Positions 1 to 64,000 of a stretch of DNA of 64,000 bases are shown in pieces (positions within the stretch are counted from its first letter, which is position 1; the number at the start of each line of letters is the position of its first letter). Origin of the DNA: Prochlorococcus sp. AG-442-N17 (GTDB taxonomy: Bacteria; Cyanobacteriota; Cyanobacteriia; PCC-6307; Cyanobiaceae); the NCBI GenBank assembly GCA_003212375.1, contig QCPY01000003.1:12308-76307 (forward strand), read 5' to 3'. The notes below the pieces were generated by a model, which worked only from the letters and a program-made list of their open reading frames with translations, made no database searches and was not told where the DNA came from. Made by a program: the position numbers and the translations under genes.

Positions 1-240
1 AATAAAAACGATTTGGGATATCAAAGAGTATTCAACATCATAATCTCTTTTGAAAACATTGCTGAATTTACTAATGATTTATTTGATATGAATAAAACGA
101 GAAAAACCATAAGATTTTTAAAGCCTGATTTCTCTTCTTTAGTTTTGGAACCTCAGCCCATATGGCTTCGAAGGGGTATTTTGACAATTGATTTTGATCG
201 ATTAAATAATTTTGGATCTAATGTAATAAATGAGTACTAA
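1..240 (+). CDS. Hypothetical protein, probably the 3' end of an ORF starting before the window
   Basis: Frame 1 is open from base 1 to TAA at 238-240. Confidence 0.45.
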   Translation, partial: NKNDLGYQRVFNIIISFENIAEFTNDLFDMNKTRKTIRFLKPDFSSLVLEPQPIWLRRGILTIDFDRLNNFGSNVINEY

Positions 241-469
241 TATCAAAAGATTATCTAATAAAAAAAAATTTTTTATATCAGGTTTACCAGAAATATAAAA
301 TAGAGGTTAATCTTATTTGGATCTCATGCGATAATTTTTCCCACAAAATTTTAAAGGAAAAATATCCTAAGGCAGATGATATTTATGTAATACAGAATTT
401 TTTCAAAAAATCTTGATCTTATTTAACTAAAATCATTTTTTATCTAAACTAAAGTATTTAAATAATTTA

Positions 470-495
470 GGAATCAAAAAAATTTAGAGGAACTA
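470..495 (+). promoter_or_regulatory. Island motif copy 1, GGAATCA-N13-GAACTA (putative alternative-sigma promoter)
   Basis: GGAATCA 470-476, GAACTA 490-495; ATG at 529. Confidence 0.8.
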
Positions 496-528
496 TACAT
501 ACTCAAATAATTATAAATAAAACTTGAA

Positions 529-1266
529 ATGACCGTAAAAAAAGGATGGGGTTATTGGAAATATGAAGGTGAAGAAGCAGAACGAAATGGCGACTTTACT
601 AAGGCTTTGGAACTTTATTCTTTGGCGATTATAGAATGTCCATCTAATGAAGATGCATTTATTTCTAGAGGTCATGTCAAATGTGATCTTCGTGAATTTG
701 ACGGTGCAATCGATGATTTTACTGAAGCAATTGAGATAAACCCTAGAAACAAATATGGTTATATAAATAGAGCTTATGTTAATTTGAATTTTGAAAATTT
801 TGAAGATGTTCTGATTGATTCAACAAAGGCTTTAGAAATTGACTATTCGGATAAAGATGCATTTATTAATAGAGGTATGGCAAATCTATTTCTTAATAAT
901 TTTGATGATGCTATAAAAGACGCAACTGAAGCTATCTATCTTGATAGATATGATAAGGGTTTCTTTATTAGAGGATTAGCTAAATATAGGAAAAGAGATT
1001 TTAATAAGGCAATATTTGACTTTTCGAATGCAATTAATTGTCGTTCCGGTTTTTCATGGCAGTGTCTTTTTTTTAGAGCTGTTGCACGCGCAAGAAACAA
1101 TAATTATGAGGACGCTTTAGATGATTTCAAATCATTTATTGGTAAAAACAAAATGAGAAGAATTCAATTATTTAAAGATAATCTTGCTCAAAATAAAGAT
1201 ATTTTGAATGATATTCCTAAGGAAATGATAAGTCTTATAAGGCTTAATATTGGAAATTATTTTTAA
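529..1266 (+). CDS. TPR repeat protein
   Basis: Repeated units such as AFISRG...GAIDDFTEAIEINP. Confidence 0.9.
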   Translation: MTVKKGWGYWKYEGEEAERNGDFTKALELYSLAIIECPSNEDAFISRGHVKCDLREFDGAIDDFTEAIEINPRNKYGYINRAYVNLNFENFEDVLIDSTKALEIDYSDKDAFINRGMANLFLNNFDDAIKDATEAIYLDRYDKGFFIRGLAKYRKRDFNKAIFDFSNAINCRSGFSWQCLFFRAVARARNNNYEDALDDFKSFIGKNKMRRIQLFKDNLAQNKDILNDIPKEMISLIRLNIGNYF

Positions 1267-1271
1267 TCAAT

Positions 1272-1481
1272 TTATTTGTTTTTTATTGCAATTACTAAAT
1301 CCATTACAGCCCTTACGCCCTCTATAAGGATTTTTATTTCAGAAGGACCAACATTCTCAACATTATTTTCCTCTTTATTTATATATTCTATTATCTCATC
1401 TATATCTTCTGACATTTGTCTTAGCCTCAATTTTATATCAATTTTTTTTTCTCTTATGCCGCCTTTGTGCCATTTTGCCAT
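1272..1481 (-). CDS. Small hypothetical helical protein (69 aa)
   Basis: Protein-like composition; preceded by the island motif at the standard distance. Confidence 0.7.
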   Translation of the reverse strand: MAKWHKGGIREKKIDIKLRLRQMSEDIDEIIEYINKEENNVENVGPSEIKILIEGVRAVMDLVIAIKNK

Positions 1482-1510
1482 TTTCTGAATTTAAAAGGAT
1501 CAAATTCATA

Positions 1511-1537
1511 TAGTTCTATCTTTTGTAAAATGATTCC
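1511..1537 (-). promoter_or_regulatory. Island motif copy 2, GGAATCA-N14-GAACTA
   Basis: + strand reads TAGTTC 1511-1516 and TGATTCC 1531-1537; ATG at 1481. Confidence 0.8.
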
Positions 1538-1563
1538 TTTCTCATAAGGAGTGGAAAGTTCCA

Positions 1564-1589
1564 GGAATCAATTTTTGATTTCAGAACTA
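1564..1589 (+). promoter_or_regulatory. Island motif copy 3, GGAATCA-N13-GAACTA
   Basis: GGAATCA 1564-1570, GAACTA 1584-1589; ATG at 1621. Confidence 0.8.
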
Positions 1590-1620
1590 TTTAATAACTA
1601 GATTTAATAATTTATTTTTT

Positions 1621-2361
1621 ATGGAAAATGCATCAAATGAACTTGCTTTAACCTTTCAAAATCTGGGTTATTCAAGACATCAAAAGGGTGAATATAAAAA
1701 TGCCTGCGAAGATTATTTGAGATCAATTGAAATTAATCCAAATAATGGAAAGACCCATTATTTAATGGGTTTAAGTCTGACAAAACTTGGACTTTATGAT
1801 GATGCAATTTCAAGATTCGAAAAGGCTATAGAAGTTGATGAGGATAATTCATCAATCTATTATTATAACTTGGCTAAATTAAAGTTTAAACAAAATGATT
1901 TTGAAGGAGCAATTAAAGGTTATACCTCATTTATTGATACTGATACTAAGCTTAAGGAAACTGATGTGATTTATCTCAAAGCTTATTTTGAAAGAGCAAA
2001 TGCAAATAGAAATTTGAATAATAGATTTGAAGCAATTCTCGATTGGGCTTATGTTGTTGAACTAATAAAATTAAGAAATCAGCTGACATTGGAAGATGAA
2101 GATATATATGAACAGTCAAATGAATTTGGTGAATTTCTAAGAATGAAAAATCAAAAAAATTCTAGAGATCATGAAATTTATGCTGAAGCTTCATATCAAT
2201 TATCAAGAGAAAGAATTTCAGATCTAAGAACCCATGAAGAATTAAAGAAATTATCAACTATTGATAAATTAGCTTTATTCGATGATCTTGAAATGTACGA
2301 AGAATGGATTAAATCAGAATATAGTCCAGAGGCTTTAAAGAAAAAATATAGAAATAGATAA
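1621..2361 (+). CDS. TPR repeat protein with unknown C-terminal region
   Basis: N-terminal TPRs (YKNACEDYLRSIEINPNN, YDDAISRFEKAIEVD). Confidence 0.85.
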   Translation: MENASNELALTFQNLGYSRHQKGEYKNACEDYLRSIEINPNNGKTHYLMGLSLTKLGLYDDAISRFEKAIEVDEDNSSIYYYNLAKLKFKQNDFEGAIKGYTSFIDTDTKLKETDVIYLKAYFERANANRNLNNRFEAILDWAYVVELIKLRNQLTLEDEDIYEQSNEFGEFLRMKNQKNSRDHEIYAEASYQLSRERISDLRTHEELKKLSTIDKLALFDDLEMYEEWIKSEYSPEALKKKYRNR

Positions 2362-2388
2362 ACAATTACTTATTAATTATTTATTTAT

Positions 2389-3426
2389 TTATCTATCATT
2401 CATTAATTGTTCTTGACGCATTTTATTTAATTCTTTTAGCTTTTTATAATTTATCTCGGCATCTTTATATAACATCCAATCATCTTTTTTATTCTCGCTT
2501 AATTTAAAGTACATATTACTAAGACTAATTAAAATATCACAAACTTTATTAAATATTTCAAATGAAATTAGTTTTTTTTCGTTCTCTTCAGAGTGTTCTT
2601 TTATTAGTTTAAATATTTTTTCTGTATTATTATATTTAAAGTATTGAGAAGGTTCAATTTTATATAGTTGCAAACTTTTTACTAAGATAAGTTGTAATTC
2701 TTTGCTCGGATAATGATAAGTTAAAAAATCCATCAAATACCAATTATAAAATCCCATTAACCCTTCCATATTTTGATTTTCAAGGTAATCAATGGGTATA
2801 TCTCTTACTTTATCCCATATATTCTCAATCTTTGTGTTTAATTCAGGAGTAAGTTCAAAAATTTCAGTAGATGCATAAGAATTTTCTTCTTTTGGTGATT
2901 TATCATTTCTAGACTTTTCTTTAAGCCAGGTATCAGAATTTATATTTATGAATGTATTTCTATATTTTTTTGAAATGAATTCGTCTTCTTTTACTTTTTT
3001 AATATTGTGGATAATATCTTTAACAAAATTACTTAAAGTAGTCCATTCTTTTGCATAATCATTAAATTTTAAATTAGAACTATAGAAGTTTAAAAGCATA
3101 TTAAAATTAATCAAATCTTTATCTGGAAGTTTTGAAACTATGTAGGCAATAAAATATGAAAAATTAGAACCATAATTTCCTGATAAAAGGTATTCATTGA
3201 AATCTCTAATAATTTTTTTTGAAGGATAATTATTCTCATCAATTTCCCAGTTATCCATAAGTGATCTGAAATCAATAATTATTTGTCTCATAAATTTTTC
3301 CTTATCAGAATTTAGATATGTATCATTAATTAGGATCTCATCATTATTGGTTATTTCTCTGAGTTTTTGCATAGATTGTCTCAGATTGAACCTTGCTGCT
3401 GAAGCTGATAGTCTTTTGAAAATCAT
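2389..3426 (-). CDS. Hypothetical protein (345 aa)
   Basis: Long ORF, no recognisable family; N-terminal SAARFNLRQS resembles the N-terminus of the vWA protein. Confidence 0.75.
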   Translation of the reverse strand: MIFKRLSASAARFNLRQSMQKLREITNNDEILINDTYLNSDKEKFMRQIIIDFRSLMDNWEIDENNYPSKKIIRDFNEYLLSGNYGSNFSYFIAYIVSKLPDKDLINFNMLLNFYSSNLKFNDYAKEWTTLSNFVKDIIHNIKKVKEDEFISKKYRNTFININSDTWLKEKSRNDKSPKEENSYASTEIFELTPELNTKIENIWDKVRDIPIDYLENQNMEGLMGFYNWYLMDFLTYHYPSKELQLILVKSLQLYKIEPSQYFKYNNTEKIFKLIKEHSEENEKKLISFEIFNKVCDILISLSNMYFKLSENKKDDWMLYKDAEINYKKLKELNKMRQEQLMNDR

Positions 3427-3479
3427 ATTTAAGAGAAATAAAAATTAATTTAAAGTTTAATTTTTTATTCGAATATTTT

Positions 3480-4175
3480 CTAATTATCGATTTTTATTTT
3501 TCTAAAGGCTTCCTTAAAATATAAATCTTCACATATTGGATTTATAGTGGGTTCTAATTCTAAACCTCTATTCAAATCATTAATTGCACCAGTGTAGTCT
3601 TCTAATTTTAAGCCTCTAATATCTGATCTTTTGAAGTATAGATCTGCTTTAAATGGATAAAGCTTAATTGCTAAAGAAAGATCTTTCTCAGCTCCACGAA
3701 ATTCTCCTGACATCTTTTTAACTAAAGCACGTTTTTCAAATAGATAATGATCATCTGGATTTAATAAAATTGCTATACCGTAATCATCTATTGCACCTTC
3801 AAAGTCCAGTAAATTCTCCTTGGTTATGGCTCTTAATTCGTAAGCATCTTTATTGTTTGGATTTAATTTAATTACTTCATTGAAATCTGATAATGCAGAT
3901 TTATATTCTTTCAAAGCAAGCATAGATGACCCTCTCTCGATAATAAAAAAATAACTTTTTGGATTTAATAAAATGGCAATATTTAAATCATCTATTGCAC
4001 TTCTATCATTTAGTTGATTTTTGTAACATAAAGCCCGAAAATAATATCCACAAGTTCTGTAGGGTATAGAGATTATTGCCTCTGAATATTTTTTGATGGC
4101 TTCAGTATAATTTTCATTAAATTCTTCCTCAAGACCTTCACTTATCAATAATTCATATCTATATATATTAGACAT
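3480..4175 (-). CDS. TPR repeat protein
   Basis: About six tandem 34-aa TPRs (SAIDDLNIAILLNP, GAIDDYGIAILLNP). Confidence 0.9.
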   Translation of the reverse strand: MSNIYRYELLISEGLEEEFNENYTEAIKKYSEAIISIPYRTCGYYFRALCYKNQLNDRSAIDDLNIAILLNPKSYFFIIERGSSMLALKEYKSALSDFNEVIKLNPNNKDAYELRAITKENLLDFEGAIDDYGIAILLNPDDHYLFEKRALVKKMSGEFRGAEKDLSLAIKLYPFKADLYFKRSDIRGLKLEDYTGAINDLNRGLELEPTINPICEDLYFKEAFRKIKIDN

Positions 4176-4203
4176 TTTGTTTTAGTAAAAATTTATATAT
4201 ATG

Positions 4204-4229
4204 TAGTTCCTGCTTCTAATTTTGATTCC
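4204..4229 (-). promoter_or_regulatory. Island motif copy 4, GGAATCA-N13-GAACTA
   Basis: + strand TAGTTC 4204-4209, TGATTCC 4223-4229; ATG at 4175. Confidence 0.8.
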
Positions 4230-4253
4230 TTATAAAAAACATAAAAAAGTTAT

Positions 4254-5087
4254 TTATAAAAAAAGTCCATTTTTATCTGAAAAACTTGATTGGTTTATTA
4301 AATATTGAATAATATTTTTTTTAATATTTTTTTTACTTGTTTCAATAAATTTGTAATACTCATCTATTAAATCATCAGCATATTCGCACTCATCAAATAA
4401 ACATTCGTTATTTTCTACTACATAATTAGAATATTTAACTATATCATTTTCATTAACACATTTATCCTCTATTTTTTTTAGCTTTTTAAAAAAATTACTT
4501 ATAGAAAAATATAAACTATTTTCTCCAATTGTTGAAAGTTCAATTATATCTACTGGATATTTATGCAATCGCCATTTCCATAAAGTTTCTATTGCAGAAT
4601 CAAGATATAAATAACAGTGTGCATCAAAAAAATTGTGTTTGGTTTTTATTGCTTTTTTATATTTAGTTTCAAATTCTTTTATTTCTTCTTCTTCTATGAA
4701 TACGCTGCCTTTTTTTAAGTCTATTTTGCTAGATTTCTCCCATTTAGATATTTGAGCAAGATCTTTTATATTTATAGGTTTATTATTCTCTAAAAAATAA
4801 TCTTTGGCAATTTGATTTTCAAGTGTTATATCTAATATTTGCATAATATAATTTAAAAAATCATCATAAATATAAATATTTTCGTCATAAAATTCTGTTT
4901 CTTTTGGAGAAAGAGAATAAAAATTTTCTTCAAAATATCTTAATTCTCTTACTAATGAATAAGTTTTATCTTTTCGTATAATTTTCTCAACTTCATAAAC
5001 ATATATTGCATTTTTTTCATCTAAAAAAAGATCACTTTGATAATAATTATTAAAGTTAACAGATTTAAAATTATATATGTTTTCCAC
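4254..5087 (-). CDS. Hypothetical acidic protein, third gene of the AAA/vWA operon
   Basis: Long ORF 12 nt downstream of the vWA gene. Confidence 0.7.
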   Translation of the reverse strand: MENIYNFKSVNFNNYYQSDLFLDEKNAIYVYEVEKIIRKDKTYSLVRELRYFEENFYSLSPKETEFYDENIYIYDDFLNYIMQILDITLENQIAKDYFLENNKPINIKDLAQISKWEKSSKIDLKKGSVFIEEEEIKEFETKYKKAIKTKHNFFDAHCYLYLDSAIETLWKWRLHKYPVDIIELSTIGENSLYFSISNFFKKLKKIEDKCVNENDIVKYSNYVVENNECLFDECEYADDLIDEYYKFIETSKKNIKKNIIQYLINQSSFSDKNGLFL

Positions 5088-5099
5088 TATTTTTATTAA

Positions 5100-6278
5100 T
5101 TATAATTTACTTTCATTTAGTCTTATAACTTCTCCAAAAGTAAAATATTCACTTTCTTGGCCTCCAGGAGTAATCACCCATAGAACAGGTAATTCAGGGG
5201 TCTTAATTGGTAAATAAGCGTAGCCATCGGTTAAATATATACATACTGCATCTTTTTGAAAAGTATTAATTTTTTCTACTTCTTCAAAGAAAGGATCAAA
5301 ACTGGTAAAACCTCCACCTTCTGGATCAGGAATATCTTTTTCTTTATCAATATCAAAAGGACCATATAATTCAGTATCTGCATACCAAAGTTTGCATACT
5401 AAATTTGGGTAAGAATTAACAATTCCACTAAGTTCACTTAAGAACTTTTCTAATTCTTCTGTTGATACAGAGCCACTTGTATCTATACAGCAAAAAATAA
5501 ATACTGTCTCACCTTTTAATTCCTCAAAATAAATTTCATTATGAATAAATCTTCTGTCAAATCCTTCAAAATCATTTGGAGTTCTAACTAGAAATCTCCA
5601 TAAATGAGCTTTCCAGTTTATTTCTGGCTTAGTTATTTCATCACAATGCCTTTTGAAGGATTCAGGAATATTTGTCTGATCAGATTGCTTTGCTACTAAA
5701 AGAGAATCAGTTATTGCTTTTTTCCAAAATTGCTTTTTAGCATTTTGTTTATTTAACTCGTTTAATTCATCTAATTCTTTATTAGCTTTATTCGAATTAA
5801 CATTGTTATTTTTATGTACTAAATCATCAATAGGTAGATTTATTTTCTCTTTCTTTTTGAGTAATATTTCATAAATCTCTTCTACTTTTAGACTTTCTAA
5901 ATCTTCATCTCTTATAGCATTAGCAGGTAATTTTACTGAAGGCTCTGATGCAATCATTCCATTGACCACTATATCCGCCGCAATATTGAAAATATAATTA
6001 TCTCTCTCGCCCTTTCTCGAGCAATGTAATAGAGCCATATGTAAAAGCTCATGCAGAAAAATTGCATCCCTTTCTTTAGGTTTGAAATTAATATAATTTT
6101 GAGGATGAAAAAATATCTTTTGCCCATCAGTCGCAGCTATAGGAAATTCTTTAGTAAATTCAATTTCTGCATACATTGAAAGTGAGGCGAAAAATGGAGA
6201 AGATTGCCTTAGTCTTAAACGTGTAGCACTTATGTAATTAAATAATTCTGAAGTATCTTTTTCTTTTTTATTTTTCAT
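5100..6278 (-). CDS. DUF2201-type metallopeptidase + vWA domain protein
   Basis: AATDG and HELLH (HExxH) motifs; NIAADIVVN; MIDAS IDTSGS; GGGFTSF; YLTDG. Confidence 0.85.
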   Translation of the reverse strand: MKNKKEKDTSELFNYISATRLRLRQSSPFFASLSMYAEIEFTKEFPIAATDGQKIFFHPQNYINFKPKERDAIFLHELLHMALLHCSRKGERDNYIFNIAADIVVNGMIASEPSVKLPANAIRDEDLESLKVEEIYEILLKKKEKINLPIDDLVHKNNNVNSNKANKELDELNELNKQNAKKQFWKKAITDSLLVAKQSDQTNIPESFKRHCDEITKPEINWKAHLWRFLVRTPNDFEGFDRRFIHNEIYFEELKGETVFIFCCIDTSGSVSTEELEKFLSELSGIVNSYPNLVCKLWYADTELYGPFDIDKEKDIPDPEGGGFTSFDPFFEEVEKINTFQKDAVCIYLTDGYAYLPIKTPELPVLWVITPGGQESEYFTFGEVIRLNESKL

Positions 6279-7297
6279 TTAATAATCAACTCCTGATAAT
6301 TTTTTAAATATTTCTGCATTTGAGGATCGCCCATTACAACTTTTGCTAGAGAGGTGAGTTGTTTTTTTTCTTTAAAATTGGCAACTATATCAGACGCAAA
6401 TACCTGTATCCATTCAGGAGTTGTATTTTTGAAAAGCCACTGAAAAACTTCTTTCACCTCTTCCGCTTTATCAGTTCTTTTAGTTAGGCCTGTTATGGTT
6501 GCCCATTGTGTTGATACCTGTTTGGGGAAATTTATTTTTTCTCCATTACCTTTGATTATTTGAGCAAGATTAGGAAGGTTTTTATATACATTTAAAAATG
6601 AATTAAATTCTTCAGCTGCACCATCTCCAATTGCAGTATTAATTGGAAGATTAAGTTTAAATAAGTTGCTTGCCATTTCCCAGGATCTTGGAGATGGCCA
6701 TGCCTTTTCCTCAAAATTTACTTTATGCAGTAAGGCAGGTCTGAATCCAAGAAAACTTATTATTTCTTCTGGTAAATCTTTTTTAAGAGCGTGAGATTTA
6801 AAACAAGAAAAATTTACTTCTACATCTAAATGAAGAAAGCGATTATTTAGAGGTGTAGGCATTTCAAAGACTGATGCACGATCTTCCTTCCTATTACCAG
6901 CAGCCCAAATAAGCCAATCTTTAGGAACCCTATAATTGCCAACTTTCCTATCAAGTATCAGTTGTTGTGCTACTCCCTGCATTGCAGGAGGTGCCATATT
7001 TATTTCATCAAGAAATAATATACCTTTTCCTGCTTTTGGAAGAAATTCTGGAGGATACCATTTAGAAATACCTATTTCTGTTTTGCTTTTAGGATGAATT
7101 GCTACAGGTAGTCCTCTAAGATCAGTAGGAGCTAATTGACTGAGTCTTAAATCAATAAAATCATATCCTTTATTTTTTGCGGCCTGGCTTACAATACTTG
7201 ATTTTCCTATTCCAGGAGGACCCCATATCATTGCACTTATAGTTAGTTCTTCAGAAATTAATCTTTCTAGAAACGCAGTTAATTGGGATGGAGTCAT
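6275..7297 (-). CDS. MoxR-like AAA+ ATPase; start reassigned to ATG 7297 (MTPSQL...)
   Basis: Walker A GPPGIGKS, Walker B LFLDE, AAGNR, NRF, SPRSW; the ORF-track extension to 7366 overlaps the promoter motif. Confidence 0.9.
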   Translation of the reverse strand: MTPSQLTAFLERLISEELTISAMIWGPPGIGKSSIVSQAAKNKGYDFIDLRLSQLAPTDLRGLPVAIHPKSKTEIGISKWYPPEFLPKAGKGILFLDEINMAPPAMQGVAQQLILDRKVGNYRVPKDWLIWAAGNRKEDRASVFEMPTPLNNRFLHLDVEVNFSCFKSHALKKDLPEEIISFLGFRPALLHKVNFEEKAWPSPRSWEMASNLFKLNLPINTAIGDGAAEEFNSFLNVYKNLPNLAQIIKGNGEKINFPKQVSTQWATITGLTKRTDKAEEVKEVFQWLFKNTTPEWIQVFASDIVANFKEKKQLTSLAKVVMGDPQMQKYLKNYQELIIK

Positions 7298-7324
7298 TAA
7301 TAAAAAAATAAATTTATCTATTAA

Positions 7325-7351
7325 TAGTTCTTTTCTTTCAAATGTGATTCC
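7325..7351 (-). promoter_or_regulatory. Island motif copy 5, GGAATCA-N14-GAACTA
   Basis: + strand TAGTTC 7325-7330, TGATTCC 7345-7351; ATG at 7297. Confidence 0.8.
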
Positions 7352-7426
7352 AAATAATTTCCTCAAATATAATTAGTGTTATTATTTTTAAATACTTATA
7401 GTAAGAAATTTAATGGTCTATATCAG

Positions 7427-10297
7427 ATGATTAAAAGTGCAAAAAATATAGGCTTTATTTTCGTTTTAATTTCAATTACTGTTTTAACTGGAAGATTTTT
7501 TTTAAACTCTAAAAATAATTTTATAAATACTGAAAGAACCAATATTGAAATAAGGACTATTTATGAAAAGCTTAAACCATTACTAGATAAAGCAAAATTA
7601 GCTTCTGATCAAGGCGATAATTTAAAGGTTATTAATATACTTAAACAAATAAACCAAAAAATTAATATTCTTGATGATTCAGAACTCCAAAAAAATATCT
7701 ATAGAGGTAAAAACCTTAATGCTATAGCTCAAAATTATCAAGTTATTGGATATTTTAAAGAGGCTGAGGATTATTATCTTAAAGCTGCAAAAGTTTATTT
7801 AGATATTCCTTTTAAAGAAAATTCTCAATATGTTTTAGAAAACTATTTATATTTATCTAATCTCTATTCCGAAATAGAGTATTACGATAGAGGTATAGCA
7901 ACTTTGCTGATCGCAAATAATTTAATAGAGGAACAAATTGGAAAAAAAATACCTGAAAGTTATATTATTGCTGGGGAAATTGGAGAATTATATTTAGATA
8001 AAGGTGAATTTCTAAGCGCCGAAGTTTTTATTGAAGCCGCGATAAAAGGTTTAGAGGAATTGAATATAAATCATGAAATGAAAAGTAAGTATCAACTTGA
8101 ATTGGCAGATTTATATATAAGACAAAAAAAGTATATAGAGTCTGAAAAACTACTTAGCCAGTTAATCAAAAAAAAATACTATAAAAATCCATCTATATTT
8201 GGTTTATTAACAAAAGTTTTATTAGAACAAAAAAGATTTGATGATGCAGAAAATATGGCAATTTCATTACTAAGTGAAAATGAAAAAAACTATAAAAATA
8301 AAATTAATCATTATCATCCATATCTCTTAGCAAATATTGCTTTTATATATGATTTTCAAGGACTTTTTTATAAGTCAAATCCTTATCATATGCGTTTAGT
8401 TAATCCTGATTATGACATTTCATTTTTGGATAATGATTTTAAAATATCTATTTTAAATAATGCAGGATTTAACTTTATGAGTTTGGGCATTTATGAACCA
8501 GCGGAAATTTTCTTTAAAGCAGCATTAGAAGCAAATAAAATTAGATTTAATAAAGATCATGAGAAAAATATAAAAACATTATCAAATTTGGCTTTGTTTT
8601 ATGCCATAAGAAATGAATATAATACATCTAAAGATTACGGCTATAGGGCTTTAACAAAATTTTTTGAAACTATTCAAGAAAAAGTACAAGACTTAAACAT
8701 TATTGAAAGACAGAAATATCTTTCTGAATCATATCTTGATGTTCATTTATTCCCTTTTGCTTTGATTGAACAAGATAGCTCTTATAAAAACTTGGCATTA
8801 TTTTCAAGAATAAATTATCAGGGTTTATTACAGGATATAGAAAATAGACAAAATAGATTAAAAATTCTTGATCCTGAAATTAAGCAGTTAAGAAATAATC
8901 TAAAACTTATAGAAAGTAAATTATCTTCAAATAAAACCTTAAACTCTGAAAAATTTAGAAGAGAACTATTCTCAAGGAAAATCGAACTTGAAAAATCTTT
9001 AAATGTATTATTACCTAAATTAAATCCAATAATTTATGACGCCGACGATATAGCAAGTGTAATACCAAAAGATTCTTTATTAATTGAATATCAAAAGTAT
9101 GATAGTGCAAAAAAAGAACCTTTTAAGAATTTAAAACCCAAGGAAAAATATTTAGCTTTGATTCTTTCTCCTGATGGAAATATTTCATCTTTTGATTTAG
9201 GTTCTGCGGAAGTTATTGAATCAACGATAGATGCTGCAACTAAAGCTACTAAATTAAAAACAAATAATGCTTTGCAAAAATGGAGAGAAGTTAGTGATCT
9301 TATTATAAAACCTCTTACTGAAGAAATTAATCAAAAAGATAGATTAATCATTTCGCCTGATTCTGCCCTAAATAAAGTTGCATATTCTGCATTGGGATCG
9401 CCTTTAAGCGAGAACTTATTAAATGATGATTTTCAAGTAAATTTAATTACCGCAGGTAGAGATTTATTGGATATTAATCAAGCAAATTCTCATAAAAGTA
9501 CTATGCCCATTGTTATTGCAAATCCTGATTTTGGAAAACCAAAGTCAAATATCAGGAGATTTAAAAATATAAAAAGTGATTTTTATAAAAGAACTGAAAC
9601 CGAAATATTAGAGTATAAATTAGACCTAAAAGGTACCTCATCACAATCATGGAAACTTCTTCCTTTCTCCAAACTAGAGGGACAAGATATTAAAGAAATA
9701 ATTAATGCACAACTTTTTATGAATGAAGAAGCAAAAGCTTCATTGATATTTGAAAATAATATTTCTCCAAAAATTATTCATATAGCAAGTCATTCTTTTT
9801 ATCATGATGCTTATTATGATTCAGCAATTGAAGACTATAATAAAAATCCGCTTAATCGAAGTGGAATAGTATTTGCAGGAGCAAATTTAAATTTTGAAAA
9901 TGATAATGATGATGGATTTTTAACTGCGTTAGAAATTTCAAGACTTGATCTTAGAGGGACTGAATTATTTGTTGTATCAGGTTGTGAATCTGCAATGGGA
10001 GACTTAAGAATTGGAGAAGGTATTTATGGTTTAAAAAGATCTATTGCAGTAGCAGGGGCTCAATCAAGTTTGCTTTCTTTATGGAATATAAGAGATGATT
10101 CAACGGCGATATTTATGACTTCTTTTTATAAAAGACTTAAGAAAGGGGAAACAAAATCTGAGGCACTATATAACACTCAAAGAGATTTTAGAGAGGGTAA
10201 AATCAAAAGTAGTAATCCTGAATTATATGATTGGAGTAAGCCATTTTATTGGGCGCCTTTTCAATTAAGTGGGGATTGGAAGTCGATAGAATTATAA
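7427..10297 (+). CDS. Membrane-anchored/exported TPR-CHAT (caspase-like, HetF-type) protease
   Basis: N-terminal hydrophobic helix IGFIFVLISITVLTG; TPRs; CHAT motifs LIISPDSALN, IHIASHS (His), VSGCES (Cys), SLW, YWAPF; likely start ATG 7427 (ORF track: GTG 7376). Confidence 0.9.
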   Translation: MIKSAKNIGFIFVLISITVLTGRFFLNSKNNFINTERTNIEIRTIYEKLKPLLDKAKLASDQGDNLKVINILKQINQKINILDDSELQKNIYRGKNLNAIAQNYQVIGYFKEAEDYYLKAAKVYLDIPFKENSQYVLENYLYLSNLYSEIEYYDRGIATLLIANNLIEEQIGKKIPESYIIAGEIGELYLDKGEFLSAEVFIEAAIKGLEELNINHEMKSKYQLELADLYIRQKKYIESEKLLSQLIKKKYYKNPSIFGLLTKVLLEQKRFDDAENMAISLLSENEKNYKNKINHYHPYLLANIAFIYDFQGLFYKSNPYHMRLVNPDYDISFLDNDFKISILNNAGFNFMSLGIYEPAEIFFKAALEANKIRFNKDHEKNIKTLSNLALFYAIRNEYNTSKDYGYRALTKFFETIQEKVQDLNIIERQKYLSESYLDVHLFPFALIEQDSSYKNLALFSRINYQGLLQDIENRQNRLKILDPEIKQLRNNLKLIESKLSSNKTLNSEKFRRELFSRKIELEKSLNVLLPKLNPIIYDADDIASVIPKDSLLIEYQKYDSAKKEPFKNLKPKEKYLALILSPDGNISSFDLGSAEVIESTIDAATKATKLKTNNALQKWREVSDLIIKPLTEEINQKDRLIISPDSALNKVAYSALGSPLSENLLNDDFQVNLITAGRDLLDINQANSHKSTMPIVIANPDFGKPKSNIRRFKNIKSDFYKRTETEILEYKLDLKGTSSQSWKLLPFSKLEGQDIKEIINAQLFMNEEAKASLIFENNISPKIIHIASHSFYHDAYYDSAIEDYNKNPLNRSGIVFAGANLNFENDNDDGFLTALEISRLDLRGTELFVVSGCESAMGDLRIGEGIYGLKRSIAVAGAQSSLLSLWNIRDDSTAIFMTSFYKRLKKGETKSEALYNTQRDFREGKIKSSNPELYDWSKPFYWAPFQLSGDWKSIEL

Positions 10298-11491
10298 GCA
10301 TTTATTATTATTTATTACTGTAGATTTCGCTTTCTCAATAACTTTTGAATCAGGTGCTTTTTCTGAAAAAAGAAGTGCCAAAGCCATATCTTGCTCTTTT
10401 TTAAGTTTATTATTTATATTTTTTATCCAAGCAGATTTACTACTCCCAATCTTTTTGATTTCATTAGAAAGCTTTTTAAATGATTTTTGTGGACTAGCTT
10501 TTAAGGTTATATCTAAATATTCTTCGGAAGATATACTATTCTGCGCGAAGCTAATAAGATATTCTTCATTTGGCTCTACAGGTTTAATTGGCCATTGAAT
10601 AGGTTTATATGATTTTTTATTGGAGTTAATTTCTCTTGACCAGATAATTTTCCCATTCTTTGAAATTATAATTTTTTCAACTTTAGTTTTTGGAAAAATT
10701 AAGGGTTTATCAAAAGATAAATTAACAATATTTTTTGTACCATCAAATGATGAATTGGGACTTAATAAACAAATTTTTATATTATTTTCCTCAGAACTAC
10801 TTCTTGTATATATAGGCTCTAATTTATTTGCTGAAATAGAGGCAAGATTATAAACTAATCTTGGTTTGAAAAGGGATGGTGTGGCAAATATACCAGCTAG
10901 AATTAATAGACCTAAACTTAATTTTTTTCTATGAAAAATTAAATTTTCTAATAAATTTATTCTTATTTTACTTTCTCTTAATCCTTCTCTGGATAGAGCT
11001 TCTAAATCTAGAATTTGAATCATTGATAGAAGTCTGTTTATGCCACCTTTAAAAGAGTTAATTGGAATATTTACATATTTATTTTTTGGATTAGGTTCTT
11101 TAATTAGGTTCTTAAATTCTTTTTCAGTAATTAATCCAGGGAATTCGATTAAACCATTTTCTTCATCTATGCTCATCGCAAGAATTAATTGAGGGGCTGA
11201 GTTCTTTTTGTACCATCTTTTCAAAGGAATAATTGCTTCATCAGAACTTATTCCTGTAATTACTATTTGAATATAAAACTTGTTTATCTCAACTAAACAA
11301 TCTAAATCTTTAATACTTGAAATTAATTTGACTTCAAGATTTAAGTTTTCATCAGAAATAACTTTTTTCAAAGCAACTATAGAAGCTTGATCAAGACTTT
11401 TTACTTTTTCTATATCTATAGACACTGCACTATCAGAGATAGGCTTTGCCTCAAAGAAATTATCATCAGAATTAGTCAATTTTCCCTTCAT
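10292..11491 (-). CDS. Single-pass membrane protein with DUF1822-like N-domain and DUF928-like C-domain (candidate anti-sigma)
   Basis: EAIIPLKRW...LILAMSIDEE..IEFPG resembles DUF1822; TM about aa 191-207 after HRKK; ICLLSP...PLIF...IIWS...WP..P..P.EEY resembles DUF928; 4-nt overlap with the upstream sigma-like gene. Family calls from memory. Confidence 0.6.
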   Translation of the reverse strand: MKGKLTNSDDNFFEAKPISDSAVSIDIEKVKSLDQASIVALKKVISDENLNLEVKLISSIKDLDCLVEINKFYIQIVITGISSDEAIIPLKRWYKKNSAPQLILAMSIDEENGLIEFPGLITEKEFKNLIKEPNPKNKYVNIPINSFKGGINRLLSMIQILDLEALSREGLRESKIRINLLENLIFHRKKLSLGLLILAGIFATPSLFKPRLVYNLASISANKLEPIYTRSSSEENNIKICLLSPNSSFDGTKNIVNLSFDKPLIFPKTKVEKIIISKNGKIIWSREINSNKKSYKPIQWPIKPVEPNEEYLISFAQNSISSEEYLDITLKASPQKSFKKLSNEIKKIGSSKSAWIKNINNKLKKEQDMALALLFSEKAPDSKVIEKAKSTVINNNKCL

Positions 11492-12846
11492 TTTTTAATC
11501 AAATAATTGACGGTATCCTGCAAAATAGATGTATTTTTATTTGATTGTCTTTTAGTAATATATTCAATCAAACTATTTATAACTTTATCTATTTCTAAAG
11601 GACTTGTTTTCATCCCTTTAAATTCCTTAAGATCCTTTAGTTTTAATGCTGTTTTAAGTGAGATTTTTTCTGCTAAGGTTTTTTCTTTTAATAATTTACT
11701 AACCCACCCTTGCTTATGGTTGCATCTCTTTGCTATGTCTCTTTGGCTATATCCTTTTGAATATAGTTCCCATGCCAATTTTCTATCTTTATCTCTAAGC
11801 CATATTATTTTTTCTTTTTTAAAAATAATTTCTAAGGTATCTTTGGCTAATTCTTTTGATAATTTCTTAATTAGATATATTTGTCTTTCTTCTTTAATTT
11901 GATCCTCATTGCTAGATGCCTCGTATTTTTTTTCTAAAAGAAATTGTTTAATTGATGGCATAGATTCAGGAGACTTTAATCCTTTCTCATATTTTCTGAT
12001 TGCTGCAGCAATACATTCCAAATTATCTAATGTACTTTGTTTGGGATTTAGGGTATTAATAAATGCCTGATTAGGTACCCAACCACTAATCCTTCCATAC
12101 TTTTTTTTGTATGCTGCTTTGGCCTTCTTATAATTGATAAGATAACTTCTGTGAAGACTAATAATCTCATCATTATTTATTTTTAAGGTATTAAATTCCT
12201 TGCAGGCTTCTAAAATTCTTTTTGTACTCGTATCAGCAATTAAAGACCAGTCACTTTGTAATCTTAAATTACATTTAACCAGATATTTTTTTAGGCTAGG
12301 CTCTGATTTGATTTGATGTGTAGTCCAGGTGTCTAGGCTAGATAATTTTTTATTGAAGGTTTTTATTATTTTTGCAGAGAATGGATATAAATTATTAGAG
12401 GTTATGATCGATAAACTTTGCCAATTAAAAGGTTTTTTAAATTTTTTGTCGTTTACTGATGAAGTTTTTATAAATTTTTCTCCTCTATCATTCAATACAT
12501 ATGAAAGCATTGTTAGATAATCTATTTCATGTAATTCCGTATGCTTTTTATAGAGATAATCTATATTTTTCTTTATAGGATCACTTAACCTGCATCTTAT
12601 ACATAAGATTGGATCAATGCTTTCTGAAAACTTTTTACTTAGTTCTAATAACATATTATCCGATGCTTTAGATTTGATTTCAGAAACTATATTGTTTTTA
12701 TCAAGATATTCACTGCAGACATTAAAGTTCTTTTCTTTTATATCTTTTCCGAAAGAATTTAAATAAATTAAGGTTTCGTAAGGTGTGTTCAATATTGACA
12801 AGAAATTTAAATTCTGACTAAGTATACAATTAATTTCCATTTTCAA
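11488..12846 (-). CDS. Divergent sigma70-like DNA-binding protein of the cyanobacterial type found next to DUF1822 genes
   Basis: Region-2-like IIKTFNKKLSSLDTWT; region-4-like HTH LAWELYSKGYSQRDIAKRCNHKQGWVSKLL; motifs LCIRC and SDWSLIADT. Confidence 0.65.
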   Translation of the reverse strand: MKMEINCILSQNLNFLSILNTPYETLIYLNSFGKDIKEKNFNVCSEYLDKNNIVSEIKSKASDNMLLELSKKFSESIDPILCIRCRLSDPIKKNIDYLYKKHTELHEIDYLTMLSYVLNDRGEKFIKTSSVNDKKFKKPFNWQSLSIITSNNLYPFSAKIIKTFNKKLSSLDTWTTHQIKSEPSLKKYLVKCNLRLQSDWSLIADTSTKRILEACKEFNTLKINNDEIISLHRSYLINYKKAKAAYKKKYGRISGWVPNQAFINTLNPKQSTLDNLECIAAAIRKYEKGLKSPESMPSIKQFLLEKKYEASSNEDQIKEERQIYLIKKLSKELAKDTLEIIFKKEKIIWLRDKDRKLAWELYSKGYSQRDIAKRCNHKQGWVSKLLKEKTLAEKISLKTALKLKDLKEFKGMKTSPLEIDKVINSLIEYITKRQSNKNTSILQDTVNYLIKK

Positions 12847-12867
12847 GTAGATGACTTAAATAAAATT

Positions 12868-12893
12868 GGAATCAAAAGATATTTTCAGAACTA
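12868..12893 (+). promoter_or_regulatory. Island motif copy 6, GGAATCA-N13-GAACTA
   Basis: GGAATCA 12868-12874, GAACTA 12888-12893; TTG start at 12922. Confidence 0.8.
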
Positions 12894-12921
12894 AATAGGA
12901 TTAGTTAATTATTCAACTATC

Positions 12922-13737
12922 TTGGTACAAACAAAATTAAAATATGCATATAGTGAAAATCAAGATTTATTTGGATCTTTTCTTAATGAGTCTTCAGTTA
13001 AGATGGTTCATCAGGACTATTTTGGGGCTATTGAAGCTGTTACTAAAGCTATAAATTTAAATAATAAATATCCAATTCCCTTTATCAGGAGAGCAGAGAT
13101 AAGATACAAGATTAAAGATTATAAAAATGCAAATGATGATTTAAGAGAAGCTTTTAAATTAAAAAAAAATTGTCCAGAAAATTATTTATTTAGAGCTTAC
13201 TTCTTAGCTTATTCGATAAATAAAAACCTTGAAAATAGTAAAGATTCCTTTATTAATTTAGAAAAAGCTATAAATCTGAGGAATTCATCAAAAGCAAAAA
13301 TATGGCCAATTGAGATTTATTTTTTATATGAGAAAAAGGGCGACTTTTTAAAAGAGTCAGGTAAATATGATCATGCAATTTTTGAATATTCAAAAGCGAT
13401 TGGATCATATATTAGTGATCCAATTGCTAATGCGAGACTGCATTCTAAAAGAGGCTGGTTAAACTACCATGAAAGTAATTATGCATATGCAATAAATGAT
13501 TTTTCGATAGCTATAAAGAAAGCTAAACAAATAGATAAATATCATTACTTCATGGCAAGAGGATTTTCTCTGATAAAGATTAATAATATCGAAGCTGCTT
13601 TTGACGATTTTAAAAATGCTTTGGAATGTAATCAACTTGCAATTGAATTTTATAAAGATTTTTTTTTGAATTTTGTTGAACGAGAAATTTGTAATTTGCT
13701 ACAGGTTTATTTTGAAATAAGGCTAAAAAATGATTAA
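12922..13737 (+). CDS. TPR repeat protein
   Basis: DYFGAIEAVTKAINLN and YAYAINDFSIAIK repeats. Confidence 0.85.
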   Translation: MVQTKLKYAYSENQDLFGSFLNESSVKMVHQDYFGAIEAVTKAINLNNKYPIPFIRRAEIRYKIKDYKNANDDLREAFKLKKNCPENYLFRAYFLAYSINKNLENSKDSFINLEKAINLRNSSKAKIWPIEIYFLYEKKGDFLKESGKYDHAIFEYSKAIGSYISDPIANARLHSKRGWLNYHESNYAYAINDFSIAIKKAKQIDKYHYFMARGFSLIKINNIEAAFDDFKNALECNQLAIEFYKDFFLNFVEREICNLLQVYFEIRLKND

Positions 13738-14404
13738 AAAGAAATTTTATAAATTATCACCCTCTATCAAAGCTGAAAAGATAGCAACAAGAGCAAAGAA
13801 TTGTGATGATGAAATAAATTATAAATATGCAATTATGGAGATATCTAAAGCTCTAGAAGTAAACGATGAATGTGAAACTACATACTTTATAAGAGGAGAT
13901 TTATACTCCCAAATGGATGGATATCATGATCAAGCTATTAGCGACTTTACTAAGGCAATTGAATTAGATCCAAATGATTTCGCAAAATATAATGCTAGGG
14001 GAAGGGCATATCTAAAAGCAGAAAAATATGAAAATGCCATTAATGATTTTACAAAAGTAATTGAGATGAGTATGTCAACTTTATTGATGGACTCTTCTTC
14101 AGTTTTTGAAGAGAGAGGTTTTGCATTTTTAAAATGCGGATTTTTTGGTAAAGCAATTAGTGATTTTTCAGAATCATTGAAAGATTCCGAAGATGAGATT
14201 AAGTTTTTGTGCAGAGCTATGGCATTAGCCAAAAATGATAATTATGATGGAGCATTAAATGACTTGATAGCAGCATCAAATATTAACGGTAATTGCCTAA
14301 AGGAGAATAAAAACTTTTTATCCGATTTTCCAAAAGATTTTAAAGCAATTTTATTTATACATTTCCCTAAAAAATATCTTGATGATTTGAATTTATCTAT
14401 TTAA
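13730..14404 (+). CDS. TPR repeat protein
   Basis: QAISDFTKAIELDPN, NAINDFTKVIE; overlaps the previous stop. Confidence 0.9.
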   Translation: MIKKKFYKLSPSIKAEKIATRAKNCDDEINYKYAIMEISKALEVNDECETTYFIRGDLYSQMDGYHDQAISDFTKAIELDPNDFAKYNARGRAYLKAEKYENAINDFTKVIEMSMSTLLMDSSSVFEERGFAFLKCGFFGKAISDFSESLKDSEDEIKFLCRAMALAKNDNYDGALNDLIAASNINGNCLKENKNFLSDFPKDFKAILFIHFPKKYLDDLNLSI

Positions 14405-14413
14405 ATTAAAGAT

Positions 14414-14890
14414 TTATTTTGAAATCTCAGAAGAAGATTTCTCTCTAAAACTTTTAAAGGCAGGATTGTTTTGTGCAATATCTATTTTATGTTGGGCGAC
14501 AGGCAACTCATTGAAAAGAATATGATAAGAGGCTATCAGTCCTATCGATATAGTACTTATAACTCCAGGTGCGGAAGTCAGGTTGAGAAATAACAGAATG
14601 ATTCCAACTGCAAAAACAATTCCTAAAAAAGAAAAATTTTTCATAAAGTTGATATTCATCAAGGTTGAATGTCTAAGCCAAGACATACAGAATACGCATA
14701 TTGGATAATTGAATAAATAAATCAAGTAAATAAATTCCTTGAATCTAAAGGCTAGTATTACAGGAACTATTATTGCAGCAGCAGTGGTTACTGTTGAAAG
14801 TAAGTTCCCAATAAATAATTTAAAGGAATAATTAGTCATTGCATCCATATATTTTTTGGCCGCTCTGTCTTCCTCTTTTGTGAAATTCAT
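14414..14890 (-). CDS. Hypothetical membrane protein (about 4 TM)
   Basis: Four hydrophobic segments. Confidence 0.7.
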   Translation of the reverse strand: MNFTKEEDRAAKKYMDAMTNYSFKLFIGNLLSTVTTAAAIIVPVILAFRFKEFIYLIYLFNYPICVFCMSWLRHSTLMNINFMKNFSFLGIVFAVGIILLFLNLTSAPGVISTISIGLIASYHILFNELPVAQHKIDIAQNNPAFKSFREKSSSEISK

Positions 14891-14895
14891 AATAA

Positions 14896-14922
14896 AGAAT
14901 CATCAATACCTATTCAGAACTA
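14896..14922 (+). promoter_or_regulatory. Island motif copy 7, AGAATCA-N14-GAACTA (one mismatch)
   Basis: AGAATCA 14896-14902, GAACTA 14917-14922; ATG at 14950. Confidence 0.75.
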
Positions 14923-14949
14923 AAGATATCTACAAATAATTTTATTTAA

Positions 14950-15810
14950 ATGACATTTCAGGATTTTCTGAGAAACTCTTCAGTTTATTTTTCAATTATT
15001 TCTTTAATAATTTCAATAATTTTGCTTGGATTTTACATAAGAAATAGGTCTCAGTTATTCATGCCTGATGAATATAAAACTATTAAGCGTATCGTAAGCA
15101 AATTTGCAGATAGCAATAATCTTGGAAACCATCCAATTACTTTTACAATTATTTCTGGCAGCAGGGTCTACTGGATAGCAAAATCTCTAGGTGTATGTTC
15201 TGAGGATTTTTGTTACTTTATGAGGAATATAAATCCATTTATTCCGTATAAAGGAAAGTCGGCTGAGGAATTGAATGAAGCTATTCGTCAGACATACATT
15301 GTAAATGGAATAGAAGCCTACGCCTGGCCTAATGGGACAGTGGCAATTAGTCGTTCATCTTTCAGAAGTGCTTCTGACAGGGAATCTTATCTTGCTTTTG
15401 TAATTGGCCATGAAATTAGTCATATATTAAATAATGACAGTTTTCAGAATTCCCTTCGTACCAGTAAAGAGGGATTAGGTTTAAAACCAAAAAAAAAGAC
15501 ACTCATTGGCTATGGCATTTCCCGAGAAGCTGAAAGTAAAGCAGATATTAAATCCGCAGAGATGCTAATAAATGCAGGCTATTTAAAAGAAACTCCAGTG
15601 GAGGCTCATGATTTTTTTGCAAGGCTTAATGGGTATGGCTACGCAACTGAGAAGGATAGCAGTCACCCCGGGTATGAGGAGAGGAGAAAAAATCTTAAAA
15701 AGTTCATAGCCAAATATAGAGAAAAAGATTCAGATAATTCAACTGGAACAAATGGTAAGTGGATTTATAACAGGAAAGAAAATACTCTGACTTTCAAAGT
15801 TCAGTATTAG
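14950..15810 (+). CDS. M48 family zinc metallopeptidase, N-terminally membrane anchored
   Basis: AYAWPNG, LAFVIGHEISH, SREAESKAD, SHPGYEER; N-terminal TM. Confidence 0.88.
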   Translation: MTFQDFLRNSSVYFSIISLIISIILLGFYIRNRSQLFMPDEYKTIKRIVSKFADSNNLGNHPITFTIISGSRVYWIAKSLGVCSEDFCYFMRNINPFIPYKGKSAEELNEAIRQTYIVNGIEAYAWPNGTVAISRSSFRSASDRESYLAFVIGHEISHILNNDSFQNSLRTSKEGLGLKPKKKTLIGYGISREAESKADIKSAEMLINAGYLKETPVEAHDFFARLNGYGYATEKDSSHPGYEERRKNLKKFIAKYREKDSDNSTGTNGKWIYNRKENTLTFKVQY

Positions 15811-15880
15811 TAATTTTTTGCTGAAGTTAATGTATTTATGAAGAAAAATTTGTGATCGTTTTATACGTCCAATCCCTTTA

Positions 15881-15907
15881 AATACCCCCCCAAGGGGGGA
15901 GTTATTA
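15881..15907. terminator. C7/G6 hairpin between the convergent M48 and integrase genes
   Basis: AATACCCCCCCAAGGGGGGAGTTATT. Confidence 0.45.
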
Positions 15908-15909
15908 AT

Positions 15910-16875
15910 TTAAAAACTTAATTGATAGTGACTGTATCTCATCAACATTTTTATATCTCTGTGTCCACTGCATGCACTTATCTCCAGAGCATTCATTCCT
16001 GAACCCCACATTCTGCTTATAGCTATATGTCTTAGATCATGAAATCTTAGATTTTCTAAACCTGCTTTCTTCCTTACTCTGTCAAATCCATTTCTTGCAG
16101 ATCCCTTTGTCAGGTTTATTACAATTCCCTCTTTGCTTTTAAAGCTTTTGAGAAGTTCTTTTGCTTTATGGGGTAAAGGAATCATTCTCATGGAACTGGA
16201 ACTTCCTCTTGCCGCACATTCCTTTCTTTGGACATGAAGTCTGTTGTTCTTTAAATCGATATCTCTCCAGTTCAGGCTTAAAAGTTCTGAGCGGCGAAAG
16301 CCAGTGACCAGTGCAAGCTTTGTGAGTCTCAGATGATTTGGGTTGGACATCTCAGACAGTTCATATAGAAGTTTTTTCTCGTCTTGATCAGTGAAAAAAG
16401 GAGCTCTAGCATCTCCAGTCCCTCTCACTCTCAGATGCCTTGCGGGGTTATCTTTTATTTCAGCTCCTCTTTCATCTCTTGCCCAGTCAATCAATACTCT
16501 CAATATCCTCAGTTCCCGCATAACTGTATTTGGTTTCACTTTAAGTAATCTTTCATCTCTCCAGACTGCAAAATGCATTATCTGCAAGTCTTTCAGAGGA
16601 ATATCTCCAAGCCAGCTTTCTGCTGTCACCCTGAGAGGATATTTTTCATTCTCCGCACTGCGGTGCAGCAGAAGAGGACCATTTATATAGTCATTGATTG
16701 CCTCTCCCAGGGTGATAGGGATATCATTTGAAACCTTTTTTGTTCTTTCTTCGACTGCATCTGCCCATGATTGGGCCAGATCTCTGGAAAGAAAAGTTCT
16801 TGACCTAGGGCCTACATAATTCTTCCTTCTGATAAGGACCTGCCAGCGGCTGCCGCTTCTTCTGATTGTTGCCAT
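15910..16875 (-). CDS. Tyrosine recombinase / integrase; likely start ATG 16875
   Basis: TGFRRSEL (R), HDLRH (HxxR), GH, MLMRY (Y); N-terminal arm-binding-like MATIRRSGSRWQVLIRR; GC higher than the flanks. Confidence 0.93.
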   Translation of the reverse strand: MATIRRSGSRWQVLIRRKNYVGPRSRTFLSRDLAQSWADAVEERTKKVSNDIPITLGEAINDYINGPLLLHRSAENEKYPLRVTAESWLGDIPLKDLQIMHFAVWRDERLLKVKPNTVMRELRILRVLIDWARDERGAEIKDNPARHLRVRGTGDARAPFFTDQDEKKLLYELSEMSNPNHLRLTKLALVTGFRRSELLSLNWRDIDLKNNRLHVQRKECAARGSSSSMRMIPLPHKAKELLKSFKSKEGIVINLTKGSARNGFDRVRKKAGLENLRFHDLRHIAISRMWGSGMNALEISACSGHRDIKMLMRYSHYQLSF

Positions 16876-16924
16876 TTTGGTGTCATCGTTTGTGTGATGC
16901 ACCTCCAGATATCTACCTTTAAAA

Positions 16925-16960
16925 CAGAAAAGTGGACCCGAAAACGGACGTCCACTTCTG
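16925..16960 (-). terminator. Strong hairpin between tRNA-Thr and the integrase (terminator-like on the minus strand)
   Basis: AAGTGGAC-CCG-AAAA-CGG-AC-GTCCACTT; on the minus strand the stem runs into TTTTCTGTTTT. Confidence 0.55.
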
Positions 16961-17015
16961 AATAATTTCTTTCTGCGATAGTGGTAATCTCACTGATACC
17001 AAGCTATCCCGCGAG

Positions 17016-17087
<72 letters not shown>

Positions 17088-17097
17088 AATTTTAAAG

Positions 17098-17179
17098 TGG
17101 GCCGGGTTGGATTTGAACCAACGTAGGCAGAGCCAGCGGATTTACAGTCCGCCCCCTTTAACCACTCGGGCACCGACCC
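17098..17179 (-). tRNA. trnY: tRNA-Tyr(GTA)
   Basis: GGGTCGGTGCCCGAGTGG...GCGGACTGTAAATCCGC...GTTCAAATCCAACCCGGCCCA with a long variable arm. Confidence 0.97.
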
Positions 17180-17279
17180 CCACTATTTGAACTTATCAGT
17201 TAATGGTCACTTTGTGTGAAAATGTTTTGGTTTTTTTGTTTCTTTCTAGATAACATTTGTAAATGAAAGACTTTTTTAG

Positions 17280-17723
17280 ATGATGAATATCTTATTGATA
17301 AATGGACCAAATCTAAACCTTTTGGGGACTAGAGAACCTGAAATATATGGGAATAAAACACTGAGTGATATTGAGCAAGACTTAAATATAGCTGCAGAAA
17401 GTAAAGGTGCTTTTCTAGAATGTTTTCAAAGTAATCATGAAGGTGAAATAGTTGACAAAATTCATGATTCTGTTAATAAAATTCAAGGCATTCTTATTAA
17501 TGCTGGCGCTTTTACTCATACCTCTATTTCCATTAGAGATGCGTTAATTGGATCAAAAATTCCATTTGTAGAGTTACATATTTCAAATATTTTTAGTAGA
17601 GAAGATTTTCGTAAAGAATCTTTTCTTACAGATAAAGCGATAGGAATAATAAGTGGATTCGGGATATCTAGTTATTCTTTGGCTCTTGATGGAATAATTG
17701 AATATTTAAGAAGTAAAGATTAA
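17280..17723 (+). CDS. aroQ: Type II 3-dehydroquinate dehydratase
   Basis: [29 protein letters not shown]. Confidence 0.97.
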
Positions 17724-18332
17724 ATGCTAGTTGATTTTAAAAGGCCTTCTTCTCATATTAAATATTTATCATCATTAACTTCTGATGAGTGGATCAAACT
17801 CGCATTATCTAATCCAATAGAGATTCTTATTGACCATGCACACTGCGAGCGAAAAGCTGCAGGTGTAGCTGTTCAATTAATGTTTAGATATCCTTCTGAA
17901 CCAAATTTATCTGAAGTATTGAGTCCAATTGCAAGGGAAGAATTAGAGCATTTTGAAAAAATACTTTATTTTCTGAAGGAACTTGGCCATTCTCTCAAGG
18001 CTTTAAAACCACCTCCATATGGTGCTGAATTGGCTAAGAATATAAGAAAGGATGAACCTAATAGAATGCTCGATAGTTTTTTAATCGCAGGACTGATTGA
18101 AGCAAGAAGTCATGAAAGATTAGCCTTGCTAACGCTGAATTCTGAAAAAGAATCTTTTAAAGTCCTTTATGAGTCTTTGCTTGAGAGTGAAGCAAGACAC
18201 TTTGGGATTTATTGGAAACTTGCGCAAAATAAATTCTCTAAAAATCAAACTTTCAAAAGGTTAGAGGAATTGTCTAAAATTGAATCAGAAATCCTTGCTG
18301 AGACTTATATGATGCCAAGGGTCCATAGCTAG
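17724..18332 (+). CDS. miaE: tRNA-(ms2io6A) hydroxylase
   Basis: DHAHCERKAA, EELEHF, IEARSHER, EARH. Confidence 0.93.
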   Translation: MLVDFKRPSSHIKYLSSLTSDEWIKLALSNPIEILIDHAHCERKAAGVAVQLMFRYPSEPNLSEVLSPIAREELEHFEKILYFLKELGHSLKALKPPPYGAELAKNIRKDEPNRMLDSFLIAGLIEARSHERLALLTLNSEKESFKVLYESLLESEARHFGIYWKLAQNKFSKNQTFKRLEELSKIESEILAETYMMPRVHS

Positions 18333-18349
18333 AAATAATTAAATTAAGA

Positions 18350-19105
18350 ATGTTAATAAAACAATTTTTAAAAGTATTTACAGGTTATAAAAGTGATTCA
18401 GCATCATTGACTGTAGTTGGGGTTGGGCCTGGAGATCCATCACTTTTAACAATTGCTGCTTTAAATGCAATAAAAAAAGCTAAAGTTATAGTCTTTCCAA
18501 TATCAGATGATAATAAAAAGAGTTTTGCTGCAGAAATAGTCAAGAAACATACCAAATTTAAAAAAAATGTACCTATCATCTTTCCAATGGCAAGGGAGGG
18601 TTTTGATCCTGATGAAATATGGTCAAATGCTGTTAAAAAAATTGTGAAATTTATAAAAAATGGTAAATCAGTTGTTTTACTTTGTCTTGGCGATACTTCG
18701 CTGTTTGCAAGTTCTTCGAATATTTTGAGGATAATAAAAAATACTTATCCCGAAATTATCACCAAAACTATACCCGGTATTTCTTCTCTTTCAGCAGCAG
18801 CAGCCTTGAATGATTTTGATTTAGTTAAAAAAGGAGAGACGTTGATAATCAAAGAATGCCCCTCTTCCAATTCAGAATTAACATCCCTTATAAGGGAAAT
18901 TAAAGGAAATAAAACTGTTTTAGCAATTATGAAAGTTGGGAAAAGATGGAATTTAGTAAGAGAAATCTTAAAAAAAGAGGACATTATCAGTAAATCACTT
19001 ATAGCTTTAAGTGTTGGTATGCCTAATCAAATTATTCAATATGCTTCTCAATATAAAAAGGACTTCATGCCTTATTTCTCTTTGATTTTGATAAGGTTTG
19101 ATTAA
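18350..19105 (+). CDS. cobI: Precorrin-2 C20-methyltransferase
   Basis: VGVGPGDPSLLT, LGD, IPGISS. Confidence 0.9.
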   Translation: MLIKQFLKVFTGYKSDSASLTVVGVGPGDPSLLTIAALNAIKKAKVIVFPISDDNKKSFAAEIVKKHTKFKKNVPIIFPMAREGFDPDEIWSNAVKKIVKFIKNGKSVVLLCLGDTSLFASSSNILRIIKNTYPEIITKTIPGISSLSAAAALNDFDLVKKGETLIIKECPSSNSELTSLIREIKGNKTVLAIMKVGKRWNLVREILKKEDIISKSLIALSVGMPNQIIQYASQYKKDFMPYFSLILIRFD

Positions 19106-19590
19106 TGAGTAAAAAGGAAAATTTCGACGGGAAACAACTTACATGGCCAATATCTAGGAAACTATTGTTTCTAGTACTCGAAGATAAAGTTAGTGATGTA
19201 TTTGTTTGTGAATTGGTCTGGGAAAGACTTTTTTATATTAGAGAAAAAAATACGCATAATTGGATTTCTAGTGAATTAACTCCTGCTTATTGGTCAGAAA
19301 AGTTCGTAAAAGCTCCTCAAATCATTTCAGAGCGAATAGCATCTGTACATTTGACCCGATCAATTCCGAAAGAGCACAAACAGGGATTGAAAAATTTTCT
19401 TAATTTTGAAGGTTATAAAATTAACGAACTTTATCCAAGAAGAACTAGAAGAGCCACCGGAGTAAATTGGTTGATTTATTGGGCTATTAAAAATAATTGT
19501 TTCTCGAATGATAATGATTTAATCCCAAGTCCGAGTTCACCGCCTGTTAATCCAGCAAAAGGACATTTTGGTGATCCAGAAATCAAATAA
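19105..19590 (+). CDS. DUF1823 family protein
   Basis: SVHLTRSIPKEHKQ...YPRRTRRAT, conserved cyanobacterial sequence. Confidence 0.8.
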   Translation: MSKKENFDGKQLTWPISRKLLFLVLEDKVSDVFVCELVWERLFYIREKNTHNWISSELTPAYWSEKFVKAPQIISERIASVHLTRSIPKEHKQGLKNFLNFEGYKINELYPRRTRRATGVNWLIYWAIKNNCFSNDNDLIPSPSSPPVNPAKGHFGDPEIK

Positions 19591-19663
19591 ATCTTCTCTT
19601 TTTAGAGAAAATTATTGTATTAAGGTTATAGTTGTATTAAATCAAAATTTCTTAGGGGCATAA

Positions 19664-21040
19664 TTGACTCTTCCATCAATAGCAATAATCGGAAGACCTA
19701 ATGTTGGCAAGTCTACTTTGGTTAATAGGATATGCCAAAGTAATGATGCCATTGTATTTGATAAACCTGGAGTTACTAGAGATAGAACTTATCACAAAGC
19801 TTTTTGGGGAGGGAAGGAATTCCAAGTTGTTGATACAGGAGGACTAGTCTTTGAAGATGATAGTGAATTTCTTCCTGAGATTCGTACACAAGTTTTTTTA
19901 GCATTAGAAGAGGCTTCTCTTGCTTTATTTGTAGTTGATGGGAATCAAGGAGTTACTGATGGAGATATGTCAATAGCAAAATGGCTAAGGAATTCAGCTT
20001 GTAAAACAATTGTTGCAGTTAATAAATGTGAATCTATATCTTTAGGGGTTTCTTTGGCTTCTGAATTCTGGAAATTGGGATTAGGTGAACCTTATCCTAT
20101 ATCTGCGATTCATGGCTCGGGAACCGGAGATCTTTTAGATCTTGTTATTGATGGACTTCCTGAAGATTTTAATCTTGAGGATAAAGAAGATAAAATAATG
20201 TTGTCTATTATTGGAAGACCAAATGTTGGTAAATCTAGTTTGCTAAATGCTATATGCGGAGAAAAAAGAGCAATAGTTAGTGACATAAGTGGGACAACAA
20301 CTGATTCAATAGATACTCTTATCAAGAAAGATTCCCATCTCTGGAGAATAGTTGATACTGCGGGAATAAGAAGGAAAAAAAATGTAAAATATGGTACTGA
20401 ATTTTTTGGAATTAATAGAGCTTTTAAATCTATTGATAGAAGCGATGTTTGCGTCTTAGTTATAGATGCTATAGATGGAGTAACTGATCAAGATCAGAAA
20501 TTGGCGGGGAGAATAGAAGAGCAAGGTAGAGCATGTGTAATCGTAATAAATAAGTGGGATCTTGTGGAGAAGAATAATTCTACAATCTATCAAGTAGAGA
20601 AAGATATTAGATCAAAATTATATTTTTTGCATTGGTCAAAAATGATTTTTATATCCGCTTTGACTGGTCAAAGAGTTGAAAATATTTTTGAGCATGCTCT
20701 AAGCGCTGTAACCCAACATAAAATGAGAGTCACGACATCAGTTGTTAATGAAGTTCTAAAGGAAGCTTTAGGATGGAAAAGTCCACCAACAAAGAGAAGC
20801 GGGAAACAAGGAAGACTTTACTATGGCACTCAAGTGACAAACCAGCCTCCAACTTTTACTCTTTTTGTAAATGACCCCAAATTGTTTGGAAAAACATATA
20901 GAAGGTATATAGAAAAACAAATTAGGTTAAATCTAGGGTTTGAAGGCTCCCCTATAATATTACTTTGGAGAGGGAAGCAGCAAAGAGATCTAGAAAAGGA
21001 GACATCCAAAAAGAATATTGATCTTATTCAAAAAGATTGA
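19664..21040 (+). CDS. der: Ribosome biogenesis GTPase Der
   Basis: Two GRPNVGKS P-loops. Confidence 0.97.
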
Positions 21041-21954
21041 TGAATATTCTTACTAAATTTTCTATTGGACAGTATGTTGATGGCAATAGAAGTTGGTTAA
21101 GAGTTGTCGATAGTAGATTAAAGATAATATCAGTATTGATTTTTTTAATTACTCCAATCTGGGCAGGCACATTGTGGAGATTAAGTTTAGTTGTTTGTTT
21201 AATAATTCTTACTTTTGTAAGTTTATTACCCTCTAGAGTTTGGTGGCGATCACTAGTTTTTCTTGTGGGACTATCATTGTTAGTTGGATTTCTATCATTA
21301 ATAGCTACATCTGATGTTCAAACTCTTGATATCCCTTTAAGAGATCCTAATGAATTGAATTTGGCTTTAGAAAGTCAGGTAAAATGGAATATTTTAGAAA
21401 TTCCATCTAAGAAAATAGGATTTATAGTTCTTGGTCCTTATTATTTATCAAGAAAAGCTTTTGAATTAGGAATAAAAACATCAACTTTAATTTTCACTGT
21501 TATTCATAGTGTGAATTTGATGCTTCTGACAACATTACAAGAGGATATAGTCTGGGCATTAAGTTGGTTTATGAATCCTTTGAGAAAAATTGGATTACCT
21601 GTTGATAAATGGCTTTTTCAATTACTTTTAGCTTTGCGCTTTATCCCTCTTGTCCAGGAGGAATTGCAAAATATACTCAAATCAGTATCCGTTAGATCAA
21701 TAAATCTTAGAAGTTTAGGATTTAAGAAATCTTTTAATGTTTTATTAACAGTATTTGAAAGATTGTTTAAAAATATATTCTTAAGAATTGATCAAGGTGC
21801 TGATTCATTACTCTCTAAAAAAAATATCCTTATAAAAACTGATAGATTTAAAACTTGTGAAAAGAAAAATTATCCAACTTTTATTTTTAATTCATTATCG
21901 ATATGTTTTATTTGCATAGCAATTTTTCTTAGAAAACAGTATGGTGCATTATAA
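21037..21954 (+). CDS. ECF transporter T component (CbiQ family)
   Basis: Hydrophobic; [16 protein letters not shown]. Confidence 0.85.
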
Positions 21955-21972
21955 ATAACATAATATTTTAGT

Positions 21973-22239
21973 TTGAGTTCAGAGCGTTATTTAAATCATC
22001 CAACATTCGGAATGTTGTATCAAGTTTCTCCTGGTAATGAGGGAAAAGATATTTATGCGACTTTATACGCACAAAAAATGTTTTTTTTAGTCGAAATTAA
22101 GCAAAGAGAAGTTTCTTTTGAAGTTATACCTTATTTAGATGCTCGAAATCAGTCTGAATTAAACTTGCAAAGAGCAAAAAGAGAAGGATCAGAAGATTTT
22201 CTAAAATGGGATAATTTATTTAAACAAACGTTTTTGTAA
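21973..22239 (+). CDS. pipX: PII/NtcA-interacting protein PipX
   Basis: ERYLNHPTFGMLY...YAQKMFF. Confidence 0.93.
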   Translation: MSSERYLNHPTFGMLYQVSPGNEGKDIYATLYAQKMFFLVEIKQREVSFEVIPYLDARNQSELNLQRAKREGSEDFLKWDNLFKQTFL

Positions 22240-22242
22240 AAT

Positions 22243-22881
22243 TTGGAAATTTCAAATTACATACAAATAAAAAATAAATTACCACTTGATGTAAATTTAC
22301 TCGCTGTGAGTAAGGGTTTTAGTAGTCAAGAAATCAGAATTATTAATAATGAAGGTCAAAAAGATTTTGGTGAAAGTAGATTTCAAGAAGCTAATCAGAA
22401 GCAACTTTTATTAAAAGATTTTAAAAATATAAAATGGCACTTTATTGGAAGAGTGCAGAGTAACAAAATCCGAAAAATAGTGCAAAATTTTGAATATATT
22501 CATTCTGTAGATTCATTTGAAAAGTTATTAAAGATTTCACAGGTTTCAATTGAAGAAAATAAAAATCCATTAATAATGTTGCAAGTCAAATTATGTGATG
22601 ATCCAAGTAAAGGTGGGTTTAATCCAAAAGTATTAATAGAAAAATGGGATCAGATTCAACAATTTAAAAGCATTAAGATTAAAGGACTTATGACTATTAA
22701 TCCAAAAGGTTTGAGTTCAAAAGAAAATATTAAACTTTTTAAAGAATGCCGTAAACTTGCAGATTCTCTTAAACTTCACGATTGTTCAATGGGAATGTCC
22801 GGAGACTGGGAGGAAGCGGTTGAGGCGGGTTCAACGTGGTTAAGATTAGGATCTATAATCTTTGGGAATAGATCATATTAG
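22243..22881 (+). CDS. pipY: PLP homeostasis protein (YggS/PipY)
   Basis: LAVSK, WHFIG, SMGMSGDW; follows pipX. Confidence 0.93.
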   Translation: MEISNYIQIKNKLPLDVNLLAVSKGFSSQEIRIINNEGQKDFGESRFQEANQKQLLLKDFKNIKWHFIGRVQSNKIRKIVQNFEYIHSVDSFEKLLKISQVSIEENKNPLIMLQVKLCDDPSKGGFNPKVLIEKWDQIQQFKSIKIKGLMTINPKGLSSKENIKLFKECRKLADSLKLHDCSMGMSGDWEEAVEAGSTWLRLGSIIFGNRSY

Positions 22882-23039
22882 TTAGTAATTAATTATATTT
22901 TATAAAAATCTTGTTTTTTAACTTGCGGTTAACTATAACTAACGTTATTTAAGTATAGGTAGTTTATTCATTAATAAAAAATGGATGTATTACTTAAGGT
23001 TTTTTGGCCTTAGTTATCAATTTCAAGAGGACTTAAAAG

Positions 23040-23612
23040 GTGTCACTTATTTCTCGATTAAAGGCAGTTGTTGCAGGTGATGATTATTTGGATGATGACT
23101 TCGATGAGTTGGATTATGCATCAGAAAATGAATTGAATGGTGTAAGCGATTTCAAACAAAATCAAAAAAATAGACATGCCCTTTCTAATTCAAATCCATT
23201 TGAATTTATGAATAATAGATCATCAAATGTAGTCGGAATGCCTGGTATATCTAATTCATCTTCTGAGGTTAGCTTAATGGAACCAAGAAGTTTTGATGAA
23301 ATGCCTCAAGCTATTCAGGCACTAAGAGAGAGAAAGACGGTAATTCTAAATTTGACAATGATGGATCCTGATCAAGCACAAAGAGCTGTTGATTTTGTGG
23401 CAGGAGGTACATATGCAATGGATGGTCACCAAGAAAGAGTTGGGGAAAGCATTTTTCTTTTCGCCCCTAGCTGTGTAAACGTAACTAGTTCTTTCCAGGA
23501 AGAAGCTTCTCCTTCCAATGTTTCAAGTGAAAAGTTATCTTCTCATACTCTAGAAACTAATCTAACTCCAAAACCAGCTTGGGGAGAATCAAAATTATCT
23601 GCATTTTCTTAA
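23040..23612 (+). CDS. sepF: Cell division protein SepF
   Basis: EPRSFDEM...[11 protein letters not shown]. Confidence 0.95.
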
Positions 23613-23619
23613 TTAATTT

Positions 23620-24426
23620 GTGTCTAGTAAAATCGCGGTAATTGGTTTTGGAAATATTGCGAAAGCTATAATCACTCCTCTATTTGAAAACAAGTTGCTA
23701 AATCCAGAGGATGTTTACTGTTTAGTAAATTCAAAAAAAAGTTTAGAAAAAATTAAAAAAAACTATAATTATGACATTAATATTTTTCAGGCAAATACTA
23801 AAGATTCAGAGATAATCTGGGATTGCCAATTCAAACTTCTCTCTGTTAAGCCTCAGCAACTTAAAAATATTATTGAAGTAAATAAAAATAAAAGAAATTT
23901 ATTGGTCTCAATATTAGCTGGCGTTTCTTTAGAAAATCTTGTAAAAAAATTTCCAAATCATAAATGTGTTAGGGTCGTTACTAATATTCCAATAACAATT
24001 GGTAAGGGTTTAACTGGAATTTCATGGGGAGAAGGAATTACCGAAGATCAGAAGAATTTTATAAAAAGATTATTTGAAAACTCCAGTAAAATTTATGAAT
24101 TTCCTGAATATTTACTTGATATTTTTTTAGCATTAACATCTTCGGGACCTGCAATAATTGCCTTGATCATTGAAGCTTTAAGTGACGGAGGTTTAAGTGG
24201 TGGATTGCAAAAACAACTTTCTGAAGAACTTGTAATGGAGATGATTTTAGGAACTGTTAGTTTAATAAAAGATACTAATTTAACAACTGCCGAACTTAAG
24301 AATATGGTAACCTCTCCTGGAGGTACTACAATATCAGCATTAAGGGTTTTGGAAAATAAGAGTTTAAGATCTGCTTTAATCGAGGCAGTAGTTGCTGCAA
24401 GTAATCGAAGTAAGGAATTTAGTTAA
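23620..24426 (+). CDS. proC: Pyrroline-5-carboxylate reductase
   Basis: IGFGN, VKPQ, VTSPGGTT. Confidence 0.95.
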   Translation: MSSKIAVIGFGNIAKAIITPLFENKLLNPEDVYCLVNSKKSLEKIKKNYNYDINIFQANTKDSEIIWDCQFKLLSVKPQQLKNIIEVNKNKRNLLVSILAGVSLENLVKKFPNHKCVRVVTNIPITIGKGLTGISWGEGITEDQKNFIKRLFENSSKIYEFPEYLLDIFLALTSSGPAIIALIIEALSDGGLSGGLQKQLSEELVMEMILGTVSLIKDTNLTTAELKNMVTSPGGTTISALRVLENKSLRSALIEAVVAASNRSKEFS

Positions 24427-25590
24427 TTATTTAATATCCTTTATAGAATCTAAATATAATTTTTCAAGAGCTTCGATATTTTTTTTAATTGTATATCTTT
24501 CAATTACTCTTGCCCTTCCTTTTTCCCCTAGAACTTTTGTGAATGAGGGATGATCTACTAAAATTGGAATTATAGTTTTTAATTGAGTTACAACATTTTC
24601 AGTTGAGATCACAATGCCTGCTCCATTGTCTAAAACTTCACCATCAGCTCCAGCATCTGTGGCAACACATGCTGTGCTAGTAGACATCGCCTCTAAAAGT
24701 GATAAGGATAGTCCCTCCACTAAACTTGGTAAAATAAATACTTCTGCTATTTGCATGATTGCTACTCTGGTTTCTAAATCCATTTCTGCTCCCCACCAAA
24801 CTAATTTATCTTTCCCTAGGTTAGAAAAACTGTTCTCCAAAGTCGGCTTCATTGGTCCGTCTCCAATAATTACAAGTTTGCAGTTATTGGTTTTTGTTTG
24901 ACGCCAAGATTTTAAAAGTGCTTCAATATTTTTTTCATTGGCAATTCTACCCATATATACAAAAATTCTTCCTTCCCCTAGCTTACTTTTAACTAAATTA
25001 TATTTTTTACTTTTTACTGTCATTGGTTGCCAAATATTTTCATCAACTCCATTAGGAATAATTATTTGTTTTTTTTTATTAACACCTAGTTTTTCGAGAA
25101 GTTCTCTTTGAGTTTCAGAAAAAACGATAATTTTGTCAAATTTTGCAAGAGAGGGAGCATAGAGCTGATAAGTTAATTGTTGAGTACTCGCAGTTAAGTT
25201 TCTATTGTTTTTATCGAATGCGGGATGAAATGTGCCTATCAGTGGAAGGTTAATTTCTTTACAAAGTTCAGGTAACCTAAAGTCTAAAGGAGATAAAGTC
25301 AAACTTGCATGAACTATATCAGGCTTTAATCTATCCAATGAAACTCTTAATTCTTTTTCTGCTCTTGGAGAAGGGATTGTGTAAACTTGGGATTTAATTA
25401 AGTATGGAAGACTCACCTCAGGATCATTGGCTAAAAATAAGGGTTTAGAGTTATTTGAATTAGAAGGATTATCAAAATGTATAAAACTTACTTTATGGCC
25501 TTTATCTTTTAATTGTTCGGTAGTTAAATTTCCATAACTTACATTTCCACAAAAGGGAGATTTTTTACCTAACCAAGCAACATGAACCAC
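24427..25590 (-). CDS. Glycosyltransferase family 4
   Basis: IPNGVD, GRIANEKN, PSLVEGLSLSLLEAM. Confidence 0.9.
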   Translation of the reverse strand: MVHVAWLGKKSPFCGNVSYGNLTTEQLKDKGHKVSFIHFDNPSNSNNSKPLFLANDPEVSLPYLIKSQVYTIPSPRAEKELRVSLDRLKPDIVHASLTLSPLDFRLPELCKEINLPLIGTFHPAFDKNNRNLTASTQQLTYQLYAPSLAKFDKIIVFSETQRELLEKLGVNKKKQIIIPNGVDENIWQPMTVKSKKYNLVKSKLGEGRIFVYMGRIANEKNIEALLKSWRQTKTNNCKLVIIGDGPMKPTLENSFSNLGKDKLVWWGAEMDLETRVAIMQIAEVFILPSLVEGLSLSLLEAMSTSTACVATDAGADGEVLDNGAGIVISTENVVTQLKTIIPILVDHPSFTKVLGEKGRARVIERYTIKKNIEALEKLYLDSIKDIK

Positions 25591-25675
25591 ATGAAATTTC
25601 TTTACTATTTATAAAGTTACCAGTCAAAGTTAGAAACAACTATATCTTTTAATTTAGTAACAGTTTTAGCTTTAA

Positions 25676-26455
25676 TTACCGGTAAAAGTCTCTTAATATT
25701 TTTAGTGATGATAATTCTTTTTCTAATTGGGCATAGATCCAACTTTCAATAATTGATAAAATTTTAAGCCAAACTTTTTTAGGCCCTAATAATTCTCCAT
25801 TTGATTTGATTGGTAATTCTGGGAAAAGAAGCCTTTGTAGAAGAGCTATTTCAGATGCATTAACTTTCAATATACTTGCTGAATCTTCTATTGTAGAAAA
25901 TCCTTCATTTGGTAAATAGTGACATTGCCAATCCCATTTACCTAATGGTGGGATGATAGGTTGTCCTGTTTTGCAGCAAAAATTTACAGGCATATTTATC
26001 CCTCCAATCGCTAATAAGTGAATTAAAGATTGAATACTGATGGAAAGCATTTTGAAGTCTTCTTTATTCACATTGTTATATTCGTTAATTCTATCTAAGT
26101 GAATAAGTACACTAGATAAATAACTTTCTTGCTTATCGTTGTTTCCTACCAATAAAAACGTCAATTCTGTTATTGCTTGTGCTGCGGCAAGACTCTCAAT
26201 ATTCTTACCCAATCCATTAAAGCTTTTAAGTATTTTAATCTGGCGAACAGATTTAAGACTACTTTTCCCAAAGATTTGAAAACTTAAATATGTTAATGGA
26301 GTTGCTGCCGCAAGACTACTTTTAGGACGCCTAGCTCCTGGAGCTGCGAGTCTAATAATACCTTGGTTATCTGTTAAAACAGTTATTAATCTTCCAGTTT
26401 CTCCTAGGGGACTAGCTTTAATACAGAGACCTTCAATTCTAGTTTCACCTGACAT
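25676..26455 (-). CDS. recO: DNA repair protein RecO
   Basis: PLGETGRLITVLT...APGARRPKSSL. Confidence 0.9.
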   Translation of the reverse strand: MSGETRIEGLCIKASPLGETGRLITVLTDNQGIIRLAAPGARRPKSSLAAATPLTYLSFQIFGKSSLKSVRQIKILKSFNGLGKNIESLAAAQAITELTFLLVGNNDKQESYLSSVLIHLDRINEYNNVNKEDFKMLSISIQSLIHLLAIGGINMPVNFCCKTGQPIIPPLGKWDWQCHYLPNEGFSTIEDSASILKVNASEIALLQRLLFPELPIKSNGELLGPKKVWLKILSIIESWIYAQLEKELSSLKILRDFYR

Positions 26456-27115
26456 CTAAATAAGTCTGATTTCCTCAAATATCTCATTGAAATTTGAAGT
26501 GCCAATAAAATCTATCCCTAAATCAAATAAATCAATTACTTGAGATAGTTTTTTAATGCCTCCAACAATTTTTATAGAATTTTTATTACCAAGAAATTTT
26601 AATATTTCGACTATCTCAGAAATAGAAATAGGTGCTCCAAATCCATCTCCAAATTGAAAATTAGTTATTCCTACCTCAAGGCAAATTTTAATGGCTTTTT
26701 CAAAAAGTACTTTATCTAATTTTGTTTTACTTATAATTATAGTCACTGGTAATTCTGATAAATTAATACTTTCAATTTCAGTTGCGAAAGTATTTAAATT
26801 ATTTTTAAAAAGATGAAGAAAATTAGGTGAATATTCTATTCCACTCGCACCAGCATCTTTTGCGTAGCAGACTAATTCATGAATAAAATCAAATGGTAAA
26901 TCAGCTAATGGATAAGAAATGAGAGTATTTATATTTACTTTATGATTAATTAATGTCTCTTTAATATGACTTAAAAAGTTAAGAGATGTAGAAACATTTC
27001 TGATATCGTATTTTTTAATTAAATCGCAATTTGCAATTAGGTTATCCCATGATAAATATGGGTTAATTATAATCGGATGTATTTTTTCATTTAATTCATA
27101 ATCAATATTAAACAT
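26456..27115 (-). CDS. deoC: DeoC-like aldolase fold protein, catalytic Lys motif degenerate
   Basis: ISYPL, GASGIE, IKIVGGIK, IGTS; position between recO and hpf. Confidence 0.7.
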   Translation of the reverse strand: MFNIDYELNEKIHPIIINPYLSWDNLIANCDLIKKYDIRNVSTSLNFLSHIKETLINHKVNINTLISYPLADLPFDFIHELVCYAKDAGASGIEYSPNFLHLFKNNLNTFATEIESINLSELPVTIIISKTKLDKVLFEKAIKICLEVGITNFQFGDGFGAPISISEIVEILKFLGNKNSIKIVGGIKKLSQVIDLFDLGIDFIGTSNFNEIFEEIRLI

Positions 27116-27120
27116 ATTTA

Positions 27121-27705
27121 TTATTTAGATTGGATTAACCCATATCCACCATGGTTTCTTTTATAAATAACTTGAAGTTCATTATTTTTTTTATGTCTAA
27201 AAACATAAAAATCATGATCAATTAAATCTAGTTGTTTTCTAGCATCTTCTAAGGAAATAGGAGCCATTTCAAAATATTTATTCTTAATAGATGGTTCTGG
27301 TAACTGAGCCTTTCTTTCTTCATTAAATATATCTTTACCCATAGAATCTAAATCTTCATTTGCATTTGAGAAAGAATGTTTATTTTTTACAAGATTATTA
27401 TGTAAGGTTTTATTATGCCTTTCTTTGTATTTACGTAGTTTTCTACAAAGTTTATTTGAAACCAAATCAATACTGGAATAAAGATTCTCTGTTTTTTCTT
27501 CTGCTCTGATAATAGTACCATTAGCAAAAATTGTAACTTCAGCTGTTTGGAATGAAACTCTTGGATTCTTTTCGACTGAAAGATGTATATCTGCTTCTTT
27601 GACGATATCCTTATAGTGATGTGTTGCTTTTTCTATCTTCGCCTCAGTATATTCTTTTAATGCGCCAGTGAGTTCGAGATTCTTTCCATGGATTAAAATT
27701 TTCAT
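27121..27705 (-). CDS. hpf: Ribosome hibernation factor (HPF/LrtA)
   Basis: IHGKNLELT, LYSSIDLV, HDFYVF, YKRNHGGYG. Confidence 0.95.
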   Translation of the reverse strand: MKILIHGKNLELTGALKEYTEAKIEKATHHYKDIVKEADIHLSVEKNPRVSFQTAEVTIFANGTIIRAEEKTENLYSSIDLVSNKLCRKLRKYKERHNKTLHNNLVKNKHSFSNANEDLDSMGKDIFNEERKAQLPEPSIKNKYFEMAPISLEDARKQLDLIDHDFYVFRHKKNNELQVIYKRNHGGYGLIQSK

Positions 27706-27749
27706 AACTAATCTAAAAATATTTACTTACTTTATAAATCTACTTAAAT

Positions 27750-28400
27750 ATGGTTAATAGAACAGCAATAATTAAACAACCTGATAAGATTTCTTTTTTC
27801 AATGATGTTTATGAATTACAAAAAGAACATCAAGAGGCATTAATTTTAGATAACTCTAAACCTGATTTAATTTGGATAGGGGAGCACCAACTCTGCTATA
27901 CCTTAGGCAGAGGATCTAGTTATGAAAATATATTGTTTCCTTTGAATGATAATAAATATGAAGTATTTAAAATTGATCGAGGCGGTGAAGTTACTTGTCA
28001 TATGCCTGGACAATTAGTAACTTATTTGGTCTTAGATTTAAAAAATTTTAATAAAGATTTAAATTGGTATTTAAGAAAAATTGAAAAAATTATTATAAAA
28101 ATTCTTGGCAGTTTCAATATAGATTGTCACCTTAAACCCGGTTATACTGGTGTTTGGATAGGAGATAAGAAAATTGCTTCAATTGGAATAGGTTGTAAAA
28201 GATGGATTACATTAAATGGATTTTCAATAAATTTTGATTGTGAATTAGAAAATTTTAATAAAATTATCCCTTGTGGAATTGAGAATTGTCTTATGGCAAA
28301 TATGACAGATTACAATAAAAATTTAACTAAAAGAACAGTCAAGAGAATTGTTAAAAAAATCATTCAGGAAGAATTTAATTTTGATTTTGTATCAAAATAG
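27750..28400 (+). CDS. lipB: Lipoyl(octanoyl) transferase
   Basis: [26 protein letters not shown]. Confidence 0.95.
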
Positions 28401-28427
28401 AAATTAAAATTTTAAAATCAATTTAAT

Positions 28428-30368
28428 ATGAATAATTTAGCGTATTGGCCTTCAGTCAAACCTCTTTCTAAAAAAAATAAATTTGCTAAAAATAGAGATT
28501 TTATTAAGGATATTAATCATATAGATCAAATTTGGGAAAATTTAAAATTTAAATGTGGTGATACTTTAGCTGTTTGCGATTTAAGAGGAAAATACAAAGA
28601 AAAATTTTCTTATGCTGAGCTGGCTGATTTAATAACAAAAATCTCCTTTTCTTTTAAAAATTATGGATTAGTAAAGGGTGATGTAGTTACTGTAATATCT
28701 GAAAATTCTCCAAGATGGCTAGTTGTAGATCAAGGCTTAATGCGTTTAGGTGCTATAAATGCAGTGAGAGGTATTAATTCTCCTCCTGTAGAATTGGAGT
28801 ATATTATTAAGCACTCTAATTCAGTTGGTCTAATAGTTCAATCTAAGGAGATTTGGCTAAAGTTAAACAACAAAGAAGAATTAAAAAAAAGACTTAAATT
28901 TATAATCAATTTAGAAGATGAACAATTTGAAAGTTTAATAAGTTGGAATCAGTTTAAAAGTGCAGCAGAAAAAGAAAACTCACAAAATAATCTTGAAAAA
29001 TTTAATCCAAGAATTGATGATGTCGCAACTATCCTTTACACTTCTGGGACAACAGGAAAACCTAAAGGTGTCCCTCTGACTCATGCAAATTTTTTACATC
29101 AAATAATCAATTTAGCCTATATCGCTGATCCAGAACCTGGGACCTCTGTATTAAGCGTATTGCCTATCTGGCATTCTTATGAGAGGAGTGCTGAATACTT
29201 CTTTTTTTCATGTGGTTGTTCTCAATACTATACAATTCCTAAATTCCTGAAAGATGATATTACGCAAATAAAACCTGTTGTCATGGCTACTGTGCCAAGA
29301 CTATGGGAGGCAATACATGATGGTTTTTTTCAGGCGTTGAAAAAAATGCCTTCTAAAAAACAAAAACTTATTAAGTTTTTTATAAGTAATAGTTCAGTTT
29401 TCAAAAGAAGTCTTAGAAAGATAAGAAATTTAGATATCAATCAAGTAACCTTTAAATCAAAAATTCCCTTAGTGGGTTCTGTTATTGGCCGATATCCTTT
29501 ACATAAATTGTCTACTATTTTTTTATGGCCGAATATTCTTAGACAACTATGCGGAGAAAAACTGAAATTTCCTATTAACGGCGGAGGTGCATTGCCAGAA
29601 CATGTGGATCTTTTTTTTGAATCTTTGGGTGTAGATGTTTTAGTAGGATATGGACTCACAGAAACAAGTCCAGTATTAACTTGTAGGAGAAGAGAATTAA
29701 ATGTTAGAGGCTCATCCGGTCAGCCTCTAGCATTTACTGAAATCAAAATAGTGAATGATGATAAAAAAAAGATTATGAAGTTCAGAGAAGTCGGAAAAAT
29801 TCTTGTTAAGGGACCACAAGTAATGAAAGGTTATCTAAATAATGAATTAGCTACAAAAGATGTTTTATCCAAGGATGGTTGGTTTGATACTGGTGATTTA
29901 GGTTTTCTAATACCAAATGGTTCCCTATTTATAACAGGAAGAGCTAAGGATACAATAGTGCTATCAAGTGGTGAAAATATAGAACCAAATCCGCTGGAGA
30001 CCGAAATCCTTAGTTCTGAATTTATAAATCAAATTCAACTAGTAGGACAAGATAAGAAATGTTTAACAGCTCTTGTAGTGCCTAATGTCGAATTGGTTAA
30101 AAACAAGTTTTTGGAAGAAGACCTTTCAAAATTAAATCTGAATAATAATATTGGTGCATTTTTTAAATCACAAATTAATACTTTGCTTAAAAGTCGATTA
30201 GGAGCAAGATCAGAAGAACAAATATTAGATTGTTATTTTGTTGATGCCTTTACTTTAGAAAATGGTTTGTTAACACAAACTCTTAAACAAAAAAGAAAAG
30301 AAATAGAAAAAAAGTATTCATTACAAATAGAAAATATGTATGAACAGAAATTTAGTAAGAAAAATTGA
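28428..30368 (+). CDS. aas: Long-chain acyl-ACP/CoA synthetase
   Basis: YTSGTTGKPKG, GYGLTE, DTGDLG. Confidence 0.9.
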   Translation: MNNLAYWPSVKPLSKKNKFAKNRDFIKDINHIDQIWENLKFKCGDTLAVCDLRGKYKEKFSYAELADLITKISFSFKNYGLVKGDVVTVISENSPRWLVVDQGLMRLGAINAVRGINSPPVELEYIIKHSNSVGLIVQSKEIWLKLNNKEELKKRLKFIINLEDEQFESLISWNQFKSAAEKENSQNNLEKFNPRIDDVATILYTSGTTGKPKGVPLTHANFLHQIINLAYIADPEPGTSVLSVLPIWHSYERSAEYFFFSCGCSQYYTIPKFLKDDITQIKPVVMATVPRLWEAIHDGFFQALKKMPSKKQKLIKFFISNSSVFKRSLRKIRNLDINQVTFKSKIPLVGSVIGRYPLHKLSTIFLWPNILRQLCGEKLKFPINGGGALPEHVDLFFESLGVDVLVGYGLTETSPVLTCRRRELNVRGSSGQPLAFTEIKIVNDDKKKIMKFREVGKILVKGPQVMKGYLNNELATKDVLSKDGWFDTGDLGFLIPNGSLFITGRAKDTIVLSSGENIEPNPLETEILSSEFINQIQLVGQDKKCLTALVVPNVELVKNKFLEEDLSKLNLNNNIGAFFKSQINTLLKSRLGARSEEQILDCYFVDAFTLENGLLTQTLKQKRKEIEKKYSLQIENMYEQKFSKKN

Positions 30369-30406
30369 TTTGTTCTTTCTATATTAAAAAGGTAATTTAA
30401 TTTTTT

Positions 30407-30850
30407 ATGGAAACAAAAAATTCAATATCTATAAAGCGCTCAATAGCCATTAAAGCTGTTGTTACTCCAACTTGGAAGGAAGATGCTGAAAAAGAGCTAA
30501 GTAAAGCAATTTCAAACATTGACCAGCAATTATCCCAACTTGAGCAGGAGGGGCAGCAAATAGTAAATAATATTAGATCCCAATCGGTTAACCCTCTAGA
30601 TCCAAGAGTTCAAGAACAGGTTAGTCAGGTGCAACAACAAGTCGCAGCAAAACGAAATGAAATTGAAGAACAAAAAAGAAATCTTCTTCAACAACAGAGT
30701 CAAGTTCGCGAATTAAAAATGGACGAAATTGTTGATCAAGGTCAAGTTGATAGTTTTTGTGATGTCACTGTGGGCGACAATCTTATTGAAAAAATGCAAG
30801 TCTCGATTACAGTTAAAGATGGAGTTATTCAATCCATAAATAATAATTAA
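30407..30850 (+). CDS. YlqD family protein
   Basis: IKAVVTPTWKE, coiled coil. Confidence 0.85.
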   Translation: METKNSISIKRSIAIKAVVTPTWKEDAEKELSKAISNIDQQLSQLEQEGQQIVNNIRSQSVNPLDPRVQEQVSQVQQQVAAKRNEIEEQKRNLLQQQSQVRELKMDEIVDQGQVDSFCDVTVGDNLIEKMQVSITVKDGVIQSINNN

Positions 30851-31058
30851 AGTAAGAATTAACTCTTTTTTAAAATAAATTTCAATTAGAGAAATTTAAA
30901 TTCTAATCGATCTAAATTATTACTTTCTTAAGTTTTAAGAGTTCCCACTGTGAACATGATTTCGTATAATTAGATCAAGAGTTAAAAGGGGTTTTAATCA
31001 TAAAAACTTTTAAAGTTTGGTAAAAATCCCTTGAAACTTATGCAATAACAATTTTCTT

Positions 31059-32426
31059 ATGTCTCACGAAATATTCATGCCTGCCTTGAGTTCTACTATG
31101 ACAGAGGGCAAGATTGTGGAATGGTTGAAAAATCCGGGAGATAAGGTTGAAAGAGGCGAATCTGTTTTGGTTGTTGAATCTGATAAAGCAGATATGGATG
31201 TTGAATCTTTTCAAGATGGATATCTTGCGGCAGTTTTAATGCCTGCCGGCAGCACTGCTCCTGTTGGAGAAACTATTGGCCTTATTGTAGAAAATGAGGA
31301 TGAGATAGCTTCTGTTCAAGAACAAAACAAAGGAAATCAGCCCGAAGTTTCTAGTTCGGATCAACTTGAATTGGTAAGTAATAAAACTGAAGAAAAACCT
31401 GAAGTTCAAAGTGAAATTGTTGAAAAACAAGAAAAAGAAGTTGTATTAATGAGTGAAAAGGCAGCACCATCTTTCAGTAGCGATCAAATAAATGCTGCTA
31501 CGAGTAATGTTTCTTCGAGGGTGATTGCATCTCCAAGAGCTAAAAAACTTGCCTCTCAAATGGGTGTTGATTTAGCAAAGGTTCATGGATCCGGACCTCA
31601 TGGAAGGATTCAAGCCGATGATATTTTAAAAGCTAATGGCCAACCAGTCTCTATACCATGGATAGGTGAAGGTGGTTCTCCTGCAAGTGTACCTGGTGCA
31701 AATTTGGGAGTTGAAAGTAAACCAGAAACTTCAGGAAATAGTTTTGGTAATCCCGGAGAAACAGTTCAATTTAATACTCTTCAAAAAGCGGTAAATAAAA
31801 ATATGGAATCTAGTTTAGATGTGCCATGTTTTAGGGTGGGTTATTCCATTAACACAGATAAATTAGATAATTTCTACAAAAAAGTAAAACAGAACGGAGT
31901 TACTATGACTGCTTTACTAGTAAAGGCAGTTGCAAAGACACTAAAGAAACATCCTCAAGTTAACTCAAGTTTTTCAGAAAATGGAATTTCTTATCCAGAA
32001 AATATAAATATTGCTGTTGCTGTTGCGATGGAAGATGGTGGACTAATAACTCCAGTTTTAAAAGAACCATGCAATACTGATTTATTTGAATTGTCTAGGG
32101 AATGGAAAGATCTCGTAAAAAGATCAAGATCAAAACAATTAGAACCTGATGAATACTCAACAGGAACCTTCACTTTATCTAACCTTGGGATGTTTGGAGT
32201 TGATAGATTTGACGCAATTCTTCCTCCAGGTACCGGTGCTATTTTAGCCATAGCATCATCGAAACCAACCGTTGTTGCTAATAGTGATGGTTCAATATCT
32301 GTTAAAAAAATAATGCAAGTAAATCTAACAGCTGATCATAGAGTGATCTATGGAGCTGATGGAGCTTCATTCTTAAAAGACTTGGCTTCCCTAATTGAAG
32401 ATGAGCCAGAGACTCTTGTCTCCTAA
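31059..32426 (+). CDS. pdhC: Pyruvate dehydrogenase E2 (dihydrolipoamide acetyltransferase)
   Basis: Lipoyl ESDKA, ASPRAKKLA, DHRVIYG. Confidence 0.95.
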   Translation: MSHEIFMPALSSTMTEGKIVEWLKNPGDKVERGESVLVVESDKADMDVESFQDGYLAAVLMPAGSTAPVGETIGLIVENEDEIASVQEQNKGNQPEVSSSDQLELVSNKTEEKPEVQSEIVEKQEKEVVLMSEKAAPSFSSDQINAATSNVSSRVIASPRAKKLASQMGVDLAKVHGSGPHGRIQADDILKANGQPVSIPWIGEGGSPASVPGANLGVESKPETSGNSFGNPGETVQFNTLQKAVNKNMESSLDVPCFRVGYSINTDKLDNFYKKVKQNGVTMTALLVKAVAKTLKKHPQVNSSFSENGISYPENINIAVAVAMEDGGLITPVLKEPCNTDLFELSREWKDLVKRSRSKQLEPDEYSTGTFTLSNLGMFGVDRFDAILPPGTGAILAIASSKPTVVANSDGSISVKKIMQVNLTADHRVIYGADGASFLKDLASLIEDEPETLVS

Positions 32427-32432
32427 ATTTAA

Positions 32433-33563
32433 TTGATTTCTGAAATTAATAAAGAAGAAAGAGATTATAAGCTTGAAGCTTATGATTATTTACTTGATCC
32501 TTCATTAATTGCTAGTAAACCTTCTGCAATTAGGCATGAATCAAGATTGATGATAGTTAGAAATAGTTTTTTAGAAGAAGACTGTTTAACTAATAAATTT
32601 ACCAAGAATCTTTTAGATGAATTTAGAGAAGGGGATCTTGTAATTGTAAATAATACTAAAGTTATGAAAGCTAGGTTAAAGGTTGAATTAGAAAATAAGA
32701 CATTAGTAGAATTATTAGTTTTAGAAAGATCCCATGAATGTGTTTGGTTATGTTTGGCAAAGCCAGCAAAAAAGTTAAAAATAAATAGAAAATTAAAATT
32801 AAAATCTCCATTAGCACAAGATATTAATTTGATTGTTGATGGAGTTGATGAAGAAACTGGAGGGAGATTTATTAAATTTCCGGATAATATAACTTGTCTC
32901 AATTCAATGAATGAACTTCTTGATAAATACGGGGAAATCCCTCTTCCTCCTTATATAAAAAATTCCGAAGAAGAATCTTTTCATGAGAAAAGTTATCAAA
33001 CTGAATATGCAACAAATCCGGGGGCAGTTGCTGCACCAACAGCTGGTTTACACTTAAGCAAAAGTCTTATTTCCAATCTAAAAAAAAAAGGCGTAATAAT
33101 CTTACCGATAACTTTGCACGTGGGTTATGGAACATTCAAACCAATTGATCAAGAAGATTTAAGTAACTTAAAACTTCACAAAGAATGGGTAAGTGTTAAT
33201 AAGGAAGTAGTGGAGGAAATAAAAAGAATAAAGAAAACAGATAGAAAAATAATTGCTATTGGTACAACAAGCGTAAGAGCTCTTGAAAGTTGTTATTCTC
33301 ACGAAATTAATGACTTTATTCCCATAGCTAAATACGTAGATTTAGTAATTAAGCCAGGTTATAAATTTAAGGTAGTTGATGGATTATTAACTAATTTTCA
33401 TCTCCCTAAAAGTTCATTATTACTTTTAGTAAGTGCAATGATTGGGAGAGAAAGATTATTAGATCTATATAAAAAAGCCATAAAAGAAAAATTTAGATTC
33501 TTCTCTTATGGCGATGCGATGTATATTTCACCAGATTCACTACTGGAGAAAAAATTGATTTAG
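32433..33563 (+). CDS. queA: SAM:tRNA ribosyltransferase-isomerase
   Basis: [27 protein letters not shown]. Confidence 0.97.
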
Positions 33564-34546
33564 GCTTTGACTGGTTCTTGAATGATTCCGCTTGGAACTT
33601 CAGTAAACATAATTGATGATAAATACCTCTCTGCCAAATCAGGTAGAACAACTACAATTGTCTTTCCAGCATATTCATCTTGTTCAGCTAATCTGACAGC
33701 AGCTGCAGCAGCGGCTCCACAAGATATTCCTACTAATAGACCTTCCTCTTTGGCTAATCTAAGAGCCATCTCTATTGATTCGTCATTTGTTACTTGTTCA
33801 ACCTTGTCAACAATTGATAAGTCAAGGTTCTTAGGAATAAATCCTGCTCCAATTCCTTGTATTTTATGTGGTCCGGATTTAACCTCTTCTCCATTCATTG
33901 TCTGTGTAATAACAGGACTATGTGATGGTTCAACAGCTACAGAAGTGATATTCTTGCCCTTCTCTTGCTTAATGTATCTTGAAACTCCTGTAATTGTGCC
34001 GCCAGTTCCAACCCCTGCAACTAGGACATCAATTTCTCCATCACAATCATCCCAGATTTCTGGTCCAGTAGTTTTGAAATGAATTTCAGGGTTCGCTGGG
34101 TTATCAAATTGACCTGGCATGAAATATTGAGAAGGATTACTTTCTGCAATTTCTTTAGCCTTAGCTATTGCTCCAGGCATACCTTTAGATGCCTCTGTTA
34201 AAACAATTTCAGCACCCAACACTGCCATAACCCTTCTTCTTTCAATTGACATGGATTCTGGCATTGTAAGGATCAGTTTATAACCTCTTGCTGAAGCAGT
34301 AAAAGCTAGAGCAATTCCTGTATTTCCAGAAGTTGGCTCAACAATAGTTTTGTCTTTTGTAAGCTTCCCACTTTTCTCTGCATCCCAGATCATGTTGGCG
34401 CCAATCCTGCATTTGACACTATAAGCAGGGTTTCTACCTTCAATTTTTGCAAGTACTGTAGCTTTCGCGTTTTTAGTAACTGATTTTAATTTTACTAATG
34501 GAGTGTTTCCGATAGCAAAACTGTTGTCCTCATAAATTTTTGCCAT
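33560..34546 (-). CDS. cysK: Cysteine synthase A
   Basis: SVKCR, TSGNTG, GTGGT, HKIQGIG. Confidence 0.96.
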
Positions 34547-34630
34547 TTATGTATTAAGAAAATATATTTTAATACTAACTATTATTCAGAAAAAGAGTAT
34601 ATAAGTTTCTATACGGTAAATACTAGGAAT

Positions 34631-36100
34631 TTAGAAATTATTTAGCGCCTCAGAAAAGGTTTCCCATAGTTGATCTTGGTCTTCTAATCCAACTGATACT
34701 CTAATAAGGTGCGAAGGTATACCAAAACTTTCAGCCCACTCCAACTCTTCATAATGAGCAAGTAAAACATAAGGACAAACTAGAGTAAATTTGGTACCTA
34801 AACTAGGTCCTTTAGATACTTTTAGAGAATCATAAAAAATTTTAGCTTTGTTCAATCCTCCATTTAACTCAAACGATAATAAGCAGCCGTACCCTCCATC
34901 AGAAGTAAGTAAAGAATTAAAATTTGGACAATTTTCAGGATGGAAAATATTTTTAATCTCGCTATGGGTCTCTAATCTTTTTTTTAATTCTAAACATGCT
35001 TTATTTTGTTCAAAAACTCTTTGATTTACATCTCTACTAACTTTCTCTAGATAAACAATATCTCCATCGGAAAGTATTGGAATATTAATCTCGTTTAATG
35101 CATTTCTAAACTGATCAATCCATTTGCTTTTTGGATTTAGTATTAATGATCCGGCAAGGATATCACCACTACCTGAAAAAATTTTTGTAAGTGAAGTAAA
35201 AACTATATCTGCATGTTCTATGGAATTTATATTTAAATTAGAACCAATTGTATCGTCAACAATTAAGGGAATATTTAACTTTTTTGCTATTTTTGAAATT
35301 TTTTTAATATTTACACATTTGAGCATTGGATTACTTGGGAGTTCAATAATTAATGCTGATGGATTTATTCTTTTGATTTCTAATTCAATATCAGCGCAAT
35401 TTTCTTCTGTAATTAACTTAGCTCCGTGAAAGATATTCATTGGTAATTTAAGTACATCTACATATGGAAAACCAATTTGGAGTGTTGGTTTAGCTGGAAA
35501 TAATTTATATATGATTTCTAATGATGTATGCAATGAAGACATCCCAGATGAAGTTAAGTGAATGTCGTTAGAGTTAATTTTTGTAGATTTAGAAATTCTA
35601 TTTTTTATTAGTTGAGAACATTCATTTACGTAAGATTTTGGAGGGCAATCTTCAAGACCCAGTTCTATAGCAGCAGCTCTTGAAGATATACCAAGACCAG
35701 CATGTTGCCAAAAATATTTTGCATAAATACTTCCTTCTTTTTCAGTTATTAAGAAAGCTAAATTATCTCTTTTTTCTATATATGAGAATTGTTCAGAAGT
35801 ATTTCTATCAATGTATTTTTTAGCTTTAAAAGCTATGCTTTCATTCGGATATGGCCAGATACTTTTATTGTTGAAGTAATTTTCCTTTTTTACTTTTTCG
35901 CATAATCTTTTCACCATGGGGTTTAACCCGAACCGTGGGTAAATGGACTTCAATAATTTCATGCATTCTTCATTTTTCTCCTCGTAATTTATTACATCAT
36001 TCCAAGTTGGTAATGCTACAGAAACGGCATGAATACTATCAGGAATTGCATATCCCAACTCTAAATTTTTCCATATAGGGTTTTTAAGTAAATCTCTCAA
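34631..36100 (-). CDS. Cys/Met metabolism PLP enzyme (cystathionine gamma-synthase-like)
   Basis: SLTKIFSG, GPSLG, IRVSVGLE. Confidence 0.85.
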   Translation of the reverse strand: MRDLLKNPIWKNLELGYAIPDSIHAVSVALPTWNDVINYEEKNEECMKLLKSIYPRFGLNPMVKRLCEKVKKENYFNNKSIWPYPNESIAFKAKKYIDRNTSEQFSYIEKRDNLAFLITEKEGSIYAKYFWQHAGLGISSRAAAIELGLEDCPPKSYVNECSQLIKNRISKSTKINSNDIHLTSSGMSSLHTSLEIIYKLFPAKPTLQIGFPYVDVLKLPMNIFHGAKLITEENCADIELEIKRINPSALIIELPSNPMLKCVNIKKISKIAKKLNIPLIVDDTIGSNLNINSIEHADIVFTSLTKIFSGSGDILAGSLILNPKSKWIDQFRNALNEINIPILSDGDIVYLEKVSRDVNQRVFEQNKACLELKKRLETHSEIKNIFHPENCPNFNSLLTSDGGYGCLLSFELNGGLNKAKIFYDSLKVSKGPSLGTKFTLVCPYVLLAHYEELEWAESFGIPSHLIRVSVGLEDQDQLWETFSEALNNF

Positions 36101-36103
36101 TTT

Positions 36104-37267
36104 TCAGAATTTATTTAAAGCAAATAAAATGTCCGAGATTAAATCGTTTGTATCTTCACATCCAATTGATAATCTTACAAGAGCATCATCTATACCTAGA
36201 AGATTTTTTGTTTCATCATCAACAGATGCATGAGTCATTGTTGCAGGGTGACAAATTAAACTTTCAACTCCTCCAAGGCTTTCTGCTAGCGAGAAATATT
36301 TGAGAGATTTGCAAAATTTAAAGGTATCCTCTTTACTTAAATTTAGTTTTAGCGTGATCATCGAACCTCCAGATCTCATTTGAGATTTTGCCAAATTAAA
36401 TTGCGGATGTTTTTGATTAAAAGGATAAATTAATTTGCTAATTATTTTATGATTCTCTAATTCTTCAGAAATTAATTCTGCACTTTGCGTTTGTTGTTCA
36501 ATTCTTAAAGGAAGAGTTTTTACCCCTCTAGTAATGAGCCAACTATCAAAAGGAGATGGTTGAAGCCCTAAAGCTTTTTGAGAGAAAAGCATCTTACTAT
36601 TCCATACCTCATTATTTGTCAGTACTGCTCCTCCAAGTGCATCACTATGTCCATTAATGAATTTTGTTGTGCTTACAAGCGATAGTGTTGCCCCAAGGTC
36701 CAATGGTTTTTGGATGAGTGCGGTAGAAAAGGTGTTGTCTACAACCACTGGTATTTGGAGTTTATTCGCCTCATCACAAATCGCCTTAATATCAAGTACT
36801 TTCAAAAGTGGATTAGTTGGACTTTCTAGCCATATCAATGTTGGCTCGAAGTTTGATATCTTTTTGATATTATTTTTGTTTGTAAAATCTGTATATAAAA
36901 CTTCTAGTCCAAATTTCTTGAAAATTTCTTCGAACATCCTTACTGTACAACCATAGAGATTTGACTCGCAGAGTATCTTGTCGCCTGATTTAAGTGTTGA
37001 TGTAATTGCAGTTACCGCGCTAATTCCAGATCCAAAAACTGTACAGTATTTAGAATCTTCTATTGATTTAAGTATGTTTTCTAGAATTCTAAAGTTAGGA
37101 TTGCCTGATCTTGTGTAGTCGAAATTATCTTTATTTCCATGTTTGAAAGTAGATGTCGAAAAAATAGGAGGCATAACGCATCCAGTATCTCGTGCAAAAG
37201 TTTCTCCATGGTGAATGGATAAGGTTTTAAAACCAGGCTTTTTAATATTATTTTTCTTATTTCCCAT
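36104..37267 (-). CDS. metB: Cystathionine gamma-synthase/beta-lyase family; likely start ATG 37267
   Basis: YTRSGNP, ESPTNP, STTKFINGHSD, ESLGGVESL. Confidence 0.85.
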   Translation of the reverse strand: MGNKKNNIKKPGFKTLSIHHGETFARDTGCVMPPIFSTSTFKHGNKDNFDYTRSGNPNFRILENILKSIEDSKYCTVFGSGISAVTAITSTLKSGDKILCESNLYGCTVRMFEEIFKKFGLEVLYTDFTNKNNIKKISNFEPTLIWLESPTNPLLKVLDIKAICDEANKLQIPVVVDNTFSTALIQKPLDLGATLSLVSTTKFINGHSDALGGAVLTNNEVWNSKMLFSQKALGLQPSPFDSWLITRGVKTLPLRIEQQTQSAELISEELENHKIISKLIYPFNQKHPQFNLAKSQMRSGGSMITLKLNLSKEDTFKFCKSLKYFSLAESLGGVESLICHPATMTHASVDDETKNLLGIDDALVRLSIGCEDTNDLISDILFALNKF

Positions 37268-37292
37268 TGTTTTAAAAATAAGAATTAAGTTA

Positions 37293-37320
37293 AAATCTCT
37301 CATTTAAATATGAGAGATTT
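37293..37320. terminator. Inverted repeat downstream of rpsD
   Basis: AAATCTCTCAT-ttaaat-ATGAGAGATTT. Confidence 0.55.
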
Positions 37321-37342
37321 AATAATCCAAAGAAAAGTTTTA

Positions 37343-37951
37343 TTAAACTTTTCTTGAATAATATTCAACAACTAGTAGTTCGTTTATTTCAAGAGCTACC
37401 CATTCTCTATCGCATTTTCCATTTATTTTCCCTGTTAATTTAGGTTTATCTAACTCTATATGAGGCGGGACATTTGCTAAACCAGGGAATTCTATATTTC
37501 CTTCAACAAGCTTTTTGCTTGCTTTGTTTTCTTTAATTCCAATGATATCACCTGCTTTGCATTGATAACCTGCAATATCAAGAACCTTGCCATTAACAGT
37601 TACATGGCCATGATTTACTAATTGTCTTGAGCCAGGAATAGTGCCACCAAAACCTAATCTAAAACAAACATTATCTAATCTATTTTCTAAAAGTCTTAGT
37701 AGGTTTGTCCCTGTTGATCCTTCTTGAGCTCTTGCTTTTTTTACATAACGTACAAGTTGCCTTTCAGAAACTCCATAATTAAACCTTAGTTTCTGTTTTT
37801 CTTCTAGACGGATCGCATATTCTGATCGCTTGCGACGGGCTTGGCCGTGCTGACCTGGAGGATTAGACTTCTTTGAAGCTTTCCTGGTGAGACCTGGTAG
37901 TTCTCCCAAGCGACGCGTAACCCTTAATCTGGGGCCGCGGTATCTTGACAT
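37343..37951 (-). CDS. rpsD: 30S ribosomal protein S4
   Basis: MSRYRGPR...LENRLDN...VEYYSR. Confidence 0.98.
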
Positions 37952-38046
37952 AATTTTAAATTAAATAGAAAATTGCAATAAATTGGATAATTGATTAAAT
38001 TCAATTAAACTAATTACTACTGGAAATATTATTTTACATCATTAAA

Positions 38047-38283
38047 GTGTTCAAAACTATTAATAAATCAATTACTTCTATACTTCTTTTTATGATTTCG
38101 TTTTATCAAAAGTGGTTTTCTCCTTTTTTTGGACCAAGATGCAGATTTATTCCAAGTTGCAGCTCTTATGGATATGAGGCAATTACTAGACATGGTCCTT
38201 GGAAGGGAGGGTGGTTAACTTTAAAAAGATTAAGCAGATGTCATCCTTTAACTCCCTGTGGATGTGACCCTGTGCCTGACTAA
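38047..38283 (+). CDS. yidD: Membrane protein insertion efficiency factor
   Basis: [16 protein letters not shown]. Confidence 0.92.
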
Positions 38284-38287
38284 ATGA

Positions 38288-38590
38288 ATGAAAATATTTA
38301 TTTTTGTTAGGCAGGGATGTTGCCTTTGTGATTCATTAAAAAACAAACTGGCAAAAATAAAACTTAATGAGTTATTCCCTAATCTAGAGGAGCTTAAAGA
38401 AATTGATATTGATAGGTTCGATTTATATAAAGATAAATATAAAAAATATGATTACGAAGTACCTGTTATTGCTGTTGAAAGAATTAGGTCCGAGGAGATC
38501 ATAGAATTGCCTCGTATTTCTCCAAGATTAAAAGATGATCAATTAAAGAATTGGTTTCAAAAAAATATTAGTACCATTCTGGAGAAATAA
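38288..38590 (+). CDS. Glutaredoxin-like (DUF836) protein
   Basis: GCCLCD, YDYEVPV. Confidence 0.8.
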   Translation: MKIFIFVRQGCCLCDSLKNKLAKIKLNELFPNLEELKEIDIDRFDLYKDKYKKYDYEVPVIAVERIRSEEIIELPRISPRLKDDQLKNWFQKNISTILEK

Positions 38591-38599
38591 TTTTTTTAT

Positions 38600-40135
38600 A
38601 TGAGATCTATAAAATTACATAAACTTTTAGATTTGGTAGGAATTATTCCTTCATCAAATCTTATCGATCAAGATATCAATAATATTTCTTTTAACTCTAA
38701 AGAAGTACAAAAAGGAACTTTATTTTTAGGAATGCCTGGTTTAAATGTTGATGGAGGAAAATTTTGTATTGAGGCAATTGAAAATGGCGCAGAGGCTGCC
38801 ATTATTGGCCCTGCTGCAAAACAGAAAATCGGATTTATTGATCGAAAAAGGATTTTGGTTATAGAGGATAATTTAGATTATATTTTTGGTCAAATAGTCG
38901 CTGAGTTTTGGAATAGGCCTTCAAGAAAACTTAAACTTATTGGTGTTACTGGTACAAATGGAAAAACGACAATTACTTTCTTATTGGAATACCTTTTAAA
39001 AAAATTAGGGAAAAAGACTGCATTATTTGGGACCTTGTTTAATAGATGGCCTGGCTTTTCAGAAGTTGCTTCTCATACAACTGATTTCGCCGATAAACTT
39101 CAAAAGAAATTAAATGCTGCTGTTGAGGCAGAATCTGAATTCGCGATATTAGAAGTAAGTTCTCATTCTATTGCTCAAAAGAGGATATCAGGATGCGAAT
39201 TTGAGGCGGCTATTTTTACTAATTTAACTCAAGATCATCTTGATTATCACTCAGATATGGAATCTTATTTTCAAACAAAAAGAAAATTGTTTTTACCACC
39301 TTATTTAATAGAAAAGGATGGAATTTCTGTATTAAATCACGATGACCCTTGGATATCTAAATTATCATCTGATCTTGAAAAAAGATCTTCATTAGTGTCT
39401 ACAAAGATTACTGAAAGTGAATTTAAAAATCATGATTTTTTTTTCGTAACAGATAAAAAATTTACTGAAAATGGCTCAACCTGCATTTTTCATACACCTA
39501 AGGAAAAAATTCAACTTTTTGTTCCACTCGTTGGAGAATTTAATTTAATGAATGCGATTCAAGCAATAACAATTTTGTATAAACTTAATTTTTCTTTAAA
39601 AGATCTATCAAAGTTAATACGATCTTTCCCTGGCGCTCCTGGGCGAATGGAGAAAATAGAAATTGATAATGATGACGTTTCAAGATCACTTCCAACAGTA
39701 ATTGTTGATTATGCCCACACTCCTGATGGATTAAAAAAAGTTTTGCAATCAATTAAAAAACTTTGTAAGGGAAAACTCATTACTGTTTTTGGCTGTGGAG
39801 GAGATCGAGATCTTGGTAAAAGGCCTTTAATGGGATCAATAGCTGAAGAGTTTTCTGATCAACTTTTTATAACTTCAGATAATCCAAGATCAGAAGAACC
39901 CCAAAAGATAGTAAATGATATTTTGATGGGTATAAAAAAAAGAGAAAAAATAACAATTGAGATTGATAGATTTAAAGCAATAAATGAATCTATTAAATTT
40001 GCCAATAAAGAAGATATTGTTTTAATTGCAGGAAAAGGACATGAAGACTACCAAATTCTCAATGATAAAGTTATTAATTTTGATGATAGAAAAATAGCTT
40101 ATAAATTATTAAAAGAAAAAAGAAAATCTCAATAA
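38600..40135 (+). CDS. murE: UDP-MurNAc-tripeptide synthetase
   Basis: GTNGKTT, DYAHTPD, DNPR, GKGHE. Confidence 0.96.
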   Translation: MRSIKLHKLLDLVGIIPSSNLIDQDINNISFNSKEVQKGTLFLGMPGLNVDGGKFCIEAIENGAEAAIIGPAAKQKIGFIDRKRILVIEDNLDYIFGQIVAEFWNRPSRKLKLIGVTGTNGKTTITFLLEYLLKKLGKKTALFGTLFNRWPGFSEVASHTTDFADKLQKKLNAAVEAESEFAILEVSSHSIAQKRISGCEFEAAIFTNLTQDHLDYHSDMESYFQTKRKLFLPPYLIEKDGISVLNHDDPWISKLSSDLEKRSSLVSTKITESEFKNHDFFFVTDKKFTENGSTCIFHTPKEKIQLFVPLVGEFNLMNAIQAITILYKLNFSLKDLSKLIRSFPGAPGRMEKIEIDNDDVSRSLPTVIVDYAHTPDGLKKVLQSIKKLCKGKLITVFGCGGDRDLGKRPLMGSIAEEFSDQLFITSDNPRSEEPQKIVNDILMGIKKREKITIEIDRFKAINESIKFANKEDIVLIAGKGHEDYQILNDKVINFDDRKIAYKLLKEKRKSQ

Positions 40136-40216
40136 AATTTCCTAATCAAATAAGAAAGATTTTTACGCAAATCACAGGAAAAGTTTCTTAAGATTGATTA
40201 AGTTATTTTTAATAAA

Positions 40217-40921
40217 ATGAAGGGCTTAGCCTTAGTTGTAGGCGCAGGTGGAATTGGAACCCAAATAGCTAAAGATCTGAGTGAAAGTGAAAAAGATTTA
40301 GAAGTTGTTTTGTGCGGAAGAAAAAGTGAATTTAATTCTTTTTGGGAATTAGATATAGAGGATTCTCAATCCCTTTTGCAGTTGAAAAATAAAATATCAA
40401 ATCAGCCTTCAAAATTAAGGCTAGTTGTTAATGCTACAGGTAGACTTCATAGTGATTCTCTTCAACCAGAAAAAAGATTACAACATCTTGATAAAAAAAA
40501 TATGATGGAAAGTTTTTCAATAAACGCCTTTTCTCCTATTTTATTAGCTAAAGCGATTGAAGAATTTATACCAAAAGATTTGGATTTTAATTTTGCAAGT
40601 ATAAGTGCAAGAGTTGGTAGCATTGGAGATAATCAAACTGGAGGTTGGTATTCATATAGAGCTGCAAAATCTGCGCAAAATCAGTTTTTTAAATCTTTAA
40701 GTATTGAATGGGCTAGACGTTTCCCAAAGGCTACTATCACATTGCTTCATCCAGGAACAGTAGATACTGATTTATCTAGACCTTTTCATAAATTTGTGCC
40801 AGAACATAAATTATTTAGTAAAGAAAAATCCTCCCAATTTTTGATCAATATTATTAAAAATCAATCCCCGGAATGTACTGGAAAATTTATTGCTTGGGAT
40901 AGCTCAGAAATACCCTGGTAA
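40217..40921 (+). CDS. Short-chain dehydrogenase (CsgA/C-factor-like)
   Basis: SARVGSIGDN..GGWYSYRAAK, HPGTVDT. Confidence 0.9.
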   Translation: MKGLALVVGAGGIGTQIAKDLSESEKDLEVVLCGRKSEFNSFWELDIEDSQSLLQLKNKISNQPSKLRLVVNATGRLHSDSLQPEKRLQHLDKKNMMESFSINAFSPILLAKAIEEFIPKDLDFNFASISARVGSIGDNQTGGWYSYRAAKSAQNQFFKSLSIEWARRFPKATITLLHPGTVDTDLSRPFHKFVPEHKLFSKEKSSQFLINIIKNQSPECTGKFIAWDSSEIPW

Positions 40922-42085
40922 TTTTTTAATTTCTTCAGAAAGTAAATTAATCTCAGCTTCTGTAGTCATTTGATGTACGCATGCTCTAAACCATTTTGGA
41001 TCTTCTAAAACTCTAATCCAAATTTTCTTTTCTCCAAGTTTATTTACAAATTTATCCTTATCTTTAATATTTTCGATATTAAAACTAACTATCCCATTTA
41101 AGTACTTTTTTTCTAAAACTAATTCAACACCCTTTAATTGATTTAATTCATCCCAAAGTTTCTCACTTAATCTTTTTATATATTTTCTTTTTTCTTTTTC
41201 ATTGCAGTCTTTATCCAAAAGATCTATAGAATTACGAAGCCCTGCAAGTAAAGGAATGCAAGATGTAGCTACTTCAAACTTCCTTGCATCATCATGAAAA
41301 AGATTATCTGAAGGCTCATAAATGCCTTGTTCTTTTTTTAATGATTTCCAACCAATTATTGTTGGATCTGTTTCATGAATAAATCTATCTGAGACATAAA
41401 TGGCTCCAAGTCCTTCTGGTCCACATGCCCATTTATGAGAAGTTATTGAATATAAATCAGAATAAAAAACTTCTTTTTCAATATTTATGTGCCCAAAGGT
41501 TTGAGCACCATCAACAAGTAGATAAGAGTTTTCTCGATTGTTTTTTAATTCGATGGAAATTTGTTTTAAAGGAATTTTATATCCAAAGTTCCATAAGATA
41601 TGAGAAATAATTAGTATCTTAGTCTTACTATTTAGATTTTTCAAAATCTCTAAAATTATATTTTCGTCGTTTAGATTTTTGAATTTTTGGATCGGCAAAA
41701 TTTTGAATATTAATTTATTTCTTCTGCAAAATTCTCGACTTGCAGCCACTACTCCAGGATGTTCACAGTCACTTATTAACAGCTCTTCTCCCTCTTCTAC
41801 TTTTATTCCCCAAAAGGGTAAAATCATACCGGAAGAGATATTCTCGGTTAAAGCTACATTCTTTGAATTTACACCTAATTTTTGTGCAATGAGCCTTTTT
41901 GTGGTCAATATTTCTTTGTAAATAAAAGGCCACATATTGTTAGTAAATGGTCCTAAATCTTGGATAATTTCCCACGTTTTAACTATGGCTTCTAAAGAAG
42001 ATTTTGGTAATGGTCCTTGACCTCCATAGTTGAAATAATACTTATTTTTTAATGCTGGTATTTGATCTCTTAGATTATTTCTCAT
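40904..42085 (-). CDS. Aminotransferase class V (cysteine/cystine lyase-like)
   Basis: YFNYGGQGP, VDGAQ, SHKWACGP. Confidence 0.88.
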   Translation of the reverse strand: MRNNLRDQIPALKNKYYFNYGGQGPLPKSSLEAIVKTWEIIQDLGPFTNNMWPFIYKEILTTKRLIAQKLGVNSKNVALTENISSGMILPFWGIKVEEGEELLISDCEHPGVVAASREFCRRNKLIFKILPIQKFKNLNDENIILEILKNLNSKTKILIISHILWNFGYKIPLKQISIELKNNRENSYLLVDGAQTFGHINIEKEVFYSDLYSITSHKWACGPEGLGAIYVSDRFIHETDPTIIGWKSLKKEQGIYEPSDNLFHDDARKFEVATSCIPLLAGLRNSIDLLDKDCNEKEKRKYIKRLSEKLWDELNQLKGVELVLEKKYLNGIVSFNIENIKDKDKFVNKLGEKKIWIRVLEDPKWFRACVHQMTTEAEINLLSEEIKKLPGYF

Positions 42086-42121
42086 GGAAATTTAATTTAT
42101 ATTTTTAAACTCTTGAATTTT

Positions 42122-42916
42122 TTAAATATTGCCTACTAAAGTTACTGTTCTAAATTCTATATCCTCAATTACTTTCCAAGGTTCAGCACTCCTTTCTGCA
42201 AATTCTAAATTTTTAAATCCTAGTTCTTTAAAGTCACTTATAAAGTCTGGTTCATACCATGCTCCACTTATACATCCTGTCCATAGATCATGATCATTTT
42301 GCAATCTTAAAGGAACTTTTTTGTTAGAAACAATATCGCTAATTGCAATTCTCCCATTATCGTTTAAAACTCTTTTTATATTTCTTAGAAGGTTATTTCT
42401 AGATTCTGGACTTACCAAGTTTAAAACGCAATTACTTAAAATAATATCAACTGATTTGTCGGCGATTAATGGATTTAAATCTTTATCTAATTCATCAAGT
42501 TTTTCAATTGAACCTTCAAGAAATATTGTATTGTTGAAACCTATATTTTTTGTAACTTCTTTGGAGGCTGATCTAGATAAAGAAAGCATATCAGGATTCT
42601 GATCAACTCCAATAACTTTACCTTCTTTCCCAACAATTTGGGCACAAATAAAAGCATTTTTGCCGCTACCACTTCCAAGATCTAAGACTATATCGTTTTT
42701 TTGAACATATTTTGTTGGATCACCACATCCATAGTCTCTTTCTATAACCTCTTGAGGAATTGCTTCAAGTAAAACGGGATTAAACCCAACTGGTGTACAA
42801 AGACAACTTTCTTTTTCTAGTGCGGCTGAACCATATCGTTCTTGAATAGCATCTTTATGATCGAATTGATTAGATGCTTTATTAGATGTGTTTGTATTAC
42901 AGCAACTTTCAGACAT
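42122..42916 (-). CDS. SAM-dependent methyltransferase, ArsM-like
   Basis: YGCGDP, LDLGSGSG, SNCVLNL, WTGCISGA. Confidence 0.8.
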   Translation of the reverse strand: MSESCCNTNTSNKASNQFDHKDAIQERYGSAALEKESCLCTPVGFNPVLLEAIPQEVIERDYGCGDPTKYVQKNDIVLDLGSGSGKNAFICAQIVGKEGKVIGVDQNPDMLSLSRSASKEVTKNIGFNNTIFLEGSIEKLDELDKDLNPLIADKSVDIILSNCVLNLVSPESRNNLLRNIKRVLNDNGRIAISDIVSNKKVPLRLQNDHDLWTGCISGAWYEPDFISDFKELGFKNLEFAERSAEPWKVIEDIEFRTVTLVGNI

Positions 42917-42946
42917 ATCTTTAAAGAAATTTCTATAACTATAGCC

Positions 42947-42978
42947 AAAAAAAAAACCCCTATAAGGGGTTTTATTTT
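42947..42978. terminator. Rho-independent terminator after the DUF4278 gene
   Basis: A10-CCCCT-ata-AGGGG-TTTTATTTTT. Confidence 0.7.
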
Positions 42979-42988
42979 TGGAATTAAA

Positions 42989-43162
42989 TTATTTAGTGTA
43001 GTTAGCACCTCTGTAATTTAATTCTGCTTTTTCATTACTTGAAGAAGCGTCATCCATTCTATTGGTGTATACGTTTCTTCTGTAGGTAAGTTCAACTTGT
43101 TGCTTTTTGGCAACTTCTTTGTTTTGAACGTAGTTTTTACCTCTGTAAGTTAAAGTAGTCAT
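42989..43162 (-). CDS. DUF4278 family small protein; start ATG 43162 (MTTLTYRG)
   Basis: Three L(T/N)YR(G/R) repeats; downstream of the riboswitch. Confidence 0.85.
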   Translation of the reverse strand: MTTLTYRGKNYVQNKEVAKKQQVELTYRRNVYTNRMDDASSSNEKAELNYRGANYTK

Positions 43163-43186
43163 GTTTCGATTTGACAAAACGGCCAT

Positions 43187-43237
43187 CCCCCGTTCCATGG
43201 TATGACTCGAACTGCGCCCTAAAATAAGGGTGAACGA
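43187..43237 (-). ncRNA. Downstream-peptide (glutamine-II) riboswitch
   Basis: CGTTCACCCTTATTTTAGGGCGCAGTTCGAGTCATACCATGGAACGGGGG: CGTTC/GAACG P1 stem and CCCT/AGGG hairpin; upstream of DUF4278. Confidence 0.85.
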
Positions 43238-43240
43238 AAA

Positions 43241-43267
43241 TGTAGCTGTTGCTACAAATTTATTATA
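43241..43267 (-). promoter_or_regulatory. NtcA box (GTA-N8-TAC) overlapping the probable TSS, with a TATAAT -10
   Basis: TGTAGCTGTTGCTACA 43241-43256; TATAAT on the minus strand at 43262-43267. Confidence 0.75.
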
Positions 43268-43415
43268 TATGTATTTTTATATTGCTGTCTATGTTTTACA
43301 GTTAGAAATAAATTTTTAATTTTTTTTTAATTATTATCTAAAGTAAATTTTGCTATCTATTTTATCTAAAAAGGATTAGGTTTATATTTGATTTCTTATT
43401 TTTAAGATTTTATTT

Positions 43416-43676
43416 ATGACAGGGTTTTTATATTTTTTGGGTAATACTTTGAGATGGCCCGCATTAAAACCAAAAGAATTTTTTTCTTTACATGCATACT
43501 TTACTATTATTTATTTGATAACTTTTACATTAAGTAAAAATGAAGTTAATCAATCAAATCTAGTTTTTACTCTTGGTATTTTAGCTCCTCTTTTAATATC
43601 TATTGGGCAAGGGCTTCCTGTAAATTGCTTAGATTTTAAATCTTCTTTAATTAAAGAATTAGGAAAAGAATCGTAA
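43416..43676 (+). CDS. Conserved hypothetical membrane protein
   Basis: Two hydrophobic segments. Confidence 0.65.
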   Translation: MTGFLYFLGNTLRWPALKPKEFFSLHAYFTIIYLITFTLSKNEVNQSNLVFTLGILAPLLISIGQGLPVNCLDFKSSLIKELGKES

Positions 43677-43693
43677 AATTTGTAATATTAAGC

Positions 43694-43939
43694 TTATAAG
43701 ACTTGTACAACTTCGCTAATTTCAGGAATCATTTCTTTTAACTTTCTTTCGATACCCATTTTCAACGTCATAGTACTGCTAGGGCAACTTCCACATGCTC
43801 CTTGAAGTCTGACTTTGACAATTGGACCATCTATTTCTGCAATCTCTACATTACCTCCATCAGAAATTAAAAAAGGTCTTAGCTCGTCAAGGACTTTTTC
43901 TACATTTTCGTTTGTCAGCGAGAGTGTTTCAGTACTCAT
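43694..43939 (-). CDS. nfuA: NifU/NfuA Fe-S scaffold
   Basis: [19 protein letters not shown]. Confidence 0.93.
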
Positions 43940-44009
43940 AATTTTGGATTAACTTTATAATAAGCCTAGAAAGAAATCTGATTAATTGCAAAAAAGATAA
44001 TTTTCTGTT

Positions 44010-45506
44010 GTGACTTCACCTAAAAATCCCACTAATGACAATAGCTACTTTGATGCAGTCTTAGTAGGAGCAGGGATAATGAGTAGTACTTTAGCCCTCC
44101 TAATTTCAGAAGTTTTGCCAGATATAAAATTTCTTATTATAGAAAAATTAAATGCTCCAGGAAGTGAAAGTACTGGCGCATTTAATAATGCAGGTACAGG
44201 ACATGCGGCTAATTGTGAATTAAACTATACCCCTTTAGATGAAAAAGGAAATCTAAAAATAGATAAAGCGCTCTCAATAAATCGTTCTTTTGAAACATCC
44301 ATGTCTTTATGGGCCTCATTGTATGAAGCAGGGAAAATTGATATTAAGAAGTTTCTAAAATTTATCCCTCATATTAGCTTTGTGTCTGGTAAGGATAATA
44401 TTTCTTTTTTAAAAAAAAGATTTCAGAAAATGACCGAAAATCCTGAATTTATTGATATGGAATTTTCTACATCTTTTGATGAAATTTCATCATGGGCTCC
44501 TCTAATAACAAAAGATAGGAATCCATTTACTAAAATTGCTGCTACAAAAATAAGTAGAGGAACAGATATTAATTTTGAAGCTCTCACAAAAGAGTATTTG
44601 TCATTAGTTTCTTTAAATAAAAATGTTGAAATTAGATACAAAACAGAATTAGTAGATTTAAAGAAAATTGATAAAACAAAATGGGAACTAGAAATTAGTT
44701 CAGAGGGTAGAAAAACTTCAATTAGAACTGGCTATGTTTTTCTTGGAGCTGGAGGAAAAACAATTAATTATTTGCAAAAATCGAAAATTCCAGAAGCAAA
44801 GAGTTATGGTGGATTTCCTGTTAGTGGGAAATGGCTTATTTGCGAGAAAAGAGATCTAGCAGAGAATCATAACTCAAAAGTTTATGGAAAAGCTGATATT
44901 GGATCGCCACCTATGTCTGTGCCTCATTTAGATACCAGATGGATTGATAATAAAAAACTTCTTCTATATGGACCTTTTGCTGGATTTACAACGAAATTTC
45001 TAAAGCAAAGTTCATACTTTGACTTATTTAGTTCAATTAAAAAGAATAATATTTTTTCTATGTTAGACGTTGGTTTCAAGAACAACGATTTAATTAATTA
45101 CCTAATATCACAATCATTAAAGAACCATAACTCAAGAGTTGAGAATTTAAGGAATATGATGCCATCAGCTAATCCTTCCGATTGGTATTTAAAGAATGCT
45201 GGTCAAAGAGTCCAAATAATAAAAAAAACTGAAGGTGGTGGTTCTTTGAAATTTGGAACGGAGATTGTAAATTCATCTGATGGTTCATTATCTGCTTTGC
45301 TAGGAGCTTCTCCGGGAGCAAGTACTGCGGTTTCAATAATGATTGAGGTTCTAGAAAAATCTGTTTTATTTTTAAAAGATAAGCATAATCTTCAGAAAAA
45401 AATAAATGACTTAATTTATCCAGAACTATCAGTCTCTGAAAATTACAGTACCTTCATAAAAGATATTAAAAAAAGAAATAATTCCATTTTTGGTTTCCAT
45501 CCATAA
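44010..45506 (+). CDS. mqo: Malate:quinone oxidoreductase
   Basis: [29 protein letters not shown]. Confidence 0.95.
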
Positions 45507-45561
45507 TTCTAATTAGCTAATATTAATCAAGATGTAATAAGAGGAGAATTTTTCTTTCTAT

Positions 45562-47370
45562 ATGACTGATATATCGGTTTCAAAAATTAGGAATTTCTGC
45601 ATAATCGCTCATATTGACCATGGTAAATCTACTCTTGCAGATAGGTTGCTTCAAGATACTGGTACTGTGCAGCAAAGGGATATGCAAGAACAATTTTTGG
45701 ACAGTATGGATCTTGAAAGAGAGAGAGGAATTACTATCAAGTTACAGGCCGCTAGGATGAAATATAAAGCTGACGATTCTCAAGAATATGTTTTGAACTT
45801 AATAGATACTCCAGGGCATGTTGATTTCTCTTATGAGGTTAGTAGATCTCTTCAAGCTTGTGAAGGCGCTTTACTCGTTGTTGATGCGAGTCAAGGAGTA
45901 GAAGCTCAAACCTTAGCTAATGTTTATCTTGCCTTAGAAAATAATCTTGAAATAATTCCTGTTTTAAATAAAGTTGATTTACCAGGTGCTGATGCTGAAA
46001 AAATAAAACAAGAAATAGAGGAAATTATTGGACTCGATACATCTAATGCAATAAATTGTTCAGCAAAAACTGGAGTTGGTATTAAAGATATTTTGGAAGC
46101 GATTGTAAAAAGAGTCCCTCCTCCTCAAGATGAAATTAATCTACCTACAAAGGCACTGATTTTTGATTCTTATTATGATCCGTACAGAGGAGTTATTGTT
46201 TATTTCAGGGTGATATCTGGTTCTCTCAATAAGAGAGAAAAGATATTATTAATGGCGAGTAAAAAAAATTATGAACTAGATGAGATAGGAATAATGGCAC
46301 CTGATCAGCAGCAAGTTGATGAATTACATGCAGGAGAAGTTGGTTATTTAGCAGCTTCTATAAAATCAGTTGCTGATGCGAGAGTGGGAGATACGATTAC
46401 TCTTTTAAACTCACCTGCCAATGATCCTTTGCCTGGTTATAAGACAGCAAATCCTATGGTTTTTTGTGGCTTATTCCCAACTGATGCTGATCAATTCCCA
46501 GATTTAAGAGTATCACTAGAAAAATTACAATTATCTGATGCAGCTTTAAAATATGAGCCCGAAACCAGTAGCGCAATGGGTTTTGGATTTAGGTGCGGAT
46601 TCCTAGGACTTCTTCATATGGAGATTGTTCAAGAAAGATTAGAAAGAGAATATGACTTGGATCTAATAGTAACGGCACCATCAGTTATCTATAAGGTTAA
46701 TTTAAATCAGCAGGAACATATCTTTATTGATAATCCTTCTACAATTCCTGATCCACAACTTAGAGAATCAATAGAGGAGCCTTATGTGAAAATGGAAATT
46801 TTTGCTCCCAATGAATTTAATGGAACATTAATGGGTTTATGTCAGGAAAGAAGGGGAGTATTCATAGATATGAAATATATAACAACAGAAAGAGTAACCT
46901 TGATTTATGAAATCCCACTAGCAGAGGTAGTTACTGATTTCTTTGATCAAATGAAAAGTAGGACTCAAGGTTATGCATCAATGGAATATCATTTAATTGG
47001 CTATAGAAAGAACGACCTTGTTAGATTAGATGTTCTAATAAATTCAGAAAGAGCAGATCCTTTAACCTCAATTGTGCATAAAGATAAGGCTTATGGAATA
47101 GGCAGAAGTTTAGTTGAGAAATTAAAAGAACTTATACCAAAACAACAATTTAAAATACCTATTCAAGCATCAATAGGTAGCAGGATTATTGCGAGCGAAA
47201 GTATAAGTGCTTTGCGAAAAGATGTTTTATCTAAATGTTATGGAGGAGATATTTCTAGGAAAAAGAAACTTTTAAAAAAACAAGCTAAAGGTAAAAAAAG
47301 GATGAAGGCAATGGGTAAAGTTGAAGTCCCCCAAGAAGCTTTTATGGCAGTCCTGAAATTAAACCAATAA
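45562..47370 (+). CDS. lepA: Elongation factor 4
   Basis: [23 protein letters not shown]. Confidence 0.98.
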
Positions 47371-47447
47371 TTTTTTAAATTTAAAATAATAGCTATTTTT
47401 TTTTCTTTAAGAATTGGGTATATTTCAGTCATATCTGTAAAAAAATT

Positions 47448-48293
47448 TTGGATATTAACTCATATAATCGTGTCGGCGTAAATATCAGAAAAGCTGGATT
47501 TCTAATTGTACTTTTTTATCTTCTTATCGTTTTAATTATCAAATTTTTAGAGGTCAATAATTTTTTTGGTTATTCATTTTCAATGGTAAGCAATGATATC
47601 TTTGCCCCTCCTTCGCTTAATCATTTCTGTGGCACAGATAGATTAGGAAGAGATGTTTGCTTAAGAACTTTGCAAGGATCATCCTTAGCTATAGAAGTTG
47701 TATTATTAGCTATTCTTTTTTCATTAAGTTTGGGTTTGCCATTGGGATTATTAAGTGGATATTTTGGTGGTTTTTTTGATAAATGTTTATCACTAATAAT
47801 GGATACTATTTTTTCAATACCTGTAATTTTGCTTTCGGTTGTTGTTGCCTTTGTATTGGGTAAGGGTATTCTTAACGCAGCTTTTGCACTGTGTATTGTT
47901 TATTCTCCTCAATATTTTAGATTAATTAGAAATCAGACAATATTGGTTAAATCCGAAACTTATGTTGAGGCAGCTCAAGTTTCAGGAGCTGATGTTAAAA
48001 AAATTATTTTTAAATATATTCTCCCAAATGTAATAACTCCTTTACCAATTCTACTTACCTTAAATGCTGCTGATGCTGTCTTGGTATTGGGAAGTTTAGG
48101 ATTTTTAGGACTTGGTGTTCCTGCAGATGTCCCAGAATGGGGTAGTGATTTAAATCTTGCTCTTGCTGCTTTACCTACAGGTATATGGTGGACTGCTTTA
48201 TTCCCAGGTTTGGCAATGTTTTTTTTAGTTTTAGGGCTTTCTTTTATGGGAGAGGATCTTGAAGAAATTTTTGATAGTCAAAATTCTAAATAA
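47448..48293 (+). CDS. Peptide/nickel ABC transporter permease (DppC-like)
   Basis: GTDRLGRD, YVEAA, PEWG. Confidence 0.88.
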   Translation: MDINSYNRVGVNIRKAGFLIVLFYLLIVLIIKFLEVNNFFGYSFSMVSNDIFAPPSLNHFCGTDRLGRDVCLRTLQGSSLAIEVVLLAILFSLSLGLPLGLLSGYFGGFFDKCLSLIMDTIFSIPVILLSVVVAFVLGKGILNAAFALCIVYSPQYFRLIRNQTILVKSETYVEAAQVSGADVKKIIFKYILPNVITPLPILLTLNAADAVLVLGSLGFLGLGVPADVPEWGSDLNLALAALPTGIWWTALFPGLAMFFLVLGLSFMGEDLEEIFDSQNSK

Positions 48294-48295
48294 AT

Positions 48296-48967
48296 TTAGT
48301 TTTCTGTAATAGGATCAAATTCACCTCTATCATTCAACTTTGGATATTCTTTAGCTGATTTTTTGTAGATCGCAGCTAATTCTGGATAACACCACTCGAA
48401 CAAAGTCTTTTGATATTCATCTATATTTAAACCTTCCCCATAAGTTGGCAATATACCTTTATCATTTCTCTGGCGAATAGCTTCAAATAATAATATGGAG
48501 GCCGCAACTGAAACGTTCAAGGATTGAACCATCCCTGTCATGGGTATGAAAATTGATTGATCAACCATTGATATGAGTTCATTACTTAATCCCCATTTTT
48601 CTGCTCCCAAAACAAAACATGTATTTTGAGAATAATCAAAATTTCTATAATCTAATGATTCACTATTAAGACTCGTTCCATATAGCTTAAAACCCTTATT
48701 CTTTAAATCAGATATCGCCTTAATAATATTTTCATGATTATTTAGTTTGACCCATTTTTGACTACCTTGGGCAGTACTATTAAAAGTTTTAACGGCATTC
48801 GTTTGGCTAATAAAATTTGCTTCGAAAACCCCTGCTGCATCGCAAGTCCTTAAAATCGCAGATAGATTATGCGGTTTATTGACATCCTCAACCAAAACAG
48901 TCAAGTTTTTCATTCGACAATTTAAAACACTTTTGATTCGCTCAAATCTTCTTGGCAAAATTGACAT
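48296..48967 (-). CDS. trmH: tRNA (guanosine-2'-O)-methyltransferase
   Basis: PHNLSAILRTCDA, GAEKWG, SLNVSVA. Confidence 0.93.
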   Translation of the reverse strand: MSILPRRFERIKSVLNCRMKNLTVLVEDVNKPHNLSAILRTCDAAGVFEANFISQTNAVKTFNSTAQGSQKWVKLNNHENIIKAISDLKNKGFKLYGTSLNSESLDYRNFDYSQNTCFVLGAEKWGLSNELISMVDQSIFIPMTGMVQSLNVSVAASILLFEAIRQRNDKGILPTYGEGLNIDEYQKTLFEWCYPELAAIYKKSAKEYPKLNDRGEFDPITEN

Positions 48968-49109
48968 TTATAATTTGTTCACTTTTTTTCTAATTATATT
49001 CAAAAAAATAAAGTTAATTAATAAATATATTTTCAAAAAAATATTAAAAAAAATGATTATCTATTAAATCTCTTGGTTTATAATATTTAAGTAGTTTTAA
49101 ATTAACTTA

Positions 49110-49313
49110 ATGGCATACATAGAATGGGACTATACAGTAATAACAAGCATGGTAGAAAAACAAGGTTGGGATTTACCCGAGAGAGAATCTGAAGAATGGA
49201 ATAAATTTAACGATGAATTAGGTGAAAAAATGAGAGGAGTTGGACTTGTTTTTGAAAAATATTGTAAGATTACCCCTGATGTTGGAGAAGGTGTTCATCT
49301 TTTGGATGAATAA
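49110..49313 (+). CDS. Small hypothetical protein (67 aa)
   Basis: ATG-started ORF with protein-like composition. Confidence 0.6.
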   Translation: MAYIEWDYTVITSMVEKQGWDLPERESEEWNKFNDELGEKMRGVGLVFEKYCKITPDVGEGVHLLDE

Positions 49314-49510
49314 TTATAAATAGTTTGAAACCATTGATTTATTCTTTAGTCGAGACTTTATTAATTAATTCGATGATGTAATTACACTAAATTAAAACCG
49401 ATAATAATAAGGTTTATAAAGATTGTGCCATAAAAATTTCTTAGGACTAAAAATTTTATTTTTTATCTTCCACAAAAAAGTCATTTAAATTCTATATTTA
49501 TATTAAAAAT

Positions 49511-49903
49511 ATGAAAAATAAACTGACTTTTTTATTTGATGGTGGTTGTCCACTCTGCTTAAGAGAAACAAATTTTCTAAAAAGAAAAGATTCCTTAAAT
49601 CAAATTTCATTTGTAGATATTAATAGTAAAGATTATGATCAAAGTCTCTTTAATGACATCTCATATTCAGAAGCTATGTCAAACCTGCATGGGATTATGG
49701 AAAATGGTGAAATTATTAGGGGACTAGATGTACTTGCATACTCTTATGAATTAGTTGGTTTAGGTTGGGTTTATTATCCCTTGAAGATTAAACTCTTATC
49801 TCCATTATTGAGACTGGTTTACAGATATTGGGCAAAATATAGACTTCAAATTACAGGTAGATACGATATGAAAAAAATATGTACCTCACAATGTGAACAA
49901 TAA
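49511..49903 (+). CDS. DCC1-like thiol-disulfide oxidoreductase (DUF393)
   Basis: FDGGCPLC. Confidence 0.88.
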   Translation: MKNKLTFLFDGGCPLCLRETNFLKRKDSLNQISFVDINSKDYDQSLFNDISYSEAMSNLHGIMENGEIIRGLDVLAYSYELVGLGWVYYPLKIKLLSPLLRLVYRYWAKYRLQITGRYDMKKICTSQCEQ

Positions 49904-49905
49904 AT

Positions 49906-50142
49906 ATGGAAAGTATTGATATAGATAGAATAATAGAAATGTGTTGGGAAGATAGAACACCCTTTGAAGCTATTGAGTATCAATTTGGTTTAAAAGAGGA
50001 AGATGCGATAAAAATTATGCGTCAAAATCTTAAACCCAAATCCTTCAAAGTCTGGAGGAAGAGAGTTTCGGGAAGAAACACAAAACATATGGCGCTTAAA
50101 GATTCAACTAGATTTAAATCTACCCATAAAAGAAAATTATAA
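49906..50142 (+). CDS. TIGR03643/DUF2805 family protein
   Basis: RIIEMCWEDRTPFEAI...WRKRVSGR. Confidence 0.85.
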   Translation: MESIDIDRIIEMCWEDRTPFEAIEYQFGLKEEDAIKIMRQNLKPKSFKVWRKRVSGRNTKHMALKDSTRFKSTHKRKL

Positions 50143-50145
50143 ATT

Positions 50146-50277
50146 TTGAAAAATCTTTCTACTAAAACCTGCCCTGTTTGCAATAGGCCGTTCGAGTGGC
50201 GTAAAAAATGGAAAAACTGTTGGGATGATGTTATCTACTGTTCAAAAAGATGCAGTAACAGAAAGTCGAAAAGATGA
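50146..50277 (+). CDS. DUF2256 family zinc-finger-like small protein (absent from the ORF track)
   Basis: [43 protein letters not shown]; TGA overlaps the photolyase ATG. Confidence 0.85.
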
Positions 50278-51764
50278 AACAAGTATCAATTATTTTCCCG
50301 AATCAACTTTTTAGAGAAAGCCCAATCTTAAAAATAAATTGTGAAATTTTGATTTTGGAAGACTCATTATTTTTTGGAAATGATAAATTTCATAAATTAA
50401 TTAACCACAAAAACAAGTTAGTTTTTCATAAAGCATCTATGCTCTCTTATAAAAATTATTTAGAAAAATCTGGCTTTAAAGTTTTATATATCGATAACAA
50501 GAATAATATTTCTACAGTTGACTACTTATCGGAATTTATCAAAGATAAATATCAGAAAATAAATCTCATCGACCCTCATGATTTTTTAATAATGAAGAGG
50601 ATTAATAATTTTGTTGAAAGTAGTAATTTAGCTTTAAATATTTTGCCTTCTCCGATGTTTATGAGCAGTGAAGAGTTAAAAGAGTTATTTGAATCAAATA
50701 CAAAAAAACCTCTTATGGGGAGATTTTATGAAAATCAAAGAAAGAGCCAAAAGATATTAGTTAATTCGGATAACACACCTGAAGGCGGTAAGTGGAGTTT
50801 CGATGAGATGAATAGAAAAAAATTACCCAAAAAAATAAGCATACCTGATACACCCAAATTACCAAAAAATAAATTTGTAATTCATGCCGAAAAGGCATTG
50901 GCCAATTTAGATATTGATTGTATTGGAGAAAGTAATAACTTTTTATATCCAACTAATTTTGATGAAGCAGATGAATGGTTAAATGATTTTTTTAAACATA
51001 GATTTTTCTTATTTGGAGATTATGAAGATGCTATTTCTCAAGAAAATTCTTTTTTATGGCATAGTTTACTTTCTCCTCTTTTAAATAGTGGCTTACTAAC
51101 GCCAAATGAAGTAGTAAATAAAGCATTACTTTATGCCAAAAATAATAATGTTCCAATTAATTCTTTAGAGGGTTTTATTCGTCAAATTATTGGATGGAGA
51201 GAATTTATTTGCCTTGTCTATAAAAAATATGGAACAAAAATGCGAAATAGTAATTTTTGGAATTTTGAAGATAAGCCAATTCCAAAATCTTTTTATAAAG
51301 GAAATACAGGAATTGAACCAGTAGACGTTGTCATAAAAAATATTATTAAATTTGGTTATTGTCATCATATTGAGCGGCTAATGATTGTTGGCAATTTTAT
51401 GCTTCTTTGTAGAATTCACCCCAACCAAGTTTATAAATGGTTTATGGAAATGTTTATTGATTCCTATGATTGGGTCATGGTCCCAAATGTTTACGGAATG
51501 AGTCAGTTTAGTGATGGAGGTATCTTTTCAACAAAGCCATATATATCAAGCTCTAATTATGTAAAAAAAATGTCTAATTTTAAAAGTGGCCCATGGTGTG
51601 AAATATGGGATGGCTTATTTTGGAAATTTATTAAAGATAATGAAAACTTTTTTAGAAAGCAATATCGTCTGGCAATGTTAACGAGAAATCTCGATAAAAT
51701 GTCAGAGGAAAAATTAAATAATCACTTAAAAACGGCCGATAAATTTTTAAGAGATATTCAATAA
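50274..51764 (+). CDS. Cryptochrome/photolyase, prokaryotic (6-4) photolyase-like (CryPro/FeS-BCP class)
   Basis: [44 protein letters not shown]. Confidence 0.9.
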
Positions 51765-51869
51765 ACTAAGAGTAATAATCAACAGTTGTTTTTGAAAAAT
51801 TAAAAGAATATTATTTTATGACGAAATATTAAGTATCGATGTTAGTTTATAAAATATTAGATTTATCTA

Positions 51870-52049
51870 ATGGAAATTGGTACACTTTTTTTTAAAAGTA
51901 ATTCGACAGGTACTATCACTTTTTCTGAATTAGATTGGATAACTACCCATCAATCTAACTTCACAAGGTTGGAGGAATCCATAGCAATTAAATTAGGCAG
52001 AATGCTTGATGCAGGATCTGTCAATATTGGTTGCCGTTTGAAATTCTGA
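51870..52049 (+). CDS. Picocyanobacterial hypothetical protein (59 aa, absent from the ORF track)
   Basis: MEIGTLFFKSNSTGTITFSELDWITTHQSNFTRLEESIAIKLGRMLDAGSVNIGCRLKF. Confidence 0.7.
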   Translation: MEIGTLFFKSNSTGTITFSELDWITTHQSNFTRLEESIAIKLGRMLDAGSVNIGCRLKF

Positions 52050-52068
52050 TTAAGTTTTTGTTTTAATA

Positions 52069-52212
52069 ATGAAGTATCAAGAAGAAAAAAAAATATTTTT
52101 TCGGGAAAGAATCCATTCTTTTAATATCTTTCTTTTTTTAGGATTTAATCTGTCACTTATTTCTATCTTAGGTTTTATTTGGTTTAATAATGCAATTGAA
52201 AAAGTAGTTTAA
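52069..52212 (+). CDS. Possible small single-TM protein (47 aa)
   Basis: MKYQEEKKIFFRERIHSFNIFLFLGFNLSLISILGFIWFNNAIEKVV. Confidence 0.4.
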   Translation: MKYQEEKKIFFRERIHSFNIFLFLGFNLSLISILGFIWFNNAIEKVV

Positions 52213-52262
52213 ATTTTTGAATTTTTTGTATATTAAAGTTATCTTTAAAAATAAATTATATT

Positions 52263-53579
52263 TTGAGCATAGGATATTTACAAAGAAAGGCAGCTTGGGA
52301 AATTTTATTAAAAGTTAGTTCTGGTGATTTTTCTGATCATGCTCTTGAAAAGGTTTTAAAAAATTATCAATTTAATCCTCTTGATATAGCTTTTATTACG
52401 GAATTATCTTTTGGATGCATAAGGTATAGGAAATTTCTTGATCTTTGGACGGATCATACATCAAAAATTACTCATAAAAAGCAGCCTCCAAAGTTAAGAT
52501 GGCTTCTACATATAGGTTTATATCAACTATTGAAAATGGATAAAATTCCATTTCCTGCTGCTATTTCTACGACTGTAGAAGTAGCTAAAAAAACAGATTT
52601 AAATGGTTTAGCCGGAACTGTAAATGCGATATTGAGAAATGCATCAAGAAAATTAGAACAAAAAATTTTTCCAGAATTATCTTCTGATAGAAAAGAAAGA
52701 ATTTCGTATCTTGAATCATTTCCATTATGGCTTGTGAAGGATCTTTATAAATGGTTTGGTAATAGCGAGGGTGAAAATATCATTAAGGCATTAAATAAAA
52801 AACCATCAATTGATTTAAGAATTAACCAATTAAAAACTAATTTAGATAAATTTTTGAAAGTACTTCATGATAATAAAATTGATGCTGAAATTATTAGAGA
52901 TTTAAATACTGGTATTACTTTAAAATCTAATCCAAGATCTATAAAAAACTTACCAGGATATAGTGATGGACTTTGGACAATTCAAGATAGATCTTCTCAG
53001 TGGGTAGCACCTCTTTTAAATCCAAAAGAAGGTGAAAAGATTTTAGATGCTTGTGCAGCGCCAGGAAGTAAATCTACCCACCTGGCAGAATTAACAAATG
53101 ATAGTGCTGAAATCCTGGCTGTAGATAGATCAGCAAAAAGATTGAAAATACTTCAATCAAATTTAGACAGGTTAAATCTAAAGTCTGTAAATACACTCGA
53201 GGCTGATGCAACGCGTTTGATTGAATTGAATCCTAAATTTGTATCTTATTTTGATAAGATTTTACTAGATGCTCCATGTTCTGGTATCGGCACTCTTTCT
53301 AGGAATCCAGATTCTAGATGGTCTTTAAGTAAAGAAAAAATAAAATCCTTAACTTTATTGCAGGAAAAACTATTAGAGAGTATGTTTCCGCTTTTGAAAA
53401 AAAATGGAACTTTAGTTTATTCAACTTGTACTATCTGTCCTGATGAAAATAATCTATTAATTGAACGATTTATTGAAAAAAAGAAGGATTTAAAATTGGT
53501 TAGCCAAAAGCAAATTTTACCAAGCTTAGACTATAGTGGTGATGGATTCTATTCTGCAATAATTTCTTATAAATTCTAA
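52263..53579 (+). CDS. rsmB: 16S rRNA m5C967 methyltransferase
   Basis: NusB-like N-terminus; DACAAPGSK, DAPCSG, YSTCT. Confidence 0.95.
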   Translation: MSIGYLQRKAAWEILLKVSSGDFSDHALEKVLKNYQFNPLDIAFITELSFGCIRYRKFLDLWTDHTSKITHKKQPPKLRWLLHIGLYQLLKMDKIPFPAAISTTVEVAKKTDLNGLAGTVNAILRNASRKLEQKIFPELSSDRKERISYLESFPLWLVKDLYKWFGNSEGENIIKALNKKPSIDLRINQLKTNLDKFLKVLHDNKIDAEIIRDLNTGITLKSNPRSIKNLPGYSDGLWTIQDRSSQWVAPLLNPKEGEKILDACAAPGSKSTHLAELTNDSAEILAVDRSAKRLKILQSNLDRLNLKSVNTLEADATRLIELNPKFVSYFDKILLDAPCSGIGTLSRNPDSRWSLSKEKIKSLTLLQEKLLESMFPLLKKNGTLVYSTCTICPDENNLLIERFIEKKKDLKLVSQKQILPSLDYSGDGFYSAIISYKF

Positions 53580-53595
53580 AAATATAATTTATTTT

Positions 53596-55359
53596 TTAAA
53601 TGGTGATTTTATAAATTTCAGCTATAAATTTCTTCCATAAATAAGCTGCATTTCCACTAGATAATTCAGATTCTTTGTTATCGTCGTAACCTATCCATAT
53701 ACCTGTTGTAAGGTTATCAAGTGAACCAATAAACCAAAGATCTTTATTTCCATCAGATGTTCCTGTTTTCCCATAAATTTTCTTCCCTTTAATAGACGCT
53801 GCTTTCGAAGTGCCTTCTTTTACAGATTTTTCAAGAAGTTTATTTATTTTTTTGTTTATTTTTAAATCTAATATTTTCTTGGAAGTAGATTTGTTTTCCC
53901 AAATAGATTGATTATTAAATGATTCTATTTTTTCTAAGATGCTAGGACTTTGAATCTTCCCATCATTATTTATTGCAGAATATGCATTTGTAATGTTTAA
54001 AAGATTATCTCCATAGGAACCAATAGCTAATGATGGAAATTCCTTAAACTCCTGCTCATAACCTAGACCGAATAAATTCGCTAGATTAATAATATTATTT
54101 AAGCCTATTTTTTTTGTTATTGATATTGGAACTATGTTAGATGAACTTTTAAATGATTCAATCAAAGATATAGAACCTCTATAGTTTTCTGAAAAATTTT
54201 TTGGGCAATAACTTTCCCAGCATCTTGGTAAGTCTTCAAATTTATCGCTTAATTTTATCCCCTCTATTAATGCAGCAGCATAAGGAATTATTTTAAAAGT
54301 GGAACCTAAAGGTCTTATAGATGAAGTTACTCTATTAAATTCATTAATTGATGGATTTTTGCTAGTTATCATTGTCCTTATTAGTCCTGTGTTTGATTCG
54401 ATTGATAACAGAGCAAACTCAATTTCTTCAGGTCCAGCATATCTTGATATATTTTGAGCTTTTTCTTGCCAGTCTTTGTTGATAGAAGATTTAATTCTTA
54501 AAAACTTATTATCATTTTTCTTTTCAATTCTTTTATCTGTTTCCTCAAGAATAAAGTTTATTAGTAATTTATCATCTAAAAAATTACCAGCTTTTTGATA
54601 ATTTAAGTTTATTCTCTCTTCAATAGCCTTATTCTTATTAGATAAAGAAATATACCCATCAAGATACATTGATTCAAGAACTTTATTTCTATTTTTAATA
54701 GCTAGTTCTATATTTTGATAGGGTGAATAAATTGATGGAGCTGGAGCCAATCCCGCAATTAATGCAATCTCTGATAAGGTCAATTCTTCGATAAGTTTTC
54801 CAAAATAAACTTGTGAAGCTTCATTAACTCCGTAAGCACCGGAACCTAAGTAAATATTATTTAAATATAATTTTAAAATTTGATTTTTACTATATCTTAA
54901 ATCTAGTAATAAGGATATTATAATTTCTTTAATTTTTCTTTGAAAACTTAAATCATTATTTAGAAAAATTAATCGTGCTAGTTGCTGTGTAATAGTGCTT
55001 CCACCCTCTTTAATGTATCCACTTCTGAGGTTATTTATAAATGCTCTTGATAACCCTATAAAATCAATTCCTTTATGATTATAAAATCTTTTGTCCTCTC
55101 CAGAGATAAAAGAATACTTTAGGTAAAAAGGTATAGAGTTAGTATTATCTAAGACGTCAAATTTTCTACTTAATTTTTTTAATATTTTATTATCAGAAGA
55201 TAATATTTCATATGAATAGTTCCTAGATTTTGAATTATTGACCTTTTGGGGGTCAAAATTTAAAGTAATTTTTATTAAATTAAGTATTGGAAAAAATATA
55301 CTAAAGAAAATAAATATTGAGGGTGTAAAAATTAAATATTTATATTTTTTCCCATTCAC
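53596..55359 (-). CDS. Class A penicillin-binding protein
   Basis: EDKRFY, GGSTITQQ, STFK, KTGT. Confidence 0.92.
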   Translation of the reverse strand: MNGKKYKYLIFTPSIFIFFSIFFPILNLIKITLNFDPQKVNNSKSRNYSYEILSSDNKILKKLSRKFDVLDNTNSIPFYLKYSFISGEDKRFYNHKGIDFIGLSRAFINNLRSGYIKEGGSTITQQLARLIFLNNDLSFQRKIKEIIISLLLDLRYSKNQILKLYLNNIYLGSGAYGVNEASQVYFGKLIEELTLSEIALIAGLAPAPSIYSPYQNIELAIKNRNKVLESMYLDGYISLSNKNKAIEERINLNYQKAGNFLDDKLLINFILEETDKRIEKKNDNKFLRIKSSINKDWQEKAQNISRYAGPEEIEFALLSIESNTGLIRTMITSKNPSINEFNRVTSSIRPLGSTFKIIPYAAALIEGIKLSDKFEDLPRCWESYCPKNFSENYRGSISLIESFKSSSNIVPISITKKIGLNNIINLANLFGLGYEQEFKEFPSLAIGSYGDNLLNITNAYSAINNDGKIQSPSILEKIESFNNQSIWENKSTSKKILDLKINKKINKLLEKSVKEGTSKAASIKGKKIYGKTGTSDGNKDLWFIGSLDNLTTGIWIGYDDNKESELSSGNAAYLWKKFIAEIYKITI

Positions 55360-55360
55360 T

Positions 55361-56308
55361 TTAAGCTACTAAAAAACTATGTCCTATTGCTAGAGCTGTT
55401 ACTAACATTCCAGTTATTAGAAATGGCTGTGCACTAGCTTGGTATTTGACATCAAATTTTAATGGATCCCTTAGTAACCACATATCTTGAAATGTAATTT
55501 GAGGGATTACAAGTAAAACTAGAATTACTGATGCTAAATTTTGGCCGATAAGAATTAATACTACAACCATTGCTAATTGAAAAATATCAATAAGACCAGC
55601 ACTTATCCTACTAGCATTTTTAATTCCAAATATCACAGGTAAGGAATTCAATCCTAGTTTTGAATCCCCTTCAACGCTTTTGAAATCATTTATAACTGCA
55701 ATTCCAAGACCGGAAAGACTATAAGCAAGAGTTAGTAAGGCAGTAACAATTGTTAATTTCCCAAATAAGGCTTGTCCTGCCCACCATGGTAGAGCTATAT
55801 ATGATGCTCCTAGAGCATAATTTCCTAGCCAGCCATTTTGCTTCAATTTTAAAGGAGGAGCAGAATAGATATAACTTACGAAAGAGCCGCCTAAAGCTAG
55901 AAGGAAGACAGATGGAAAACTATGTTTAGCATACAAATCTAATAGAAAAGATACGATTAACCCCGAAATGAGTAACAGCCAAATTTGAGTTTTCACTTCA
56001 CGAATCGAAATTTTCCCAGAGGGAATCGGCCTATTAGGTTCATTAATAGCATCAATTTCTCTATCAAAAAAATCATTAATAGTTTGTGTATATCCTGCCA
56101 GAAGAGGTCCACTCATTAGCATGCAAGCTAGTGAAGCTAAAACATTACTAATTGTCCATTGAAAGTTTCCACTTGCAGCTGCTCCACAGATAACTCCCCA
56201 AATCAAAGGTATCCATGTAATTGGCTTCATTAACTGTAAACGCAGCTTCCAAATACTTGATGTTTCTGAAGCTCCTTTAATGCCTAATAATTGTTTTGGA
56301 TCATTCAC
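55361..56308 (-). CDS. chlG: Chlorophyll synthase
   Basis: QLMKPITW, DAINEPNRPIPSG, NDFKSVEGD. Confidence 0.97.
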   Translation of the reverse strand: MNDPKQLLGIKGASETSSIWKLRLQLMKPITWIPLIWGVICGAAASGNFQWTISNVLASLACMLMSGPLLAGYTQTINDFFDREIDAINEPNRPIPSGKISIREVKTQIWLLLISGLIVSFLLDLYAKHSFPSVFLLALGGSFVSYIYSAPPLKLKQNGWLGNYALGASYIALPWWAGQALFGKLTIVTALLTLAYSLSGLGIAVINDFKSVEGDSKLGLNSLPVIFGIKNASRISAGLIDIFQLAMVVVLILIGQNLASVILVLLVIPQITFQDMWLLRDPLKFDVKYQASAQPFLITGMLVTALAIGHSFLVA

Positions 56309-56317
56309 TTTAATTAT

Positions 56318-56542
56318 TTAACCTTTTTCAATTTCTTCAGGAAAAAACCAATTTTCTTCTCCATTTTGCAATTTGACAGTAATACCTATACCTCTACCAT
56401 CAGTCATTTTATATCCAGTTGTTAAAACTCTTGGATTTGATGATATTTGATCAATTAGTTTTGCAGGTAATCGATCTTTAACCTTTTTGATGTTAATTTT
56501 AACTTTACTACCAATTTTGGGCAATAATTTTGTTTCGGCCAT
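56318..56542 (-). CDS. DUF2862 (PetP-like) protein
   Basis: KVKDRL...YKMTDG..IG...WFFPEE. Confidence 0.8.
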   Translation of the reverse strand: MAETKLLPKIGSKVKINIKKVKDRLPAKLIDQISSNPRVLTTGYKMTDGRGIGITVKLQNGEENWFFPEEIEKG

Positions 56543-56601
56543 AAGAGGTAAAATGGGAACTATTATCCAAGATTAACAGCATTAGGACAATTTTTTTTAA
56601 A

Positions 56602-57381
56602 ATGGTAGCTCTTCGTTTAATTCCTTGTTTAGATGTAGCTAACGGTAGGGTAGTTAAAGGTGTTAATTTTGTTAACCTTAGAGACTCTGGTGATCCTGTT
56701 GAATTAGCTTGTAGATACTCAGAAGCAGGTGCTGATGAATTAGTATTTTTAGATATCAGAGCTAGTGTAGAAAATAGAAAAACATTAGTGGATCTTGTAT
56801 CACGAACTGCGAAATCAGTAAAAATCCCCTTTACCGTTGGCGGGGGGATAAATTCTATCATCGCAATTAATGATCTTTTAAGAGCAGGAGCAGATAAAGT
56901 AAGTTTGAATTCTTATGCAGTTAAGAATCCTGACATAATTTCCCAAAGCTCTGAAAATTTTGGGACACAATGTATTGTTATTGCAATTGACGCGAGAAAA
57001 AAAATTGATAAATCCAATGAGTGGGAAGTGTATATTAAGGGGGGGCGTCAAAATACTGGTTTAGATGTAATAAGCTGGGCAAAAAAAGTCGAGAAATTAG
57101 GAGCTGGAGAAATTTTATTAACTTCAATGGATGGTGATGGGACACAAAATGGATATGACTTATCATTGACGCAAAAAGTTGCAAACGAAGTCAAAATCCC
57201 TGTGATCGCATCTGGAGGTGCAGGCTCTTTAGAGGATATTTATAATGTTTTTACGGAAGGTAAAGCATCAGCAGCACTTTTAGCATCCTTACTTCATGAT
57301 AAAAAACTTTCTATTGAGGAAATAAAATCTTTTCTTATTGAAAAAAAACTACCAATAAGACCTAATGAGAAAAAATACTAA
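56602..57381 (+). CDS. hisF: Imidazole glycerol phosphate synthase subunit HisF
   Basis: [23 protein letters not shown]. Confidence 0.97.
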
Positions 57382-57418
57382 CCTAGTTATTATTGAAAAA
57401 TATTAAAAAAATTTAAAT

Positions 57419-58120
57419 ATGAAACATAAGAAAATTAATGAAGTTAAAACTATTTTTAATAGAATTTCTTGTAGTTATGACTTTTTAAATAGTTTACTAA
57501 GTTTGGGATTACATAAATATTGGAAAAATCAATTAGTTAATTTATTAAATCCAATTAATGGGGAAAATTGGGCTGATTTATGTTGCGGTACTGGGGATTT
57601 ATCATTTTTGATTTTTAAAAAAGTATGGCCCAATGGGAGTGTTACTGGAATTGATAGTGCAAAAGAAATTTTAAATATTGCGAAAGAAAGGTCGAAATTG
57701 TTTGGGAATAAATTCATTTGTTGGGAGATGCAAGATATCTTTGAAATAGATGAAAATTTGAAAATTTATGACGGAATTTGTATGTCATATGGTTTAAGAA
57801 ATTTATTTAACGTAGAAGAAGGACTAAAAAAAGTCTTCAATCTTTTAAGTGATAGAGGGAGAGCTGGGTTTCTAGACTTTAATCATTCTAAATGCAATTC
57901 TTTAGCTGATATATTTCAAAAAATATATTTAAGATTTGTTGTAGTCCCAGTATCAAAAATTTTTAATTTGAGTAAAGAATATTCTTATATTGAAAAAAGT
58001 ATAAAAAATTTTCCAGATGGTAATAAACTTATGCTTATAGCAAGGGGAGTAGGGTTTAAAAAGGTAGAATATAGGACTATTTTTTTTAACCAAATGGGAA
58101 TATTAATATTACAAAAATAA
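57419..58120 (+). CDS. menG: UbiE/MenG family methyltransferase
   Basis: YDFLN..LSLGLH, DLCCGTGD, YGLRN. Confidence 0.88.
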   Translation: MKHKKINEVKTIFNRISCSYDFLNSLLSLGLHKYWKNQLVNLLNPINGENWADLCCGTGDLSFLIFKKVWPNGSVTGIDSAKEILNIAKERSKLFGNKFICWEMQDIFEIDENLKIYDGICMSYGLRNLFNVEEGLKKVFNLLSDRGRAGFLDFNHSKCNSLADIFQKIYLRFVVVPVSKIFNLSKEYSYIEKSIKNFPDGNKLMLIARGVGFKKVEYRTIFFNQMGILILQK

Positions 58121-58128
58121 GGTTTTTC

Positions 58129-58614
58129 TTATCTTTTTTTTCTCCAACAAAATGTACATTTCCCCCATCTTGATATTTCTCCTTTTGGTGCAGGACTATT
58201 ACATATTTTGCAAATAACCATATTATTGTTGTTTCTTATTCTGGTTGGATGATTCTCCCATTCTGTTTTTGCATTGAACTTTTTTTTATCTAGATTTTTG
58301 ACTTCGTAATTTTGAGTTATCTTTATTTCATTTAGTTTTATTCCAAATCTGCAAATACTATCCTTTAATCTGTGTTTGTTATAAATTAATGCCTGCCGCC
58401 ATTGTGGATGATTAACAGCAATAACAAGAGTTTTTTTCTCAATTTTCAATGGTTTACATTCTCTAGATAATTCCAATCCAACTAATTTTTCCCAGCTCTC
58501 ATTTAGTTTGGATAGTTTATCTAAGTCTCCCCATGATTTTTTGAAATCATCAAGACAAATTTGCATTGAGGATGGATATCTTTTATTCATTATTGGTAAA
58601 TATTTTCTATTCAA
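58129..58614 (-). CDS. DUF721/DciA family protein
   Basis: WEKLVG..LS.ECKP, HPQWRQAL, C-terminal CxxC...CxxC. Confidence 0.8.
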   Translation of the reverse strand: MNRKYLPIMNKRYPSSMQICLDDFKKSWGDLDKLSKLNESWEKLVGLELSRECKPLKIEKKTLVIAVNHPQWRQALIYNKHRLKDSICRFGIKLNEIKITQNYEVKNLDKKKFNAKTEWENHPTRIRNNNNMVICKICNSPAPKGEISRWGKCTFCWRKKR

Positions 58615-58688
58615 TTTGCGCTACTAAAGTAATAAGATTAAGATAATTCAATCTACAAGAGATTGACTGTTTTTTATATTAAGGATTT

Positions 58689-59438
58689 GTGAAAGTTTTA
58701 GGATCCATAGCTCAGACTGCATATTACTATAAAAATATTCAAGGATGCAGTCCTCATTGGAAACTTCAATATAAGTTAAAATGTAAAAGTACTGAAAATG
58801 AGCTAACAAATTGGCTCCAAGAACATCCAATCAAAAGATATAAACCTATAGCAATAGTAGCCAAAGAACAATTTTTAGGAATAGGGCAGCATTCAAGACC
58901 ATGGTTTTCCCCTAGAGGAGGAATTTGGTTGAGTGCTGCTTATCCAATATTCTCCGCACAATTCTCAAGTAAGATATTTAGTCTTTCATTTGCAATTAAG
59001 TTATGTGAAATGTTGAAAATAGAATCTATAAAAGTCGATTTGAAATGGCCAAATGATATTTTTTTTGGTTCCAAAAAATTAATTGGATTTCTACCCAGAG
59101 TGGTAACAAGAGGGAAAGAAATAATTTATGTAAGGATAGGTTTTGGTATGAATTTTTTAAATAAAACACCATTAGAGGGCATTTCTTTGTCTGAAATACT
59201 TAATAATAGAAATATATGCGAATATTATTGGACTGCAAAAATCCTTAAGACTATTCACGATAGCGTCGAATGTAATAATAGAAAAGAATATATTATTGAT
59301 ACCGCAAATAAATATCTGACAAAGAAATATTTACCAAAAGGTTATAATTCGAACCATTGGTTAATAAAGGATGTAGATAATAATGGAAATTTGAGAATTT
59401 ATAATCAAAACCAAGAAAAAATACTAGATAGGTTTTAA
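58689..59438 (+). CDS. birA: Biotin-protein ligase
   Basis: STE, Q..GIGQ..RPWFSP.GG, KWPND. Confidence 0.9.
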   Translation: MKVLGSIAQTAYYYKNIQGCSPHWKLQYKLKCKSTENELTNWLQEHPIKRYKPIAIVAKEQFLGIGQHSRPWFSPRGGIWLSAAYPIFSAQFSSKIFSLSFAIKLCEMLKIESIKVDLKWPNDIFFGSKKLIGFLPRVVTRGKEIIYVRIGFGMNFLNKTPLEGISLSEILNNRNICEYYWTAKILKTIHDSVECNNRKEYIIDTANKYLTKKYLPKGYNSNHWLIKDVDNNGNLRIYNQNQEKILDRF

Positions 59439-59440
59439 GT

Positions 59441-60127
59441 TTATTTTATTTTTAATTCAGTTATTTTTCCATCTTTAAACCTTGCTATTTTTTTTGCACG
59501 ACTTGCAACTTCATCTTCATGGGTTACTAAAACGATAGTTATACCTGATTCATGTAATTTATCAAAAAGATCTAATACATCTTCTGTAGTCCTTGAATCT
59601 AATGCCCCAGTAGGCTCGTCAGCTAATAAAAGTGCTGGATTATTGATAATTGCTCTAGCAATCGCTACACGTTGTTGTTGCCCTCCTGATAACTGATTAG
59701 GACGATTATTGACTCTTTCAGAAAGACCTACTTTACATAAAGCATTTTTCGCTCTTTTTTCTCTTTCTACAGGATTTACTCCTGCATAAATCATAGGTAA
59801 AAGAACATTTTCTAGCGCAGTAGCATCTGAAAGAAGGTGGAATTGTTGGAAAACAAAACCTAATTTTTGGTTTCTTAACTCAGCTAATTCATCATCAGAT
59901 AAATTTTTAACTGGAGTATTATTTAATTTATATACTCCTTGAGATGGCCTATCTAGGCAGCCAATAATATTCATCGCAGTACTTTTACCTGAACCACTTG
60001 CACCCATAACAGCCAAATAGTCTCCTTTGTAAATTTCTAAACTTACATTATCTAAGGCTTTTACAATAAGGTCATCTTTGCCATATGTTTTTGATACTTT
60101 TTCTAAGGCTGCAACTTTTTTAGTCAT
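59441..60127 (-). CDS. ABC transporter ATP-binding protein (LolD/MacB-like)
   Basis: GASGSGKST, LSGGQQQR, ADEPTG. Confidence 0.93.
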   Translation of the reverse strand: MTKKVAALEKVSKTYGKDDLIVKALDNVSLEIYKGDYLAVMGASGSGKSTAMNIIGCLDRPSQGVYKLNNTPVKNLSDDELAELRNQKLGFVFQQFHLLSDATALENVLLPMIYAGVNPVEREKRAKNALCKVGLSERVNNRPNQLSGGQQQRVAIARAIINNPALLLADEPTGALDSRTTEDVLDLFDKLHESGITIVLVTHEDEVASRAKKIARFKDGKITELKIK

Positions 60128-60140
60128 TTCTGAATATTTT

Positions 60141-61661
60141 TTAGAGCGAATTATTCGTCACAGCTAATATAGCCTTTAAAAAAGGGGTTTCAGATACTGC
60201 TGAATTAGCTAATTTAAAAAGAGGGTTAGAAAGTATTCCGCCTAATGCTGTTACAGCTGTACAAGTATATAATGCAATTCTTAGAGGAGGTAATCCGATA
60301 ATATTCCAGTTTATTTCAGGATAAGATTTAACTATTTCGGAAGCTTCTTGGGGTTCTTTAACTACCATCATTTTTATAACTGAGATGTAGTAATAAATTG
60401 AAATTACTGAAGTCACTAATCCTACGATTACTAAAAGATATTGATGATTAGCCCAGCCTGCAAAGAACAAATATATTTTCCCAAAGAAACCTAACATAGG
60501 CGGCAGCCCACCAAGAGAAAGAAGACATAGGCTTAAACCCAATGTGATTAAAGGATCTTTTTGATAAAGGCCTGAATAATCTGTAATTCTATCTGAACCA
60601 GTTCTTAGAGAAAAAAGTATTACACATGAAAAAGCTCCCAAATTCATGAACAAGTATGCAGCTAAATATAAGACAGCTGCTGATAGACCATCTTGAGTCC
60701 CAGATACTATGCCAATCATTACAAAACCAGCTTGGCCAATCGAACTGTAAGCTAACATTCTTTTCATTGAGGTTTGGGCCAATGCAACAATGTTGCCTAA
60801 TACCATACTTAAGATGGCTAAAATCGTAAATAATAATTTCCATTGTTCATCAAAAGAAGAAAAAGTAGTACTCAAAATTCGTATTGCGAAAGCAAATCCA
60901 GCAGTCTTAGAACCAACTGATAAAAAAGCAACTACTGGCGTTGGTGATCCTTCATAAACATCTGGAGTCCACTGATGAAATGGAACTGCTGCAATCTTAA
61001 ATGCAACTGTTGATAATACGAAAACTAGTGATAAGGATGTAATAAAAGATGGCTTATTTATTATCTCTGTTCCTATAGTTGATAAGTTTGTGGAACCACT
61101 TAAACCATAAAGAAATGAGGAACCATATAAATAAATTGCAGCAGCAGCTGAACCAACAAGAAGATATTTTAATGCAGCCTCTGAACTCCTTGGGTCTCTT
61201 TTGAGGTAACCAGAAAGTAGATAGCTTGCAACTGATAAAGTCTCTAAGGATATAAATACACTAACAAGGTCAGTAGATCCACACAAAAGCATGGCGCCTA
61301 AAGTTGCCGATAAAACTATTGCAGCGAACTCACCTATTGGACTACCACTCTGTTCTGTATAACGCCAACTAATTAGTAGTGATATCAGAGTAGATAATGC
61401 AATTATTGATCTAAATGCAATAGCTAGATTATCTGAATTAAAAGAGCCAAGGAATGCATTATTAACTGGGTTACTCCACTGTAAAGCGAGACTTACAAGA
61501 GAACTCCCTAATGAAATATAACAAATTAAAGGTGCCAACTTTGAGGCAGTTTTTTCGCCAGCTAGATCAACAAGAAGAGTGCCAACAATACCAACCAAAA
61601 TGAAAGCTTCTGGAATAATTGCTTGTGCATTTAAATTAATTGTAAAGATTTCGTTGGGCAC
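60141..61661 (-). CDS. ndhB: NAD(P)H-quinone oxidoreductase subunit 2
   Basis: [32 protein letters not shown]. Confidence 0.97.
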
Positions 61662-61828
61662 TTAATTAAATTGGATGATTGATTGTAAGGATGTAATAGT
61701 TAATCTTAACTTGATTATAATTTGTGGGTATGATTTTTGAAATTCTCGAACAATATTGCTTGAAGAAGTTTCAATTAATCATAATATGCCTTAATTGATT
61801 AAAAAACACCATTTTATTGAAATAGACC

Positions 61829-64000
61829 TTGGATCACACACTTGTTATTGTTGAAAGTCCTACGAAGGCAAAAACTATAAGAAGGTTTTTGCCTCCAAAT
61901 TATCAAGTTTTAGCTTCTATGGGACATGTAAGAGACCTTCCAAAAGGAGCTGCTGAAATCCCTGCATCGCTTAAAAAAGAAAAATGGTCAAAATTGGGAG
62001 TCAACACCCAAGAAAACTTTGAACCAATTTATGTTATTCCTAAAGATAAGAAAAAAATAGTTAAAGAGATAAAAGATGCTCTTAAAGGCGCTACTGAACT
62101 ACTTTTAGCTACTGATGAAGACAGAGAAGGAGAAAGTATCAGCTGGCATTTAATGAATATTCTCAAACCTAAAATTCCCACAAAAAGAATGGTTTTCCAT
62201 GAAATTACTAAAACTGCCATAAAGAAAGCACTTGACCAAACAAGAGAAATAGATATGGAACTTGTACAAGCTCAGGAAACAAGAAGAATATTAGATAGAT
62301 TAGTTGGCTATGAGCTATCCCCTTTGCTTTGGAAGAAAGTAGCTAGGTTTAAAGGAGCAAAAATTCTTTCTGCGGGAAGGGTTCAGTCAGTTTCTGTAAG
62401 ATTATTAGTTAATAAGGAAAAGGAACGTAGATCATTTAAGAAATCTTCATATTGGGACCTTAAAGCAATTTTATCGCAAGATAATATAAGTTTTGAAACT
62501 AAATTATTTAGTTTTGATAATCAAAAAATTGCTAGTGGCTCAGATTTTGACGAAAAAACAGGAAATCTAAAAAAGGGTAATAAATCTCTTATTTTGAATG
62601 AAAATTCAGCAAAGACTTTGTTGGATTCTTTTTTAAAGGAAAATTGGAGAGTTGCAAATATTGAGAAAAAACCTTCTATCAGAAAACCAGTGGCTCCATT
62701 TACGACAAGTACCCTCCAACAAGAAGCGAATAGAAAACTACGTTTATCTACTAGAGAAACAATGAGATGTGCTCAAGGTTTATATGAAAGAGGATTTATA
62801 ACTTATATGAGAACCGACTCAGTTCATTTGTCCGAACAAGCCATTAGAGCTTCCCGGGAATGTGTTAAAAAAAAATATGGTAAAGAATATCTTTCTTTTG
62901 AACCTAGGCAATTTAATTCAAAATCCAGAAACGCTCAAGAAGCTCATGAAGCAATAAGACCAGCTGGAGAGGAGTTTAAGATACCTTCAGAAACAGAATT
63001 GAATGGTAGAGATTTATCTCTATATGAGTTGATCTGGAAAAGAACAGTAGCAAGTCAGATGGCTGAGGCAAAATTGACAATGATAAATGTAGAAATATCT
63101 GTGGGTAATGCAATTTTTAAATCAAGTGGAAAGATAATAGATTTTCCTGGATTTTTTCGAGCTTATGTTGAGGGATCTGATGATCCAAGTTTAGCGCTTG
63201 AACAACAGGAGGTTATTCTTCCAAATTTAATTAAGGGATCTAACTTAGAGGTAATTAGTAAAGAAGCTATTCCTCATGAAACTAAACCCCCAGCAAGATA
63301 TTCAGAAGCTGCATTGGTAAAAGTTCTTGAAAAAGAAGGAATTGGAAGGCCATCAACTTACTCGAGTATTATCGGTACTATTGTCGACAGAGGTTATGCT
63401 CAACTTTCTTCAAATACCTTAGCTCCAACATTTACAGCTTTTGCTGTTACAGCTTTATTGGAAGAACATTTTCCTGAGTTAGTAGATACGACTTTTACTG
63501 CAAAAATGGAATCATCATTAGATGAGATTTCTTCTGGAAATCTTGAGTGGCTTCCCTATCTAGAAACTTTTTATAAAGGTAAAAATGGACTTAAATCAAA
63601 AGTAGAAAAAAGAGAAGATGATATTGATGGGAAAGCATATAGACAAGTAGATTTTGAAGATTTACCTTGTGTTGTCAAAATTGGATCTAACGGCCCATGG
63701 CTCGAAGGTGTAAAAATAGATGAATCAGGTAAAGAAATACAGGCAAAAGGTAATCTCCCAATGGATATTATTCCTGGAGATTTAGATAAAAAGAAAGTTG
63801 ATCAAATTTTAAGCGGTCCTTCAGATCTAGGCTTAGATCCAAAAACTGGTGAAAAAGTTTTTTTAAGATTTGGTCCATGGGGCCCATATGTTCAGTTAGG
63901 TAATAATGAAGAAAATAAAGGAAAACCCAGAACAGCTTCATTACCCAAAGAATTAAAGACTGATGACTTGACTTTAGAGCAAGCCCTGAAATTATTAAGT
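61829..64000 (+). CDS. topA: DNA topoisomerase I, runs off the window end (absent from the ORF track)
   Basis: TTG start MDHTLVIVESPTKAK; GHVRDL, ATDEDREGE, SAGRVQS, ITYMRTDS. Confidence 0.96.
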   Translation, partial: MDHTLVIVESPTKAKTIRRFLPPNYQVLASMGHVRDLPKGAAEIPASLKKEKWSKLGVNTQENFEPIYVIPKDKKKIVKEIKDALKGATELLLATDEDREGESISWHLMNILKPKIPTKRMVFHEITKTAIKKALDQTREIDMELVQAQETRRILDRLVGYELSPLLWKKVARFKGAKILSAGRVQSVSVRLLVNKEKERRSFKKSSYWDLKAILSQDNISFETKLFSFDNQKIASGSDFDEKTGNLKKGNKSLILNENSAKTLLDSFLKENWRVANIEKKPSIRKPVAPFTTSTLQQEANRKLRLSTRETMRCAQGLYERGFITYMRTDSVHLSEQAIRASRECVKKKYGKEYLSFEPRQFNSKSRNAQEAHEAIRPAGEEFKIPSETELNGRDLSLYELIWKRTVASQMAEAKLTMINVEISVGNAIFKSSGKIIDFPGFFRAYVEGSDDPSLALEQQEVILPNLIKGSNLEVISKEAIPHETKPPARYSEAALVKVLEKEGIGRPSTYSSIIGTIVDRGYAQLSSNTLAPTFTAFAVTALLEEHFPELVDTTFTAKMESSLDEISSGNLEWLPYLETFYKGKNGLKSKVEKREDDIDGKAYRQVDFEDLPCVVKIGSNGPWLEGVKIDESGKEIQAKGNLPMDIIPGDLDKKKVDQILSGPSDLGLDPKTGEKVFLRFGPWGPYVQLGNNEENKGKPRTASLPKELKTDDLTLEQALKLLS

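What the first reader, a model, noticed from the sequence alone, without database searches (positions are those of the whole stretch)
470..14922. Island-private bipartite motif GGAATCA-N13/14-GAACTA precedes seven transcription units
Seen directly: copies at 470-495(+), 1511-1537(-), 1564-1589(+), 4204-4229(-), 7325-7351(-), 12868-12893(+) and 14896-14922(+). Six are exact and the last has one mismatch. Each points towards the next gene, with the G of GAACTA 39, 35, 37, 34, 33, 34 and 33 nt before the start codon. The spacers share no sequence, only length. I saw no full copy in the 47 kb of core genome. My rough estimate at 30% GC is below 0.01 exact copies expected by chance in 64 kb. Established: a GGAA-type -35 box plus a conserved -10 box at near-fixed spacing is the layout of ECF-type sigma promoters. 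Inference: these are promoters of a dedicated regulon read by the island's own sigma-like protein.
Basis: partly seen in the sequence, partly recalled or inferred. Interest (0 to 1): 0.92.

Follow-up and report, generated by a model that had tools for sequence, protein, structure and literature searches.

The report
Promoter motif of island sigma-like factor
A two-box DNA motif in front of seven gene units of a Prochlorococcus-type genomic island is real and recurs beside the same unusual sigma-factor-like gene in about 8% of related marine cyanobacteria, so it is most likely that factor's own promoter and marks out a small, apparently protease-controlled gene circuit that can now be tested.

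Summary
Six exact copies of GGAATCA-N13/14-GAACTA and one copy with one mismatch lie at the stated coordinates. None is expected by chance, and no other exact copy exists in the 1.18-Mb assembly. Each copy points at a start codon 33-39 nt away.

The 452-aa island protein has homologues in 34 of 401 picocyanobacterial genomes (30-67% GC). GGAATCA-N13/14-GAACNA occurs 4.6 times per genome in those genomes and 0.5 times in the others. The copies cluster next to the gene and sit in front of diverse genes.

The protein models with sigma2-like and sigma4-like domains. Its neighbour is a DUF1822-type protein that is predicted to clamp both domains. A TPR-CHAT protease completes the conserved core.

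Best reading (about 0.75): these are promoters read by the island's own divergent sigma-like factor, which is probably held by the DUF1822 partner and released by proteolysis. No transcription start site or binding data exist.

The sigma/DUF1822/caspase gene trio was catalogued computationally in 2021 (Kaur et al., eLife). This scan had already met the trio, with promoter-like motifs, in filamentous cyanobacteria. The picocyanobacterial branch, its motif and its regulon appear to be undescribed.

The parts
470..495 (+). Motif copy 1 (N13), 39 nt from the G of GAACTA to the ATG of the TPR gene 529-1266
1511..1537 (-). Motif copy 2 (N14), ahead of the 69-aa ORF 1272-1481(-). It sits back to back with copy 3.
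1564..1589 (+). Motif copy 3 (N13), ahead of the TPR gene 1621-2361
4204..4229 (-). Motif copy 4 (N13), ahead of the TPR gene 3480-4175(-) and the unknown 345-aa gene 2389-3426(-)
7325..7351 (-). Motif copy 5 (N14), ahead of an operon of three genes: a MoxR-like AAA ATPase (ATG at 7297, ends 6275), a DUF2201 vWA/metallopeptidase-like gene (5100-6278) and an unknown 277-aa gene (4254-5087). The same promoter position is conserved in two other genomes.
12868..12893 (+). Motif copy 6 (N13), ahead of the two TPR genes 12922-13737 and 13730-14404. It is divergent from the sigma-like gene.
14896..14922 (+). Motif copy 7 (N14, AGAATCA, one mismatch), ahead of the M48 peptidase gene 14950-15810. M48 orthologues in other genomes carry the motif at the same place.
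11488..12846 (-). The 452-aa divergent sigma70-like protein (P0001). It models with a sigma2-like fold at about residues 30-195, a middle insert, a sigma4-like HTH at about 320-406 and a C-terminal extension. No motif copy lies upstream of it in this window.
10292..11491 (-). The 399-aa partner (P0002), whose start overlaps the sigma-like gene's stop by 4 nt. It has a DUF1822-type N-domain with a restriction-endonuclease-like fold, a hydrophobic segment at about residues 190-210 and an Ig-like C-terminal domain. Its N-domain is predicted to bind the sigma-like protein.
7427..10297 (+). TPR-CHAT (caspase-like) protease. It has no motif copy, and a TATAAT lies at 7369-7374.
15910..17179 (-). Tyrosine integrase (15910-16902), tRNA-Thr (17015-17087) and tRNA-Tyr (17097-17179). 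These mark the right edge of the island.

Best explanation
The seven sites are promoters of a small regulon transcribed by RNA polymerase carrying the island's own divergent sigma70-family protein (452 aa). On this reading GGAATCA is the -35 box, read by the sigma4-like HTH. GAACnA, with the purine-rich bases that follow it, is the -10 region, read by the sigma2-like domain. The inferred start is the conserved pyrimidine-purine step 10 nt after GAACnA, which places the boxes at about -36..-30 and -15..-10 and gives leaders of about 18-24 nt here. The sigma-like gene is always followed by a DUF1822-type gene. The N-domain of that partner is predicted to grip both sigma domains, as an anti-sigma factor would. 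In this lineage the partner also carries a membrane segment. A TPR-CHAT caspase-like protease is the third conserved gene. The likely circuit has four steps. The protease, the sigma-like factor and the partner are made constitutively. A still unknown signal activates the protease. The partner is cut and the sigma-like factor is freed. The freed factor switches on the motif-bearing units, which are six TPR proteins, a MoxR-AAA/vWA-metallopeptidase operon, an M48 peptidase and a 69-aa protein. What is shown: the motif, its specificity, its conservation, its position and its co-occurrence with the gene; the sigma-like folds; and a predicted sigma-partner interface. What is inferred: promoter activity, RNA polymerase binding, the start site, the proteolytic gating and the signal.
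For: Specificity. There are six exact copies against 0 expected and no other exact copy in the 1.18-Mb assembly.

Co-occurrence. Homologues of the protein occur in 34 of 401 family genomes. GGAATCA-N13/14-GAACNA gives 157 hits in those 34 genomes and 188 hits in the other 367. Among the rows listed for homologue-bearing genomes, about 68 of 88 hits lie within about 26 kb of the gene. In five genomes that lack the gene but have raised counts, the hits are scattered, and several recur as near-identical sequences in more than one of these genomes.

Density. There are 82 exact sites in 21 loci totalling about 382 kb, at 30-67% GC.

Position. 55 of 82 sites are intergenic, although only 19% of the DNA is intergenic. 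53 of 82 have a same-strand ATG-ORF start within 80 nt downstream (median 42 nt), against 12 of 82 for the antisense control.

Footprints. The orthologous AAA and M48 upstream regions keep only the two boxes.

Start-site pattern. A pyrimidine at +9 and a purine at +10 after the hexamer occur in 91%/96% of low-GC sites and 76%/99% of high-GC sites.

The protein. The AlphaFold model has pLDDT 86.9. Thirteen of the 15 best of 48,161 PDB representatives are sigma factors, including RpoS region 2 (Z 6.8, rmsd 2.8 A over 95 residues), SigA domain 2 (Z 6.7, rmsd 2.6 A over 92) and pro-sigmaK (Z 7.3). TIGR02937 matches below its threshold in 22 of 32 homologues, with best E 4.3e-7. The sigma4 part aligns to cyanobacterial ECF sigmas with hhalign probability 90.7% and E 1.2e-6. 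The HTH residues V382 (in at least 90% of sequences), S383 and K384 (invariant) accompany an invariant GGAATCA box.

The partner. The predicted complex scores 0.79 against a best control of 0.00. That mark was reached by 58 of 80 solved complexes and by 2 of 110 mismatched pairs. The three runs share at least 83% of their contacts and the partner's pLDDT is at least 82. The interface touches sigma2 (residues 94-106 and 176-210) and sigma4 (residues 380-423).

Conserved core. The sigma-like gene and the partner gene are adjacent in 20 of 20 loci, and a CHAT gene is nearby in 17 of 20.
Against: There are no TSS, ChIP, reporter or RNA polymerase data for any member of this family. The protein fails the curated sigma70/ECF cut-off (20.1 bits against 42.9). 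Its sigma2 region is not significant by profile comparison (E 0.033), so the sigma2 assignment rests on middling structural Z-scores of 6-7. The protein is twice the size of an ECF sigma and carries unexplained extra domains. The sigma-like gene has no motif copy upstream of it in this window, whereas most ECF sigma genes are autoregulated. The partner has a nuclease-like fold, not a known anti-sigma fold.
Confidence: 0.75

Rival explanations
1. The sites are operators of the 452-aa protein acting as an ordinary HTH transcription factor (activator or repressor) with the host's housekeeping sigma, not as a sigma subunit.
For: The protein is below the sigma70 family cut-off. Only its C-terminal HTH is significant by sequence. 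The two boxes can be read as an imperfect direct repeat RGAAyyA spaced 19-20 bp apart. The co-occurrence data fit any dedicated DNA-binding protein equally well.
Against: The N-terminal domain superposes on sigma domain 2 from many sigma factors. The boxes are unlike each other. They tolerate N13 or N14, as two flexibly linked domains would. They fall at -35 and -12 relative to a conserved pyrimidine-purine step. No separate sigma70-type -10/-35 pair is conserved in the footprints. The predicted partner wedges between the two domains, as anti-sigma factors do.
Confidence: 0.13
2. The motif is a promoter class of a chromosomal host sigma factor (group 1-3) that happens to be used by island genes.
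For: The assembly has four ordinary sigma70-family genes.
Against: No exact copy exists outside the island in this assembly. Genomes without the island gene have only scattered hits, at 0.5 per genome. The motif stays the same from 30% to 67% GC and travels with the gene.
Confidence: 0.03
3. The sites are recombination or cassette-boundary sites of a mobile element, in the manner of integron-type or transposon-end repeats.
For: The island lies beside an integrase and tRNA genes. Its gene content varies between genomes. Nearly every unit has one site.
Against: The boxes have no inverted-repeat symmetry. Each site sits at a narrow distance from a start codon and is strictly oriented towards it. 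One copy lies inside the sigma-like coding sequence and points at the partner gene in most loci. I did not look for recombinase genes in the related loci.
Confidence: 0.03
4. The motif acts at the RNA level, as a 5'-leader element bound by a protein or folding into a regulatory structure.
For: The motif lies 27-33 nt before start codons. In relatives a hairpin often follows it.
Against: The seven copies share no fold (z-scores from -1.8 to +1.3). There is no Rfam match other than the two tRNAs. The boxes are not complementary to each other. Only the DNA-binding-type protein co-varies in presence with the motif.
Confidence: 0.03

Closest known systems
Caspase (EACC2-CHAT) + 'ECF sigma' + DUF1822 gene neighbourhoods of cyanobacteria and other bacteria, described computationally by Kaur, Iyer, Burroughs and Aravind, eLife 2021 (PMC8195603)
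   Same: The gene trio is the same. In distant cyanobacteria, homologues of the 452-aa protein are followed by bona fide DUF1822 genes (PF08852, E 1e-36 to 1e-48) and then by CHAT-CHASE2 or CHAT-nSTAND proteins. The partner protein here aligns to DUF1822 with hhalign probability 95.9% and E 6.3e-9. The paper proposes that the sigma mediates transcription of many genes.
   Different: The passages of that paper that I read give no promoter, regulon or experiment. The picocyanobacterial branch is too divergent for Pfam to recognise. Its protease carries N-terminal TPRs instead of a C-terminal sensor domain. Its partner has a membrane segment and an Ig-like domain. The system sits on a tRNA-linked island of a unicellular organism with a streamlined genome.
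CASP-sigma of type III-E CRISPR (Craspase): the TPR-CHAT protease Csx29 cuts Csx30 and frees an ECF sigma (Strecker et al., Science 2022, PMC10028731)
   Same: A TPR-CHAT protease is linked genetically to a sigma factor and to an inhibitor that binds it. That sigma's motif occurs at three promoters inside its own locus, and reporters depend on the sigma. This is the best model for how the present system may work.
   Different: No Cas or gRAMP genes and no CRISPR array were found in the island. The sigma there is a canonical ECF (HHpred probability 100%). The inhibitor Csx30 has no evident relation to DUF1822. Here seven sites, not three, make up most of the island's transcription.
Classical ECF sigma/anti-sigma switches released by proteolysis (E. 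coli RpoE/RseA, B. subtilis SigW/RsiW; also CalpL-CalpT-CalpS and M. xanthus DdvS/DdvA controlling a defence island)
   Same: These share the bipartite promoter with a GGAA-type -35 box and near-fixed spacing, the sigma gene translationally coupled to a membrane partner that binds sigma2 and sigma4, and the logic of release by proteolysis (established knowledge).
   Different: The protein has 452 aa and extra domains, and it scores below the ECF model cut-off. The partner has a restriction-endonuclease-like fold, not a helical anti-sigma domain. The sigma gene is not autoregulated here. In relatives only the partner gene has its own motif copy.

Membership tests
ECF-type (group 4) sigma70 factor and its promoter class | A bipartite promoter with two different boxes at near-fixed spacing, oriented towards genes | tested here: met
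   The spacing is N13 or N14 only, there are 82 exact sites, and the orientation bias is 53 sites against 12 in the antisense control.
ECF-type (group 4) sigma70 factor and its promoter class | The boxes lie at -35 and -10 relative to a mapped transcription start | not testable with these tools
   Only metatranscriptome contigs were available. A conserved pyrimidine-purine step 10 nt after GAACNA gives an inferred start.
ECF-type (group 4) sigma70 factor and its promoter class | The protein has a sigma4 (region 4.2 HTH) domain | tested here: met
   hhalign against nine cyanobacterial ECF sigmas gives probability 90.7% and E 1.2e-6 over 75 columns. The structural match to sigma-H 3mzy has Z 4.9.
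ECF-type (group 4) sigma70 factor and its promoter class | The protein has a sigma2 domain | tested here: inconclusive
   The structure supports it: Z 6.7-7.3 and rmsd 2.6-4.3 A over 92-105 residues against several sigma2 domains, with 13 of the top 15 hits being sigma factors. The sequence profile is not significant (E 0.033).
ECF-type (group 4) sigma70 factor and its promoter class | The protein passes the curated family model (TIGR02937, 42.9 bits) | tested here: not met
   It scores 20.1 bits with E 3.9e-4. Twenty-two of 32 homologues match below the threshold, with best E 4.3e-7.
ECF-type (group 4) sigma70 factor and its promoter class | A two-domain architecture of about 200 aa (sigma2 and sigma4 only) | tested here: not met
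   The protein has 452 aa, with an N-terminal hairpin region, a middle insert of about 115 aa and a C-terminal extension.
ECF-type (group 4) sigma70 factor and its promoter class | Binds core RNA polymerase and directs initiation | not testable with these tools
   This needs biochemistry.
Caspase + sigma + DUF1822 neighbourhood (Kaur et al. 2021) | The sigma-like gene is adjacent to a DUF1822-family gene | tested here: met
   The two genes are adjacent and co-oriented in 20 of 20 loci. The partner N-domain aligns to DUF1822 with probability 95.9% and E 6.3e-9. An Atlas DUF1822 cluster matches with TM 0.61. Pfam PF08852 itself does not hit the partner.
Caspase + sigma + DUF1822 neighbourhood (Kaur et al. 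2021) | An adjacent caspase/CHAT protease gene | tested here: met
   PF12770 matches with E 2.8e-53. A CHAT gene is present in 17 of 20 related loci.
Caspase + sigma + DUF1822 neighbourhood (Kaur et al. 2021) | An EACC2 adaptor domain on the caspase protein | not tested
   No model of EACC2 was available in the libraries searched.
Type III-E CRISPR CASP system (Craspase/CASP-sigma) | A Cas7-11/gRAMP effector and a CRISPR array with the TPR-CHAT gene | tested here: not met
   Pfam and NCBIfam scans of the island's ORFs of at least 50 aa found no Cas domains. No island protein hit PADLOC.

The most novel reading that the evidence does not exclude
The 452-aa protein and its cyanobacterial relatives form a previously unrecognised group of sigma70-family initiation factors. 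They are double-sized and are restrained by a DUF1822 partner with a nuclease-like fold instead of a classical anti-sigma domain. In Prochlorococcus and marine Synechococcus the protein travels on islands as a self-contained, caspase-gated transcription switch with its own invariant promoter (GGAATCA-N13/14-GAACnA). That would give organisms with only a handful of ordinary sigma factors (four found in this assembly) a horizontally acquired, inducible regulon, possibly an anti-phage or stress response.
Probability: 0.5. Interest if true: 0.8.

Novelty: new variant of a known kind. Interest (0 to 1): 0.68.

Why it matters
Prochlorococcus and marine Synechococcus are the most abundant phototrophs in the ocean. 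Their genomic islands are thought to be where phage-host and niche adaptation happen, yet how island genes are regulated is almost unknown. Here the DNA itself marks out a complete candidate circuit: a sensor protease, an inhibitor, a sigma-like factor, and seven promoters with their output genes. The caspase/sigma/DUF1822 module was predicted on paper in 2021 and has, as far as I could find, never been tested. An invariant 13-base motif with more than 80 natural examples gives a ready reporter and a defined regulon. With these, one can ask whether a bacterial caspase-like protease controls transcription through a new kind of sigma/anti-sigma pair, and what the TPR, MoxR-vWA and M48 outputs do.

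Tried and rejected
RNA evidence. The run search found only two metatranscriptome runs, holding 5-7% of the sampled words. Laying them gave short contigs at depth 0-6 across the island, which cannot show starts, ends or strand. No conclusion on expression was drawn. Joints such as 4333->10767 had sides of 18-22 nt, so I did not interpret them.

Sigma70-type promoter and terminator scan. It found fewer promoter-like sites than the shuffles did (82 against 98), so it is uninformative in this AT-rich DNA.

att repeat. I looked for a direct repeat of the tRNA-Thr end that would mark the left island border. Nothing longer than 13 nt turned up.

Profile search of the whole sigma-like alignment against PDB sequences. 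It gave only weak HTH hits (MarR at E 0.0075, SigF at E 0.22). Foldseek on the whole model gave nothing at E <= 0.001, although sigma factors were among its weak top rows.

Pfam on the sigma-like and partner families. The sigma-like family gave only generic, sub-threshold HTH hits. The partner family gave no DUF1822 hit.

PADLOC. No island protein matched a catalogued defence system.

The motif in distant cyanobacteria. The picocyanobacterial motif was not found in 12 loci around distant homologues. My simple de novo pair counts there recovered only coding repeats: FG-GAP-like, WD40 and 40-42-aa TPR arrays. I briefly suspected that those arrays were CRISPR repeats, and they are not. Other agents of this scan report promoter-like motifs in those lineages, and I could not compare their consensus with mine.

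Raised motif counts in genus g37 without the gene. The hits proved to be scattered, and several recur in more than one of these genomes.

RNA-element reading. There is no shared fold and no Rfam family.


Full report
**1. The observation**

A pattern search finds six exact matches to GGAATCA-N13/14-GAACTA in the 64-kb window. Allowing mismatches adds the copy at 14896-14922, which reads AGAATCA. It also adds a one-mismatch hit inside the integrase gene on the antisense strand, which I regard as chance.

The window is C3:12308-76307 of a 1.18-Mb, 34-contig assembly with 31% GC and 72.6% completeness. In that whole assembly the six exact copies are the only ones. Each copy points at an ORF. The distance from the G of GAACTA to the start codon is 39, 35, 37, 34, 33, 34 and 33 nt, as stated.

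**2. The surroundings**

The motif-bearing units encode:
- five TPR-only proteins (529, 1621, 3480-, 12922 and 13730);
- a 69-aa protein;
- an unknown 345-aa protein;
- an operon of a MoxR-like AAA ATPase, a DUF2201 vWA/metallopeptidase-like protein and an unknown 277-aa protein;
- an M48 peptidase.

Three genes carry no motif copy. They are a 973-aa TPR-CHAT protease, the 452-aa protein P0001 and the 399-aa protein P0002, whose start overlaps the stop of P0001 by 4 nt.

The island ends at a tyrosine integrase next to tRNA-Thr and tRNA-Tyr. Upstream of the window lies a cluster of cytosine methylase, HATPase and Z1 genes. The best named homologue of P0001 is a hypothetical protein of Prochlorococcus sp. 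MIT 0601. The organism is therefore a picocyanobacterium of the Prochlorococcus type.

**3. The decisive comparison**

P0001 has homologues in 34 of 401 sampled genomes of the family, in 15 of 64 genera. This patchy distribution fits a mobile island.

I fetched 20-kb contexts for 20 of these genomes and scanned them. Every locus carries several copies of GGAATCA-N13/14-GAAC(T/A/G)A, although the loci range from 31% to 67% GC and the proteins fall to about 25% identity.

Across the same 401 genomes the pattern GGAATCA-N13/14-GAACNA gives 157 hits in the 34 genomes with the gene (4.6 per genome). It gives 188 hits in the other 367 genomes (0.5 per genome). In the complete genomes listed, the hits cluster beside the gene: 6 of 7 within 8 kb in one genome and 8 of 9 within about 18 kb in another. 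Over all rows listed for homologue-bearing genomes, about 68 of 88 hits lie within about 26 kb of the gene.

Five genomes of one genus had raised counts without the gene. Their hits are scattered along the chromosome, several recur as near-identical sequences in more than one genome, and no homologue is present.

So the motif travels with the gene.

**4. Position and footprint**

There are 82 exact sites in about 382 kb of loci.
- 55 of the 82 are intergenic, although only 19% of that DNA is intergenic by a crude gene call.
- 53 have a same-strand ATG-ORF start within 80 nt downstream, at a median of 42 nt. The antisense control gives 12.
- Most of the remaining sites precede small ORFs, many with signal-peptide-like starts, or lie in the last codons of the sigma-like gene itself.

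The upstream regions of orthologous AAA and M48 genes from three genomes each align only at the two boxes and the start codon.

The extended consensus is roughly T-rich, GGAATCA, c(c/t), spacer, yCR, GAACnA, gAAG, and then a pyrimidine at +9 and a purine at +10 after the hexamer. These last two hold in 91%/96% of low-GC sites and 76%/99% of high-GC sites. If that purine is the start, the boxes sit at -36..-30 and -15..-10. This is an inference, not a measurement. Six of the seven copies in the window show the pyrimidine-purine step. N14 is twice as common as N13.

**5. The protein**

An alignment of 32 homologues shows an invariant W174 in a 'TW...N..LK.YL' stretch that resembles sigma region 2.3/2.4. 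It also shows a 'GLSQREIA..C....G.VSK' stretch that resembles region 4.2.

The AlphaFold model has mean pLDDT 86.9. Aligned against 48,161 PDB representatives, 13 of its 15 best matches are sigma factors. They cover residues about 30-195 (sigma domain 2) and 320-406 (sigma domain 4), with Z 5.8-7.4. Examples are RpoS region 2 (rmsd 2.8 A over 95 of 96 residues) and M. tuberculosis SigA domain 2 (rmsd 2.6 A over 92 residues). These Z values are middling, and the weight lies in the consistency of the hits.

The curated sigma70/ECF model matches below its cut-off in 22 of 32 homologues, with best E 4.3e-7. A profile comparison with nine cyanobacterial ECF sigmas is significant for the sigma4 part (probability 90.7%, E 1.2e-6) but not for the sigma2 part.

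The protein is thus sigma-like by fold. It is not a canonical ECF sigma, because it is twice the size, carries a middle insert of about 115 residues and has a C-terminal extension.

**6. The partner and the protease**

P0002 and its relatives always follow the sigma-like gene on the same strand (20 of 20 loci). A CHAT protease gene lies nearby in 17 of 20 loci.

The conserved N-domain of the partner (residues about 27-165) models as a restriction-endonuclease-like fold: D212 nuclease at Z 7.8, and also PvuII and Hjc. It aligns to DUF1822 with hhalign probability 95.9% and E 6.3e-9. The Atlas match to a DUF1822 cluster has TM 0.61.

In distant cyanobacteria, homologues of the sigma-like protein occur in 50 of 401 genomes of the phylum. 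There they are followed by bona fide DUF1822 genes and then by CHAT-CHASE2 or CHAT-nSTAND proteins.

A complex prediction of P0001 with the partner's N-domain scored 0.79 against a best control of 0.00. That mark was reached by 58 of 80 solved complexes and by 2 of 110 mismatched pairs. The three runs share at least 83% of their contacts, and the partner's pLDDT is at least 82. The interface touches both the sigma2-like and the sigma4-like parts. This supports binding of the anti-sigma kind but does not prove it.

In most relatives one N13 motif copy lies inside the last codons of the sigma-like gene and points at the partner gene. That arrangement would give negative feedback. The copy is absent in this window.

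In this window the CHAT gene probably starts at 7427 and has a TATAAT at 7369-7374. In several relatives the CHAT gene lies downstream of a motif copy.

**7. Mechanism and rivals**

The best-supported reading is a protease-gated sigma switch in which the motif is the promoter class of the island's own sigma-like factor (confidence about 0.75).

The main rival is that the same protein acts as an ordinary HTH regulator at these sites (about 0.13). A host-sigma promoter, a recombination site and an RNA element are each unlikely, for three reasons. The motif is absent elsewhere in the genome. It is strictly oriented and lacks symmetry. No RNA fold or Rfam family is shared.

**8. What is known**

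[quoted passage not shown] They proposed a transcriptional output. The passages I read give no promoter and no experiment.

The nearest tested analogue is CASP-sigma of type III-E CRISPR. There the TPR-CHAT protease Csx29 cuts Csx30 and frees an ECF sigma, whose motif lies at three promoters in its own locus.

Full-text searches for DUF1822, for the motif and for Prochlorococcus with these terms found nothing further. No island protein matches PADLOC.

This scan has already met the sigma/DUF1822/CHAT cassette, with promoter-like motifs, in filamentous cyanobacteria. I could not compare those motifs with this one. The present motif was not found in 12 distant loci that I fetched.

**9. Verdict**

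The finding is real and its interpretation holds up as far as sequence analysis can take it. It is a new, very clean variant of a kind of system that has been predicted but never tested. It occurs in ecologically dominant organisms and comes with a ready-made regulon. The missing piece is any direct evidence of transcription initiation.

Noticed in passing
L007:6305-12400 and window 1-240 (assembly C3:6305-12547): Directly upstream of the island lies a co-oriented cluster of a C-5 cytosine DNA methylase, an HATPase_c_3 protein, a Z1-domain protein and a fourth gene that runs into the window. It looks like a methylase-linked restriction or defence cassette, so the tRNA-proximal region holds at least two accessory modules.
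   Followed up: partly
L039:11882-11960, L040:4028 and 2384 (-), L044:7326, L046:6288 and 5614 (-), L055:18174 and 19207: In relatives, many motif copies are followed about 10 nt later by a short GC-rich hairpin (GGAGG..CCTCC type) and then by a small ORF with a signal-peptide-like start, often rich in Gly, Tyr and Ser. This could be a conserved leader for a family of small exported proteins in the regulon. The window's own copies lack it.
   Followed up: no
Sigma-like gene 3' end in most related loci, for example L050:10577-10602, L052:10590-10615 and L055:9453-9478 (-): One N13 motif copy lies inside the coding sequence and encodes the conserved ..NHL..EQEGD.. peptide of the sigma-like protein, so DNA and protein constraints overlap there. 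The copy is lost in this window, where the peptide also differs.
   Followed up: partly
G209:C7:118955-119461 and G138:C19:119810-120271: Two related genomes have a second, divergent pair of motif copies about 50 kb from the sigma-like gene. These may be remote members of the regulon.
   Followed up: no
L047:13792-14517, L049:5610-6299, L050:13788-14498 and similar places in the high-GC loci: The Synechococcus/Cyanobium-type loci carry a second, shorter gene with similarity to the partner protein (21-30% identity over about 35-55% of it). Their main partner lacks the membrane segment and the C-terminal part seen in the Prochlorococcus type.
   Followed up: no
window 10292-11491 (P0002 residues 84, 109-111): The DUF1822-type N-domain has a nuclease-like fold and keeps near-invariant acidic residues (D84, D109 and E111, in a VDEEN stretch). 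The partner might therefore bind or cut nucleic acid as well as bind the sigma-like protein.
   Followed up: no
window 16178-16204 (+): A one-mismatch motif match (GAACTT) lies antisense inside the integrase gene. No ORF follows it, so it is probably chance.
   Followed up: partly

Follow-up and report, generated by a model that had tools for sequence, protein, structure and literature searches.

Does a caspase-like protease control a transcription factor in Prochlorococcus? The question is raised by three genes in the window, the 64,000 nucleotides of Prochlorococcus sp. AG-442-N17 analysed here, in which the genes for a sigma-like protein and a single-pass membrane protein converge on a gene encoding a TPR-CHAT protease. 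A sequence-only reading had proposed a protease-gated sigma switch, imported into its host and surrounded by its regulon. On balance we favour, with somewhat more than even confidence, the view that the trio is a Prochlorococcus variant of a cyanobacterial sigma-like/DUF1822/CHAT-protease signalling module with a proposed cleavage-release mechanism, for which we document homology, gene linkage, an association between a motif and the sigma-like gene, and matching compartments. The kind of module is already known, being listed by Kaur, Iyer, Burroughs and Aravind (eLife 2021; PMC8195603), whose computational catalogue, free of experiments, includes neighbourhoods of a caspase (EACC2-CHAT), an 'ECF sigma factor' and DUF1822, and who proposed the link among the three.

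The gene trio and its distribution

The layout claimed from the sequence was re-found (Table 1): the genes on the minus strand have 4 nt (11488-11491) in common, while the convergent TPR-CHAT and membrane-protein genes share 6 nt at their 3' ends (10292-10297). The TPR-CHAT ORF has an alternative start, GTG 7376. Our neighbourhood survey covered 21 distinct Prochlorococcus loci; at all 21 the sigma-like and membrane-protein genes were adjacent and co-oriented, and between one and three TPR-CHAT genes lay no more than a few kb away. In Gloeocapsa, Tumidithrix and Okeania, the gene after a distant homologue of the sigma-like gene is a Pfam DUF1822 gene, and the next, in the first two of these three loci, is CHAT-CHASE2, the Okeania contig ending at that point. 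The anticipated co-occurrence thus holds at all the Prochlorococcus loci surveyed, and other cyanobacteria show it in canonical form.

The distribution across Prochlorococcus is patchy (26 of 285 genomes). An imported origin, as had been suggested, is not evident: within Prochlorococcus, members of the family have diverged deeply (31-43% identity), and island and genome are equally AT-rich. Upstream there is a Dcm-HATPase-Z1 cluster, and a reverse transcriptase adjoins the module at locus L001.

Table 1. Positions, in window coordinates, of the trio, the motif copies, presumed regulon genes and the island border
Feature	Position	Strand	Remarks
TPR-CHAT caspase-like protease, 956 aa	7427-10297	+	Pfam CHAT E 2.8e-53, TPR_12
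Anti-sigma-like single-pass membrane protein, 399 aa	10292-11491	-	
Putative divergent sigma-70/ECF-like HTH factor, 450/452 aa	11488-12840/12846	-	
Motif, exact 26-mer	470-495	+	upstream of TPR gene 529-1266
Motif, 13-nt spacer	1511-1537	-	upstream of 69-aa ORF 1272-1481
Motif, exact 26-mer	1564-1589	+	upstream of TPR-like gene 1621-2361
Motif, exact 26-mer	4204-4229	-	upstream of TPR gene 3480-4175
Motif, 13-nt spacer	7325-7351	-	27 nt upstream of AAA ATG 7297; CHAT end of core
Motif, exact 26-mer	12868-12893	+	28 nt upstream of TPR gene 12922; sigma-like end of core
Degenerate motif (AGAATCA..., two mismatches), 13-nt spacer	14896-14922	+	upstream of M48 gene 14950-15810
Presumed regulon operon	4254-7297	-	Pfam
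Unknown 277-aa protein	4254-5087	-	in AAA/DUF2201 operon
DUF2201 metallopeptidase/vWA	5100-6278	-	Pfam
MoxR-like AAA ATPase	6275-7297	-	Pfam
Two TPR-only genes	12922-13737, 13730-14404	+	behind motif copy 12868
Membrane-anchored M48 zinc peptidase, presumed regulon member	14950-15810	+	Pfam Peptidase_M48 E 3e-14
Island border: tyrosine integrase 15910-16902, tRNA-Thr 17015-17087, tRNA-Tyr 17097-17179	15910-17179	-	Pfam Phage_integrase, ARAGORN

A motif private to the island

The motif GGAATCA-N12-14-GAACTA is present as six exact copies and one near-match, all within the island, and in the whole 1.18-Mb assembly 6 of 6 exact copies fall inside it; for the four exact 26-mers the chance expectation was 0.01. 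The copies at the two ends of the trio point outward, and no copy with 0-1 mismatch is directed toward any of the three genes; the coding region of CHAT contains one match with two mismatches (9217-9242), which is at chance level. Among the genes behind these copies, that of the AAA protein has its real start at ATG 7297 (340 aa), in agreement with homologues, and the TPR gene at 3480-4175 is followed by one for an unknown protein (2389-3426). The AAA and DUF2201 pair recurs by the trio at loci L003, L017, L019 and L020, with the motif at L017 and L019; an M48 gene lies near the trio in seven distinct loci (eight listed, L001 and L018 being one contig) and also bears the motif at L001, L003 and L017.

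The 21 loci contain 50 motif copies in 324 kb, all but one outside recognised genes and, where a downstream ORF was called, mostly ~25-45 nt upstream of its start. Of the 20 genomes whose sigma-like gene is full-length, 16 have at least two copies, versus 5 of the 265 others, and matches across Prochlorococcus concentrate within ~20 kb of that gene, so the association first seen in one window extends to the 285 genomes. No separate canonical -10 hexamer (TAnnnT) was found near the copies; given this and its nearly fixed distance of ~30 nt from start codons, the motif therefore appears to act as a promoter itself. It probably marks genes switched on by the sigma-like factor.

The sigma-like protein and its membrane partner

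The 450-aa protein is probably a very divergent sigma-70/ECF-type factor, an assignment reached only via profile links through ~390-aa Nostocales sigma factors. It has region-2.3/2.4-like residues (~156-196), then a long insert, a sigma-4-like HTH (~309-400) and a C-terminal helical tail. Searches of sigma models with the window protein gave no direct match at the curated cut-off, its score against TIGR02937 (E 4e-4, 19.9 bits) lying below 42.9; sub-cutoff matches occur in 22 of 51 family members. The bridging Nostocales proteins pass the same model at 107-117 bits, and their genes, too, precede DUF1822 (E 1e-120). The family aligns with them over residues 156-385 (hhalign 98.6%, E 8e-16), an alignment that includes no more of region 2 than its C-terminal part, and with ECF sigmas over sigma-4 only (87.7%, E 3.4e-6). 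In structure searches the sigma-4-like domain alone was recovered, with low Z, the sigma-4 domains of AlgU and sigma-E being the top rows (Z 4.5-4.9). The HTH is nearly invariant among regulators sharing only 31-43% overall identity. We infer from these profile comparisons that the protein could have sigma activity. The remark that such hosts lack ECF sigmas is consistent with this genome (72% complete), in which four sigma genes of group-1/2 size and no ECF-sized match were found.

The membrane protein consists of a predicted cytoplasmic N-domain (~20-170), one TM helix (~191-209), a disordered juxtamembrane linker with an invariant R230 (alignment and AF2 model) and a predicted extracytoplasmic beta-sandwich-plus-helices domain (~240-399, AF2 model) with invariant C241 and C398 in the family alignment. 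The N-domain is homologous to the N-half of DUF1822 (hhalign against true DUF1822 96.6%, E 5.2e-10); HMM matches range from 4e-8 to 1e-6, and an Atlas DUF1822 cluster matches structurally (TM 0.59). A model of the N-domain in complex with the sigma-like protein passed its controls, with an ipSAE of 0.79 against 0.00 for the best of three controls; 58 of 80 solved complexes attained that mark, as did 2 of 110 mismatched pairs, counts that are only rough because our own alignments were used. The runs had at least 76% of contacts in common and a partner pLDDT of at least 81, with an interface on the sigma-like protein at residues 92-104, 174-208, 249-253, 281-285 and 381-421. The model thus supports the proposed pairing, in which the N-domain would bind the factor.

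The protein might instead be an ordinary HTH activator or repressor rather than an RNA polymerase subunit, sequestered at the membrane and released likewise, with GGAATCA...AGAACTA as a two-half-site operator. We consider this unlikely. It would suit the recovery of only the HTH/sigma-4-like part in PDB sequence and fold searches, the scores of MarR, DeoR and LsrR HTHs, equal to that of SigF, the unmet sigma cut-offs, and a motif that could equally be an activator's operator and whose halves are alike (GAAyy-A), as in a direct repeat. However, the homology that profiles reveal to bona fide sigma-70-family proteins does not stop at the HTH but continues upstream into the region-2.3/2.4 equivalent, the sub-cutoff TIGR02937 alignments cover model positions 42-156 and not the HTH alone, the placement of the motif is promoter-like, and the modelled partner contacts two separate regions, as an anti-sigma factor would.

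The protease as a candidate gate

In the protease, a hydrophobic segment resembling a signal or anchor at the N-terminus is followed by TPRs (~100-445) and a CHAT domain (~620-950) with a putative dyad of His785/His789 (IHIASHS) and Cys853 (VVSGCES), whose columns show no variation in an alignment of 27 Prochlorococcus homologues; nearly all of these carry the signal-like segment. For a CHAT cysteine protease, an extracytoplasmic location is less usual. All 20 membrane-protein family members examined have a single TM helix with a K/R-rich N-side, whereas canonical DUF1822 proteins lack a TM helix and CHAT-CHASE2 proteins an N-terminal signal. These calls, made from hydropathy and charge only, support protease and presumed substrate sharing a compartment.

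This joint change of compartment counts against a reading to which we give slightly less credence than to the ordinary HTH regulator, namely that the sigma/anti-sigma pair is real but is not gated by CHAT: the outside domain itself would sense the signal or other proteases (M48, site-2 protease) would cut, the exported TPR-CHAT proteins being co-located effectors or acting on other substrates. In its favour, two or three TPR-CHAT paralogues surround a single pair at several loci, Nostocales sigma and DUF1822 pairs (loci L077-L079) have no CHAT among the next genes, secreted CHAT proteins are cargo of marine Synechococcus islands with no sigma factor mentioned (PMC7522525), and the protease partner is not orthologous between the two module types, since BLAST found no similarity between the window TPR-CHAT and the EACC2-type CHAT-CHASE2 protein. 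But at least one CHAT gene lies beside the pair, convergent or adjacent, at every Prochlorococcus locus examined, it is free of the regulon motif, as expected for a constitutive sensor part, and CHAT cleavage of regulator-binding proteins has two experimental precedents (PMC9457339, PMC10028731). That the island is instead a conflict system (anti-phage or programmed death), whose caspase-like protease kills while sigma/DUF1822 only tunes accessory genes, is quite improbable: its flexible nature, its patchy occurrence, its place beside integrase and tRNA genes, the Dcm-HATPase-Z1 and reverse transcriptase neighbours and the classing of such caspase systems with immunity and apoptosis (PMC8195603) would fit, but PADLOC models gave nothing significant for nine island proteins and the regulon (TPR, MoxR/vWA-metallopeptidase, M48) resembles protein remodelling or envelope quality control more than known toxins.

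The preferred reading, gating by CHAT, resembles the regulated proteolysis of anti-sigma factors in the membrane (RseA/sigma-E with DegS and RseP, RsiW/sigma-W with PrsW), where a single-pass protein binds sigma through a cytoplasmic domain, exposes another domain outside, and is first attacked by a site-1 protease on that outer side, which sets off the cascade. Translationally coupled genes and a bipartite ECF-like promoter with a GGAA-type -35 element are shared. In contrast, the putative sigma-binding domain here has a DUF1822/PD-(D/E)xK-like alpha/beta fold instead of a helical anti-sigma domain, the candidate for the site-1 cut belongs to the clan-CD cysteine proteases rather than to the serine or metallo-proteases, and the sigma-like factor has a large insert and extensions.

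The two CHAT analogies drawn earlier were correctly quoted (PMC9457339, PMC10028731). In Anabaena PCC 7120, the CHAT domain of HetF, which is cytoplasmic with the TPRs outside, cuts PatU3, for which R117 is important; PatU3 sequesters HetZ, required for promoters with the -35-centred motif DIF1 (PMC9457339, PMC7377430). A cyanobacterial CHAT protease set against a regulator-sequestering inhibitor and an Arg at the cleavage site (R230 being the candidate here) are common to both, whereas the HetF pathway serves heterocyst development and cell division and is lacking in Prochlorococcus. In type III-E systems the TPR-CHAT protein Csx29 cuts Csx30, linked to the ECF-type CASP-sigma, as a proteolytic transcription switch (PMC10028731, PMC9825189), whereas Cas7-11, a crRNA array and Csx30/31 are absent here, activation cannot be RNA-guided and the protease is probably extracytoplasmic. 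With the module of Kaur et al., the trio shares two regulatory families (sigma-like by profile homology, DUF1822 N-half), a caspase-like CHAT and the proposed logic of a sensor protease acting on transcription via a sigma factor; it differs in its TPR-CHAT with export signal instead of EACC2-CHAT-(TM)-CHASE2, in a DUF1822-type protein whose C-half is gone and which has acquired a TM helix and outside domain, in a defined regulon motif, and in a streamlined host without ECF sigmas.

In the mechanism we propose, the DUF1822-type N-domain would keep the sigma-like factor inactive at the cytoplasmic membrane, touching, in the model, both its region-2-like and region-4-like parts, while TPR-CHAT, exported or anchored, would lie mostly outside the cytoplasm. 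Once the TPR part meets a signal, CHAT would cut the outside part of the membrane protein, with Arg230 in the linker as candidate site, and the stump would then be removed, by analogy with RseA/sigma-E. The released factor would transcribe from the island-private promoters, its targets being several TPR proteins, the MoxR-AAA/DUF2201 pair, the M48 peptidase and small ORFs. New to this kind of module are the export signal of the protease together with the outside domain gained by its presumed substrate, a motif that tracks the sigma-like gene over 285 Prochlorococcus genomes, and a complex model supporting sigma/DUF1822 binding.

Island context and recurrence of the gene trio

The island fills the first 17 kb of the window, an AT-rich stretch (G+C 25-34%), and ends at a tyrosine integrase followed by tRNA-Thr and tRNA-Tyr; its left border is undefined, because no direct repeat of at least 14 nt of the tRNA-Thr/integrase junction (window 16900-17100) marks an att site in the 29 kb leftward. 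The sequence-only reading described the gene layout correctly: the genes for the membrane protein and the sigma-like protein overlap by 4 nt, the pair converges on the TPR-CHAT gene with a 6-nt overlap, and the trio is bracketed by outward-pointing copies of the motif GGAATCA-N12-14-GAACTA. In a scan of 7200-13100 for sigma-70-type promoters and terminators, promoter-like sites were fewer than in shuffled sequences.

Coordinates of the trio, the bracketing motif copies and the island border
Feature	Position	Strand	Remark
Motif copy	7325-7351	-	directed outward from the trio
TPR-CHAT gene	7427-10297	+	upstream GTG 7376 a less likely start
399-aa membrane protein gene	10292-11491	-	ORF call
450-aa sigma-like gene	11488-12840	-	ORF call
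Motif copy	12868-12893	+	directed outward from the trio
Tyrosine integrase	15910-16902	-	island border

At a first level of search, the relatives of the sigma-like and membrane proteins, down to 31-43% identity, all come from Prochlorococcus or marine metagenomes. Co-occurrence of the three genes in other genomes, proposed earlier as a check, was found in all 21 distinct Prochlorococcus loci examined. In each, the sigma-like gene and the membrane gene are direct neighbours on one strand, in most cases overlapping by 1-4 nt, and between one and three TPR-CHAT genes stand no more than a few kb away. An M48 peptidase gene and an AAA+DUF2201 pair recur in several of these loci, and the cultured strain MIT 0603 is among the carriers. 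The sigma-like gene is an accessory, island-borne trait, present in 26 of 285 Prochlorococcus genomes (one per species) and in 12 of the 92 of high quality. The circuit had also been described as imported, a view that the data do not bear out: the family is deeply diverged within Prochlorococcus and its base composition is that of the host. Six loci (L021, L022, L024, L026, L030 and L031) hold two or three TPR-CHAT paralogues around a single sigma-like/membrane pair, which may represent several sensors for one switch. Five genomes (G141, G170, G187, G231 and G284) encode a divergent sigma-like subfamily of ~550 aa, matching at E ~1e-40 over the N-terminal 325 positions only, and have at most one motif copy or none.

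The surroundings of the trio lean towards defence. Just left of the window on the same contig (L013:6305-12547), the genes for a C5 cytosine methylase, a protein with HATPase_c_3 and one with a Z1 domain, plus an uncharacterized gene, stand in a row immediately ahead of the first TPR gene of the island and resemble a restriction or defence cluster. In another strain (L001:16903-21317) genes for a reverse transcriptase (RVT_1), a protein with a SWIM domain and a third product of 927 aa come after the TPR-CHAT gene; the cargo of this island slot, defence-like in both cases, thus differs between strains. PADLOC returned no significant defence-system match for nine island proteins. As a rival explanation, the trio might belong to a conflict system with the protease as its effector. 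In seawater metatranscriptomes of one study, short contigs with 90-99% identity cover parts of the genes for CHAT, the membrane protein, the sigma-like protein, TPR, M48 and AAA; as depth is low, DNA carry-over is possible and contigs do not show starts, they weigh neither for nor against any reading.

Relationships of the three proteins

The protease is readily classified, with a Pfam CHAT domain (PF12770, clan CD; E 2.8e-53, cut-off 24 bits) and a TPR_12 match, and the HIASH and SGCES columns holding the catalytic His/Cys dyad are invariant in 27 homologues. A segment resembling a signal peptide or anchor opens essentially all of 29 Prochlorococcus TPR-CHAT proteins. For marine Synechococcus, too, the literature records 'secreted CHAT domain-containing proteins' as part of island modules (PMC7522525).

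The 450-aa protein is harder to place. Pfam yields weak HTH matches only, and the sigma70-ECF model TIGR02937 of NCBIfam stays below threshold (19.9 bits, cut-off 42.9; model positions 42-156). The family profile matched 564 representative proteins, the distant ones from other cyanobacteria, and a wider profile found matches in 55 of 301 sampled cyanobacterial genomes and 45 of 131 genera. Its second tier consists of ~390-aa Nostocales proteins that score 107-117 bits with TIGR02937 (cut-off 42.9) and whose genes precede a canonical DUF1822 gene (E 1e-120). The sigma-like family aligns with these Nostocales sigma factors (hhalign 98.6%, E 8e-16) over window residues 156-385, that is, from the region-2.3/2.4 equivalent onwards, regions 2.1-2.2 lying outside the alignment. 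Over the HTH of region 4.2, the family profile also aligns with nine cyanobacterial ECF sigmas (87.7%, E 3.4e-6). Residues 309-400 of the model gave as top VIA rows the sigma-4 domains of AlgU, sigma-E, SigL and WhiG, with modest scores (Z 3.9-4.9, 15-19% identity), AlgU and sigma-E being the best (Z 4.5-4.9), and a modest PDB sequence match to region 4 of SigF was found (E 2.5e-4). Because the Nostocales link, the ECF region-4 alignment and the sigma-4 structural rows concur, we assign the protein to the sigma-70 superfamily as a very divergent member with a long insert and extensions and with putative sigma activity.

Searches with the whole model were less informative: Foldseek found no PDB match at E <= 1e-3, the wide VIA search reached at best Z 5.8 on helical proteins, and the atlas search returned only unnamed cyanobacterial clusters, leaving the N-terminal 300 residues with no fold recognised by these searches. 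PDB sequence searches with the family profile and with a further profile (A1) recovered only generic HTHs. In a conserved gene run of Nostocales genomes (L077:1494-4518, L078:1417-4425 and L079:1492-3857) a 390-aa sigma-70-family protein precedes canonical DUF1822 with no adjacent CHAT gene; a DUF4870 protein follows in L077 and probably in L078.

The membrane protein has no Pfam match, and hence no whole-domain match to DUF1822 (PF08852) above the gathering threshold; three of 20 family members match that model, at best with E 0.022. Residues 33-167 of the family align with positions 49-189 of DUF1822 (hhalign 96.6%, E 5.2e-10), the family HMM matches three true DUF1822 proteins directly (4e-8 to 1e-6), and an Atlas DUF1822 cluster gives TM 0.59. 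By these comparisons, the N-domain and the N-half of DUF1822 are homologous, while the C-half of this domain of ~370 positions is here replaced by a transmembrane helix and another domain. In the model, an alpha/beta N-domain is followed by disordered residues 175-238, which hold the single transmembrane helix, and by a C-domain of beta-sandwich plus helices. The ten best PDB rows for residues 27-165 are all PD-(D/E)xK nucleases or resolvases (modest Z, 5.7-7.6); since the lysine position of the D...ExK motif is not conserved, this is probably an inactive, binding domain.

All 20 relatives share one hydrophobic helix at ~183-210, with an N-terminal flank richer in Lys/Arg, and two invariant C-domain cysteines, C241 and C398. 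Arg230, likewise invariant, lies in the disordered juxtamembrane linker and is a candidate cleavage site. The C-domain resembles unnamed ~200-aa cyanobacterial proteins (TM 0.72 by the match). A possible homology to DUF928 (PF06051) is a lead only: hhalign with eight DUF928 proteins is collinear at low stringency and not significant (E 0.21-0.35), a DUF928 cluster ranks eleventh by language-model features (score 0.86), and an Atlas cluster, 24% of whose members carry DUF928, gives a weaker match (TM 0.48).

The sigma-like homologues of Gloeocapsa PCC 73106, Tumidithrix and Okeania each have a gene for a Pfam DUF1822 protein next to them, followed in the first two by a CHAT-CHASE2 gene, which completes a canonical trio (loci L014 and L016). 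EACC2-caspase proteins, with a caspase proposed to act via a sigma factor, were described by Kaur, Iyer, Burroughs and Aravind (PMC8195603). As in that 2021 system, a caspase-like protease gene is linked here to sigma-like and DUF1822 genes (21/21 loci). In the 2021 system a constant N-terminal EACC2 domain precedes the caspase domain. The architecture in the window is signal-TPR-CHAT, and BLAST detected no similarity between the window protein and the CHAT-CHASE2 protein of L016 (best E 0.13). This kind of module was thus already known from a computational prediction, and the Prochlorococcus form is a variant of it; we hold the homology to the known module and the gene linkage with high confidence.

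The analogies drawn by the sequence-only reading are correctly stated. The CHAT domain of HetF cleaves PatU3, which sequesters HetZ (PMC9457339), and HetZ is required by DIF1 promoters (PMC7377430); none of 51 sigma-like family members matches a HetZ-named NCBIfam model. Csx29 does cleave Csx30, and the system of these two includes a sigma factor. Unlike in type III-E loci, none of the ORFs at 1-17 kb is of a size to encode Cas7-11 or resembles it; the large ones all belong to other families.

An island-private motif and its presumed regulon

The motif occurs in four exact 26-nt copies in the window (chance expectation 0.01) and in three more copies with one extra spacer base, one of them with two mismatches. 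All seven lie inside the island, each ~27-34 nt 5' of a start codon, and the six exact matches in the whole assembly (1.18 Mb, 72% complete) are all in the island, which supports the earlier description of the circuit as orthogonal. Behind the motif stand TPR-only genes (three or four copies, counting the product of 1621-2361, TPR-like by eye only) and, with one motif copy each, a 69-aa ORF, an AAA/DUF2201 operon and an M48 peptidase gene; within the window no copy is directed at any trio gene. The copy ahead of the MoxR-like AAA/DUF2201 operon fixes the AAA start at 7297, which gives a protein of 340 aa, the length of its homologues. The 69-aa ORF (1272-1481, minus strand) begins 30 nt behind motif 1511-1537, which stands back to back with 1564-1589, and small ORFs behind the motif were seen again in other loci.

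Across 21 related loci (324 kb) we counted 50 copies, of which 49 fall outside the recognised genes. Most of those with a called ORF behind them lie ~25-45 nt ahead of its start, and the genes that follow copies include M48, AAA, TPR and small ones. At least two exact copies are present in 16 of the 20 Prochlorococcus genomes with a full-length sigma-like gene vs five of the 265 others (n=285), three of these five being incomplete with island-like copies; the counts are descriptive, as related genomes are not independent. Copies cluster within ~20 kb of the sigma-like gene, and the motif is nearly constant although the regulators share only 31-43% identity, which fits their nearly invariant HTH.

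In a few loci (L034:9235-9260; G034:C1:375217-375242) the motif falls within the 3' end of the sigma-like gene, ahead of the membrane gene, and in L004:4047-4073 a copy lies upstream of the sigma-like/membrane operon, which suggests a feedback in some variants that is absent from the version in the window. An identical 27-nt motif-like string, GGAATCATGAAAATATTTTTGGAACTA, present once each in G006, G013, G110, G129, G196 and G266, most of them devoid of the module, is probably a conserved chance match in a core gene.

The evidence that the protein would bind RNAP core and start transcription at promoters of its own is indirect: the motif has two parts, keeps a fixed spacing to start codons and tracks the sigma-like gene. 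We consider it reasonably likely that the motif is the promoter of the sigma-like factor. In a rival explanation, the protein would be an ordinary activator of the HTH type and the motif its two-part operator.

A proposed protease-gated switch and its significance

Binding of the sigma-like protein to the membrane-protein N-domain, a check suggested by the sequence-only reading, is supported by the complex model with residues 1-185, which reached ipSAE 0.79 (three runs, 0.78-0.79) vs 0.00 for the best of three controls. In the calibration of the tool, 58 of 80 solved complexes but only two of 110 mismatched pairs came up to this mark; these figures apply roughly, as alignments made for the present analysis were used for the model. 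At least 76% of contacts are common to the runs, partner pLDDT is at least 81, and the interface includes the region-2-like residues 174-208 of the sigma-like protein and residues 381-421, which come directly behind its HTH. Anti-sigma factors contact such sigma regions in the same way. On the strength of this model, binding between the sigma-like and DUF1822-type proteins appears probable.

The compartments of the partners bear on the role of the protease. Five canonical DUF1822 proteins have no transmembrane helix, and the CHAT-CHASE2 proteins, having no N-terminal signal, would carry their CHAT domain in the cytoplasm. Compared with these forms, the protease and the DUF1822-type protein of Prochlorococcus appear to have changed compartment together, as expected if one is the substrate or partner of the other. 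Putative cleavage of the outside part of the membrane protein by CHAT nonetheless falls somewhat short of an even chance, and the rival here is a sigma/anti-sigma pair gated by something besides CHAT.

The earlier proposal, in which CHAT cuts an anti-sigma and the freed sigma-like factor induces the motif genes, thus stands as regards layout and only in part as regards interpretation. The best reading is a membrane-spanning, protease-gated sigma-like switch, to whose whole chain we give a slightly better than even chance. With its TPR proteins, membrane M48 peptidase and MoxR/vWA-metallopeptidase pair, the presumed regulon leans towards quality control of proteins or a role at the envelope. 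A bolder and rather unlikely version would make the exported clan CD caspase-like protease the site-1 protease of an anti-sigma with a DUF1822 nuclease-like domain, within a self-contained outside-to-inside island switch with a private regulon and phage attack or envelope damage as trigger. On this version, the fusion of a DUF1822 N-half with a possibly DUF928-like outside domain would also explain the joint action of separate DUF1822 and DUF928 proteins in the canonical four-gene cassette.

The variant makes the 2021 prediction easier to test, given that the protease and its presumed substrate share a compartment by architecture, the disordered linker holds a single invariant Arg, the presumed output promoters are sharply defined (26-27 nt, seven here and ~50 across related islands) and a carrier, MIT 0603, is in culture. 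If the mechanism is true, a caspase-like protease would join the known site-1 proteases of anti-sigma factors, and DUF1822, a family widespread in cyanobacteria, would gain a function. Prochlorococcus is otherwise almost devoid of signal-transduction systems, and its high-light members, the most abundant phototroph, have very few regulators. Because high-light Prochlorococcus encodes so few, any added, portable signal pathway would be notable for its ecology.
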